DNA of 64,000 bases from Asterias rubens. Its lineage: Eukaryota. The position numbers and the translations under genes were made by a program. Shown one piece after another: positions 1 to 64,000 of this stretch. Location of the stretch: assembly GCF_902459465.1 (NCBI RefSeq), contig NC_047068.1, positions 10,416,001 to 10,480,000 of the forward strand, given 5' to 3'. The notes under the pieces are model-generated. The model saw nothing but the letters and a program-made list of their open reading frames with translations. It did not search any database and was not told where the DNA came from. Every line of letters begins with the position of its first letter. Position 1 is the first letter of the stretch.

Positions 1-2224
1 TGGTGGCGCCATACGGAAACTTTTCCAAAAAGGACGATCAACAATTGTTTGTTTTATGTGGCCTAATTTCTGTTAATTTCTCCTGTGCTGTAGTTATATA
101 GTGTGTCCCAAGTTGCCCAAGCGAAGCACGAACACGGCACACTGACTGAAAAATATAATTATTTCTGCCTCAATGTTCCGAGACTTCTCAAGTGAAACCA
201 CCTTCATACTTACCAATCGAATGAACTGTACTTGTTGTAGATAGCCCTCCCCTGGAATTTGCTAAGAACCATCACACGTTTTGGAGAAAATGAAATGACT
301 TTCCAGAACTTCTCGACTATCACGACAAACTTTAAATTAACCTCAAACGCCAGTCCGGGGGCCGGGGGGGCGGGCCGGGGGCACGAAATAGCCGCATTCA
401 AAAAGTTAGAACCCATGCAGTTCAGGGAGGCGAAAATTATTCTCATTTATGTTAGCCCATTTTATTAATTCTGTCGGTGAATCCGATAATTTATGTCCAG
501 ACGAAAACTGAACTAATAACTTTAACTCACACATTTTAGTTAATTTGAATATATTGATATTGTATAGCTTTAAATGATCGGGGGAACAAAAGGAGAAAAA
601 AAACGGTAAATGGGAATAAGCCGCAAACACCAAAAATTAAGGCAGTGTTGTTTCAGCAATGACATCAATGTTTTCCCGACTTGAAAGTCATTTGTTTTTT
701 CCCCAAACCATAAAGCGCATTGAGACGTCATTGTGAAATGCACTTTTACAACTACATAATTATTATACTAACTCACTAAGCAGAGTCTCTTTGGCAATCT
801 TTAAAATTTGTGTATGAAGCTATTCATTTAACAGGCGCGGATCCAGGGGGGGTGGCAGGTGCACTGCCCCGGGTAAAATTGAAGAGTAAAAAACAAGGGG
901 AAAAAAACTATTTTACTGCTTAAAAGTTAGCCTCAAGTGTGTGTGGTGTCTTTTCCCCCAGCAGCAGGATGGATTTGTTTTTCATTCTATGCCTATCAAT
1001 TGTTTCTTTCTGCCAAAATCAATATTTCATGATTATGTCACTTGTGATTTGCATATAACATAAGCGTTTGAAACCTGACGTGCAAATTTGTCCTGGATAA
1101 TATAAATATTATGTCGTTCTGGCATTCAAGTGTAAAGATTAAACTAAGCTTGAACTATATTTTTGGCATGAATATCCATGAAACCAGATCTATTGCAGCG
1201 ACCAGATCTAAACGCGATTTGTGGGGTTAACATTTTCTTTGAGTAAAATTAGAAGATTGGTATGGATATTAGAAGAGCTCCAAAAAGTGACTGCGAATAC
1301 AACACCATGTAAGATGGCCTACATCTTCAAACATTAGTATGACAAGAAAAATAATTCATATGCTAACTTCACAGTGCCCAACACGCAGTTATATGACGAC
1401 ATGAGTAAAAGAAATACGCACTGAAAATTAAATTACCAATGCTATATATACACAATATAACACTATAAACACGTTCATAACACATAATCATAATACTTAT
1501 GAGTAGGCCCCTACACATCAGAGGCCAAAAACAGAGAAATAAACACAATTTCAAGCACTTCAGAAGGAGCTCATGGTCATAAATTGGTGTTGAGAAATCA
1601 ATTCAGGTGGGTTAAACTTTACATAGCATGATGAGATACAGAGGCCCAATTTCATAGAGCTGCATAAGTGACTAAGGATACCAAACCACACGTGGTATAT
1701 ACATGCAATGTGGCTTTGCTGGGGCCTTGGGATTTTTCCAGTTGTACACAAATAATGAATAAATCAATCAATCAATCGATCAACTAATAAAATATATCAA
1801 AATTAACAGTCCAGATACGTGCTTTGCCCGAAAATGGGCCTGAGGTTTTTCCAGCAGCGCCCCCAAAGGAAAGACAAATAAAAAAATATGCTTCAGGCAT
1901 CAAGTCTTTTTTAGATTCAAATATTTTAGTGGGAAATATACCAGGCAGTACTGTTACCATGGAACGAATTCATCAAGCATTTTTGCATAGCAAAATATTT
2001 GGACTTAACATTATTTTTGTACACTGAATGGTTTTACGTTGTGTTGAGAATGGCAAATGGTGATTTTTGAATAGCAACTGACACATTTTGCGTATCATTT
2101 TGCTCTGCTACACAGGGGAAATCGGTTACTGGTTACCTCATTCGCTAACAAAACTGCCTTTCAGAGGGAGCCGTTTGTCACAATGTTTTGTACTATCAAC
2201 AGCTTTCCTTTACTTGTTACTTGT

Positions 2225-2985
2225 TGTTGATCAGCACTTAACTCTTTCAGAGTCCATTTGTTGAAGCCTTCATCGAGTGTCGAGACTTGGGATCAAAGAA
2301 AAGAAGCATGGAACTTGATCGAAGACTCCTTGATGGGGTGTAAACTTGAAGAAGTTCAGAAATATAGTGGGGAGCCTTGCCATTAAGTACTTTGTGGACA
2401 ATGAGCATCAGCTTGGAGATGATCGATTCGTGAGAGCATAGGGAGCCAGTGCTGTTGTTTCAGAATGGATAGAACAGGATTTCCTAGGGCAGTGTCACAA
2501 TGCGGGCAGCGGTATTTTGAAGGCGTTGAAGACGGGAAATATTCATGTTAGGAAGTCTGCAGAGAAGATCATTTGCCGTTGACATGGCGAGAAGTAACGC
2601 ATTTGCATGAATGGCCTTTCCAGTGACACTTTTGTCCAAGTACTTGGAAATCCTACCAATATTCCTGATGTGGTATGATGCCAGACGAACGATGTTGTGC
2701 ATGTTTGGTTGAAGTGTCATCGATGATTAATCAAAAATAGCCCGTTTAAGTTCCGAGCTTGATGCGATCCGAGCATCACCGATAGAAATGTATGGCACTG
2801 AAACCTTTGTTAACTGTTCACGTGACCCAAATAGAAGCAACTCTGTCTTATCATCATTTAACTTCGGGAAGTTTTGTTGTTTCCAGTGTCGAATGTCTTG
2901 GATGCATTTCTCAAGTCTTGCAAAAGATGCATTAGCGTTTTCTTTAGAAAATTTAAACGTGTATAGCCGAGTGTCGTCTATGTGA
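2225..2985 (-). mobile_element. 5'-truncated L2-clade LINE fragment
   Basis: RT C-terminal peptide YHIRNIGRISKYLD...RLQRLQNTAARIVT; reverse-complement similarity to 15880-16600. Confidence 0.85.
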
Positions 2986-3381
2986 TGAGACTATGTTTCA
3001 ACATTACTACTGAAGGAGGCTAGTGTCTCGATTACCAAACTCAACTGGCACCAGCTTGAGGGGTGTCATCTCATTACAAGGCTCTCTATGATGTTTCGCT
3101 ACACAACCTCGTCGATATAGCCTGGGAAACCCGCCTCACTATAAACCAACACACCCTACTAGAAGAACCCATCCACTCTCACTCATGCGTGGAATGATGT
3201 ACAAGTCGCTGCCGACAATAGGCATAATAAATAAGCACCCAGGTTGAAAAAGACATGCTGCTAGCGTCAGCAATATTATACCCGACAGTTTTTTTTTCTA
3301 GGCAGCAGTTTTTGAATTGCTTTTTGAAACACTTGGATATTTTCCAAATGTACTTTACATCTGTTTGAAGACAACACCAGA

Positions 3382-3759
3382 TTAAAGGAACACTTGCGTG
3401 GGATCGGTCGAGTTGGTCTTTGAAAAGCATTTGGATCAGTTTTTCACGAAATGTAAATGTTAAGACAGAAGTTACAATATAATTATCGGCACAACCATGC
3501 TTCGAAATTGCACGGTTTTCCTTTAACGTCTCAAAGAAACAAGGTCAGCCATTTTGTGGAGTCAACATTTTGACTCTTAATGGCTGACTGTGTGAGTTTG
3601 CGACGTAAAAGGAAAACCGTGCAATTTCAAGTCATACTTGTGTGGATTATTACATTCTACTTTTAAATTATCTATCTTACCATTTGATTTTCATAACAAA
3701 CGGTTCCAAATGCTTTTCAAAGACCAACTCGACCGATCCGAGGGCACGTGTTCCTTTAA
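3382..3759. mobile_element. TTAA-flanked Kolobok-type MITE, family B (AGGAACAC TIR); other copies at 29737-30082 and partial 39585-39835
   Basis: TTAA|AGGAACAC...GTGTTCCT|TTAA with long imperfect terminal inverted repeats. Confidence 0.8.
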
Positions 3760-3921
3760 AGTTCATGTGACCATGGTGTTCTTATTCGTCAATGATGTGA
3801 CCTACCCCGCGACTCATCGCCCTTGTTATACTAGAACAGTTTTTCCTGTTGGCGTCACTGAAGAGCCTGAAAGGCTCGCGTTTAACGCAGCTTGTAACGT
3901 TGTTGCGATCAAGGAAGAGAC

Positions 3922-6900
3922 ATGGATTCCAATAACTTAGCTGATCATCTGATCTGGTCAAAGAAGAACTCGACCAAAAATGGTTGGCGTTGGTTTTTGG
4001 CGGGAACGCTCCTTAACCTTACTGTAACGTCACTGATTGGTGGGTCGATGCTGTTCTATGTTCACGAAGAACTGCAGATTGTTAAGGTATAGTACTGGAA
4101 CGAGACATTGCTATATTATTGTATTTATTATATTTTTGGTAATGAAGTCGGAAGGGTGGTTAACAAAATGTGAACCACAAGCCTGAGCAGACCGGTACAA
4201 TTGGATATACTTGCTATCTGAACCAGAAACACCGGGGTAGTTATGCTTTATACTCTTTCCACGATTGTTCTGAGTTATTTTACGACTATAGTAAAATGCC
4301 ACAACAGGGACTAGAACCAACACCGGGGTAGTTATGCTTTATACTTTTTCCACGATTGTTCTGAGTTATTTTACGACTATAGTAAAATGCCACAACAGGG
4401 ACTAGAACCAACACCGGGGTAGTTATGCTTTATACTTTTTCCACGATTGTTCTGAGTTATTTTACGACTATAGTAAAAATGCCACAACGGGGACTAGAAC
4501 CAACACTCTACAGTGTATCAGAAACACCAGAGGCCGTCTCTTTAGTGCTCTCAACTGCTCGGCATCACCACGTCACACAATCAATAACAAGTTACATTTG
4601 GTCAGATTCAAGATTTATTGTTAATGTCATCTCGACACCTTTTTGTTTTTAGTGTTTTCATTGTTTGATTTCTGATGCATGGTGTATCGTGTTGACATAG
4701 GCTCACTGACCGGAATCTGTGGCGGCCCCTAAAGGGGCATCAAACATAGAAATCTCTGTTATTAAAGGGACGGTACACGTTTGGTAATTACTCAAAACAA
4801 ATATTAACTTACAAACTGACTTGGTAACGAGCATTGAAGAGCTGTTGGTGGTATAAATCATAGTGAAAAACGACTACCCCTCTAAAGAAACGTAGTTTTT
4901 GAGAAAGAGGTAATTTCTCATTAAAATAATAAAAGACTTCTAGCTAGAAGTCCTTTATTATTCTTATCTGAAAGCACACAAATTCGTCCAACAAGGTTTT
5001 TTTTCTTTCATAATTTCCTCGCAACTTCGATGACCAATTGAGCCCACATTTTCACAGGTTTGTTATTTTGTGCTTACGATGGGATACACCAAGTGAGACG
5101 ACTGGTCTTTGACAATTACCAAACGTGTACCTTCCCTTTAATAGAGATATATCTATTGATAAAACAAATGTACTAACGACAGAGAATTATTTATCAGGGG
5201 AGTGTGAGAACTGATGTTGACAGCACCACGCCCATGCGGACCAAGTGCTCAGAGGTGCAGGCATGCAGCTCACTTTAAACAACAAAAGGAATAATAAATT
5301 GATTGAACATTTTAATTAATGTTAGTGACAGAATCAAGTCGAATCAAGTCGACAAAATAGCACACTATAAGCCTACGGACCATTGAGTCCGCTATTAATG
5401 TTCAGCCAATGAATTGGGAAAATAAACACTGTACAATATAGTTTATAAAGTGTACCACAACAAACGCCGCAACATACTATTGCCGCCTGACAGTTATAAA
5501 ACAACTGCCTATACCTTAGGTATGTTACATCAAATGTTCCTTTGAAATATTTGAAGTAATATTTACTCTGGATTTGATTTCACCTGAGGCGAAAGTTAAA
5601 CTTGGACCCGGCCGGTAGATTAACTCCAAATCAAAAAGATTTTCACAAATTCAAAATGGGATAGCTGCCTCTCGTATGGTTTCAGTCCAAACCTGATCAA
5701 AAAAAAACAGGCCTAATATTTACCATAAAACACAATAGCCATTTATGTGTGTGTGTTGATCTTTGGAAATTCGTTTTATTCGATAATAGGACCAGTTACT
5801 TTCACATGAAGACCGATTGTTTATCTTTGAAAATCACGTCATCACAAACGACGCCACTCAGCAACAAGGTACTCCTACTCCCGAAGTGAATGGTCAGACT
5901 TCTAAGAAAGCCCAACTGCGAATACGGAGAGATCATGAACCACAGATGTCAACTGAGCACCATGCTGAGGGGAATATGACGTTTCAAACGGGATCTCGTA
6001 CTTTCCAAACTGGTAAGAATCAAAGGAGGAATGTGTATGTTGAAGAGCTGTCCTTGACATTCGTCTGATATGCGAAAGCATGCAGGTGACAAAATGCAAA
6101 TAAGTGAATTCATAATAAATTCGAAACAGTTTAGGAAGATTTACGAAGTTAAACATTGTTTCGTTTTAGTCTGAAAGCTTAAGATTCAAAGAACATCACT
6201 TACAACCAATTATTATTTAAGGACATAATTCTTTTTTTTTATATTACGAAATAAGCCCAAACTTGTCCCAATTTTCAATAATCCCACGAAATAAATAATC
6301 TGCCCTTTGAAACGTTAATTTCGAGGTCCAAAACAATAATTCGAGGCAACTACATTATTTCGAGGGAACGAAATACTGTGTGTGTCAATCAAATACACAG
6401 GTCAGTCAAATACACACGACGAGTATCAGATGTGCGATTACGACGAGCAATTATAACTGCCACAATATCCTCACCACTCATCTCATATAATTATGCTGAG
6501 TGAAGAGTGTTCCCATCCCCCGTGGTCTTCTCGTTCTCGTAAGTCAAATGAGCCCATTCCTGACGTGGTAATTTCAATTCTTCATGATGACGGAATCCTT
6601 GCCCGGATATTTTATATTTCAGACCCAGTTGATGGATTTCACTCACTAGTTATAACTTGTCGAGACGGAAACGATGGAAAGCCAGGCAAAGACGGACGTG
6701 ACGGGAAGAACGGAGAAGTTGGGCGGGACGGAAGAGACTGCCACCCGGGACAACCCACTAGTCCATTACAACCTATTGGACCGGGACAACCCGGTGAGCC
6801 AGGACCTACCGGTGAGACGGGACTTCCTGGTGGGCGTGGACCACCCGGTAAGCAAGGACCAAGTGGTGGGCCAGGACCAACTGGTGACCCAGGACCAACT

Positions 6901-8705
6901 GGTCAGCCGGGACCTTCTGGTGAGACAGGACCAACTGGTGAGACAGGACCTTCTGGTCTGCCGGGACCTTCTGGTGAGACAGGACCAACTGGTGAGACAG
7001 GACCAAGTGGTGAGCGAGGACCATCCGGTTTTGCAGGAAAATCTGGTATCAGAGGACCGCGTGGTGAGCCAGGATCAACTGGTCAGCGAGGATCAACTGG
7101 TCAGCGAGGATCAACTGGTGAACGTGGTTGGCTAGGACCACGTGGTGCGCCTGGACCCGCTGGAGCCGCTGGACCACCCGGTATTGCAGGAGAATCTGGT
7201 ATCATAGGACCACGTGGTGAGCCAGGTCCACAAGGAGAACAGGTAATTTCACAAATCGAATTCACATTTACATGTTTTGATTGCAGCAGAGGTACATGTA
7301 AGATTAATCAAGAATATAATATTCCGAGACACAATGTTCTTTTTTGAAAAATGATGGATCGGTTGGAAAGTTAGTCGAAAAATCATCTTGCAGCAAGAGT
7401 ACCATGTAAATTTACAAAGAATAAGATTGTGTGATCAAGATACTCAGACTTACTTCCAGTATACAAATAGCTTTCTGTTATGTATGCAATTGTTGTCTAC
7501 CCCACGTTAATAATAGCATAGTTTCTAATAGAAAACTGTAAACTGTTTAGAGGATAGTTGTTGGTTAAAAAAAAAGAAACTTTATTCTCCTCATAAAAAC
7601 CAATATTTTGTAGAAACACAGCCAGGACATGCTTGTTGTGACAAAGGTTTTCGAGCACTGTTTGTTCAACTGTGTGGCACCTGTACGTTGCGGCGAACGG
7701 TGATCTGAAGCAAATTGTCGGCAAAGTCCCAACCATTTCTATTTGGACCTAAAAGATTTGGTGAAAAATTATCAATAATTCATTTGTCAGAATAAAATAT
7801 AAATCATAGTAAACTATTTTTATTTTATTTCTGAAGACTAGCAGAGTACACTGTTTGATGAAGCGTCGAGACCAAACCGGCTAACACTCCCTCAATATTT
7901 TAATCATGGTTGTACCCACAGGTTTACTATTATGTATAGTTTATTCTTATCATTCACACTATAACAAGCTTCAGCATTACTTAGTTCATTCATGGTTCAT
8001 TTGTCTATGATATTGCAGGGGCGTAGTTCTTCAGGACCGACATACATTCGGTGGGGAAGAACCACTGGCCCAAACCAGGCAGGCACAGAGCTCGTGTATC
8101 AAGGTAGGTTTTTCTGTCATTACCAATACAGCCCCACTCGTACAGCCCACACTTAAGGAGCCCTGCACTACGGCAACTTTGCTAATATCAAGAGGTACAT
8201 GTATATTTTCTCGACAGGTTACGGTGCTGGATCACATTTTAGCCATAGGGGAGGAACTTCGGATCTCTCCTGTTTCCCAAATGATCCCGATGTACCTGCT
8301 TCATACAGAGATGGAATCCAAAGTCACTCACGCATTTATGGAATGGAATATAAAATCGAGACAGTTGACCCCTTTTCTCACGAGAATTCTGCAGTTCTTC
8401 AAAATCATGACGTGCCGTGTGCAGTGTGTCGTCTCACCAGTCGAGGCACTCAGGTGTTATTCCCAGCCAAGAATGAATGTCCTGACAACTGGACAAAAGA
8501 GTACACGGGTTACCTCATGTCAGACCACCATGTTTATTCGAGAAAGCAAGCTGTATGTGTGGATGAGGCACCAGAAGTCATCCCTGGCAGTTGGTCGAGT
8601 AGTAATGGAGCACTCCTTTACTTGATGGAAGCTGGATGCGGGTCTCTCCAGTGCCCTCCTTATGTTGAAGGTCGTGAAATACAGTGCACGATCTGTAGCA
8701 TTTAA
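3922..8705 (+). CDS. Type II transmembrane collagen-domain protein with spongin short-chain collagen (C4-like) NC1 domain; exons 3922-4086, 5790-6012, 6623-7242, 8019-8103, 8218-8705 (526 aa)
   Basis: All four introns are GT..AG with matching phases (0,1,0,1); exon lengths sum to 1581 nt = 527 codons. Exon 1 [10 protein letters not shown]...[24 protein letters not shown] is hydrophobic. Exon 2 contains RIRR. Exon 3 is Gly-X-Y, starting [16 protein letters not shown]. Exons 4-5 read TYIRWGRTT...ELVYQGYGAGSH...GG..SCFP...VPCAVC...CP..W..EY.GYLMS...C..C, the short-chain collagen C4/spongin NC1 pattern. AATAAA follows at about 8785. Confidence 0.85.
4229..4506. repeat. Minisatellite, 3 x 91 bp, in intron 1 of the collagen gene
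   Basis: Units ACACCGGGGTAGTTATGC...ACTAGAACCA start at 4229, 4320 and 4411. Confidence 0.95.
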
Positions 8706-8837
8706 ATTACGATTCAGTGAAGGTTAAGCATCAATTGCACAATATTATAAAATATCGCGATTTATGCACTCTCAGCCGGTCGCAATAAAAGCCGACAACT
8801 AATAACCCATAATGACAACAATTTTAAATAAAGGAAT

Positions 8838-9136
8838 TAAAGGGTAGCGACGCCTTCTTTAACGGCCGTTTAAAACCGGCAGGGTCGTTGCCGTGTGATA
8901 AAGGCCCAGGCCGAAGGCCTTTATTGCACGGCAATGATCCTGCAAGGTTTTAAACGGTCGTTTAAGCACGAGTCGCTACTCTTTTATTCCCATTCATAAA
9001 TAAGAGAACTAATGTGTTGGGAAGAGGTTTTCAACTGATGGTTTAATCCCGCCGAGGCCTGGTTCTTGATAATTTTACCGAGACTAAGTCGAGGTAAATT
9101 ATCAAGAACCAGGCCTCGGCGGGTTTAAACCACTAG
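8838..9136. repeat. Double-hairpin non-autonomous element; relatives at 15050-15400 and 38380-38700
   Basis: Two long imperfect palindromes, centred on AGGCC-GAA-GGCCT and on ...CCGAGAC/GTCGAGG... Confidence 0.6.
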
Positions 9137-9575
9137 TTGAGAAAAGTCGAGAATCAACATGTCGATTTGGTGATGGTTGTCCAAGGCCCTCGATACTTCT
9201 TCCAATGTGACAATTAACTGCGACTCGGTAGAATGTTGTTTCCTGAACCCATGTTGGTAATGTTGAAGCAGTTTGTGAGAATCAAAATGAGCCATGATGG
9301 AGTGAAAGATGATATACTCCATCAACTTGGTTATCACACACGTCAAGGACACTGGGCGATAATTAGCTGGTAGACTTCTGTTGCCCTTCCATGGTGTTTG
9401 CGGAGAGCCAATCCTGAGGTAGGGTCCCAGTTTCATTTGATTGAGTGAAGATGTCCTTTAGAATAGGAGCGATCTGATGTGCAGCCTCTCTCAATATGCG
9501 GATCGGTATATCATCGGGTCCAAATGCTTTGCCTGGATTCAAGCCTAACAACAGCTTCTTAATGCCTTCATGGAG
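9137..9575 (-). mobile_element. CR1-like non-LTR retrotransposon RT fragment
   Basis: KAFGPDDIP, NYRPVSLTC, QHGFRKQHSTESQL and DMLILDFS motifs. Confidence 0.85.
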
Positions 9576-11019
9576 GGTAGCACACCATAGATGGCTGCCA
9601 TCTTCAAATATGGCAAGATACTACTTCACAATGCCCAATATGCATGACAAAATTACAAACTGAAAATTCAAGTCAATCAATTTAATCTGCCAGTTTGAGA
9701 CAGGGCCAATATCAATGATTTGTACACATAACACACCAAACACATTCATTACATAATCCTAATCATAGTTCAAAATTCAAAGTTGATTCACTCAGCCCTG
9801 ATGATGTTTCTGCCTGTGCAACCAGTGAGGTATAACCATCTTTTCAAATTAATTAATTGCCGGAAGTTCGACAACGTTTTCGGGCAATCGCCAGTGATTT
9901 ACCAGTCGCAAACTTGAACGAAACAGTTATTACGACTGCCAAAACGGTCCCTGTATTGCATTATTACATTGCATACATTACTACAAAAAAAACCTAGTTA
10001 CAACCATTGAAAAATGCTGTCTTACTTAACTCTTTCAGTGTCCACTCGTTTTGAACCTACAAATACTGCCAAGCTATTTTATGTTTTCAAAATTCTGTAT
10101 AACAAATAAACAAAAATCTTTCTAAACCAAACAAAAGTATATCTTGCTGATTTGTGTTGCCATGTTACATCCCAAAGTCGATTGTATTTATGCCCTTAGT
10201 GATAATAGTGATAATATGTATACGACCTTTAGGACTGAACGAGTTAATCAAATAGAAATGTACAAAACTGTCTGAACGAATACCACGTAATTACACACAA
10301 ATATATAATTTACAAATTCTTTTACCTCTTAAACACAGGATTTCCCTTTACAAAACGGGGAATTCAATTACTGCGGTCGAACCTAATTTAGGACTAGTCC
10401 TATAGGAGATATTAAAAACCTAAGGCTAGTCACTCATGGTTAGACTAGTCTTAACTCTTTGTGAAATCCTCCACTGTACACCCAACAAAATTCCTTATCC
10501 AAAGCTTAGTGCATTGATACAGCAGGTATTTTATGATTGAAGTTACATTCAGAGCCCGCCTAGGTACCTAAAGCAAACTAAATAAAGTAAAGGCACAATA
10601 TTATACTCGAGCAAAATATACAAATTAAACTAAATATCCACACAAAGTCTACACCCGAAAGAAAGAAAAAAATATACAGCAAAATAATTACAAAGCACAC
10701 TTTGAGTATTTGTTTTCTAAAAAAGTTTCCTGTTAAAGTCTTTAAGATCTGCAGTTGAAGTGCCCTTTGCAAAATGCAAACAGCCTTGCCCTCTCAAGGA
10801 AGAAAAATTCCCTGCCTCCAACAGCAATTTTATTACAAATGAGTGCTTCTGTTTAAAGAAGACCAATCAAAAGTAATGTGTGCTGTGGTGTCCGGTAACC
10901 TCCTTGAAAGAGACCCTTTTTAGAAATTCATGATACCTTTGCTTCTTGTTTAGTGTTTGTTTATTTGTTTGTTTGTTTGCTTGGATACAAATATGGTTGT
11001 GGTTTTAAATGGTAAACGC

Positions 11020-14000
11020 TCAATCCTTCTTCTTGGTCTGTCGCAGAGTGTTGACCAGGGTTAAGAGCGTTGTAGCGTACACTTGGGTAATGAGGCCTCG
11101 ATGCTCTAAACCAGGAAGAAGAACTAGAAAAACAGCTAGAATTTAAAAGAAAAGGAAAAAACTGTGTCAATTCAAGTTTCTCGATTTGCAAGTTCTTTAT
11201 AAAACCAAACATGGGATGAGAGAAAAAAATTAACTTTTATAAAGCTGGTGATTGTAGCTTCATACCAAATCAAATATTGTGTTTGTTACTTTGCCCAGTT
11301 GCGCATCAATGCAACACCAAGAGGAAAAAGTGGTTCTATAGGGAAAACCTGAAGGAGTTTGTGCCTCATAGCTCAGTTGGTGAAGCATCTGCCTGGAGTG
11401 TCAGGGGTCTTGGGTTCAAATCCCAAATGGGGGCGGTACAGAAGCGGTACAAACTGCCGTACAGCCAGGGATCAAACCTAAGTTTAGGATAACAATAATA
11501 AGAATAATTGTGGCTTCTTATATAGCGCACATGTCCGTCACTCAGTGACACTCCTGGCGCTGTAACACACAGTAATTCCTGCAAGATGTGGGACTATGTT
11601 GAATTTTGAGACCTAATCCTTGGACAGCACCATGTATTGTTCACAAGGTGCTGTGGCGCAATTTGCTGCCCCTTCTCTTTTCGATAAGTGCACCGGGTTC
11701 TTTTTCATGCGTTACACAACCCATGGAATACAACCTGGAAAGCGGCACCACGGGGATATGATCACCATAAGGAAATGTGACATTTTGTTTCAAGTAACAA
11801 GTAATAAAACACAAGGGAAACTGACCAAACATATAATTTTTATTTAAAATAATGTAAGATTTATCTCTGTTTTGGGGATGAAAACTTACACAAAAATAGC
11901 ATCAGCGAGCATTCAACGTGAAATATGTCAGTTGAAAACAGCGTTTAAAGGAACGTTACAGAACAATCTAATCATGAAGCTAATCATGATCATCCCTTGG
12001 AATATTTCTTTTTGAAATGTCATATTTGATGAGAAATAAATAATCTAATTTTGCGTGAACGTTTTATTCATTTTCTTTGCTGCATAGATGTCATGCAAAA
12101 TGTGTTATTGGTTTTTCACTATTTTCTCATGACCCAGATGATTGATCGATCTCATATATCTACAGGTTTGTCAGTTTATGTACATCGTGGATTACATAAA
12201 GTGCTTACACTGCCAGCAACTGTTTTGTCAGCAATTAACCAGTTCTGTAATGTTCCTTTAAGATGATTTTACTGTCACCAGTAAGATATTCAGTACCTTT
12301 TGGTTTACCTTGGATGAAAAAAAAATGGTAATAACACTTACCTAGAAAGTAGGTGATTAAGAGATTGGGGATGAGGTTCCCAATGAAAGCGATGACTGCA
12401 AGAATCACAACCACCAAGATGAAATACTACAAGGAAACAACCCAAATGGAGATTCAAAAAAGAATAATAGGCCTAATAGTAATAAATAATAATAATAAGA
12501 GGTATTTGTAATGAGCAAAATCAATCTTAACAGATGTTCAATGCAGCAGAGACAGTGTAAACAAAACAAAACAATATATGTACATATCCAGTGAATTATA
12601 ATAACAGGCCTGATACTTCACGGAGGCAACGAAGGCGATTGCCTTTGTGCCCCCTCGTCATTGCCTTGGTGCCCTTGAAATGCTCCAGTAGAATTTTACA
12701 ATTTCTTCATAGGGTGCCTTTTACCAAGGAGAAAGTGCCTTGGTGCCCTTGCCCTTTCAAAAACAAAGCATACAGGCCTGTTATAATAATAATGATAGTA
12801 TACTAATAACATAAACCATTTAAAAACAACAATGGGGAAAGAAATCAGAAACTAAGAGGCCTGCAGCACTGAGGCAAAGAAAGTCCAGCAAAAGCTGGTC
12901 TCTCTATGACGAGATTGTGCAGGCCAAGCCGAGCGAGAACTACTGATATTACCGGACACGCACTCAAACATATATATGCATTGCAAGACCAAGAATAAGC
13001 AAATTAGCCCCTTCAAAAGTTTCTTAAATTTTCCAATTGAAGTGCCCTTTACAAAATGAAAATGGCCCTGGCCTTTTAAAGCAAAAATTCAAGGACTATC
13101 AGGGGCATCATGGCTTGGGTTCAGAACTCCAAACACAAGGATACAAGTTCAAAGCTGCTGTGTGCCGGTTCTTTTATGGGGGGGGGGGGGGTTGAGGAGG
13201 GTTTCATGAGTCCGAAAATCTAACATTGGAGAATTTGACAATAACACAAACCTGTTTGGGTTTGACTTCTTTCATATTTTTCAGCCACTGGCACCCACGC
13301 ATTACAGTGTCCTTCCCTCTTATCAATCTGATGCACACTTGTTGATACTGACGCTGGTGTTCTGCTGTCCTGCAAGGAAAACAGAGTGAAATGCTACAAT
13401 AGTCAGTTGCTCCATAATAATAATAATAATAATAAATTCTAATATAGCACATTTCACAATAACCGTCTCAATGCTCTTTACATTTCACAGCGCCCTGGGG
13501 ATCATACAGCCCGAGCTGCCATGGCACTCCAAAGGCTTTTTCATAAACAATATCAACTTCTACCCTCGCAGGTACCCACTTATACCCCTGGATGAAGAAA
13601 AGCAATTATAGTTAAGTATCTTGCTCAAGGGACGCAAGTGTCACGACCGGCATCCGAACCCACCCTCCGGTGATTTAACCACCAGAGCTTGAATTTGATA
13701 CTCTTAACCACTCGGCCATGACACTCTCATCCGTATAATGAGCTGGTTAGCAGTGCCAGACAAACCATGGCCCAATTTCATAGAGCTGCTTAAACACAAA
13801 AAGTAGCTAAGCACAACAAAATTATATGCTTACCAGAATGAGGTTTCAGCCAAACTATTGTGTAACATAGTGCAATTTGTGACTGGTATTCTGCTCACTG
13901 CGGCTTAGTAAAAAATTGTTAAGCGAACTATTCTGCATTTAAGCAGCTCTATGAAACTGGGCAATAGGTAACTTTCAGTCATTTGTAGAGTTCTGAGCAT

Positions 14001-17000
14001 GCACATACTTCCCCAAAACAATGTGTCACAATGCATCCCCTTGTTTGCATTTATAAATGCTGTTACCCCTGGTTTTTCCAACTCTATAAAATTGAGCCCT
14101 GTCTAAATTCTCCCAGGCCTATTTTCACAAAGCTGCTTAAAACACAAAAAGTACCAAAGCTAAGCACAAAAGAATTTGGTTTCATACCAGAGTGAGGTAA
14201 CAAGCCAAAATACCTTTCTGAACGTACCATCTGTGACTGGGTGTCTGCTTAAGTTTGCTTAGCAGAAAATTGTCTGCTTAAGCATCTCTCTCAAATAAAA
14301 GTCATATTGGGAGTTAGATTTGATCATGAGAGTTACTACATATTCTTTTTCATGAAATATTTGGTAATTGACAAAGACCAGTCTTCTCACTTGGTGTATC
14401 TCAACATATGCACAAAATAACAAACCTGTGAAAATTTGAACTCAATTGGTCGTCTAAGTTGCGAGATAATAATGAAAGAAAAAAACACCCTTGTCACACA
14501 AAGCTGTTTGCTTTCAGATGCTTGATTTCGAGACCTCAAATTCTAAATCTGAGGTCTTAAAATCAAATTCGTGGAAAATTACTTCTTTCTCGAAAACTAC
14601 ATTACTTCAGAAGGAGCCTTTTCTCACAATGTTTTATACTATCAACCACTCCCCATTACTCGATACCAAGAAAGGTTTTATGCTAATAATTATTTTGAGT
14701 GATTACCAATAGTGTCCACTGCCTTTAACAAGTAATTTTTTATGCTAACAGTGATTACCAGTGTACAGTGCCTTTAACTCAGGTCCCCCCCCCCCTCCAA
14801 CCATCGTAGCTGTTTTTGTGAATCACCTTACCATTCATGAGTAGGGATGAGGTAGGAATGGAAGACTGTTGGTCCGAGGTAATCTGCAAGGCACACAAAC
14901 ATCCCAAGCAGAGAGATTGATGTCAATATCGATGGCTCCGTCCACCACATTATCCTAGACAGAAACAAAGAATGCAAAGACATCAAGTAATCAGCATTTA
15001 TATACTATTATAACACACCTCTTGCTTGTTCTGTATTCTGGTTGGCTGAAACACTGTCACTTAGGATGAACTAATATAGACTAGTGATCGTGCGCGCATG
15101 TTTTGCAGGAATAGTACCAGAGCGGGTAGTCTTTGCAAATAGTGCCCGCGGTAACAGCGCCCTCTCTTGACTTGAACTGTGAACAAAATATTATAAAATT
15201 CCTTTTTCTGTTCTTATTTGACATTTTAAGACCGAACTATGCTATAAAACACATATTGACTAGCATAATTTGGTAAGTAGTATACGTCTATTCCCCTCGG
15301 GACTGTGAGTGACCAGAAGAGGGGCCTATTTCCCTCGGCCTTCGGCCTCAGGAAATAGGTCGCTCTTCTGGTCACTCAAAGTCCCTCGTGGGAATAGACA
15401 TATATTAGTTACCTGGTTGCCAGTCAATATGTGTATAATGTTACAGGTTGGGTTGAATTGGGGCAATGATCACAGAAAAAGTCCCAACCTAAAGTACATT
15501 CATGGTACGACCTTGTAGACAAAGTACTACCAATGCAAAAGTACATTCTTGGAAGACCTTCTATCTGCAATGGACAATGGTAACCTTACAGCACTGGTCC
15601 TGCTAGACTTGAGTGCTGCTTTTGACACTGTTTAGCACAACGTCTCTCTTTCTCAGCTCCAGAATCACCTTGGCATAGAGGATACAACCCTAGCTTGGTG
15701 CAAATCGTATCTCTTCAATAGAACTCAGCATGTATGTATTGGCACCGCGATATCAGACCCTGTTGTTTTGAACTGCTCTGTGCCACAGGGGTCGATACTG
15801 GGCCCGCAGTGGTTTACACTGTACACTTTACCGATTCGTGACATCCTGAAATTTAATCTGAATTACCATGTGTACGCAGACGACACTCAGCTATACATCA
15901 CGTTTAAATCTTCTCAAGAAAACACCAATGCATCTATTACGAGACTTGAGAAATGCATCCAAGAGATTCGACCTTGGACACAACAGAACTTCCTGAAGTT
16001 AAATGATGATAAGACAGGTTCCTTCTATTTGTGTCAAGTCAACAGTTTTCAAAGGTTTCAGTGCCATACATTTCCATCGTTGATGCTCGGATAGCTCCCT
16101 CGCTGCAAGCTCGGAACTTAGGGGTTATTTTTGATTCATCGATGACACTTCAACCACACAACAACAACATCGTCCATATGTCATCATACCACATCAGGAA
16201 TACTGGTAAGATTTGCAAGTACTTGGACAAAAGTGCCACTGAAAAGGTCATTCATGCATTTGTTTTGTCTCGCCTTGACAACGACAATGCTCTTCTCTAC
16301 AGTCTTCTGAGCAACCAGATTTCCCGTCTTCAACGCCTCCAAAACACCGCTGCCCACATTGTGACACTGTCTAGAAAATCCTGTTCTATCACCCCCATTC
16401 TGAAACAACTACACTGGCTCCCTATCTCTCAACGAATCATCTTCAAGCTGATGCTCATTGTCCACAAAGCACTTAATGGCAAGGCTCCCCACTATATTTC
16501 TGAACTTCTTCAAGTTTACACTCCATCAAGAAATCTTTGATCAAGTTCCATGCTTCTCTTCATTGAACCCAAGTCTCGACACTCATAGGGTGGCAGGTCT
16601 TTTTCTTCAGCTGCGCAACACATCTGGAACTCTCTACCACTTAATCTTAGATCTTGTCTTTGTACCACACAATTCAAGTCTCTTCTAAAAACTGATTTTA
16701 TGTCACAAGTTTTGAAGGACTAGTTTTGTTTGTTTCGTTAGTTTTTGGTTTTCACTGCGCCTTGATCACCCAGCAGGGTGGATACGTGCGCATTACAAGT
16801 CTTGATATTAAAGTACTACCAATGCTAAATTCCTGGTAAGACCCTGCAGATAAAGTACTACTAATAATCATTAGACATTTATATTGCACGACTTCCACAA
16901 AAATTATCAATCGCGTATGCAGAAAAAGTACTAACCCAAAGGTACATACCTGGTATGACCCTGTAGAAGACAAAGTACTCTGTTTTCAGGTGTCAGACAC

Positions 17001-18432
17001 ACTGGGTCTTTTGGCACCAAATTCATGGTTTTGAAGACATTAATACTGCCCTTATAATGTTTCCAAGGTTAAACATTTTTAGGAAAATCATGACAACCTA
17101 CATAAAAAGCACTGTGACGATGGCAACCATTATCATAGGTTGAACCTGATCCTCCCATCTCAACCAGCGATCAAAATGAAGCAAGATGTAGCGCCATTCA
17201 TGTAAAGACTGCTCCAGTGCTGCTATCTCTTCATCCTGGAAAAAAAAACATTTTGGTGTGTCAATGAAAAGTTCCTGTATCTCCAAAAGTGTTTTTTTTT
17301 TAACTACACAGATTACCCAAAATGCTTAGTATGTATGTCCTCTGTTGCCCATCATGCCTATAGTCATGCCTAGGCAGATGTTACAACGGACAAATACACG
17401 CATCAGGCAAATCAATCGACGACATCCAAAGATCGTATGGAAAAACACAAAGAAACTAATTTCCCAAATATGTGATGAGCAGAAACAGATTTACCAAAAC
17501 AAGCCAAAATTCCCAAAAAATAAAACTTTGCATGATATAGTTGTGATTGGTGCCCCACGTATTTTGTTTTCTTTGGCACGAAATAGCCTTTAAGTTTTAA
17601 GCCATTCCATAAATGAGCAGTATTTTCTGCTTTCTCTACACAGCTTTAATTAATTGGGCCTCGACCGGAAAATTCCGTCCCATGTCCATGTCATAATAAA
17701 ACCTTATTTGGTAGTTAGGCTTCGCGTAACCCGCCTGGCCGGGCTGATTTTCTAAAATAAATTGTTGTTGAAAAAAAATATGCAAATAAAGGCATTGCAA
17801 TTGTCACTAAAGTATAATATTGTGCTGTTGGGAGGAAAAGGGGGGGCCGGGCATACATGTACAAAGTCCCTTGTTATCACAATGCCCTTTTTTTTTTTTT
17901 ACAATAGAGAAAATACCAGAAAAAAAATCAACCAGGAGGGATTTGTGATAAGGTCTTTATACTCATTATTAATAATCGAAGGGGGGCACTAAAGTTTATT
18001 TATTTTATTCATTTTGATTTGACAACTAAATACTGTGGTGAATGATTTCGAATACAACCCCCCCCCCCCCCCCCCCAAGAAAGCAAAAAAAGGCCAATCA
18101 TTTGGACCTTCCTTTGTCAAATCATACGGGTACTTCTACTTCTACTTCGATACTTGGCATAGTCCTTCAGTCAGGATATAAACGCCAAGGATAGCTGCTT
18201 ATTTTTATGTGCGGTGCCAAGTGTTGCACTGCAGGTGCATTACATACAAGGTGCGAGTAAAAAGTTGGGAGGTAGCTAAATGTATTCTGATTTCAACTGC
18301 ACTGAGCATGTACAATGTCTCCAAATTGTTAAGTATTTGTGTTCTAAACAGCCATAAGCAATTCTTATCTCTATTTATACTTACTTTTGTGTCAGCATTT
18401 GAGACCCCCATTCCTTCCGATTGTTGCGCCAT
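11020..18432 (-). CDS. ARL6IP1: ADP-ribosylation factor-like 6-interacting protein 1 (ER-shaping reticulon-like protein); exons 18432-18385, 17235-17102, 14954-14832, 13369-13252, 12426-12342, 11135-11020 (207 aa)
   Basis: Six GT-AG exons with consistent phases sum to 624 nt. Translation EIAALEQSLHEWRYILLHFDRWLRWE...EPSILTSISLLGMFVCLADYL...WTAEHQRQYQQVC...MKEVKPKQYF...IGNLIPNLLITY...LLPGLEHRGLI...KKKD* tracks human ARL6IP1 as I recall it along its whole length, ending in a di-lysine motif. Confidence 0.93.
11385..11460 (+). mobile_element. tRNA-derived SINE head in the last ARL6IP1 intron
   Basis: TAGCTCAGTTGGT and GGTTCAAATCCC boxes without a complete cloverleaf. Confidence 0.5.
11946..12261. 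mobile_element. TTAA MITE family E (AGGAAC.TTACAGAA TIR); relics at 55398-55650 and ~60950-61300
   Basis: TTAAAGGAACGTTACAGAAC...GTTCTGTAATGTTCCTTTAA. Confidence 0.7.
13415..13730 (-). mobile_element. tRNA-derived SINE with an (ATT)n tail; partial copy at 26075-26210
   Basis: A/B-box-like head (GGCCGAGTGG...GGTTCGGATGCC on -), shared core between copies, and a TAA-repeat tail at 13415-13436. Confidence 0.65.
13769..13962. mobile_element. MITE family D (GGCCCAATTTCATAGAGCTGC TIR); a copy at 62406-62970 carries a nested family-A MITE
   Basis: Terminal IR CCCAATTTCATAGAGCTGC/GCAGCTCTATGAAACTGGG; relics at about 1644 and 14115-14290. Confidence 0.7.
15555..16810 (+). mobile_element. Degenerate L2-clade LINE (RT region plus 3' tail) in ARL6IP1 intron 2
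   Basis: LLDLSAAFDTV, SVPQGSILGP, YADDTQLY, LKLNDDKT and LHWLPI motifs, with stops and frameshifts. Confidence 0.92.
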
Positions 18433-19159
18433 TTTTCAGTTTACCGTTTGTTATTATTGGCACTTCTCAAACGTTGAGGGCGCGCATCGAGATGTAGACT
18501 GTTTTTGCGGGAGGCTGGGGGGTGATTGGCAGAAGATTCTGTTCCTCCGGGGGTGTCGGTCCCTTATTACTATGGCAAACTTGTGTACAAACTTCTTCTG
18601 ATAGCGCCCTTTTGAATCATCCTCCTCCAATCTATGCTAATTTTCCATATTATGGGGACCGAATCTCCCGGCAGATAGAATTCCCTGAGACATTGCGGCC
18701 CCCCTTCCCCGCCCCTCAAAATAATATAGGCCTACGGGGAACACAATATATGTGAGTTCGATTAGCTTCCCCGGGTCGACCCCAGTGTGTGGCGTTTTCT
18801 TTTTCCGGGACAAACGTGTGCAGATAATTACCCACGTTCGTCCTGGAAAAAAAACTCGCCACACACCGCAGTTGTTATTTGTGTTTATTTACTTTTTATT
18901 ATTTTGTTTTTAGTTTATTTGTGTTTATTTACTTCTTTTTTTTTACGTTATTTGTTTACTTTTGCATTTGCTTTCTAAAATTTATGTTATTTAGTTCGTG
19001 TTTTTTGTATTCAATTGATTTTGGAAGGGGTGTTCGTTGGTGTGTTTATTTGTTTCTTTTGCTTTTGGTTTTATGGTTTTTCTTCTTTTTACCTTCAACG
19101 TTTTAAGTTTTTTTTATATAAGGGAACGAGATATTGTGCCGGTTGTCAAGATAAATCTT

Positions 19160-19690
19160 CCTCACGAAAAGAAATATATTACACTTGTTTTCCTATATCC
19201 ACTGATCAAATGGAAGCCTTTTGAAAATCAACAGGCCTGGCTGCGCTATATTCTGTACACGCTGAAGCTTATGTGTTTCAGACTCAGGAAGGCCGTACAG
19301 GTGAGAGTTGCAAAAATCCAGCCTAGACACATGATCGGACATGCGAAGATTGTGATCAACGATGATCCCCAGACTCCTTGCGGACTCATTAGGATGTATT
19401 ATTTGTTGGCCAACATTAACTGATGGAGGGTCAGTAGCACCGCGAGATGATTGTCGTTGTGTGTTGAATCTAGTTGTCACGTGCAGGTGTTTTACGGCCG
19501 TTGAGGCAAAGCTTGTTAGAAGCAGACCAAGAGTATACACCATTATGCATTCGTGTAGCCTACAAACTGCATCTTCTTTCTCCCCAGGGTTGAAGTCGAT
19601 ATACAGTTGGGTGTCGTCGGCATAAATTGCAGCATGGAGTCCTTGCAAAGTTATCACGTCTTCTAGTGGGGCAGTATACAAATCAAATTA
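19160..19690 (-). mobile_element. Degenerate L2/Crack-like LINE RT fragment
   Basis: YADDTQLY, ARSLGIIVD, RLDFCNS and KLQRVQN motifs, with internal deletions. Confidence 0.8.
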
Positions 19691-22553
19691 CAAGGGGCCC
19701 ACCACGGAACCCTGTGGTACTCCTGAGTAGGCTCACGCGAAATAATACTACTGCCCACTTTTGCATTGCAGCCTTAACTGCACATACTTCTCCAAAGTTG
19801 AGCATTTTTAATGAAAAGGAACAACAAAACGTCGCACAGAGGAAAACAAATGATATAACTACATTTAATTCGGTCTACAATGAAAGGGGGACAAATTCCC
19901 CTATCCGATAAAAAAACCCTAGCCGGCCAGGATAAAATATCCTAGGATATTCTGCCCCCCCCCCCCCCCGGACCGTTGTGGATGACGGGGACAGAGTTGC
20001 CTGTGGAAACAGGAACTGTGTACAAACTTGTTCTGGTAGCGCCCTCTTTCGAATCATCCTCGTTTTCGAACGGCTAATTAAACCTCGTGACTGACCCGTG
20101 GCAGGAGATTCTGTCCCCCCGGAGATTCGGCCCCTCCCCTAAATTTGGCAAACTTTGTACCAACTTCTTCTGATAGTGCCCTCGGGCGGGAACACCTTGT
20201 GGGTCTATGGTTCCTCACGGTGAAGTTCAAAGGTTATTTCAAGTTTGAAGCAAGATTCTGGACCTTCGGTTAGACAGAATAGAAAGGTGATTCGAATGGG
20301 GACACCAAAAATACAGCCAAACACAGAGCATAATGCTAAGAAAGGGAACGGGGCCAAATTCGGCAGTTTGGCCATGGAGGGCGCGTGTGAACTAAATTTA
20401 CATGATGCGAAACCAATAAGACGAAGTAGCTTTTCAATCTTTGTTACTAATACTATATATGATTCTTTATTCAGCCATTGACACAAGAAAAGAACATACA
20501 GACAGGTCATGTTAATGTACAACTTAAAGCATTATTGTGATCCGATGTTAGCCGTTGCAAACCCCCTCATTCGGTGAATGCAGTCAATTTTACAAAGACT
20601 GTGAGTAGACAGTTTCTGCTTACGGAACAACTCAGCAGAGCTTCTATTTCTTAAACAATGATTACCGTAAGCAAAACAATGAAAGCATGGTAGCTTGCAA
20701 ACGGGTATTGTAAGTAGATGATTGAGTGACGTAAACCCACTGTGAACGCGCGCTGTCACTATTCTTATGTTTTTCTGCTTAATAAGCTCAACACTTTACT
20801 TAGGCCGTGTCCGAATTGGTGGCTACGGCTGCGGCTACGACCGTTGCCATGGGTGTTGCTAAGGGCGCCCTATACTTCAATGCATGACGACGCGGCGATC
20901 CAGCCGTAGCCGTAGCCGTAGCCGCCAATTCGGATTAGGCCTACTGATCAACCGCGTTATGAAAATGGAACCTTTTATTATTAATAATGTTTTATGTGCT
21001 ATAGCAGCTCTATAAAATAATTATGTCTCAATTCTTATAGTTTCAAACGAATAGAGACAGATTCCTATATATAGTGCTCACTACAGGGTCAGCTGTTTAC
21101 AGTACTACAATACATGCACTAGGCTACAAACTACAGCTGCAGTGGTTTAGACTCAAGTTTGATTTCGTTAAAATGTTAGGTCTAAGCTATAATAATATAT
21201 GGGCAATTCCATGGTCAGTCGCATTAATACACTTTTCTGTGTCATTTCTTGATCTTGGTGCTAGTAGTTCTGTGTGAGATATTATTTCCACTAAGTTTAT
21301 AGACTGATCATCTTGACACCCACGGCTTTGAAGTGATGACATTAAAAATGTTGTGGACTTTGCTCTGGATGTTATTAAGATGAAAAAAGCGGCCCAGTCG
21401 CATTACACAAAAAGGACATTGAAAAATTTCACTCGTCAGCAACTTAAACATGGCAAAACCATTGTCAGTCACTACGCTCAGTCAGCATTACAGTTTTTCA
21501 GTCCATTTAGCCACGCCTACACGGAGCCCAAGCTGAGTTCTTATTTGGCAAAATTGGGTTCATTCCTTTTCAATAACTAAAAAATAAATTGGTGTCATAT
21601 GTCAGCTATAACTTCTAAGTACAAAGAAAGTTGTGAAAAAAACTTTGATTTGTTGGTGCCATGTCCATGTTTGCTTGGAATTGCCCTAATCTATTTATGA
21701 ACGTTCGTGATAACCTTCCTATAATGAGAGTGCAGAATTGATCAATAATACATAATGTTTAAATATATTTACAAAGGCAAGCCATACAATACAATAACTA
21801 AGCATATATCGCCCGTGTTCGAATATTGAAACCGTCCAAGTGCGCAATTTTGTTTCCATTAAGTGTTAAAAACACTGGACACTCTTGGTAATTGTCAAAG
21901 ACCAGCCTTCTCATTTGGTGTATCTCAACATAATATGCATAAAATAACAAACCCGGGATCATTTGAGCTCAATCCGTCATCCAAGTTGCGAGATAATTAT
22001 GAAAGAAAAAAAAAACACCCTTGTCACACGAGGCTATGCGCTTTCAAATGCTTGATTTCGAGACCTCTAATTCTAAACATGAGGTCTCGAAATCAAAATT
22101 CGTGGAAAATTACTTCTTTCTGGAAAACCACTTTACTTCAGAGGGAGCCGTTTCTCACAATGTTTTATACTACTAACCTCTCCCCATTACAATACCAAGT
22201 AAGGGTTTATGCTAAAAATTATTTTGAGTAATTACCAATAGTGTCCACTGTCCTTTAAACTAAGGTACGTTGTGTACCAAAGTGGTAAAAGAACACTTTC
22301 GGCAGTACGCCCAAGACTCACACGGTCTATTACATAACTCTTTCAATAAACAAAGAAAAGCGAGGGAAAAAAATCTATATAAAACGTACAAAGTCTCTCT
22401 ATGTTTTTCTACGAGGTATATATTATCCTTCCAAAATGCGAATTCAGACATCACGATGACTAGTCTACTCAATTGTCCCAGAGTGTTTACTGCAAGGTTT
22501 GTTTGTCGGTATGATTAAGGATGGGATAGGGACCAAGGTGCATGACGAAATGC

Positions 22554-23291
22554 TCACAGTTCAAAGTAGACACAACCCTCAATATCCTTGGAGTCAGTGC
22601 GATCGTCCTCAAGAAAGGTGACGTCATTGAGTTGACATTTCTTCTCTTTCTCGCTGCTCTGCCAAATATTAAAGGAGCGGCAACGAGTATCTGATGTACA
22701 CGCCCAGCCACAAGCAATCACACCCTCTACGGCCAGGTTGTCGATGACGTGATTGAGGGGGCAGTATTGAGAGACACGCCCATCGGGACCTAGCAGGGTG
22801 TGGTAGATTGGCTGGATAGGGACCGGCATCTCACACGCAGCTAACTTGTGGTCTGTACTCTGGCAACTTACGCTGTCAGACCAAACCCCACCGCTGTATA
22901 CAGTCATTCGGGCACAGTTCAACCCGACGTCGTTGTGTGGATCGTTTGGAATCCACCAGTTAGTAAACTTTGCAGGCTGACCTCCACACAGCCAAACTCC
23001 TTCTTGAACAGCATCAGTGCAGCCGATCCACATACCAACGCTCTCTTTCACTGCCCACTCGTAGATGAAGTGGCTTTCTTCTCTTGAGCCAGGCACTATG
23101 AGGTTGCTCCCTAGTCGCTTGCATGCCGCCTCGGCTTGCATCCAGTTCATATTCTCAGTCAGTGAGATGTAGCAAGACTGACGCCATTTTACCCAGCCAG
23201 TTGGGCAAGAGGAGAGGACGGTAACAATGCTTTGCATTGTCATCAACATCAAGAGATGAAACAGAATTGTATTCATGCTTTGAAGAAACAT
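22554..23291 (-). CDS. CTL1: secreted C-type lectin + PAN/Apple protein, intact, uninterrupted ORF
   Basis: Signal peptide MNTILFHLLMLMTMQSIVTVLS; CTLD CPTGW..W..SCY...AEAAC...WIG...C...WSD...C...CE; PAN-type C-terminus CP(L)NH...CGWAC...CRSFN...CQLN. The start could be the ATG at 23291 or the one five codons downstream. Confidence 0.88.
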   Translation of the reverse strand: MFLQSMNTILFHLLMLMTMQSIVTVLSSCPTGWVKWRQSCYISLTENMNWMQAEAACKRLGSNLIVPGSREESHFIYEWAVKESVGMWIGCTDAVQEGVWLCGGQPAKFTNWWIPNDPHNDVGLNCARMTVYSGGVWSDSVSCQSTDHKLAACEMPVPIQPIYHTLLGPDGRVSQYCPLNHVIDNLAVEGVIACGWACTSDTRCRSFNIWQSSEKEKKCQLNDVTFLEDDRTDSKDIEGCVYFEL

Positions 23292-23779
23292 TATCAAATA
23301 AACTTTTGTTGACAAATTTTGTTGCGTTATGACACGTAGCTTTACAAGGCAAGTCGTTACACTAAACAATGCTGATCAGAACTCCCTCAGTTTTGCTTGC
23401 GTTCAGTGATATGATTTTACTTCAGCGTGTTCGTGTGAGGAATCAGCTCAAAATAGTCTTCACGAAGTCGTTGATGTAAAAGATCGATAAACGCAGAGCC
23501 GTTTTGGGAATTAAAATTGTGACCTTTTCATCGGACCTGTTTATTGAATCACGAATAGAAGTCTGCTTTGAAAGGTTCGTGTTTTAAATTTGGCCTTGCT
23601 TCTATGGACAAACGGTACTGCCTATACTATGCAGCTTGGTGTCTTTTATTCTGAACCTCAAAATGATCTTTAAAGATTATCGCTTTTAGGGCCTATAGTT
23701 TTTTTTAGGCAGGGGTTCTTCCCACGCAGAGAAATCGAGGTGAAAACAAGATGGCGACTGGTGGTATATTCCATTGGGA

Positions 23780-23981
23780 CGTTCTTTATCCTTTCTCGGG
23801 CTGTCGTCTTTCCAGTTGGTGAATCTAGCAGGCTGTCCTCCACACAGCCAAACTCTTTCTTGAGCATCATCTGTGCAGCCAATCCAAAGACCTTCAATCT
23901 CTTCAACTGCCACTTTACCCAGCCAGTTGGACAATATTGCATTGTCATCAATTTCAAGAGATGAAACAGATTAGTGTTCAT
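23780..23981 (-). pseudogene. CTL2: internally deleted, 3'-truncated CTL-PAN pseudogene
   Basis: MNTNLFHLLKLMTMQ joins directly to CPTGWVK, then jumps to GLWIGCTD...WKDDSPRKD and homology ends. There are two internal deletions and the PAN domain is lost. Confidence 0.8.
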
Positions 23982-24390
23982 GGTTTGAAAATACGTTGTT
24001 ATCACACGCCACTAATCTTTGTGTAATGAACATAAACTGACACATCGAGTCTTTCATCTTGGATATCATCAAATAATGCGAGTAACAATGAGTTAAATAC
24101 ACCACTACACGTAGGTTATTCTCCGTCGTCACCTTCATCGAGTTCGATCGCTTTTGAGCAGCGTCCAAATTTATTAATGTATTGATCTAAAGTGTTCATG
24201 GGACTTAAATTTCATAACAAAAATAGCCCAATCGTTGTGAAGCTAGCGCTAAACCAGTGACCGTATAAATGATCAGGTTGCCTTTAGATACTAATGGTAA
24301 TAATAATGGCTCATTATTATCTTTCTGTCTTTGTCAGTGATGGGACGTCATTGTGAAGAGAAAACACAAGTTGGCGATATTTATAAATGT

Positions 24391-25110
24391 TCAAACTTCA
24401 AAGTAGACACAACCCTCAATATCCTTGAAGTCGGTGTGATTATCTTCAAGAAAGGTGACGTCATTGAGTTGACATTTCTTCTCTTTCTTGCTGCTCTGCC
24501 AAACATTAAAGGAGCGGCATTGAGGATCTGTTGTACACGCCCGTCCACAAGCAATTACACCCTCTACGGCCAGGTTGTCGATGACGTGATTGAGGGGGCA
24601 GTATTGAGAGACACGCCCATTGGGACTTAGCAGGGTGTGGTAGATTGGCATGATAGAGTCTGGCATCTCACACGCAGCTGATTTATGGTCTGTACTCTGG
24701 CAACTTATTTTATCAGACCAAACTCCAGCTAATTGAACTGTCATTCGGGCACAGTTCAATTTCATATCGTCTCTTGGGCTGTCGTCTCTCCAGTTGATAA
24801 ACCTTGCAGGCTGACCACCACACAGCCAAACTCCTTCTTGAGCAGCATCTGTGCAGCCAATCCACAGTCCTTCATTTCCTTTCACTGCCCAGTCGAAGAT
24901 GAAGTCGTTTTCTTCTTTTGAATCAGGCACTATGAGGTTGCTCCCTAGTCGCTTGCATGTCGCCTCGGCTTGCATCCAGTTCATCATCTCAGGCAATAAG
25001 ATGTAGCAAGACTGACGCCATTTTACCCAGCCAGTTGGACAAGAGGAGAGGACGATAACAATGCTTTGCATTGTCATCAATATCAAGAGATGAAACAGAA
25101 TGGTATGCAT
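24391..25110 (-). CDS. CTL3: secreted C-type lectin + PAN/Apple protein, intact
   Basis: Open from MHTILFHLL to CVYFEV*; same architecture as CTL1; loop WRDDSPRDD. Confidence 0.88.
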   Translation of the reverse strand: MHTILFHLLILMTMQSIVIVLSSCPTGWVKWRQSCYILLPEMMNWMQAEATCKRLGSNLIVPDSKEENDFIFDWAVKGNEGLWIGCTDAAQEGVWLCGGQPARFINWRDDSPRDDMKLNCARMTVQLAGVWSDKISCQSTDHKSAACEMPDSIMPIYHTLLSPNGRVSQYCPLNHVIDNLAVEGVIACGRACTTDPQCRSFNVWQSSKKEKKCQLNDVTFLEDNHTDFKDIEGCVYFEV

Positions 25111-26271
25111 GCTTTGAAGAAACAATGTTATCACACGGAAAGCCACATTAACTCTGGATTTATGAAACATAAACTGACACATCGAGTCTTTCACCTTTGT
25201 TATATCAAACATGCAAGCAACAATGAGTTATATACACCACTACATGTAAATTTATACTCCGTCGTCACCTTCATCGAGTTCGATCGCTTCTGAGCAGCCT
25301 CTAAACTAATTAATGTATTGATCCAAAGTGTTAAAGGGACTTTAATTTGATAGGTTCCTGTGGAGTATAGACCTTGATTTCACTCCACTCCAACTCATTG
25401 TAACCAAACTGAGGCTGAACGAAATTATAGTCTAGTGCCAAGTTTGGATGTTAGTATTCATTACTGCTATGGAAACAGGGAAGATGACCAAGATGGTGGC
25501 AGTGTGATCAAGGACTCTAGCCCGTGCTGCCAAAGCGCATTAAAGGCATGGACACTATTGGTAATTACTCAAAATAATTATTAGCATGAAAACTTACTTG
25601 GTCACGAGTAATGGGGAGAGGTCGATGGTATAAAACATTGTGAGAAACGGCTCCCTCTGAAGTGCCACAGTTTTCGAGAAAGAGGTAATTTTCCACGAAT
25701 TTGATTTCGAGACCTCAGATTTAGAACTTGAGGCCTCGAAATCAACCATCTAAACGCACACAACTTCTTGTGACAATGGTGTTTTTTCTTTCATTAATAT
25801 CTCGCAAACTCGACGACCGATTGAGCTCAAATTTTCAGTGGTTTGTTATTTTATACATATGTTGAGATACACCAAGTAAGAAGACTGGTCTTTGACAATT
25901 ACCAATAGTGTCCACTGTCTTTAACGAAATTATAGTGCCAAGTTTGGATGTTAGTATTCATTACTGCTATGGAAACAGGGAAGATGACCAATATGGTGGC
26001 AGCGTGGTCAAGGTCTCTAGCCCGTGCTGCCAAAGCGCATTAAGCTAAAATCATTCACAAGAATCATCTCTGCCCTTACATATACCCATTTTACCCCTTT
26101 ACTTGGCGAAGAGAAGCAATCATAGTAAAGTGTCTTTCTCAAGAAGACAAGTGTCACGACCGGGACTCGAACCCACGACTAAGCCACCAGAACTTCAGTC
26201 CAATGCTCTACCAAAATTTCAAAAAAGTGTGTTTGAATAACATGAAAGAAGTTCATCAGGCGGTAAAATAT

Positions 26272-27015
26272 CAACTTATTAAATGTATTTTCTAAGAAAC
26301 ACAGCCAAATACTCACGTAATTTTGTTTACGTTTAGACTAGTTTCACTAGTCATCCTCAGAACGAGGCACCACCAGTCGGTTGGTGGCGCTGTTGCCTGC
26401 TTCGGCCACTGGATGGTGGTTTGGCCGAGTGTGTCCTCCCCGGGGACAAGATCGAAAAAGAACAGAAATGTGGCGTGGTATACGAAATTCCATGCCAGTC
26501 GTGCCAACTATCTTACATCGGGGAAACGGGGATAAAATTTGGTACTCGGTTCGAAGAACACAAAACAGAAGTCAACAAACTAACATCCGGCACCATGACG
26601 AGGGCAAGAAAAACATCCACAATAGGAAAAGAAACCACATCGGCCATAACAGAACATGCTAGGGACAACAATCACGTGATGAATTGGGCGGACAGCGCAA
26701 TTCTACATAAAGAGGGTGACAAATATAGACGATGAATCCGGGAAAGTCTCTAGATAAGGAGGCGACGATCTGTTCTGAACAGAGACGAGGGAGGGTATGA
26801 ACTATCACACATATGGGACCCCCTCATACCCCAAGTTCCACCAAGGGGGAGGACACACTCGGCCAAACCACCATCCAGTGGCCGAAGCAGGCAACAGCGC
26901 CACCAACCGACTGGTGGTGCCTCGTTCTGAGGATGACTAGTGAAACTAGTCTAAACGTAAACAAAATTACGTAAGTATTTGGCTGTGTTTCTTAGAAAAT
27001 ACATTTAATAAGTGT
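26272..27015 (+). mobile_element. Penelope-like element: GIY-YIG endonuclease remnant with an inverted pseudo-LTR
   Basis: GVVYEIPC..C...YIGETG...TRFEEH...SAITEHARDNNHVMNW. About 170 bp at 26272-26441 is an inverted copy of 26846-27013. Confidence 0.9.
26927..26973 (+). ncRNA. Hammerhead-ribozyme-like motif in the Penelope pseudo-LTR (core variant)
   Basis: CTGAGGA-T-GACTAGT gaa ACTAGTC-TAA-ACGTAA acaaaa TTACGT-A: stems II and III are perfect and the cleavage triplet is GUA, but GAAA reads TAAA. Confidence 0.6.
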
Positions 27016-27339
27016 TTAAATAACATTTGAAATAAATGCAAACTAAAAAACAACTCTGTGAATTTTAGTTAAAAAAGAGAAAACCATCTATGTGAAGATA
27101 GTAAATAAGACGGGAGTTGAACCTGTACTTTTTGAGGTGCAGTTCCAGTGTTCTCCACAAACTGCGCTGCCTGGATCCACATTACGGTATCTCCATGTAA
27201 TTACACGATGCAAACATTCTGGTTTTTCCTGTTCAAAACTAGAGGGCTGTAGTCTGGCACCTCATATGCATGGTAACAATCACTTTTCATTTTGACTCTT
27301 TAATCAGGAAACACGACTCCACCATTATAATACCACAGT

Positions 27340-27583
27340 GGGTGCGTTCGATTAGCTTCCCTGTGTCGTATCCCGCTCTGCACACTCTGGTGGGCCCCCG
27401 ACAAGAGCTAGTCGAACGATCACTCGCCCTCTTGTGGTGACGTCATGCACCTCAGGCAAGCCCTTAGCGACCCGTTCCATAAGCAGGGCACTTTGGGCTG
27501 ACCCTAGTGAGCCCCTGGAATGACGTCAAAGCTATTCGAACGTACCGGGAGCAGACCCCGGGGATGCTAATCGAACGCACCCT
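27340..27583. mobile_element. MITE with a GGTGCGTTCGATTAGC TIR; relic at 18750-18860
   Basis: GGGTGCGTTCGATTAGC...GCTAATCGAACGCACCC. Confidence 0.65.
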
Positions 27584-28108
27584 GTATCACCCTCTATACA
27601 GCGGAGGTCTCAAGATGGTGAGGGACATGAACGAAAAGTAGTGGTAAGACAACTACTCATAGTTCAACGTACACACAATCCTCAATGTCCTTGGAGTGGG
27701 TGTGAACAAGATGGCGACTGACGGTTTCTTTCTTGAAGACGTCCTCTGTCATGTATCTTGGAAATATCAGTCTAAATTTACTAAAAGACTGCTGGCTTCC
27801 TTGTTTTTTGATACATAGAGCCTATGTTTTTACTGCCACAGACAAAGATACCAAATGCTGATAGTCTTTATCTCGGTTCATGTCTGTCTATAGACCTTTT
27901 CGCAAATACTGGGGCGCGCGCGTAAAGCTTGGAATTAGGTGCATTGTGGTCTAGCTGGTATCCAAATTTGATCCATATCTATCCCACAATGCACCTCATT
28001 CAACAGTCTGCGCTTGCGCATTTGTATTTGCGAAAAGTTCTATGTCGGTGATGAGACGTCATTGAGAAGAGAAACCCAAGTTGGCGATATTTATAAAATA
28101 TTTAATGT

Positions 28109-28846
28109 TCAAAGTTCAAAATAGACACAACCCATAGTATCATTGGAGTCGGTGTAATCGTCCTCAAGAAAGGTGACGTCATTGAGTTGACATTTCTTCT
28201 CTTTCTTGCTGCTCTGCCAAACATTAAAGGAGCGGCAACGAGGATCTGATGTACCCGCCCAGCCACAAGCAATTACGCCCTCTACGGCCAGGTTGTCGAT
28301 GACGTGACTGAGGGGGCAGTATTGAGAGACACGCCCATCGGGACCTAGCAGGGTGTGGTAGACTGGCGTGGTCGGGGCTGGCATCTCACATACAGCTAGT
28401 TTGTGCTGCTGGCAAACTTTGTTGTCAGACCAAACTCCAAGAGAATAAATGGTTACTCGAGCACAGTTTAAGTCGGTGCTGTTTCTTGGGCTGTGTTTAC
28501 GCCAAGTGGTAAATTTTGCAAGCTGACCTTCACAGAGCCAAACTCCTTCTTGAGCAGCATCTGTGCAGCCGATCCACAGACCGCCATTACCTTCCACTGC
28601 CCACTCGAAGATGAAGTCGTTTTCTTCTTTCGAATCAGGCACTATGAGGTTGCTCCCTGGTCGCTTGCATGCCGCCTCGGCTTGCATCCAGTTCATCTTC
28701 CCAGGCAGTAAGATGTAGCAAGACTGACGCCATTTTACCCAGCCAGTTGGACAAGAGGAGAGGACGATAACAATGCTTTGCATTGTCATCAATGTGAAGA
28801 GATGAAACAGAATGGTATTCATTCTTTGAATAAACATTTTTACCAA
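28109..28846 (-). CDS. CTL4: secreted C-type lectin + PAN/Apple protein, ORF intact
   Basis: 245-aa ORF; loop WRKHSPRNS. One PAN cysteine is replaced (CGWAG versus CGWAC in the other copies). Confidence 0.85.
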   Translation of the reverse strand: MVKMFIQRMNTILFHLFTLMTMQSIVIVLSSCPTGWVKWRQSCYILLPGKMNWMQAEAACKRPGSNLIVPDSKEENDFIFEWAVEGNGGLWIGCTDAAQEGVWLCEGQLAKFTTWRKHSPRNSTDLNCARVTIYSLGVWSDNKVCQQHKLAVCEMPAPTTPVYHTLLGPDGRVSQYCPLSHVIDNLAVEGVIACGWAGTSDPRCRSFNVWQSSKKEKKCQLNDVTFLEDDYTDSNDTMGCVYFEL

Positions 28847-31800
28847 ACGCCACAGTAGCTCTGGTTGTATGAAACGTAAACTGACAAAAAAGTCCTCACT
28901 AATAATTCACGTGGGTTTAACATGCAAGCAACGAGTACAACACCAGGCTGTCTACCGTCGACACTTTTATCAAAGTCAATTGCTTCAATTAGTGTCTCAA
29001 TTTGTTGCTATTGTTTAAAAGTGAAGTGAGTCAAATATTGAACAAACAATATCCAAACGGTTGCGATGCCAACGAGCAAACAAAACCAGCGACCTAAAAT
29101 AATCAGACCAATGAGGCGCAAAGATTGTCAGAAATGATGATATGAATAGTTTGGTCACTTTTTACCGAAATTTCAATTATTTATTTATTTTTCCCAGCAA
29201 GTGCACAAGAGAAGGGGACGATTGTTCATCTATGTGTGTTTGATTTATACATCTGCTCTAGATGAATGGCAGCAGTTGTGGGGGGGTTGAATCCCACCCA
29301 AGTAATGTGTCTGTTGTTTATAGAATGGGAAAAACACTGGGTAAACATTGCTTAACACACATCGGTGTATTGGGAAATGTTCTTTATCCCCATGCAAATT
29401 TAACATGTAATATATCTCTGCTAATGACTCCATCTCTCCTTGATGGACAAACATGAGTTTTTCTTTCGGTATTTCACAAATGAGCTTAAGTTGAACAAAG
29501 GCTTTGAGAAATAAGTTTAAATTCTTGACTGAGATATTTTGAGATGATGTGTTGTAAATCGATTGGGTTGTTTAGAATGGTGTTGAGTAAGAGAGGGAAC
29601 AGGGCACAGTTCAAAATATTTAGACTGCGTAAGGGCGAACGTGATGCACAACAAGTAAGACGAACTAATTTTCACTCTTTGTTATTATTATGATTATTTA
29701 TTCCGCCATTGAATTAAGAAAACTATATACAGGCCGTTAAAGGAACACGTTGCATTGGACCGGTCGAGTTGGTCTTTAAAAAGTGTTGTTTGTTATAAAA
29801 TGCATGTTACTAGAAAGATATTTTAAAAGTTGAATATAATGATCGACACAAGTACCACTCGAAATTGCGTGGTTGTTACCTCGTCGACAAACACGGTCGG
29901 CCATTTTTGGGAGTCAAAGTGTTGATTAGTTCGCAAAGTTAAAGGAAAACCACGCAATTTCGTGGCAAATGTGTGTGGATCATTGTATTCTACTTTTAAA
30001 ACATCTTTCCAACCGTATGCATTTTATAACAAACGCTTTTCAAAGACCAACTCGACCGATCCAAGGCAACGTGTTCCTTTAAAGCCATTGGACACTTTCG
30101 GAACAGAAAACAAAATAAAAGTTCACAGATTTAAAAAATAACTTGCAGGGTTTACAGAAGGTAATGGTGAAAGACTTCTCTTAAAATATTATTCAATGAA
30201 ACGCTTTACTTTTTGAGAAAACATTAACCCTATAGTCCCTGCACCGCCCGAGTTTGCCGACATAATTTTGTTTTTCTTTTCAAGATTCTTGCAGTAACTT
30301 TACTGAAATCGTAGTTCAAATTTTTTAAAGATAGCCAAGGCTTATTATTTATAATTAAATGCACAATTTTTGACCCTTTCGGTAATATTTGTACAAGTCC
30401 TCATTGGGGAACAATACAAAAAAAACCTACGGTAATATTTATGGCGATTATTCTTGTATAATGATAACATGGATACAATAGCTTTTCAAGGCTTTCATCT
30501 GGCTCAATGCTGATTGTTTGCGAAGGCATAAGTTTTCGACAATATCACCATGAATGATAAATACAGTTTCCTTTGTGTTTACTAATAAGCGTTTTGTTGG
30601 GTAAGTGCTAAATTATTTCATCATCATTAGCTTCGTCAAGTCAACTGTGAAGAGACAAATTAATAATGATCTATAAATAACTAGATGGATTCACCAATGC
30701 GTAGGCATACTATTAACTACCTGGTTTTATTTTGATGTTTATTATTTTCTACAAACAAAAGCTACAGCGAGGTTTCCTCCTACCGCATAATACAGTGTAT
30801 CGCTTTAGGTGGCTGGGCGGTCCAGCGGCTAAATGGTTAAGACAATTATCAATTATGCAACTTATGAAATTCGACCTTAAGCCACTCAAGTGTCCATAAA
30901 TCCACCAAACAACATCGTAGCGCAACACAAGATGTGTCAAAACGTGCAGAAATTAACGGTGAATAGAAACGAACAATTAAATGTTTGTATACTATTTCAG
31001 GTTCCGATAAATCTGACCATTTGTAAGTGTTTAGATACTTTATTGGCGCAGTTTAGTTGTGATACACGAAGTGTGGGCCTTTGGGCAATACTGTTTACCG
31101 AAAGTGTTCATTGGCTTTAATTTAAGCCAAAACTGTAATTGTGATGCAATGAAATTAACGAATGATAACGGCCTCATTTGGTCTAAAATACGGTCAATTT
31201 CATAAAGCCTGTAAGCAGACAATTTCTGCTTACGGAGAAACTCTCAGCAGAGTTTCTGTTTCATAAACAGTGTTTACCGTATAAGCAAAGTAATAAACAC
31301 ACGCTAGCTTGTCAGTTTGTACGCAGATTAGTGACGTACCAATGTAAATCTTCTGTGGACGCATTGCACAAGCTTTTCTGTAATTATAGTAAGCTCAGAA
31401 AATTTGTTTACTGGTTAACAGCTTTATAAAATTAGAACCAAGGTGAAAATAATAATTATATATTTGAAATTCATTAAAATTTTAAGGATAAGGTTATCTT
31501 TTCATGAAATTCCATGCAGAATTATTAAAATACATAAATTTTGGAATTTATTTACAAAAGCAAACACAAGTTTCATAATCGCGCAAAACTGTTCAAGTCT
31601 CGCAAGTATTCGAATATTTGTGACCAGACAAAGAGCGCGAGTTTGTTTCCTCAAGTTTTTAAACCAATGTACGTTAAAAAAAACTTTCCATTACTCACGA
31701 GAATTGACTTTTACACCACTGACTTTTTCAATAAACAAAGTGAGTCTATGAAATATAGTACATAAAAGACCTTCATATACAAAGTCTCTCAAAATATACA

Positions 31801-31979
31801 CTTCAAAAACCGGGTGTTAAATTAACACCATTGGTGTAGTCAAATATTTTATAACCAACAAAAGAATCAAATTGTACACCATAGGATGTTAAAATAACAC
31901 TAATTTCTTTATCAATATAAACTACTAGGGAAACTGACTGGGTAAATTTTGAAATGATTTTTGGGGTTGAACAAAGAAT

Positions 31980-32052
31980 TGACTAGAGTGGGATTCGAAC
32001 CAACGACCTCCGGATTAACGTGCCGGCGCTCTACCAACTGAGCTATCTAGCC
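31980..32052 (-). tRNA. tRNA-Asn(GTT)-like sequence, probably a SINE head or pseudogene
   Basis: 73-nt cloverleaf: acceptor GGCTAGA/TCTAGTC, D stem GCTC/GAGC, T loop TTCGAAT, anticodon loop ACGTTAA. It lacks the conserved U33 and has mismatches in the anticodon and T stems. Confidence 0.45.
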
Positions 32053-32444
32053 CTATATTGGCGGTGTCCCTATTTTGTCAATATCTTTGTTCGGGGGTGC
32101 CAGTCAGAAGCCATACAACCGTTAACTGCCGTGTGGTCAATGATCACACCCACATTACGATACAACCTGGGAAGCGGCAGCCAGGGGATCACCTTAAAAG
32201 GATGCGACTTTTTGTTTCACTAATTTCTTTAAAAACATTAATTACACTAGTGTTATTATGAAGTTAATGTTGATATGTTCTGTATCTATATAATTATAAC
32301 AATAATCATGGTATCTTTAAGGCATAATATTCTTCCATAAATCAAAATTCTGACATCACGATGAATACTGTTTTAGATTGTCCCCGTTGTTATACTGCAT
32401 GGTTTGTCTGTCGGTGAATGGGACCACAGTGCATGACGAAATGC

Positions 32445-33182
32445 TCAAAGTTCAAAGTAGACACAACCCTTAATATCCTTGGAGTCGGTGTGATCATCTT
32501 CAAGAAAGTTGACGTCATTGAGTTGACATTTCTTCTCTTTCTCGCTGCTCTGCCAAACATTAAAGGAGCGGCAACGAGGATCTGATGTACACGCCCAGCC
32601 ACAAGCAAACATACCCTCTACGGCCAGGTTGCCGATGACGTGATTGAGGGGGCAGTATTGAGAGACACGCCCATCCTGACCTAGCAGGGTGTGGTAGATT
32701 GGCACGATAGGGACCGGCATCTCACATGCAACTAATTTACGGGCGCCATTCTTGCAATGATCGCTATCAGACCAACGCCCACCGTCGTATACAGTCACTC
32801 GGGCACAGTTCAACCGTATGTCGTTGTGTGGATTGTTTGGATACCGCCAGTTGGTGAATCTTGCAGGCTGACCTCCACACAGCCAAACTCCTTCTTCAGC
32901 AACATCGGTGCAGCCGATCCACATACCGTCATTCCCTTTCACTGCCCACTCGTATATGAAGTGGTTTTCTTCTTTCGAATCAGGCCATATGAGGTTGCTC
33001 CCTGGTCGCTTGCATGCCTCCTCGGCTTGCATCCAGTTCATCTTCTCAGGCAGTAAGATGTAGCAAGACTGACGCCATTTCACCCAGCCAGTTGGACAAG
33101 AGGAGAGGACGATAACAATGCTTTGCATTGTCATCAATATCAAGAAATGAAGCAAAATGGTATTTATGCTTTGAAGAAACAT
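32445..33182 (-). CDS. CTL5: secreted C-type lectin + PAN/Apple protein, intact
   Basis: 245-aa ORF; loop WRYPNNPHND. Confidence 0.88.
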   Translation of the reverse strand: MFLQSINTILLHFLILMTMQSIVIVLSSCPTGWVKWRQSCYILLPEKMNWMQAEEACKRPGSNLIWPDSKEENHFIYEWAVKGNDGMWIGCTDVAEEGVWLCGGQPARFTNWRYPNNPHNDIRLNCARVTVYDGGRWSDSDHCKNGARKLVACEMPVPIVPIYHTLLGQDGRVSQYCPLNHVIGNLAVEGMFACGWACTSDPRCRSFNVWQSSEKEKKCQLNDVNFLEDDHTDSKDIKGCVYFEL

Positions 33183-33629
33183 TTTTATATAACGTCACAG
33201 TAACTCTAGTTTGATGTAATGTAAACTGACACAACTAGCCGTGCGAGCAAAAGTGAATACACCACGAGAATACAGCAGAGGTAGTTTTATTCTCCGTCGT
33301 CACCTTCACCATGGTAACCCAACGTTTGACGCTTCGATATTAGCGTCCAAATGAATGGTTTTTATTGTTAAAAAATTGTTCAAGTGACTCAAATTTAATT
33401 TAAAAACAGTCGAACGTTTACGAAACAAAGGTAAACGCAAAACCAGTGACCGGATATAATCAGACTGATGGGTTAAACGAATAATAATTTTCAGTAAAAT
33501 TTCATAACCTTGATGCGAAATGTCAAACGTTGCATGATGGGAGAACCACGTAATCAAATTGCGTTGCTGAGCGCAAAAGGAAAAAAAAACCTAGCGTTTA
33601 CTATGAATACATTTTTGTAGACATTGAAC

Positions 33630-34400
33630 ACAAAGTGGCGTATTGCCTGAACGTAAGCCAACAATGCGAAATATCAAAAATACGTTGGTGTACGCTGGTA
33701 TAAGTTTGGGGTAAGTTGGGGATACGTCGTTTACGGTAAGAGCACGCTGTGATACGCTGTTAAAAATTTTAACACGTCGAGCCCGCGTTTTTTTTTTAGC
33801 ATGTTCAAAATTTCTCGGCGTACTGAACGTGTACTTCATACGTTCTGCATAAGTTCCCTATAAGTTCATGGTACGTTAGACATACGTTGACATACGCTGG
33901 CATACGTTAGAGGAACGTTACTCGTAGGTTGATATACGTTGATGTACGTCGGCCCCTGGTTGCTTGCTTCTTCTTGGGAGGCATGATGACTGCCTGATGA
34001 CATCGGCGGGAATGATGTGCTTGAGATATACCGGTATTTATACGTTCTACAGCGACATAGGTCACGTGTTCGTTGTACGCCGAGGATACGCTGAGGATAC
34101 GTTGAGGAAACATTTAGGATACGTTGAACTCGGCAGACATATGCTATGAATGCGTTAGACATGTTACTCATATGCTTGCATACGCTGCCAACTTCGTGAT
34201 ATTAGTTAGTGAAACGCTATCAATGCGTTAGTCATAGCGCTATGTATACGTTCAATACGCTATGGATACGTCATTTCCAACACCGATGTCGACTTTTTCG
34301 ATGCAATTCCTTGGGAAGTTGGACGTTCTTGGACTTTGAACTATTTTGTGCATCCGTTGGCATACGTTCAGGCGATACGCCATGGTGTGCCAGGGCCTTA
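33630..34400. mobile_element. ACGT/TACG-rich inverted-repeat element between the divergent lectin arms
   Basis: 27-bp IR TGGCGTATTGCCTGAACGTAAGCCAAC at 33636 versus 34356-34382 (2 mismatches); the right end is GGGCC-TTA. Confidence 0.55.
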
Positions 34401-34951
34401 AAGTAGGTACACTAAGTTACTTTGTCCAACGTTCTACAAGATGGGAAGACCATGGCCCAATGTCATGGCTCTGCTTACCGTAAGCAAATAATCAGCGCTT
34501 ACGGAAGCAGGGAACTTACGCCAAGCGTATTTCACGGGTTCATATCGGAGAATTGTTATTTGTGTGCGAGTGTATTCGTCGCTTAATACACAGCAAGCGC
34601 ACAAGTTCGGCGAGATGACGTAAGCGGAAAATGGTGATCGTCTGCGCAGAATTCGGCGGTAAGCAGATCCATGATACCTAATATTACATTCCGTGAAACA
34701 ATGTAATTGTACTTCAAAATTACCAAATTTCTTGTGACTTTTTAATCCCTAAAAGACGCTTATACCATGGAGCTATAGCTCCATGCTAATATAGAAGGAT
34801 CGAATTCGGGGAAGGTGTGACGACGGAGAATATACTACCTGTTGTTAGCCTAATGGTTATTTCTCGCTTGTTTAATTCATGTACCTTATCAGTAGACTCA
34901 ACGTGACAGTGATATTTTACATAAAACAAGAGTAAGTGGCGTGTGATAGTA

Positions 34952-35681
34952 ATGTTTTTTAAAAGAATGAATAACATTCTGTTTGATCTCTTGATATTGA
35001 TGACAATTCAAAGCATTGTTATCGGCCTGTCCTCTTGTCCAACTGGCTGGGTAAAATGGCGTCAGTCTTGCTACATCTTAGTTCCTGAGAAGATGAACTG
35101 GATGCAAGCCGAGGCGGCATGCAAGCGACTAGGGAGCAACCTCGTAGTGCCTGACTAAAGAGAAGAAAACCACTTCATCTACGAGTGGACAGTGGAAGGG
35201 AATGAAGGTATGTGTATCGGCTGCACAGATGCTGCTCAAGAAGGAGTTTGGCTGTGTGGAGGTCAGCCTGCAAGATTCATCATCTGGAAAGACGACAGCC
35301 CAAGAAACGACATGAACTTGAACTGTGCTCGAATGACGGTTCATTTATCTGGAGTTTGGTCTGACAATGTAAGTTGCCAAAGTGCAGACAACAAGTACTC
35401 TGCGTGTGAGCTGGCGGACCCTATTGTGCCAATCTACCACACCCTGCTAGGTCCCGATGGGCGTGTCTCTCAATACTGCCCCCAATCACATCATCGACAA
35501 CCTGGCCGTAGAGGGCGTGATTGCTTCTGGCTGGGCGTGTACATCGGATCCTCGATGCCGCTCCTTGAATGTTTGGCAGAGCAGCGAGAGAGAAGAAATG
35601 TCAACTCAATGACGTCACCTTTCTTCAGGATGTTCACACCGACTCCAAGGATATTGACGGCTATGTCTACTTTGAACTTTG
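34952..35681 (+). pseudogene. CTL6: CTL-PAN pseudogene
   Basis: Premature TAA at 35156-35158 where most paralogues have TCA (PDS). A 2-nt deletion near 35483 (TGCCCCC-AAT versus TGCCCCCTCAAT) shifts the frame of the PAN domain. Confidence 0.85.
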
Positions 35682-36361
35682 AACATATATAAAATATCGC
35701 CAGCTTTTGTTTTCTCTTCTCAATGACGTCTCATGACTGACAAAGACATGAACCGAGAGAAAGACTATCGACGGTTTTGTATCTTTGTCTGTGGCAATAT
35801 ATATTATGTATATAATAATTACAACATTCAGACTCTTAACAGTGAATCTAGGCTAAATGAAACCCCCATCCTGGTGTGCGGATGTTGGCAAGAGAAAGGA
35901 TGTCCAAGGGAGTATACCACCAGGTGCCATTTTGTTTGCACCTCGATCTATCTGCGTGGGAGGTACTCCTGCCTGATGAAAGAACTACACGCGGTCGCCT
36001 TTGAAGTTCACTTTGAATTTCAGAACAATGGACATCGAGTTGCATAGTATACCGAGCAGTTTGTATTCCATAGACTTAGCAAAGCAAAATTTAAAACACG
36101 AACCTTTCAAAGCAGACTTCTCTTAGTTACTCAATAAATAGTGTCGATGAAAAGGACACAAGTTTAATTGCCAAAACGGCTCTGCGTTTTAATCGATCTT
36201 TGAGCTGATTCCTCACACGAACACTCTGAAGTAAAATCATATCACTAAACGCAAGCAAAACTGAGTGAGTTCTGATCAGAAGTTTTAGTGTAACGACTTG
36301 CCTTGTAAGCTAAATGACTGTCATAACGCAACAAAATTAGTCAACATAAGTCGATTTGATA

Positions 36362-37094
36362 ATGTTTCTTCAAAGCGTGAATACCATTCTGTTTCATCTC
36401 TTGATATTGATGACAATGCAAAGCATTGTTATCGTCCTCTCCTCTTGTCCAACTGGCTGGGTAAAATGGCGTCAGTCTTGCTACATCTTACTGCCTGAGA
36501 AGATGAACTGGATGCAAGCCGAGGCGGCATGCAAGCGACCAGGGAGCAACCTCATAGTGCCTGAGTCAAAAGAAGAAAACGACTTCATCTTCGAATGGGC
36601 AGTGAAAGGGAATGACGGTATGTGGATCGGCTGCACAGATGCTGCTCAAGAAGGAGTTTGGCTGTGTGGAGGTCAGCCTGCAAAGTTTACCAACTGGTAT
36701 TCAAGCAGTCCTCACAACGACGCAAGTTATCTATGCCCGAATGACTGTTTTCAATGAAGGATTTTGGTCTGATCAAATAATATACCAGATTACAGATCAT
36801 AAATTAGTTGCATGTGAGATGCCGGTCCCTATCGTGCCAATCTACCACACCCTGCTAGGTTCCGATGGGCGTGTCTCTCAATACTGCCCCCTCAATCACG
36901 TCATCGACAACTTGGCCGTAGAGGGCGTGATTGCTTGCGGCTGGGCGTGTACATCAGATCCTCGTTGCCGCTCCTTCAATATTTGCCAGAGCAGCAAAAA
37001 AGAGAAGAAATGTCAACTCAATGACGTCACCTTTCTTGAGGACGATCACACCGAATCCAAGAATATCGAGGGTTGTGTCTACTTTGAACTTTGA
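36362..37094 (+). pseudogene. CTL7: frameshifted CTL-PAN copy
   Basis: Net 2-nt deletion relative to CTL1 near 36725-36735 splits the gene into ORFs 36356-36757 and 36612-37094. Two CTLD cysteines read Tyr. Confidence 0.8.
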
Positions 37095-38784
37095 ACATTT
37101 ATAAAATACGCCAACTTTTGTTTTCTCTTTTCATTGACGTCTCATCACTGACAAAGACATGAACCGAGAGAACGGCTATCGACGGTTTGGTATCTTTGTC
37201 TGTGGCAGTAAAACACATTATGTATATAAACAAAGAAACAAAGAAACCATCACTCTCTCAGTAAATTTAGGCTGATATTTCCAAGAGACATGACAGAGGA
37301 CGTCTTCAAGAAAGAAACAATCAGTCGCCAACTTGTTCGCATCCACTCCAAGGATATTGAGGGTTGTGTCTGCTTTAAACCATGAGTAGTTTGATACCAC
37401 TACTTTTCGTTGATGTCTCTCACCATCTTGATTCAAAGTTTACTACACCAGGAAAGACCTCCGCTGTAGAGAGTGATACTGTGCTATAACAAGGGTGATA
37501 GTCGTGTTTCCTGATACAAGAGTGGACATGAATAGTGAATGCTGTTATACATGTTAGGGGCCAGACTACAACCTGATAGCCTGGTTTAGTAACATATTGT
37601 GATCGGGGAAAGAAACATGTTTTCACCATGTAATTACACTGAGATACCACAAGGCAGATCCATGCATGTTAGATTTGACAATTGATTGAACTAATCAGAT
37701 GCATGCGCACGGTTCATTTGTTTAAAAATAACTCATAATTTAATTGCACGTTTTTACAATAATATATTCAAATGGTTTGATAACGCATTCACATGGTTTG
37801 GTAGTCTATAGTAGTGAATTACCAAAAGCGTCACCCTTTCTACATATTGAAGCATTTAATTCACCTCAGTATTGATTGCCTGCATGCAATGCCATCATTG
37901 ACTTGGTTAGTCTGTTTGTATAGGATAGTAAAACATAATACTATGTGGACAGATTCAAGCGGCAATCTAAATTATGCGTGCAATAGATTATAATTTTGTT
38001 GAATGAAGAACTTCCTCACAAACAACATCTTCAAATAAATTATAAATTCGTTTGAAAGAAGTAATAAACCATGCTATCAGGTTATTTATTCGTTTGAATC
38101 GATTACTTAATCTTTCAAACGATGATGTGTTATTAATTGTTCGAACGTAACACCAAAGCACGATAACGATTATTCATAAATACCTATTGGTGGAGAGCGC
38201 GTCACGTGGTTGTGTATAAACCTTTGTTTATGTCCAGTAAAAAGTGTTGAAACATGGGCGTGAACACGCGAGCTTGCACCTGTTCTTATAAGACAGTTTC
38301 TTCATATCTATTGGTCAAGAGCAACGGCTGAAACAGTTGTGCCATATCACGCGATACGCGCGTTTCGCGCACAGCATTCCCTTATAAGGAGTTGTTTACC
38401 CGAGGGCGGCGAAGGGCTTTACCATTTCATAGCTGGAGGGGTGTTGTGTTGAATGAAATCATTGAACAATTATAATTTTTGCATTTATTTTACTTTTTGA
38501 CCAAAAAGTGTTGATGTTTTTTTGACCGAAAGGGTATTTATGAATGGCTATCAAAGTGTGTTGAATCAGTTTTCAACTATAGTGGTTTAAATCCGCCGAG
38601 GCCTGATTCTTTATAATCTACCTCGACCTCGTCTCGGTAAAATTATCAAGAACCAGGCCTCGTAGGGATTAAACTAGTTGAAAACCTCTTCACCACACAT
38701 TGACTCCCTTAATAAACCAAGCGAACAAGCTGTTACTTTGTTTTGAGTATAAACGATTACTATTCTGTGCGAATTGGTTATCAT

Positions 38785-39190
38785 TTTGAATAGATTATGA
38801 TTGTTTATTTTGTATTTTTAACCATCAAACTTGTTGGGAATGATTTGTAAAACTTTTCAACTGGATTGTTTTTCTTTCAAACACTCAGATCATACGGTGC
38901 AAAGGGGTTAGTAAAGCGTGCAAACGGATAGTTGATTATGATTGCTTATGTTGAATTTTTACCATCCAACTTGTTGAAACTGTTCAACTGGACACCTTTC
39001 TTTCAAACAGATCACCGTGCAAAGGGATAAACAAAGCGTGTGAATGGATAGTATATTATTATAGCTTATTTTGTATTTTAATTCATCAACATTTTAGAAT
39101 GGTTTGTTAAACCTTCTCAGCTGGATTTCTTTTCGTTCGAATAGATAGTTATACCGTGGAAATGGATATTAGCAAAGCTTGCAAACAGAT
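38785..39190. repeat. Degenerate tandem repeat, ~3 x 125-140 bp
   Basis: Recurring GATTATGATTG.TTAT...CCATC.AACTTG...TTCAACTGG...CGGTGCAAAGGG...AAAGCGTG. Confidence 0.6.
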
Positions 39191-40435
39191 AGGGCCTACC
39201 ACTTCGTATGAGTGCCACAGATTATACTTAACCTTGCAAACTTCCTATATATTTCTTTAAACAGGTTTGATACTGGATCATGTAAACAGGTTATTAAATC
39301 AGGCTAAATATACGATCAATTATGACTAAACCTAAATCGAGCACACGAATTACTGAAAGAATATCACGCGAAATTGTCTTCACTTTGCAACCATGCTTTC
39401 TATAATAGAAGTCGCCAAGACCGCATTGACTCTATATACAACCAGCATGAAACGTGCTCGCAGTTACTTGTTCTGGTCTTTTCACATTTTGTAGAATGTT
39501 TGACAAAGAAATCACTAAATAATGTATATTCGGTGTGCAGTATCACTTTGTTACAACACATACTTTACTGTGTAGATTTTGTTATTTAAAGGGACACGTT
39601 GCCTCGGTTGGGCGTGTTGGTCTATACAAAGCGTTTGAAAACCATTTGTTATAAAATGCGCCATTTTTGTGGAGTCAAATTTTTGACTCCACAAAAAGGC
39701 CAACCGTGTAAGTTTCCAAAATAAAAGGAAAACCACGTTAAAACTGTTAAAACATCTTTCCAACCATATGCATTTCATAACAAACGGTTCAAACACTTTT
39801 CATAGACCAACTCGTCCGATCCAAGGCAACGTTTCCCAAGATCCTTTTCAGAAATAGGTTGATCATACCAATTTCTAATCTGCGGCAAGAGTTGAATAAA
39901 AAATCATTTCAATATAAACAAAATCTACACAAAAACACATGGTGTTTCACACCTTTCTATATGTCTCAAAAATTATATACAGAGTGAACACCGCAAATTC
40001 TTCTCTTGTGCTCCCAACGCCATGTTATTACGTGGATCTACCATATCCATGCAACTGCTTGCGCATTAAGCATCAAGGTTATAAAATTATACTGATTACT
40101 ATTGAACCAAGATGACGTAAAAGTTGAATAAATTATTCTCTCTGTTATTTCTTGGAGGCACTTCTCATCAGTTTGATTTTAATCCGGTCACTGGTTTTGC
40201 GTTTCCCGTTGACTTAGCAACCGTTTGGCTGCTGTTGATTAAATTTGAGAGACTTGACCAAGTTATAACAAAACCCAGTAATTTAGACGTTTACTGCAGA
40301 AGCGTCGAACTTGGTGAAGGTGACGACGGAAAATTAAACTACCTGTATCCTCGCTTTGTACTCGCTGTTGCTTGCACGTCTAGTTGGGTCATTTTATACT
40401 ACTTCAAATTAGAGTTACTGTGACATGTGATAACA

Positions 40436-41173
40436 ATGTTTCTTCAAAGCATGAATACCATTCTGTTTCATCTCTTGATATTGATGACAATCCAAAGCAT
40501 TGTTATCGTCTTCTCCTCCTGTCCAACTGGCTGGGTGAAATGGCGTCAGTCTTGCTACATCTTACTGCCTGAGAAGATGAACTGGATGCAAGCCGAGGCG
40601 GCATGCAAGCGTCCAGGGAGCAACCTCATAGTGCCTGATTCAAAAGAAGAAAACGACTTCATCTTCGAGTGGGCAGTGAAATGGAATGACGGTATGTGGA
40701 TCGGCTGCACAGATGCTGCCCAAGAAGAAGTTTGGCTGTGTGGAGGTCAGCCTGCAAGATTCACCAACTGGCGGTATCCAAACAATCCACACCACGACAT
40801 ACGGTTGAACTGTGCCCGAATGACTGTTTACGACGGTGGGCTTTGGTCTGATATCGAACATTGCAAGAATGGCGCCCGTAAATTAGCTGCATGTGAGATG
40901 CCGGTCCCTATCGTGCCAATCTACCACACCCTGCTAGGTCCCGATGGGCGTGTCTCTCAATACTGCCCCCTCAATCACGTCATCGACAACCTGGCCGTAG
41001 AGGGTATGATTGCTTGTGGCTGGGCGTGTACATCAGATCCTCGTTGCCGCTCCTTTAATGTTTGGCAGAGCAGCGAGAAAGAGAAGAAATGTCAACTCAA
41101 TGACGTCACCTTTCTTGAGGAAGATCACACCGACTCCAATGATATTAAGGGTTGTGTCTACTTTGAACTGTGA
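40436..41173 (+). CDS. CTL8: secreted C-type lectin + PAN/Apple protein, intact
   Basis: Open from MFLQSMNT to CVYFEL*; loop WRYPNNPHHD. Confidence 0.88.
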   Translation: MFLQSMNTILFHLLILMTIQSIVIVFSSCPTGWVKWRQSCYILLPEKMNWMQAEAACKRPGSNLIVPDSKEENDFIFEWAVKWNDGMWIGCTDAAQEEVWLCGGQPARFTNWRYPNNPHHDIRLNCARMTVYDGGLWSDIEHCKNGARKLAACEMPVPIVPIYHTLLGPDGRVSQYCPLNHVIDNLAVEGMIACGWACTSDPRCRSFNVWQSSEKEKKCQLNDVTFLEEDHTDSNDIKGCVYFEL

Positions 41174-44100
41174 GCATTGCGTCATGCAACGTGTTCCCTT
41201 TCCCATTATTAGTCACACTGACAAACAAACCTTGCAGTAAACAACAAGGAAAATCTAGTAGAGTATTTATCGTGATGTCAGAATTTGCGTTTTGGAAGGA
41301 TATATGCCTCATAGATATTGAGGAACTTAGTACAATTTATGTAGATTTGTTCACTTTTCTTTGTTTATTGAACAATTCCATGTACTATATCATGCATGTC
41401 CCGTGCGTAGTGAAAGTTTTGTTGACCACTTGGTCCCACGTACATTGCTTGAAGGAATAACCAATGTTCGAAAACGCGCGAGATTTGCTTAGTTATTGAG
41501 ATAATCGTAATTATGGCCTGCTTTTGTAAATAATATATTTAAACATTATGTACCTGAATAATTCTGCACTATTTATGGAAATTCATGAAAAGATAACCCT
41601 ACTTTTTAAATTTGATTGAATTTCGATTACATAATTATCACTTTAAAGACACCGGACACTTTTGGTAATTGTCAAGGACCAGTCTTCTCACTTTAGTGTA
41701 TCTCAACAAATGCACAAAATAACAAACCTCTGAAAATTTGGGCTCAATTGGTCGTCGAAGTTGCGAGATAATAATGGAAGAAAAAACATCCTTGCCACAC
41801 GAAGTTGTGTGCTTTCAGATGAATGATTTTTGGACCTCAAAATCTAGTTCTGAGGCCTCGAAATCAAATTCAAATATTTTAGTGGAAAATTACTTCTTTC
41901 TCGAAAACTACGTTACTTCAGAGGGAGCCGTTTCTCACACTGTTTTATACTATCAACAGCTCTCCATTGCTCGTTACCTCGTAAGTTTTTATGGTAACAA
42001 TTATTTTGAGTAATTACCAATAGTGTCTTCTGCCTTGAACCCTTCTATTTATAAAGCAATATTTTGTGAGCTTGGCAGAAAAACTTGTGTATCGCATCCA
42101 CAGTGGATTCACATTGTTACGTCACTCTTCTGCTTGCAAGCTGGCAAGCTATATAGCATGTTTTATATGCTTTACGGTAACCATTGATTATGGAACAGAA
42201 ACTTTGCTGAGAGCTGCTCCGTAAGCAGAAATTGGCTGCATACAGGCCTTTATGAAACTTACCGTAGTTTCGACCAAATGAGGGCGTTTTTATTCGTTAA
42301 TTTTATTGCATCACAATTACAGTTTTGTCATAATTTAACTGCATGTATAAAGTTTTCTTAAATCAGTGATTGAATAAAATATATTATAGAACTGAACAAA
42401 AATGGAAAATTAGTTTGTCTTACTTGTTTTGCATCACGTTGGTTCTCATTCGCCCTTACACAGTCTAAATATTTTGAATTGTGCCCTGTTCCCTCTCTTA
42501 CTCGACACCATTCTAAACAACTCCATCGATTGACATCACATCATCTCAAAATGACTCAATCGAGCATTTCAACTTTTTTATCAGAGCCTTTGTTTCGACT
42601 TGGGCTCATTTATGAAATACCGAAAGAATAAATAAAGATAATTATAAATCGGTTGGCTGGCATGCTTGCCGTCTTGGACTGCATGCTCTTTGCATTATAA
42701 AAAGATTTGACAACTTTCTTCCAGTGACAGTAATAATCAAATAAATTCTCCAAAATGTACAATAAACGCAAATTTCCACTCTAATACATATTAATACAAA
42801 GTATATATTATAACTTACAGGAATACTGGCGAATCCTGGCTTTTCCAGAAGTTCTGCTAATACTGCTGATGCAGGCTTACATCTACCATTCGCTGCATAC
42901 AAATGATTTTTTTGAGCAACACTCCAACTACAACTTGTCGAACTCTCATTAGTTCTAACTGCCAAAGGCTAGCTATATGCCCTCTCTCCTAAGGCCAACA
43001 AATCATTGAGGCTGGCTATACCCTCTCCTCAGGAAACTCAGATGCTGAATGACAAATGGTACACAACACGTCCTCCAAAACCAGAACAAGAATCTTAGGA
43101 ATTTCTAATTGTGTTCCCATTAACGTTTCTACCTGCCCGCTCATGCCTAGTCATGAATATTCACTATAATTATGCGAATAACCAGTGAATTACATTTACG
43201 CTTCTATGCATATTAAGATGGCTCACCGAGTTCGAGGAAGGGCGCGGTTCGGCCACTTGAGATGAAAAACTTGTTCTCTCTCTAGACAAAAAACTTACTG
43301 TATACCACTATGGCCATTCACACTTTATATTACGTAACTCATCTGTAACAATGATGCTGGAGTAAATTCGCTACAATTAATTTCACTCTGTGACATAAAC
43401 ATACGCCGTGTTGGGCTGTATTTTTATGTCCGCAGTCGGTTTAGTTTTCTATTCTGTCTAACCGAAGGTCCGGAATCTTGTCGTGACCTTTAAACTTCAT
43501 CCCCTTGGGGAACCATGTGACCCGTAGTGCATCATCTGGTCACATGTCACTGAGCGGAATGGCGTCGAGGGTTAACCAATGAGGCCTCTTTTCTGCCATT
43601 CATGGAGAGATGGAATCATTAGAAATATGATAGATATTAAATTGCATCAGGGATAAAGAATATTTCCCCACATATCGATGTGTGTCAACCCTGTATAGGG
43701 CTTACTCGGTACTTTCCCGAGTCCTACAAACGCACAGGCAAAATACGCGGGCGGGGATCCAAACCCCCAACAAGTGTCACTTAAGAGCAGATGTTTTAAT
43801 CAACCACTAAATGAACAATCGTCCTCATCTCTTATTCACCTTGCTGGGAAAAACAAATAGATAATTGCAATCTCGGTAAAAAGTGACAAAATTATTCATA
43901 TCATCATTTCTGACAATCTTTGCGCGTCATTGGTCTGATTATTCACGTCACTTGTTTTGTTTGTTCGTTGGCATCGCAACCATTCGGCTATTGTTTGTTC
44001 AATTGACTCAATTCACTTTTGAACAATAACAACAAATCGGACACTAATTGAAGCAATTGACTTTGATAAAAGTGTCGACGGAGAATAAAACTACTGCAGT

Positions 44101-44198
44101 AGCCTCTTGTGGTACTCGTTGCTCACATGGTTAATCCACGTACCTTTACATGACATAAAACGAGAGTTACTGTGGCGCGTGATTTGTTTCTTAAAAGC

Positions 44199-44915
44199 AT
44201 GAATACCATTCTGTTTCATCTCTTGATATTGATGACAATACAAAGCATTGTTATCGTCCTCTCCTCTTGTCCAAATGGTTGGGTAAAATGGCGTCAGTCT
44301 TGCTACATCTTACTGCCTGGGAAGATGAACTGGATGCAAGCCGTGGCGGCATGCAAGCGACTAGGGAGCAACCTCATAGTGCCTGATTCAAAAGAAGAAA
44401 ACGACTTCATCTTCGAGTGGGCAGTGAAAGGGAATGACGGTATGTGGATCGGCTGCACCGATGCTGCTCAAGAAGGAGTTTGGCTGTGTAAAGGCCAGCC
44501 TGCAAGATTCACCAACTGGCGGTATCCAAACAATCCACACAACGACATACGGTTGAACTGTGCCCGAGTGACTGTATACGACGGTGGGCGTTGGTCTGAT
44601 AGCGAACATTGCAAGAATGGCGCCCGTAAATTAGTTGCATGTGAGATGCCGGTCCCTATCGTGCCAATCTACCACACCCTGCTAGGTCCCAATGGGCGTG
44701 TATCTCAATACTGCCCCCTCAATCACGTCATCGACAACCTGGCCGTAGAGGGTGTGATTGCTTGTGGCTGGGCGTGTACATCAGATCCTCAATGCCGCTC
44801 CTTTAATGTTTGGCAGAGCAGCAAGAAAGAGAAGAAATGTCAACTCAACAACGTCACCTTTCTTGAGGACGATTACACCGACTTCATTGAGGGCTGTGTC
44901 TACTTTGAACTGTGA
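44199..44915 (+). CDS. CTL9: secreted C-type lectin + PAN/Apple protein, intact
   Basis: ATG at 44199 (MNTILF); loop WRYPNNPHND; small deletion near the C-terminus (TDFIEG). Confidence 0.87.
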   Translation: MNTILFHLLILMTIQSIVIVLSSCPNGWVKWRQSCYILLPGKMNWMQAVAACKRLGSNLIVPDSKEENDFIFEWAVKGNDGMWIGCTDAAQEGVWLCKGQPARFTNWRYPNNPHNDIRLNCARVTVYDGGRWSDSEHCKNGARKLVACEMPVPIVPIYHTLLGPNGRVSQYCPLNHVIDNLAVEGVIACGWACTSDPQCRSFNVWQSSKKEKKCQLNNVTFLEDDYTDFIEGCVYFEL

Positions 44916-47900
44916 GCATTTCGTCATGCACCGTGGTCCCTTTCCCATCCTTGATCACACTGACAAATAAACTATGCAGTGAACATCTGGATTATCTAGT
45001 AGAGTATTCATCGTGATGTATTGAGAGACTCACTTTAATGCACATGAAGGTATATGTAGATTTATTATTAGGCTCGATTTGTTTATTAATAAAGTCAACC
45101 TTGAATTAAACTATTAATATCACTTTTTACTCATACGTACCAGAGCTGTGTGAACAAAATCACAGGCATATTGCTTGGGTGGGATTCGAACCCACGACCT
45201 TTGCAATTTTAGAGCAGTGTTTTACCAACTAAAGCCAGTTCGAATCCTATGATTAGCAGCGGGTACCACAACGATTTAATAGATGGGAAATCTGCATCGG
45301 GGATAAGAAATGTTAATTTTGGTTTTACCCATACACCGATGTGTGTTTGTACTCGAGCATCCACGATGCGAATTTTTCAAACAAACGTATAACGTAAACC
45401 AAAACTAAATTTCTGATGAGAGAAACATTTATTGAATAATATGTGTAAGTAACAAGACGGGAATTGAACCTGTATGTTCTGAGGTACAGTTCCAGTGTTC
45501 CACAAACCCGCGCTGCCTGGATCTTAGCCTTTTTTTTTTAGGTATGGCGGACACCATAGGAGTGCACTGTTGGGATTGGTTTGGTGTATACAGACAAATT
45601 TACCCGAACCCAATAGTGTCATGAAATCACCATATCTCAAAATGACTTGTGGTATCTTTGTGTATACAGGTCCTTTCTTTATGCTCTGTGTAATTTCATG
45701 ATGCAAACATTTTGTTTTTGTCTGGTTTCTACTACCCATAACCTTTATGGTGCAGCCATTTTGACAATGTCACCAAACCGAGGCTAGATGGTAACAGTAG
45801 TCTGGCCCCTTGTATATATTCATATTCAAAGTATTCATGTTAAAACAGGGAGCATGACTACAAAGATTGTAGAAGAACGATAACCGTCGCCTACGCGGAT
45901 GTAATTTCACCCAAAGCGGCAGCCGTTAGTTGTGCCGTCGGCTTGTGCCTTGATGCCTGGTTATTTGCCTAACGTACACTCATTAATCACAACCACCATC
46001 CATTGCAGCGTATGTTTTGGGGTCATATATTGGACTTTAAGAAGTTATTTATAAATGTTAATTGCACCAGCAAGAACAATAATTTTGTTAGGAACAAAAA
46101 ATATATGAGTTTGGACGCATCGACGGCAGAGGATATTTAGGAGGGTTTTTAGGTTAAACGTGTGAAGTTAAATTCTACATGGCGAAATAAGTTATCAGAA
46201 GCAAAAAACAACAACATATAAATAAGAAAGCAACATACAAATATTTTATTTTTTAAATTGTTGTCTTTTTCTTTTTTATTATTCTTTTATTATAATAAAC
46301 ATGTGTATGTATACATAGTGTTGAAATTTACCTAGCGCGTAAACTTTCGAACTTAGCAAAGTCAAGATGTTTAAATGCAACATTCTTTGCCCATAAGCTG
46401 AAAGTAATTTTACAATAATAAAATTGGACATTTGGAGATGACATGTAAGTATCCACGCGCAAAGGCAAAGATACATTTGGTTTTTGGAAACAGTTCAATT
46501 ATTGTTCCAAACCTGTATGAATCATGAATGGTTGTTATTTTTGGGTATCGCCGAAAAGCAGGAGCGGGTAGCCCCACGCAGGAAGAATAATCCGTAATTG
46601 GGCTACACAATCTGAGAAACATTTCATGCAGAAACGTTTCTCAGATTGAAATTTCTTTGCATCCTTTTCTTTAGAACCACATTTCTGACAAGGGGACCGT
46701 TTATCAACAGCCCGCAGTGCTTCACGATTTTATAAATTTTGAGTGATTACCAAAGGTGTACAGTCCCTTTATTGGCAGTGGACACTATTGGTAATTACTC
46801 AAAATAATTATTGGCATATAACCTTTCTTGGTGACGAGTAATGGGGAGAGGTTGATGGTATAAATCATTGTGAAAACGGCTCCCTCTGAAGTGCCGTAGT
46901 TTTCGAGAAAGAAGTAATTTTCCACGAATTTGATTTCGAGACCTCAGCAGATTTAGAACTTGAGGTCTCGAAATTAACCATCTAAATGCACACAACTTCG
47001 TGTGACGTTGGTGTTTTTTCTTTCATTATTATCTCGCAACTTCGATGACCGATTGACCGGTTTGTTATTTTATGCATATGTTGAGATACACTGTGAAGGC
47101 TAGTCTTTGACTATTACCAATAGTGTCCACTGCCTTTAAAGGCTGGACCACGTTTTTAACTCATGATAAATCACTGGTTTTTAAAAGCACCCCTTTTTTC
47201 ATAACATATGTTTCAATTCTTTATACAACATCAACAAACCTGTAAAATAGAATGTGCGATCCTCGCCACATTGTTAGCGAGACCACGCAATTCGAGAACA
47301 CAACTCGAATGAAGACGATATCTTTGAAACCGTTATCATCTTTTTAAGTTATATTGACACACAGATTTTAAAAATGGTAATACTTTTTGTAAATACATTT
47401 TCCTTTCCATATAATAGCCTACAAATAAACCGTTGAAATTACCATTCAAATAAAATTTAAAATGGGGACATGGAAGCTTATTTGTTTTGTACAGAAATTC
47501 AGTTTTGCCAATCCCCGGAATTGTTCGACAATGCATTTAGCCAAAACGAGTTAACGGGAGCGGAAGTCAAGTCTTATTGTCCGGCTACCTTTGTCTACTT
47601 TTTGTTTAATTTATTTGACTGGCATATACAATTTCATGACTGAACTTTCCTTCTCAACAATTATGATGTGATTTGTATAGGTGCACAGCCACAACCATGC
47701 GACACATTGTTTTCCCATTTTGTGACAAATCATTTGAAATTTGGTAGCAGTTATCTCAATGTTATTAATGTATCAATTTAACATTCACTGTGTGAGAATA
47801 AGAATTTCAGTATGTCAAATACAATTAAAAATCTGTAAAAATTACTCAAAATTTATCTTTTGTTCATTTATGTGTCTGTGTAACAAAGCCATGCCATATC

Positions 47901-47932
47901 TGGTGGTAGAAAAAATGCGCGGTAGTCTTTAC

Positions 47933-48465
47933 TTAAAGTCACCTGGAAATAGATTTTGTTTTCTTTCAAACATAAGAGTATATGCTTACGAACAATAAAA
48001 CAATTTTTTTAGTAATTCTTTGTCACGATTTATATGTTTAAAAAGTATATAAAGTTGTTTGGGGGGCTGACTCCGCCTTCCCCCTTTTGTGACGTCAATC
48101 GAGGCAGACTTTGCCTGCAATGCGTATAGTAAACACACGTGCAAAGTACATGTACGTCCAAGTCGTGAGTTGGTACATTTCAAAAAGTGTTTTTCTGCAT
48201 TTTTGAAACGTACAAACTCACGACTTGGTCCGTACATGTACTTTGCAATTGTGTTTACTCTACGCATTACAGGCAAAGTCTGCCTCGATTTACGTCACGA
48301 ACAGCGCCCTCTCGGGTCGGGGTCTACTCTTAAATTTGTAAATAACATAAGAACTGATTTTTTAAAACCTTAGTTAACTGTTTATTCACATTCCACTCAT
48401 CAAAACACATATATTAGTGACAAAAGCTTTATTTTGAAAAAAATACCACTTCCAGGTGACTTTAA
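47933..48465. mobile_element. TTAA-flanked MITE with an AGTCACCTGGAA TIR and an internal palindrome
   Basis: TTAA|AGTCACCTGGAA...TTCCAGGTGACT|TTAA; internal IR GAGGCAGACTTTGCCTG/CAGGCAAAGTCTGCCTC. Confidence 0.8.
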
Positions 48466-48584
48466 CATTTCCTGGGATGGGGAGATTGATTCAAAAGAGG
48501 GCGCCATCAGTTGACTGCGCGAAGCACGCAAAATAGTGCGCAATTTCAGAGCTTGCGCGAGCAGGAGCTACATGGCGCATATGT

Positions 48585-49010
48585 CGCGTGCAATTATGTC
48601 CTCTATGCAATACTATCCGGAGGACATTATTGCATATGCAATATTGTCCGCCGGAAGGTTTTGCATATGCAATCGTGTCGCCCGGACGCTGCTGCATAAT
48701 GCAATTGTGTCCGCCCGGACACATTTGCATATGCAGTTGTGTCCGCCCCCATGCAAAACCGTCCTTGCAGTAAATATAACCGCCTTTTGTACAAGCTAAG
48801 TGCATGTCATGAATGACATGGGAAATGTTCGGCCATTGGGTATTCGCTGCAATCATTAAATACCGTGAATATTCATGCTGCACATACTGATGTACATGTC
48901 ATGTACATGTCCACTGGACGGTTTTTGCATAGCCCCGGACACGATTGCATATGCAAAACTGTCCGGAGCGGACAGCATTGCATGGCGGACACAATTGCAT
49001 CTGACACCTA
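48585..49010. repeat. Array of ~31-bp palindromic units GGAC..TGCATATGCA..GTCC
   Basis: TGCATATGCA at 48631, 48662, 48726 and 48946; variant TGCATAATGCA at 48693. Confidence 0.8.
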
Positions 49011-49458
49011 TACATGGACACAAACTCGAGGCAGAGCCGAGACGAGGCTTAAACTGCAGATTTGTTCTCAACCTTTTAAGGTATTTTGATGATTTTTACG
49101 TAAAGGTATTTATGCCTGAAGCCTTTGTTAAGCATATGAAAACAAATAGATTTGAACAACAAGGGTATTTTTCTTTCATTATTCTCTTGCAACTCCAAAT
49201 TTTCACAGATTTTTTATTTGATGCATTGTTGATAAGTCGCACGACCACGATACTGCCGTTTTTAAAGGCACTGGCCACACCTTTCGTAATTGCCAAAGAC
49301 CAGTATTTTCACTTGATATAGGCCTATCCCAACATATTATTGGTCATCAATTTGTCATCGAAGTTGCAAGAGATACATGAAAGAAAAACACCCTTGTTCC
49401 ACAAAATGTGTGTCATTTCATCTGCCTTATAAAAGGCTTCAGCTGAAGTCTCTTAATA

Positions 49459-49598
49459 NNNNNNNNNNNNNNNNNNNNNNNNNNNNNNNNNNNNNNNNNN
49501 NNNNNNNNNNNNNNNNNNNNNNNNNNNNNNNNNNNNNNNNNNNNNNNNNNNNNNNNNNNNNNNNNNNNNNNNNNNNNNNNNNNNNNNNNNNNNNNNNN
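49459..49598. other. Assembly gap (140 N) inside a MITE copy
   Basis: Run of N in the sequence. Confidence 1.
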
Positions 49599-50478
49599 CG
49601 CAATGTTTTTCTTTTTTTACTATACCAACATCTCTCCATTGCTCGTTGCCAAACGTTTTTATGCTAACCATTATTTTGAGTAGTTACCAAAAGTGTTCAG
49701 TGCCTTTAAAAATCACCTAAATTATTTTATTCCCACCCACGTTCAGGTATTTTCATCCACTTTTGTACAAAATAAAATAAGAAGTGTTATGGTAAAAATT
49801 TCAACAGTTGGGGCATAGGCCTATGGTACACACATAAGGAAAATAGGGTTCAATCGGGGTATATGAATACCCTTATTGAAGTATAATGAAACCTTCATGT
49901 TGCAGTAGTCGTGACTGAGTTATAAGCTAAGGGTATTGAGTTGTTGCAGAACAAACAATCAACATTTATACAAAAAATAGTAAATAATGTAAACACGATT
50001 ATGTAATTACAGTTTCCTCTTCGAGGGCTGTAGTTGAAGGCACTGGGCACGTTTGGTAATTGTCAAAGACCAGTGGTCTCACTTTGTGTGTCACAACATA
50101 GCCTATGCATAAAATAACAAATCTGTGAAAATTTGGGCTCAATATTGGTCATTGAATTTGCAAGAAGAATAATGAAAAAAAGAAAAAAAACTTGTTTTGT
50201 GTGCTTTCAGATGCATAATAAAATGCTTCAGCTGATAATGTTTTTGTTTTTTTGTTTGAGTGAGAAATTACCTCTTTCTCAAAAACTATACGTTACTTCA
50301 GAGGGAGCTGTTTCTCACAATGTTTTATTCTACCAACAGCTCCCCATAACTCGTTACCAAGTAAGTTACCAAGTAAGTTTTTATGCTGACAATTGTTTTG
50401 AATAGTTACCAATAGTGTCCATGCCTTTAATATGGTTTGATAGTTTTGTTAGAGAGATCACCAAACACTTAACAGTAA

Positions 50479-51486
50479 CTAGTGGCTGACGACTGTACCC
50501 GCAATATGTGTGTCGTACTCTGACGTAAAATTTGCGACAAGATCGCTAAAGTCCGGTGTATCTTGCTCGGTAACCATGGCAACGTGCGATCCAAAACTAA
50601 CACTACTGCTTACGCATTTGCGTGACGACGACGACAGTCCCTTTGCCCCGGGCTCCACGAAGAAGCTGGTGGGGAGGGAGCGTTTTCTCCACGGTAGGGC
50701 GCTCAGGGATTTTCCGGTGGGCTCTTGGTGGCGATGTACCCATCGATGCTCATCGCTGGTGCCCTGATGGTGATGTTCGATGCGTGTTTCATCAACACAG
50801 CCCCCAAGAGCAAAGTCAAATAACTCTTTCAAAGGTCCAAGCCCTTTAGTACAACCATTGACGGGATCGATGTTGTCAGCTGAGGAGGTTGACATATTAC
50901 GAGGAGATGAAGACGAATTGACTCCTCTCCGACCCCGACCGGACGAGGAGGGCTCAGCCGCATCGCCGCTCTGCGCCACCCTCAGTAAGTCCGCGTAGTA
51001 CAGCTCCCTCCCAGACTTCCCTGATGCAAAGCGATCCTCGTACACCGTCCCTAGCGATTCGGGTTCATGTGAACCCTTCTTGCGGCCAAAGTACTTCTGG
51101 ATGTCCCGATTGACAGCCTCGGCGAACTCGAGAAGCTGCTCGGCAACGTTGGGCTCGGGGTCCGACAGATCCTCGCTCGCCAATTCTGAGTCCATGTCAG
51201 CGGAAGTGTAGAGTGACTCGTTGTCACTATCTTCAACATCATCGTCTTCTACATCGTCGTCTTCCTCGTCGTAATCGTCTTGTACTTCGCCGTGTCTGCT
51301 GAGGACTTGATCTTGGTAACTTCGCTGAGGAGTGTAGTAATCGTAACCGCTCATTTGATGGTGGTGTTGATGGTGTTGTTGGTGGTGGTGATGATGGTGA
51401 CGAGGGTAACCGTGATGACCGAAGTTTACTGCCGTCATATTTGGGTGATGAGCGGCATAGCTCACTGCCATCTCAGTAGCCATCAT
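50479..51486 (-). CDS. PERCC1: PERCC1-like protein (FAM181/YAP-type TEAD-binding co-regulator family), single coding exon, 335 aa
   Basis: Ordered motifs QLLEFAEAVNRDIQKYFGRK, RELYYADLLRVA, LGPLKELFDF, PWRKRSLPTSFFVEP and TPDFSDLVANF match my recollection of the vertebrate PERCC1 blocks. An in-frame TGA lies upstream and the first ATG is at 51486. Confidence 0.85.
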   Translation of the reverse strand: MMATEMAVSYAAHHPNMTAVNFGHHGYPRHHHHHHQQHHQHHHQMSGYDYYTPQRSYQDQVLSRHGEVQDDYDEEDDDVEDDDVEDSDNESLYTSADMDSELASEDLSDPEPNVAEQLLEFAEAVNRDIQKYFGRKKGSHEPESLGTVYEDRFASGKSGRELYYADLLRVAQSGDAAEPSSSGRGRRGVNSSSSPRNMSTSSADNIDPVNGCTKGLGPLKELFDFALGGCVDETRIEHHHQGTSDEHRWVHRHQEPTGKSLSALPWRKRSLPTSFFVEPGAKGLSSSSRKCVSSSVSFGSHVAMVTEQDTPDFSDLVANFTSEYDTHIAGTVVSH

Positions 51487-51772
51487 TTCGGAATCGCCGC
51501 ACTTGGTTCCCACAGTTCACGATCCGTGGCACTTGCTTTTTTCTCTTCAAGTTCAGAGATGTCCCTTGCTGACGATATCAATATCTCGACCCGACAGTAG
51601 GCCTAATCGAAGTTCACAATCTGAAAAAGGGGTTTATGAGAAAATTAATAACTAAAAGCAGTATTTGTTATAATGGTTATTCAAAATGTTATTCTGAAAG
51701 TGGAGGACACGGTATAAGACAAACAACAAACCATTTTTGATATCTTTACAAAAATACTTCACTGAGATTTAC

Positions 51773-51875
51773 CTCGCGCGTGAAAGCAAAAACCGCTTCC
51801 ACTGAGCCGTACGGCTGCAACTGTCAACTGCTGATAAATGGCCACCGCAAACAAACTGCCCTGCTTTTAAATTTC
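51773..51875 (-). promoter_or_regulatory. Putative non-coding first exon and core promoter of PERCC1
   Basis: Minus-strand donor GAG|GTAAAT at 51772 and acceptor TTTTTCAG|ATT at 51621 define a 152-nt 5'UTR intron. A TATA-like ATTTAAAA lies at about 51865-51872, with a Fox-type site, a GATA site and two CAACTG E-boxes nearby. Confidence 0.5.
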
Positions 51876-52479
51876 GCGTAAATCATTATCAAGTTCCAAC
51901 CGAAAAGGACGAAACGTTCCATCCGAGCAGCCCCGGCTCAGCTTGGGATTAAATTACAGCCATGAAATTTAGGTCGGCAGTTTTTTTTTAGCGTTCCTCA
52001 TCAGTTGAACAACACGCATACTGAGACAAAACAAAACAAATATTCAACCACAAACTATCGAGAGTGTATCATTCACAATGATCAGAATAAAAATGTACGG
52101 ACTACTGTTTGTGGGGCGTAAATGATCCCCATCATGGTGCGGGGGAGAGCGAGCAGGCGACCGGCGACCCTATTTAGCTAGACTTCAGTCGGCTCGACTC
52201 ATTTTGACGGCGACATTTATTCTACAAAAAAACACCGAGCTACCGTATAATACATGAACTTTGGACGCTGAAATGGGAAGTGTCAACCTCGACCGATGCT
52301 TCAAGTAATTTTGCTCTCTTTTCTTTCCTACGTTTGTTTGTGTATTAGTTTACAGGAAATGTAGTAGGCCATATTTAATTGTGGGGGGTTGATTATTGTG
52401 GATGCTGCGTCGTGCACTTTTAGTTAAGATTTTATAAACAGAAAGTGCATTTGGGGAGCATACGAAATGCGTTTTGAAC

Positions 52480-52680
52480 AGAACCGTTTGTTTCAACTCG
52501 ACGTTTCGATCAGTTTGCTCTAATCGTCTTCTGGAGAAAGCTGTTTTCTGCCTCTACTTTCCCCAGAAACGATCAGAGCAGACTGATCGAAACGTCGAGT
52601 TGAAACCAGCGGTTCTTTTCAGAACCACCCCAACTCATTTGAGAGATTATCATTACATGGTGTTACCGCAAACCTTACCT
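52480..52680. mobile_element. Head-to-head pseudo-LTR-like relic with hammerhead-like motifs; a further copy at 57195-57305
   Basis: CAGAAGAC-GATCAG-agcata-CTGATC-GAAAC consensus is seen in inverted orientation at 52495-52545 and 52560-52610, and again at 57255-57305. Confidence 0.55.
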
Positions 52681-55030
52681 TATCGTATTCCCACCATGAA
52701 TAGTTTCAAATCCTACTTCAAATAATTTTTAGTCTACGTGCAAGTTAGAAACCGTTATTTATTGCTATTTTGTAAAACCAACTTACTTCTTCATTTAAAC
52801 CAACCATTAGCGCAAACTACTCAATTTCATCACATTGTCAGCCATTTTTTTCCTTCTGAATTTTTAGTACAGAGTCAAACGACGGAGGTAACTCTTTTGT
52901 GTGAGTGTTGGCTCTGAAAAAGCGCCGGTGTGGTCTCGACTTTTCAAACAGTAAAAAACGAGCGGACGAGCAGAGTATACTCTCTTTGGGAAGCCAAAGG
53001 AAGCCATTAACTAACTCCCGAGCTGGGAGAGCAATGATCTAAATGAGCCATTACTTTATTCTTCAGTGTATTGTCAATATTTAAAAACAAATTTGGAGAG
53101 GGGAAAAATGAAATTTTGAAACATTGATTATTCTTAATTGCCCCTAAATGTGTAAAATTTCTTCTCCCGCACACGTGTGGATAGTTTCAGTATTTTCCCA
53201 CGTTATTCATGGGTTTCTGAAAGGGGGGAAAACTCATATAGTTGAATGGGCTATTATTATCAAACGCACTGCATATTTCTAAACATTTACGAATGTTCTC
53301 CATAAACAATACAAGTGGTGGGTGCCGGCCGGCTGGCCAGTGGTGGGGGGAACCTCTCAAGTATAAACTCGGACGGTCCCCATCTTTTAAGTGAGCTGCT
53401 GCAATAATATAAAGATGCCCGACACCCATCCTCAGACGCTATTGAACTTGGCAGCCCGTCAACGGCCGGCCTCGTCGGTTGCTGCCCATCGCTCTGCGGC
53501 CGGCCGGGGCAGCAGCGGGCAAAATATTAATGGAAACAACCGTCACCATCTCCCCCACTCCCCGCGCGGGCCGGTGTGGAGAACTGAGCAAACACATCTG
53601 CAAACGAATTAACGTCAGCAAAACCTCGGCCATATATCATTCTGGTTTTATAGTCAAAAGGACAAGTAGGCCTAGTTATTAATACTCACCCACCCCCCTA
53701 AACTCGCTGCGATTATTATTGCCCGTTATTGAACGGCACGTCAATGAATTCTCTCTCACTCTAAGTGGACTGCTGTTGATGGGGCCTTTTTTTTAAGAGA
53801 GGGTTTATGTTTTTTGATGAGGCCTCTTGCGGCTTCTCCCCCTACTCAAGTCGCAAGGATTGCTAGCGAGATTCCTCGGCCACGGGCATGAAGCTAATTA
53901 TTTCAAGCCACCAGCTTGTCAAGTAGACAGACACAAAAAAAGATCACGACACCTCGGTACTTAGCGTTCACAATCCTGTTTTTCATGGGGCCAGACGGGC
54001 CTAATTACGGCGAAGGGTTCTCCAGAAGGACACGCTCAGTTACAACGGTCCAAGAAGTCAACATCTTTTATAAGTATCTTTTAAGGCCACTTAAAAAAAC
54101 GCACTTTGTCGGTTTTAAGACTGATATTAAGAAAGACTATTGTACTTTTTACTCCAGTATTTTCGTTTCTGTTCGTTTAGCTTTTTAGAGATTGCAATCA
54201 CTTTGTTATTTGAATCCTACATTTATACATAAACCGACAACGAAGAAGGAATTCTGTATCCAGAGAAGATTATCTGACATAATGGTGCAGGTTTTTAAAA
54301 TATTTTTTTAGTTTTTTTTTTAAATGCTTTTCATGAGGGTTCGTAAAGGGAAGGTACCCGTTTGGTAATTACTCAAAACAAATATTAACTTAAACACTGA
54401 CTTAGTAACGAGCATTGGAGAGCTGTTGATGGTATTATATAGAACATTTTGAGAAACGGCTCCCTCGGAAGTAGCATATATTTTGAGAAAGAGGTAGTTT
54501 CTCAATAAAAGACTTCTAGTAGTCTTCTATTCCTGTCTGAAAGCACCCAAATTACTCCAACACGGGTGTTTTTTCTTTCATCATTTTCTCGCAACTTCGA
54601 TGACCAATTTAGCTCAAATTTTCACAGGCTTGTTATTTTATTCTTATGTTTGGATGCACCAAATGAGAAGACTGGTTTTTAACAATTACCAAACGTGCAT
54701 CATTCCCTTTAAACACACATGGTGCATGTTCTCAGATACAGTGAATGACTTTGTGCTTAATTCTTTTATTTCATCCGTTTTACCGTCAAAATAGCACGAC
54801 CATTATTCTATAGAGAAGTATATCCTCCTGTTTTTCATTAGTTAGGCTATCATGCATTGTTCTTTTTGAAATTGAATTCAGTTTTATTCAAACCCTTTAA
54901 GAAAATGAATGAAATCGGTTTACCTTTTCCAGAATAAAGAAATTAAACCAAGCTTTGATACTTCTGACCGATAGTTTTTCCGATCAATCGATAGAAACAT
55001 TACCGCGCGATACCTAATCGATTCCGCTTC

Positions 55031-55401
55031 TTAAAGCCATTGGACACTTTCGGTAAACAGTATTGCCCAGTGGCAAACACTTCGTGTATCACAACTTATA
55101 TATAAAATAACAAACCTAGGAAAATTTAGGCTCAATCGGTCATCGGAGTCGGGAAAAAATAACGGGAAAACCCACCCTTGTTTCCGAAAGTTTCGCCGTG
55201 TCATGACATGTGTTTAAAATAAATCCGTAATTCTCTGTATCGAGAATTGATAATGCTTTTAATGTTCTCCAAAAAGTAAGGCATTTCGTGGAATAATATT
55301 TCAAGAGAAGTCTTTCACCATTACCTTCTGTAAACCCTGTAAATTATTTGTAAATCTGTGAACTTTTTTTTTTCTGTTCCGAAAGTGTCCAATGGCTTTA
55401 A
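55031..55401. mobile_element. TTAA MITE family C (AGCCATTGGACACTTTCGG TIR); truncated copy at 30079-30227
   Basis: Perfect terminal IR with TTAA on both sides. Confidence 0.8.
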
Positions 55402-57800
55402 AGGAACATAATATAGAATTGGTGTTTACTAAAAATACAGTTGCTGGCGGAATCCACCATATTTATAAAGTGACAAACCTGTAGAAGTTTGAGATCGATT
55501 GGTCATCTGGGTCACGAGAAAATAGTGAACAACTTATTACACATTTTGCATGATATCGATTAAAAACATAAATGAATAAAACGCTCACCGAGCGATAAAC
55601 TCCAAACAGGAAATTGGTTTTATTTATTTCTCATCAAATAAAACAAAAGAATGGTTTAAACGCGAAAGAACAAAGTCAAGTTTATTTTGTCTTCGATCCC
55701 GTTTAGGGGAAATAGGCAAGAGTTTTAGTGGGGGCGCAAGCCGCCGTGTGCCCCTCTCGCTTCTCGCTCGTTTTACGCTGCTGCTGTTATATGGATTTAA
55801 AGACACTGGACACCTTCGGTAATTGTTATAGACCAGTCTTCCCACTTGGTGCATCTCAACATATACACCAAATAACAAACCTGTGAAAATTTGAACTCAA
55901 TTGGTCGTCTCAAAGATTGTGAGATAATTATGAAAGAAAAAACACCCTTGTCACGCGAAGTTATTGTGTGCTTTCAGATGCTTGAATTCGAGACCTCAAA
56001 ATCAAATTCCGAGGTCTCAAAATCAAATTCTAATATTTTAGTGAGAAATAACTTCTTTCTCGAAAACGACGTTACTTCAGAGGGAGCCGTTTCTCACAAT
56101 GTTTTATACTACCAACATCTCTCCATTTATCGCTAAAAAAGTAATGTTTTATGCTAACAATTATTTTGAGCAATTACCAATAGTGATCCGTGCCTTTAAA
56201 AGCTTGGATTGTTGTTATAAAATATTATGTTATGCCAGATCAAAGTGGGCACATAAAAATGAGCACGTCACGAGTCGCCATACAACAAGCGAAAACTGAA
56301 ACCGTCACACATGGACCATGGGTGATGTAGAGGATGGGGTTGAGAAACGTATTATGTTCATGTACAATACAATACAATACAATAATCTTTATTAGATCCC
56401 AAAAAGGGTAATTCAAATGCTCGCATACAGTAAAAACATTGACACATTAAAAACATTACCAAACAGACAAGAATGAGATTTGAATGATATTTGAATGAGA
56501 TTACTCTTCCAAAAAGCAATGATGTTGTATTTGTATCATAGCGTTATCTACTAGGCTGTTTGAAATCTCATCCATTATAAATTATGAGAAAACTCATCCA
56601 AAGGGTCAGGGTCATCCAAAGTTTTTACGGGGGATTTCTCAAGGGGGACTTTTCTAGGGGGATTTTTCACGGGGCATTTTTCACGGGGGGATATTTTCAC
56701 AAAAAAGGAGGTCGGAGGTCGGAGACCAGATATGACTTTGGTGTAAAATTTTGATTTTCTTAACCAATGTGCATCAATTTTGAAAGAAAACTTTTGATAA
56801 GTAATTTAAAGCAGACCAGCAATTTTCTAATTGCAAATATAGAGGAAATGGTCGATTACACTTAGCTTTTGTACAGTGTTTTTTAGTTTTCTATGGCACT
56901 GTTTTGAAAAGAAAAAGAGGAAATCAGCTGATCAGCTAAAAAGTTCCATGCCTGGTATTGTCTGGGGGAGACGGGGTCATCAGAAGTTGAACTTCTTGAC
57001 ACCCTGAAAATGTTACACATTTGGACGGTCCGTATATTAGACCGTGTCTAAAACAGACGGCTTCGGCAGGGACTATAATCATTCTTAAAGGTTTCGTTGC
57101 GGCCAACGGGCGCAATAGCCGTAGCCAGAGATTTGACGACGCGATCTATCCGGGCTATTAATAATATAGAACATTTACAGCGCGATAATAGTAAATATTT
57201 GCGGTAACACCATGGATAATGATAATCTCTAAGTGGTTCTAAAAAGTACCATTGGTTTCAACTTGAAGTTTCGATCAGTATGCTCTGATCGTCTTCTGGA
57301 GAAAGCCTATAAATATATATTTATAATGCGCACAAACCAACAAAAAAAACCTCATGAGCAACACAGAGCACGAAAACAAAAGCAACATAACATGTACATA
57401 ACAGCAAACAGGATACAATCATATGACACACTTTCTGTAAAGGCACGATGGACACCGTTGGTAATTGTCGAAGACCAGTCTTCTCACATGGTGTATCCCA
57501 ACATATGCATAAAATAACAAACCTGTGAAAATTTGAGCTCAATATTGGTCATCAAAGATTCAAAACAACAATGAAAGAAAAACATCCTAGTTGCATTAGT
57601 CTGTGTGCTTTCAGATGCATAATAAAAGGCTTCAACTGAAATCATTTATTATTTGAGTGAGAAATAAATGTTTTAGACCATAAACACTCAGTGCTCATTA
57701 CCAAGTAAGTTATTATGCTAACAATTAGGCTTATTTTGAGTAGCCTAGTTACCAATATTGTCCAATGCCTTTATTTGAAGAAAAAAAGGTATTTTCTGAA

Positions 57801-58210
57801 CTTACCTTGTTTTAGTCGGTTTCAACAACAACAAAAGTAGATTAGGCGTACAGTAGTACGTTGCAGATAAGCACCAACAAAGATGCCCAAAAACCCACAA
57901 CACTACACCATCAGCCAGTCCCTTCTGGCCTTCTACTAAAAAAAGTACAGAGTCCCAAAACTCCCATTCAGGTTTTTATATCAGTAACAGTAAACTAGGC
58001 CAAGCACCTGCTGAAGAGCTGCCAGTTTCCCCCCTCCTCTTTTTATATTTCACTCTCATGAAAACCGTGTGCTCCCCTATTATAGCTGCATAGTTACTCT
58101 CTCTCGCTCTCGATCTACTACTTCACATTTTGCAGACGACATGGTCCCGCGATCACGATTGGCTGACGTTCAGCTGGTGTGACGTCATAGCTCTAAACCG
58201 ATTGGTCAGA
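57801..58210. promoter_or_regulatory. Promoter-like island (CRE plus two CCAAT boxes) with a minus-strand splice donor
   Basis: TGACGTCA at 58180-58187; ATTGG at 58158 and 58201; TATAAA on - at about 58042-58047; AAG|GTAAG on - at 57805. Confidence 0.35.
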
Positions 58211-60417
58211 GCGCCCGTGGTTGATTATACGTGGATGTTTTCTCTCTCGAGCAGCCGACATTCTGGGTTTTTTTTATGACGAACTCCGGTCAAAGTTCGC
58301 CAGTTTCAATGTTATCAGAATAGAAGTGTAAAATGGGAGGGACAATTATTATTGCAGCATATTTGATGTTGTCTATAGAACGATAACACTTTCGGCTTTG
58401 TTGTGTGTTGGTAGCAGAAGTAATATTTATCTTCTTCTTCTTCTTTTTTTCGCAAGGGAAATAGTTGTTATGATTTTAGTTACAAAGTCTGCATGGGCAA
58501 ATATTATGGAATATTGTTAACAAAATGGTTGTGTCAAAGCTGCTGGAATACTTCTCTGAACAATTTGAAAACTAAGCCGTTGACTAATTTACAGAAAAGG
58601 AAAACAATTCTTTTATTTGTTTCTAACAAAGTTTCCTCAGGCCATCGCATTATTTTCCATTTGTGTATTAAACTTGCTAAACCAATTGTTTTGGGGTAAC
58701 TATAACACATAAGTTAACTTCGAATTGCAGCAGAAAATATATTGCGATGAATAAGTTTGTTTACATACAGTCTTGTCTTAGAATAATGACAAACCATAAC
58801 TTGTAGAAAAAAAGTATGTTGCATTCAAATAAATTCAATTAACAATTACTTTCATATTGGTGAAAAGGTGAGAATAATAAACAAATTAAGTAAAATTGTT
58901 TAAAGACAGTGGACACTATTGGTAATTGCCAAAGACCAGTCTTCTCACTTGCTGTATCTCATCATATGCATGAAATAACAAACCTGTGGAAATTTGAGCT
59001 CAATCGGTCATCGAAGTTGCGAGATAACAATAAAGGAAAAAAAAACACCCTTGTTACACAAAGTTGTGTGCTTTCTGATGCTTGAATTCGAGGAAAGTGA
59101 CTTCTTTCTCGAAAACTACGTTACTTCAGAGGGAGCCGTTTCTCATAATATGTTTTTTACTATCAACCTCTCCCCATTACTCGTTACCAAGTGAGGTTGT
59201 GTGCTAATACTTATTTTGAGTAAGTACCAATAGTGTCCACTGCCTTTAAGTCAAAGACAGTCAGGAACATTGGTCAAGAAATTCATGAAAATGAAATGCA
59301 AAACGAATATAATGTTAAGGATACGGGGCAAACCAATATTGGGGCATTTGCAGAAAGAAGTCAGAGAGGCTTGTTTTGAAATGCCACGAGAATTTAGAAA
59401 TAATCAATTAAATTGTTTTATTATGGGGAGCACCAAAGGCTGTGCAAAACCCGTACTGTTTTGAGCGGGAAAGTGCTACCGTTACTAATTCGATTACTAA
59501 ATTCACTGAATAAAAAGCGTGTCCAGTTTGTTTGTCCTTATACCTTTGCCCCCACCCCGCCCAATATTCCACCTTCTTTCTTTGACATACTAGGGTCTTT
59601 AACCTACCCCCCAAATCTCTTGTTTGAGAAACAAAAATCCGACTTTTACTGTTCACATATCAAAAGCTTCCAGCTGGAGTGTGTAAAAAGGCAACTTTAC
59701 AAAGCGGCAAAGATTTGCATAAATTATCTGACAAAAAACCTTGCGTTAACCGCCCATGTTAGCGCATACAAACTAAGACTGACTTTAAAAAGCGTATAGA
59801 CTTAACACATCAAAGACAACCGCGACGGAGGCCATTCGGCTTGTTAATTGTTTTGCGAACTGTTCAGAAATTCCATCCCCAGAAATGAAAGACGTCACTT
59901 TCTTTTTCGGGGCCGCTATAACTGCGGTCCAGGTTGGGTTTTTAAATCCGAAGGGAAAACATTGACTAACATTACGCTGTGAGTGTACACAGATTAAGTC
60001 CGTATATGCACAGTGTGGGTATACAAGCGTGCAAGCAAGGGGGCCTCGTTATTATCGCGTTGAAAGGATTGAAAAATAGAGAAAGAAATCTTAAATTAAT
60101 CGGCAAACAGATTGAAGGCGTTGGGGGAAAAAAAATACGGGGGGTGATGAATAATTATTTTAGGTCTGGAAGATATCTTGGGTTAGCCTTTGTGGCGCTC
60201 GTTTTATTCCTCCTCAAAGTATTGTCGAATTAGCTCTTAATCCCAAGCTGTGTTTTCTCTTAATACAAACAACCCTTGATCTGGTGCTGGGGATACTTCC
60301 AACGGTTTGATAGAACATTTTATCAACACAAAAAGTTATTGGACCAACATTGCCTAATAGCTTTTAAATCTATAAGATTTTGTTTATCATCACAGTGTAA
60401 TCGGTTTTGTACTGCCT

Positions 60418-60550
60418 AAGGCCGTGTCCGAAACGGCGACTTCGGCTACAGCTACGGCTAGATCGCGCGCGTCTGCCTATTCTTCAACACTGGTAGACGC
60501 GCTGATCTAGACGTAGCTGTAGCCGAAGTCATCGTTTTCGGACACGGCCT
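60418..60550. mobile_element. Small palindromic MITE (AGGCCGTGTCCGAA TIR, possibly Harbinger-type); related copy at 20801-20943
   Basis: Near-perfect fold-back with GGCTAC subterminal repeats. Confidence 0.65.
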
Positions 60551-62425
60551 TCCCTCTGTCCTTACTCTATGCTCTGTACATCAACAGCTTAATGACACCT
60601 GAATTTTGTTATGTATTTCGTTACTATACAGAGCGAAAATCAACGGTGCATACCAAACTGTACACTTATGGATACGATTTCGTTGTGTTCCCCATGAGAA
60701 AATGGCGTAAGCAATTAATGTGCACAATTGTGTTTTACAAAAACTGAATGTGAAAGTTTTATTAAAAGGGAAAAAGATACACAAAACACAAAGAATGAAT
60801 AATTATTAAGCATTTTAGTTACCACGGTGATTGGGGTTACTTTTATATCTTTCGGTTCGGTTGGGTGGAGTTACGTGGATTATTTGAACTACACGGAGAG
60901 AGAAATTATATGTTCACTAAAGATGTTGATGTTTACTAAATTTAAAGGAATATTGCAGAATTTGTAAGAAAAGACTCGTCTTTATAGACTACAGATTTAC
61001 ATAAAACCTACACTCTCTAATTATAATGAGGGATATAGGAACATCGGAATATGTTTGTCTGAACTGCCACATGACGTAATGAGAAATAAATAATAAACAA
61101 TTATACCGTTGGGAGTTTTTTTTTTTCACTCAGTGAGCGTTTATTCATGTTTTTAATCGATGTCGTTATCGGTTGTGTAATCCCATAGGCCCCATTGCTG
61201 ATCGATCTCAAACTCGTACTTCTACTGGTTTTTCAGTTTATGTTTATATGGTGGATTAAATCTGCCAGCAAAAAACAATTCTTTCATGTTCCTTTAGAGG
61301 AGAGTAAGTTGTTATGGTTGTATGAAACCTTCGTATGAAAATATCTTCAACGTCTGTGTATTGTAACGTTGAAATAAGCATTCTTGAGACTTGTGAAAGT
61401 CGTTCTAAAAGAGCTTCCGGCATAAAACGAATCGTGACCTTTGCTCCAATTTTCACGGACAACTTAGCCTACAGTATTGACAAATCGTTATAAGGAGTTA
61501 TACGTCACTGTCAATATTGTGTGGCTATAATAGAATACACATTGAATTACACAGGTTTACCATATAGCGAGTATTTAGTTACGACGTTTTATGCGGTAAA
61601 GAAACTAATCTTGTTCTGGACACTAAGTTGGTAATTACTCAAACTATATAGTCAGCATTAAAACTTACTCGGTAACGAGCAATGACGAGCTGTTGATAGT
61701 ATAAATTGTTGTGAGAATCGGCTCCTATAAGTATATGTAGTTTGTCGAAAGAGGAATTCTTATTCTCACTCAATAATAAAAGACTTTCGGTCTCTGAAAG
61801 CTATGCAACATGGCTGTTTTTTCTTTCATAAATCTCAACTCCCATGCAACTTCGACGACCAATTGAGTCCAAATTTTACAGATGTGTTATTTTAAGCACA
61901 TCTTGGATACACCAAGTGAGAATCCTGGTCTTTGACAATTACCAAAGGTGTGATGTGCCTTAAACGTAATTATGTGTCTGTCTGCCAACATATCGGCAAA
62001 TATGTTTTTGGATTTGACTTTCGAATAAAATTAAGAATATTAATCTTGGTTTTTACCCATAACCGATGTGTGTTTGCACTGTGTACTCAGTTCTTTCCCG
62101 AGTCCTGTGAAAAAATATCATGTTACTCGGGTGGGATTTGAACGCACGACCCTTGCAATTCTAGAGCAGTGTCAGATAATAATAAAAATAGACATAAACC
62201 AGAATCAATTGGACTCAATTTGTTTAAATCATTCGCCCAATATACGGCTTAAACGGAAGCCTACTAATAGTGATATGAGAATATGTTTATTTCACAGATG
62301 AATAGTTTCTTTGACATTAGGGTTTCAATCTTTTCTGATGGCCACGTGGCGGTCACAATGCAACAAAGTTGCAGCAGTCATCAGATATAGAATACCCAAA
62401 CACGTGCCCAGTTTCATAGAGCTGC

Positions 62426-62811
62426 TTAAAGGCAGTGGACACTATTGGTAATTGTCAAAGACTAGCCTTCACAGTTGGTGTATCTCAACATATTCATAAA
62501 ATAACAAACCTGTGTAAATTTGAGCTCAATCGGTCATCGAAGTTGCGAGATAATAATGAAAGAAAAATAACACTTGTCAAACGAAGTTGTGTGCGTTTAG
62601 ATGGTTGATTTCGAGACCTCAAGTTCTAAATCTGAGGTCTCGAAATCAAATTCGTGGAAATTTACTTCTTTCTCAAAAACTATGGCACTTCAGATGGAGC
62701 CGTTTCTCACAATGTTTTATACCCTCAACCTCTCCCCATTACTCGCCACCAAGAAAGGTTGTAAGCCAATAATTATTTTGAGTAATTACCAATAGTGAAC
62801 ACTGCCTTTAA
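62426..62811. mobile_element. TTAA-flanked Kolobok-type MITE, family A (AGGCAGTGGACAC TIR); related copies at 4762-5141, ~14350-14728, 21866-22258, 25540-25924, 41643-42039, 46774-47139, 49262-49709, 50035-50430, 54343-54712, 55797-56199, 57437-57773, 58900-59249, ~61620-61965, ~63480-63710
   Basis: ~370-400 bp elements with GGACACTATTGGTAATT subterminal IRs and a shared core (GAGGGAGCCGTTTCTCACAATG). TTAA duplication with purine-purine termini is the Kolobok signature. Confidence 0.85.
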
Positions 62812-64000
62812 GCACAAAAAGTAGCTAAGCGCAACAATTACAAAAATAAGGTTACCAGCCAATCTGCCTTCACAATTACAATCTGCGACTGGTATCCTGC
62901 TCATTTCTGCTTAGCAGACAATTGTTAAGCAATGTTTTCTGCTTAAACAGCTCTATGAAATTGAGCCCTGGGGACGGGCTTCCGTACATAGCAACGCCTT
63001 AACCAATAAAGCATAGTGGTTTCGACTATCAGCATAAAGTGTTAATTACAAATCTACCGAAGGTAAAATATTTAAATCTTGACTGCAAATAAGACAAGTT
63101 TCAAGGAGACAGACAGTTAATTTGCTGAGGAGATCTCGGTCTAAAGACAATTGCCTTTTTTGTATCATCACTTTGTAGTTTAAATTTCTCATTAATGTAC
63201 ACAAGTAGACGCCATTTCAAAGCCCGCTATAAACGGCTAATTATGAGAGTCTACATTTACTTATCCATTGACTAATAAGGGCATTTAGTTTCAAGTCACG
63301 CTTCGGGCCGTCTCTCTGTCATTTTAGAACGCGGAGAATTTCAACAATCTGGTTCTTTAATCTTGAAATCGCATTCCCATCCATGAACCAATTAGAGAAG
63401 TCAAGTACATATACCGGCAGGCAGACATGAAGAGAGCAAGAGGGGAGTGGGAGCAGTGTATGGAGTTTAGTTGACCAATCGTATAAAGCTGTTATTTACG
63501 TAAACGTTAAAAAAAGGGACATTGCGAAACAAAGACAGTCATTTTTATGGTGTTTTTTTTTCTTTAAATATTTCCTTGCAACTTCAATGACCAATTGAGC
63601 CCTAATTTTCACAGGTTTGTTATTTTATGCATATGTCGGGATACACCATGGAGGTACACCAAGTGAGAATGCTGGTCTTTGGCAGTTACCAAACCTGTCC
63701 AGTGCCTTTATAAGCCCATTGTCACATGTTACGTTCATCATTATATGAATTTTTTTCAATTATTCTGTAAAATTTCACAACAGGAATATCAACATATTGT
63801 CAAGCAAGTGGTTTCTCTAGCTATAGTAGGACTATAGTCCCACGATAGCTTAATATACTTTCCAATAGATCGACTATTACGCATAAGAGAGGCGCAATTG
63901 TATACCAATTCCGAAGAGTGTGGGTCGTTCTCTAATTGTCAACTCGTCCATCATTGACTGTAGTGACATCAATCATGTCTTATTTACCTCGTGTGTCTTC

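Follow-up and report, generated by a model that had tools for sequence, protein, structure and literature searches.

A starfish tandem family of C-type lectin-like and PAN domain genes with a homogenised scaffold and divergent loop segments

Introduction

Does the divergent loop of a tandem starfish gene array record selection for diversity, or is it simply the part of the gene that has not been kept alike? The question arises from a 64-kb stretch of Asterias rubens DNA (hereafter, the window), for which a preliminary description based on the sequence had proposed a nine-copy array of secreted C-type lectin-PAN genes with a fixed scaffold and one hypervariable recognition surface.

Results and discussion

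Array organisation and turnover

A tblastn search with CTL5 as query returned nine copies of a single-exon gene of about 245 codons, all within positions 22554-44915, and zero further copies in the 64 kb (Table 1). Each gene encodes a hydrophobic leader, then a C-type lectin-like domain (CTLD), then a predicted PAN/Apple domain. Five copies lie on the minus strand and four on the plus strand, forming two blocks arranged head to head, a layout also present in Asterias amurensis. Six of the nine are intact and three are broken (CTL2, CTL6 and CTL7), and the loops of CTL5, CTL8 and CTL9 are of one type (94-99% nucleotide identity), leaving about five loop types. The nine-copy description holds, with the caveats that CTL2 is a remnant, CTL6 and CTL7 are disrupted, CTL4 has lost a PAN cysteine and three copies share a loop type. 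The loop peptides quoted earlier (for example, WRDDSPRDDMK in CTL3, WRKHSPRNSTD in CTL4 and WYSSSPHND in CTL7) were all found as written.

Table 1. Positions in the window, state and A. amurensis counterparts of the array copies.
Feature	Position	Strand	State	Loop	A. amurensis counterpart
CTL1	22554..23291	-	Intact, 245 codons, CTLD+PAN; 5' flank type A, 3' flank type X	22836-22955	L001 18182-18919 (orthologue by position)
CTL2	23670..24005	-	Remnant, ~110 codons: leader and part of CTLD, frames broken		
CTL3	24391..25125	-	Intact	24673-24789	L001 16572-17306 (orthologue)
CTL4	28109..28837	-	Frame intact; conserved PAN cysteine replaced by Gly	28391-28501	C-terminal fragment only
CTL5	32445..33182	-	Intact; head to head with CTL6	32727-32846	
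Divergent intergenic region	33183..34951	.	Separates minus block CTL1-5 from plus block CTL6-9		
CTL6	34952..35692	+	Pseudogene: two 2-bp deletions in PAN part, near 35483 and 35586		
CTL7	36362..37094	+	Frameshift in loop at about 36733		
CTL8	40436..41173	+	Intact; loop type as in CTL5 and CTL9	40772-40891	
CTL9	44184..44915	+	Intact	44520-44639	L001 1168-1905 (orthologue)

The likely conserved start is the 'MHT' Met in CTL3, whose open frame extends upstream to 25212, and the 'MNT' Met in CTL9, which has lost two codons close to its C-terminus. The CTL3 sequence was also found in a 1767-nt genomic contig from the same species. In CTL7, C126 and C143, both cysteines of one CTLD disulfide, are replaced by Tyr, and an intact version of this copy (P0003) is present in a public contig. 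The loss of conserved cysteines from CTL4 and CTL7, like the proportion of broken copies, fits relaxed constraint.

The window and A. amurensis CP134962.1 are syntenic, aligning at 91-95% DNA identity, and copies have been gained and lost: the array holds one copy more than its syntenic counterpart, and CTL4, intact here, is a fragment there. Orthologous pairs keep open frames in both species, and the loop types are old, occurring at matching positions in A. amurensis, where relatives form tandem arrays at three sites (4.24, 5.62 and 8.5 Mb) of a single chromosome. The birth-and-death evolution put forward in the preliminary description is supported by the pseudogenes inside the array and by these gains and losses, among them the additional copy and a CTL4 that is intact in one species and fragmentary in the other.

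Domain architecture and the ligand face

Lectin_C matched 41 of 41 family members, and all six intact copies scored 40.6-49.3 bits against a gathering cut-off of 22.6 (E 5e-10 to 9e-13). PAN_1 matched 37 of the 41 at E ≤ 0.01 (best 5e-8), with PAN_4 matching in nine as well, and the copies in the window scored 17.1-20.0 bits, below the gathering cut-off of 21.4, with no match in two of them. Cysteines C177, C194, C198, C204, C219 and C240 of the PAN part are conserved, and in the AF2 model, made for CTL5, this part comprises strands 176-188, 206-222 and 234-244 and a helix at 191-200. Structure searches with the model were dominated by the CTLD and did not return a PAN match. Profile matches across the family support the two-domain architecture as originally read.

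A CTLD fold is confidently predicted for CTL5 (pLDDT 91, pTM 0.78), residues 28-157 of the model matching many solved CTLDs with Foldseek TM scores by target of 0.8-0.87 and VIA Z of 18-19. Across the 41 sequences C29, C40, C57, C126, C143 and C153 vary little or not at all (CTL7 is without C126 and C143) and W88-I-G is present; with the additional pair C91/C102, the CTLD is the long form with three cysteine pairs plus an extra pair. Classical CRDs (mincle, DC-SIGN, ASGPR, CEL-I and the Patiria pectinifera GalNAc lectin Q8WPD0) have the same fold, within the same TM and Z ranges, as well as the WIG motif and the disulfides, and their sugar site sits where the starfish variable segment lies. 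The starfish copies differ from them in carrying N-P-H, D-P-H or S-P-R for EPN/QPD, Leu for the Glu before the β3 Cys and W-S-D for WND, and in having a PAN domain appended.

Alignment to uPARAP CTLD2 places the ~40 variable residues on the canonical ligand face, as had been proposed, with N117-P-H119 at the EPN position, L124 at that of Glu and S138 at that of the WND Asn; D-P-H or S-P-R occupies the EPN/QPD position in other copies. Of the five calcium/sugar ligand positions only the Asp survives, the other four being replaced, so these are not classical C-type lectins, and the name 'lectin' is unproven. Because EPN, Glu and WND have given way to N-P-H, Leu and W-S-D, classical calcium-dependent sugar binding is probably not the mode of binding. 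Distant family members keep EPN or EPS plus EDC or QDC; the loss of the site is therefore derived. At the N-terminus, a short n-region is followed by about 18 hydrophobic residues, with small residues ahead of C29, and in Patiria relatives the leader is a classic one with Ala-Ser at its end; the leader stretch also gives a weak, sub-threshold UL45 match. Judging by the appearance of this N-terminus, the encoded proteins are probably secreted.

Gene conversion and the homogenised scaffold

Averaged over the copies, nucleotide identity reaches 0.92 in both the 5' and the 3' coding parts but 0.71 in the loop segment, a contrast that is real and far beyond chance. Flanking non-coding identity is 0.72-0.75, against 0.92 for the coding scaffold, and the loop lies at about the level of the flanks. 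Synonymous differences at codons for the same amino acid follow the same division, being low in the leader (0.05-0.07), the PAN part (0.09-0.14) and the CTLD core (0.15) and higher in the loop (0.32-0.35); synonymous divergence was additionally estimated by NG86. The scaffold had been described as almost invariant, which its identity supports, but its synonymous sites are homogenised too, so that constraint alone is not the cause and gene conversion is indicated. The 'fixed scaffold' is largely a product of gene conversion.

The three segments of the gene give incongruent trees, separate topologies being better by 104.5 lnL with 132 parameters both ways, and in one supported conflict Aam5.6_4834 pairs with a different partner in each of the three. 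The 5' flanks fall into two types and so do the 3' flanks, and the two sets assort independently. The loops of CTL5 and CTL9 are 99% identical and their scaffolds 93%, and the CTL5 loop is closer to that of CTL9 than to that of its own orthologue. Paralogue-to-paralogue conversion keeps the leader, CTLD core and PAN domain 91-98% alike, synonymous sites included, while a segment of ~40 residues (the latter half of the long loop, β3-β4 and the next loop) largely escapes. That segment persists as a few old loop types found in more than one species and is now and then copied from gene to gene, as in CTL5 and CTL9.

Signs of selection in the loop

In the loop, M2a was favoured over M1a (LRT 10.8, p 0.005; without Patiria, LRT 13.4, p 0.001) and M8 over M8a (LRT 9.3, p 0.001; without Patiria, LRT 13.1, p 1.5e-4), tests that recombination left within partitions can inflate. 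The positive class had an ω of about 1.7-2.3, a moderate effect. Branch lengths in the site models were fixed at M0 proportions, site posteriors were naive empirical Bayes, and the codon M0 implementation reproduced the IQ-TREE GY+F3X4 likelihood exactly. The linker/PAN part has an ω>1 class as well; signals of selection are therefore not specific to the loop or confined to one surface. Loop-wide ω was only about 0.9-1.1 (NG86 0.7-0.8), and about half of all codons fell in the neutral ω=1 class in every partition. The preliminary description had named a loop dN/dS at or below 1, with divergence no higher than in flanking DNA, as the outcome that would speak against it. Site-wise analysis does recover an ω>1 class, but with a loop-wide ω of about 1 and divergence not above the flanks, the loop as a whole comes near that outcome.

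Four orthologous pairs yielded 18.7 nonsynonymous and 2.3 synonymous changes in the loop versus 86.5 and 38.5 elsewhere (Fisher p 0.03). The nonsynonymous excess against the neutral expectation was not significant (binomial p 0.15), and conversion may have brought in some of it, for example in the CTL5 loop. Residues with a structural role in the loop (Pro, Cys, Ala-Arg, Gly, Trp and Asp) are invariant from Asterias to Patiria, and the non-structural codons of the segment evolve at an ω of about 1.7-2.3. We read these patterns as modest signs of selection for loop diversity.

Expression

Zero reads fell on CTL5 and CTL6 in four RNA-seq runs bearing the species label (tissue unstated), and CTL7 was covered at about 1x, in run X18 alone; contigs from the RNA runs contain at most 0.18 of sampled words. 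The transcripts anticipated from intact copies were thus absent for CTL5 in the four runs, as they were for the pseudogene CTL6.

Alternative explanations

We consider it reasonably probable that the array is a tandem starfish CTLD+PAN family evolving by birth-and-death, with a conversion-homogenised scaffold and a loop that escapes homogenisation and carries ω>1 codons; it is an ordinary fast-evolving gene family. On a neutral account, the loop would simply be the surface under the weakest constraint in an old family already partly in decay, conversion would stall where the loop has already diverged, and the hypervariable island would be a mechanical by-product of the limits of conversion pairing rather than a selected repertoire. 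Loop DNA as similar as the flanks, a loop-wide ω of about 1, the neutral half of the codons in each partition, three broken copies of nine, the cysteines missing from CTL4 and CTL7 and the lack of RNA reads on CTL5 or CTL6 all favour it. Against it, ω in the loop class exceeds 1 significantly under both model comparisons, the structural residues stay unchanged as far as Patiria, and frames remain open in cross-species orthologous pairs. Loop types are also kept across species, and P0013 differs from CTL4 by 0 loop changes and about 11 scaffold changes. We regard the neutral account as unlikely, though it merits serious weight.

A second doubt concerns function, since the CTLD could be a calcium-independent protein- or surface-binding scaffold for a job other than recognition, such as an adhesive or mucus component, a biomineral- or ice-binding-like protein or a snaclec-like secretion, with paralogues tuned to substrate or target. 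The replaced calcium/sugar ligands would suit such a role, as would calcium-independent structural neighbours (type II antifreeze protein 2zib, SPL-2 6a7s, ovocleidin-17 1gz2 and tetranectin) and relatives named snaclec-like, perlucin-like and ice-structuring-like. Those names are automatic, however, the fold matches are of a kind shared by every CTLD, this analysis ties the genes to no tissue or secretion, and the tube-foot adhesion and coelomocyte literature searched held no paper on the family; we think this role improbable. Rapid shuffling, germline or somatic, of loop cassettes (those of pseudogenes included) between expressed genes, modelled on chicken Ig pseudogene conversion, would account for the nearly identical CTL5 and CTL9 loops inside less similar scaffolds, the independent assortment of flank and loop types and the pseudogenes located inside the array. 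Yet old loop types sit at the same positions in A. amurensis, so that in evolutionary time exchange is rare, a contig from another A. rubens sample is 99.83% identical over 1767 nt, and the reads, at nil coverage, showed neither joints nor variants; such a system is very hard to credit. There is also a slim chance of a calcium-independent, starfish-specific germline repertoire of a combinatorial kind, in which conversion both maintains the scaffold and PAN adaptor and moves a few long-lived loop cassettes. Cassettes would then travel among genes whose 5' and 3' flanks each come in two kinds, the loop islands would be shielded from homogenisation by selection, and the CTLD might bind protein. 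Under the favoured reading of a conversion-homogenised family with an escaping loop, we infer that the loop face would be the specificity-determining surface and the PAN domain a constant partner-binding module; an immune or gamete recognition role is a guess.

Relatives and comparable systems

Auto-annotated starfish CTLD proteins belong to the same family, having 51-87% full-length identity, the leader-CTLD-PAN layout and a single coding exon. They are named 'C-type lectin domain family 4 member M-like' in A. amurensis and 'perlucin-like' in A. rubens, with further auto-annotated relatives in Patiria miniata and Acanthaster planci and other automatic names that include snaclec-like and ice-structuring-like. 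No functional study of these relatives was found in the literature searched. With the family already auto-annotated in several starfish and the CTLD+PAN architecture common in molluscs, the array can no longer be called an undescribed system. Three ESM Atlas clusters of mollusc proteins (326, 69 and 73 members; about 230-246 aa) combine Lectin_C with PAN_1 and are alike in size and domain order, and the two-domain A0A7M7P6J2 (AlphaFold DB, 248 aa) matched over residues 27-244 (Foldseek E 1.8e-14), with feature scores of 0.94 for the mollusc clusters and this protein. Sequence identity to them is at most about 28%, however, and the relative orientation of the domains differs (rmsd 11 Å); the likeness is one of architecture and could reflect common descent or independent domain joining.

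Snake-venom snaclecs and the NK-receptor Ly49/KLR clusters are fast-evolving CTLD multigene families, and human RHD/RHCE are duplicates with divergence islands amid gene conversion. As a group they parallel the array in tandem CTLD genes, loop-focused change, birth-and-death and conversion-homogenised frameworks, whereas the array differs from snaclecs and Ly49/KLR in lineage and domain partner. The sea-urchin immune gene cluster SpTransformer (Sp185/333) shows element-mosaic diversity and extreme differences from one individual to another, and its immune induction is proven. It is likewise an echinoderm tandem cluster of small, mosaic, highly variable genes with probably secreted products, but its protein is unrelated and has neither CTLD nor PAN. 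For the starfish array we claim no such element mosaic, inter-individual variation or immune induction. The title of PMC11089230 refers to the SpTransformer cluster.

Significance

Large gene families underlie innate recognition in echinoderms, among which sea urchins have been explored far more than starfish. The array is a clear natural case of divergence islands within conversion-homogenised genes, and its CTLD has abandoned the classical calcium/sugar site while the loop goes on changing. At present it is a well-behaved, fast-evolving family, already auto-annotated; if the genes are expressed and bind different targets, it would offer a tractable starfish recognition repertoire.

Organization and condition of the array

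The nine-copy array proposed in the preliminary description was confirmed by tblastn with CTL5 as query (22554-44915, with no copy elsewhere in the 64-kb window), although only six of the nine copies are intact, and the loop peptides cited there were all found exactly as given. The minus strand carries CTL1-5 and the plus strand CTL6-9, the two blocks meeting head to head at 33183-34951, and every intact copy consists of a single uninterrupted frame of ~245 codons. The three broken copies differ in the nature of their damage (see table), and an intact version of CTL7, the family protein P0003, is encoded on a public contig. Retroposition as the origin of these intronless copies is not favored: within flank types, homology reaches 150-200 bp beyond the gene on both sides, and copy order is kept between the window and A. 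amurensis, both of which speak against it.

Copies of the array and other features of the window and related loci
Feature	Position	Strand	5' flank	3' flank	Condition or description
CTL1	22554-23291	-	A	X	intact
CTL2	23670-24005	-	B		remnant
CTL3	24391-25125	-	B	Y	intact
CTL4	28109-28837	-	B	Y	intact frame; conserved cysteine to Gly in C-terminal domain
CTL5	32445-33182	-	B	X	intact
CTL6	34952-35692	+	B	Y	broken; two 2-bp deletions, both in C-terminal domain
CTL7	36362-37094	+	A	Y	broken; frameshift within loop; Tyr replaces both cysteines of one disulfide
CTL8	40436-41173	+	B	X	intact
CTL9	44184-44915	+	B	X	intact
Collagen-like frame	6493-7347	+			long open frame, Gly-X-Y
Open frame	16031-16540	+			by eye, like C-terminal part of retrotransposon reverse-transcriptase ORFs
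Open frame	19193-19681	-			as preceding
Open frame, CTL3-CTL4 interval	26421-26735	+			104 aa, GIY-YIG-like by eye; may be a transposon remnant
Repeat downstream of CTL5	31848-32245				see Expression
CTL5-CTL6 intergenic patch	34435-34633				see Expression
Run of N	49459-49598				140 N, from masking or an assembly gap
A. amurensis CTL6 counterpart	L001 6297-7010				frame open; ~residues 105-124 of CTLD out of frame; no gene annotation
Separate A. rubens locus	L002 7585-10714				LR699098.1, 12.50-12.52 Mb; beside NUDIX and CSN1 genes

Relatives and turnover

The best protein matches came from Asterias amurensis (≤87%), followed by A. rubens, Patiria miniata, and Acanthaster planci, and all of them bear automatic names only. 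The window corresponds to the reverse of A. amurensis CP134962.1 5.616-5.637 Mb, with a DNA identity of 91%-95%, intergenic DNA included, which marks the source of the window as closely related to A. amurensis. Clear positional orthologues of CTL1, CTL3, CTL5, and CTL9 are present in A. amurensis, while the counterpart of CTL4 is a fragment only, CTL6 is damaged in both species, and a single A. amurensis gene is the match of both CTL7 and CTL8. These differences bear out the birth-and-death turnover that had been proposed. The damage to CTL6 may be older than the split of A. rubens and A. amurensis. Two more A. amurensis arrays lie on the same chromosome, at 4.24 Mb and 8.5 Mb. The separate small A. 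rubens locus on LR699098.1 holds the intact family member P0007, one copy with a stop after 111 codons, and one PAN fragment.

Domains, predicted fold, and ligand site

All intact copies matched Pfam Lectin_C well over threshold and the PAN_1 scores of the window copies fell slightly under it; family-wide, profile matches were obtained for 41/41 (Lectin_C) and 37/41 (PAN_1, best E-value 5e-8) proteins. AF2 modeling from 24 close sequences gave a pLDDT of 39, and an 86-row alignment yielded a usable model (pLDDT 91, pTM 0.78), of which residues 28-157 match many solved CTLDs in a structure search (TM 0.8-0.87, Z 18-19). The last 70 residues contain six conserved cysteines and a predicted sheet plus one helix, the pattern expected of PAN/Apple domains. 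No PAN structures were among the structure-search matches, which CTLDs dominate, and it is the sequence profile alone that backs the putative PAN fold. The N-terminus resembles a signal peptide, and the Patiria relatives carry a classic one.

The variable stretch does lie, as first described, on the canonical ligand face, with alignment columns 113-157 taking in the latter half of the long loop, strands beta3 and beta4, and the loop that follows them. In the HMMER alignment against uPARAP CTLD2, N117-P-H119 falls on the EPN motif (D-P-H or S-P-R in further copies), L124 at the position of the Glu preceding the beta3 cysteine, and S138 at the Asn of WND; therefore, only one of the five ligands of calcium site 2 is retained and the other four are replaced. 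Because more distant two-domain relatives retain EPN or EPS, with EDC or QDC, this loss of ligands is derived in the window subfamily. Judging from these residues, calcium-dependent sugar binding of the classical type is unlikely.

Gene conversion and the scaffold

The scaffold had been described as fixed, and it is indeed alike among paralogues, with a nucleotide identity of 0.92 in both the 5' and the 3' coding parts and 0.71 in the loop (0.72-0.75 in the 200-bp flanks, where alignable, and 0.68 in a shuffled control), but its synonymous sites are homogenized as well. Synonymous differences per site, counted at codons for the same amino acid (NG86 agrees in picture), amounted to 0.05-0.07 in the leader, 0.15 in the CTLD core, 0.32-0.35 in the loop, and 0.09-0.14 in the PAN part. 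Gene conversion can depress divergence at synonymous sites, which purifying selection on the protein cannot do, and the low values across the scaffold therefore point to conversion. The three segment trees are in supported conflict, separate topologies gaining 104.5 likelihood units over a single one (both with 132 free parameters), and the 5' and 3' flank types combine independently of each other. Certain conversions postdate the species split: in the 5'-part tree, two neighboring A. amurensis copies pair up with 92% support, and the CTL5 loop is closer to that of CTL9 (99%) than to the loop of its own orthologue. According to the segment trees, loop types as such are old and common to both Asterias species. 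CTL4 and its near-copy P0013, a public family protein, show ~11 amino-acid differences, none of them in the loop.

Upstream of CTL3, CTL5, CTL6, and CTL9, a shared element, made up of GTGACGACGGAG with a TATA-like A/T box after it, lies 112-143 nt 5' of the first codon; it occurs as a variant in CTL8, is partial in CTL4, and is absent from the type-A flanks. This element of the type-B 5' flanks is a possible core promoter containing a CRE-like half site.

Probable selection on the loop

Goldman-Yang site models were fitted in purpose-written code with one tree per segment, the M0 likelihood being equal to that of IQ-TREE GY+F3X4 (-5325.70 each). Branch lengths were held at M0 proportions and posteriors are naive empirical Bayes; recombination is possible within segments, and clustered changes are importable by conversion.

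Site-model results by segment
Segment	M0 omega	M2a vs M1a	M8 vs M8a
Loop	0.89	LRT 10.8, p 0.005; 32% of codons, omega 2.05	LRT 9.3, p 0.001; 60% of codons, omega 1.72
Loop without Patiria	1.08	LRT 13.4, p 0.001; 36% of codons, omega 2.29	LRT 13.1, p 0.00015; 59% of codons, omega 1.91
Linker/PAN part		LRT 8.2, p 0.016; 21% of codons, omega 2.0	LRT 10.0, p 0.0008; 22% of codons, omega 2.0

The excess of dN over dS anticipated for the loop was borne out in part: the site models recovered a class with omega 1.72-2.29, whereas M0 gave ~0.9-1.1 and NG86 omega was <1 on the loop as delimited in the preliminary description. Since that region was picked for its variability and is nearly saturated, the NG86 value alone is a weak basis, and the maximum-likelihood site models on partition-specific trees were preferred. 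The 5' coding part yielded no class with omega >1 (LRT 1.75, p 0.42 for M2a against M1a). Among the four orthologous pairs, the loop carries 18.7 nonsynonymous and 2.3 synonymous changes, compared with 86.5 and 38.5 elsewhere (Fisher p 0.03); set against the neutral expectation, the loop of the same pairs reaches p 0.15 only. The results probably reflect moderate diversifying selection on the non-structural residues of the loop, over a background constraint that is generally weak.

Expression

Four RNA-seq runs labelled as the same species (~6.8 billion letters) were mapped on 31450-37400 at 97% likeness, and RNA depth was zero at CTL5 and CTL6 in all four and ~1x at CTL7 in one. The organism is present in these runs, because the repeat downstream of CTL5 is covered 150-220x in each of them. 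In contigs from the RNA runs, the share of sampled words was ≤0.07 for CTL5 and ≤0.18 for CTL7. Transcript-like short ENA/NCBI contigs proved to be genomic and are hence not expression evidence: L006, a 1767-nt A. rubens contig, is collinear with the window through intergenic DNA plus part of CTL2, and the source of the family proteins P0008 and P0019 is a fragmented WGS assembly. Expression of the array is therefore unproven.

Most reads on the repeat match only partly, with many strand-switch and "goes back" joints; it resembles a dispersed repeat, or a piece of a transposon, that is highly transcribed. The CTL5-CTL6 intergenic patch has an RNA depth of 5-13x, with loose read ends at 34454 and 34487 and ~35 nt matching, and is probably a motif common to a transcript from elsewhere.

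Known parallels

The two-domain CTLD+PAN layout is not new: Lectin_C+PAN_1 proteins of 230-246 aa form large ESM Atlas clusters in molluscs, and the best cluster match in AlphaFold DB is a two-domain protein of 248 aa. Literature searches found no paper on the starfish CTLD+PAN family. Of the preliminary reading, the ligand face and the birth-and-death turnover stand, while the scaffold is not merely fixed and the layout was already known. Change focused on the loop, with frameworks homogenized by conversion, is a familiar pattern in CTLD multigene families, and the array is consistent with ordinary multigene-family evolution, without a special diversity generator.
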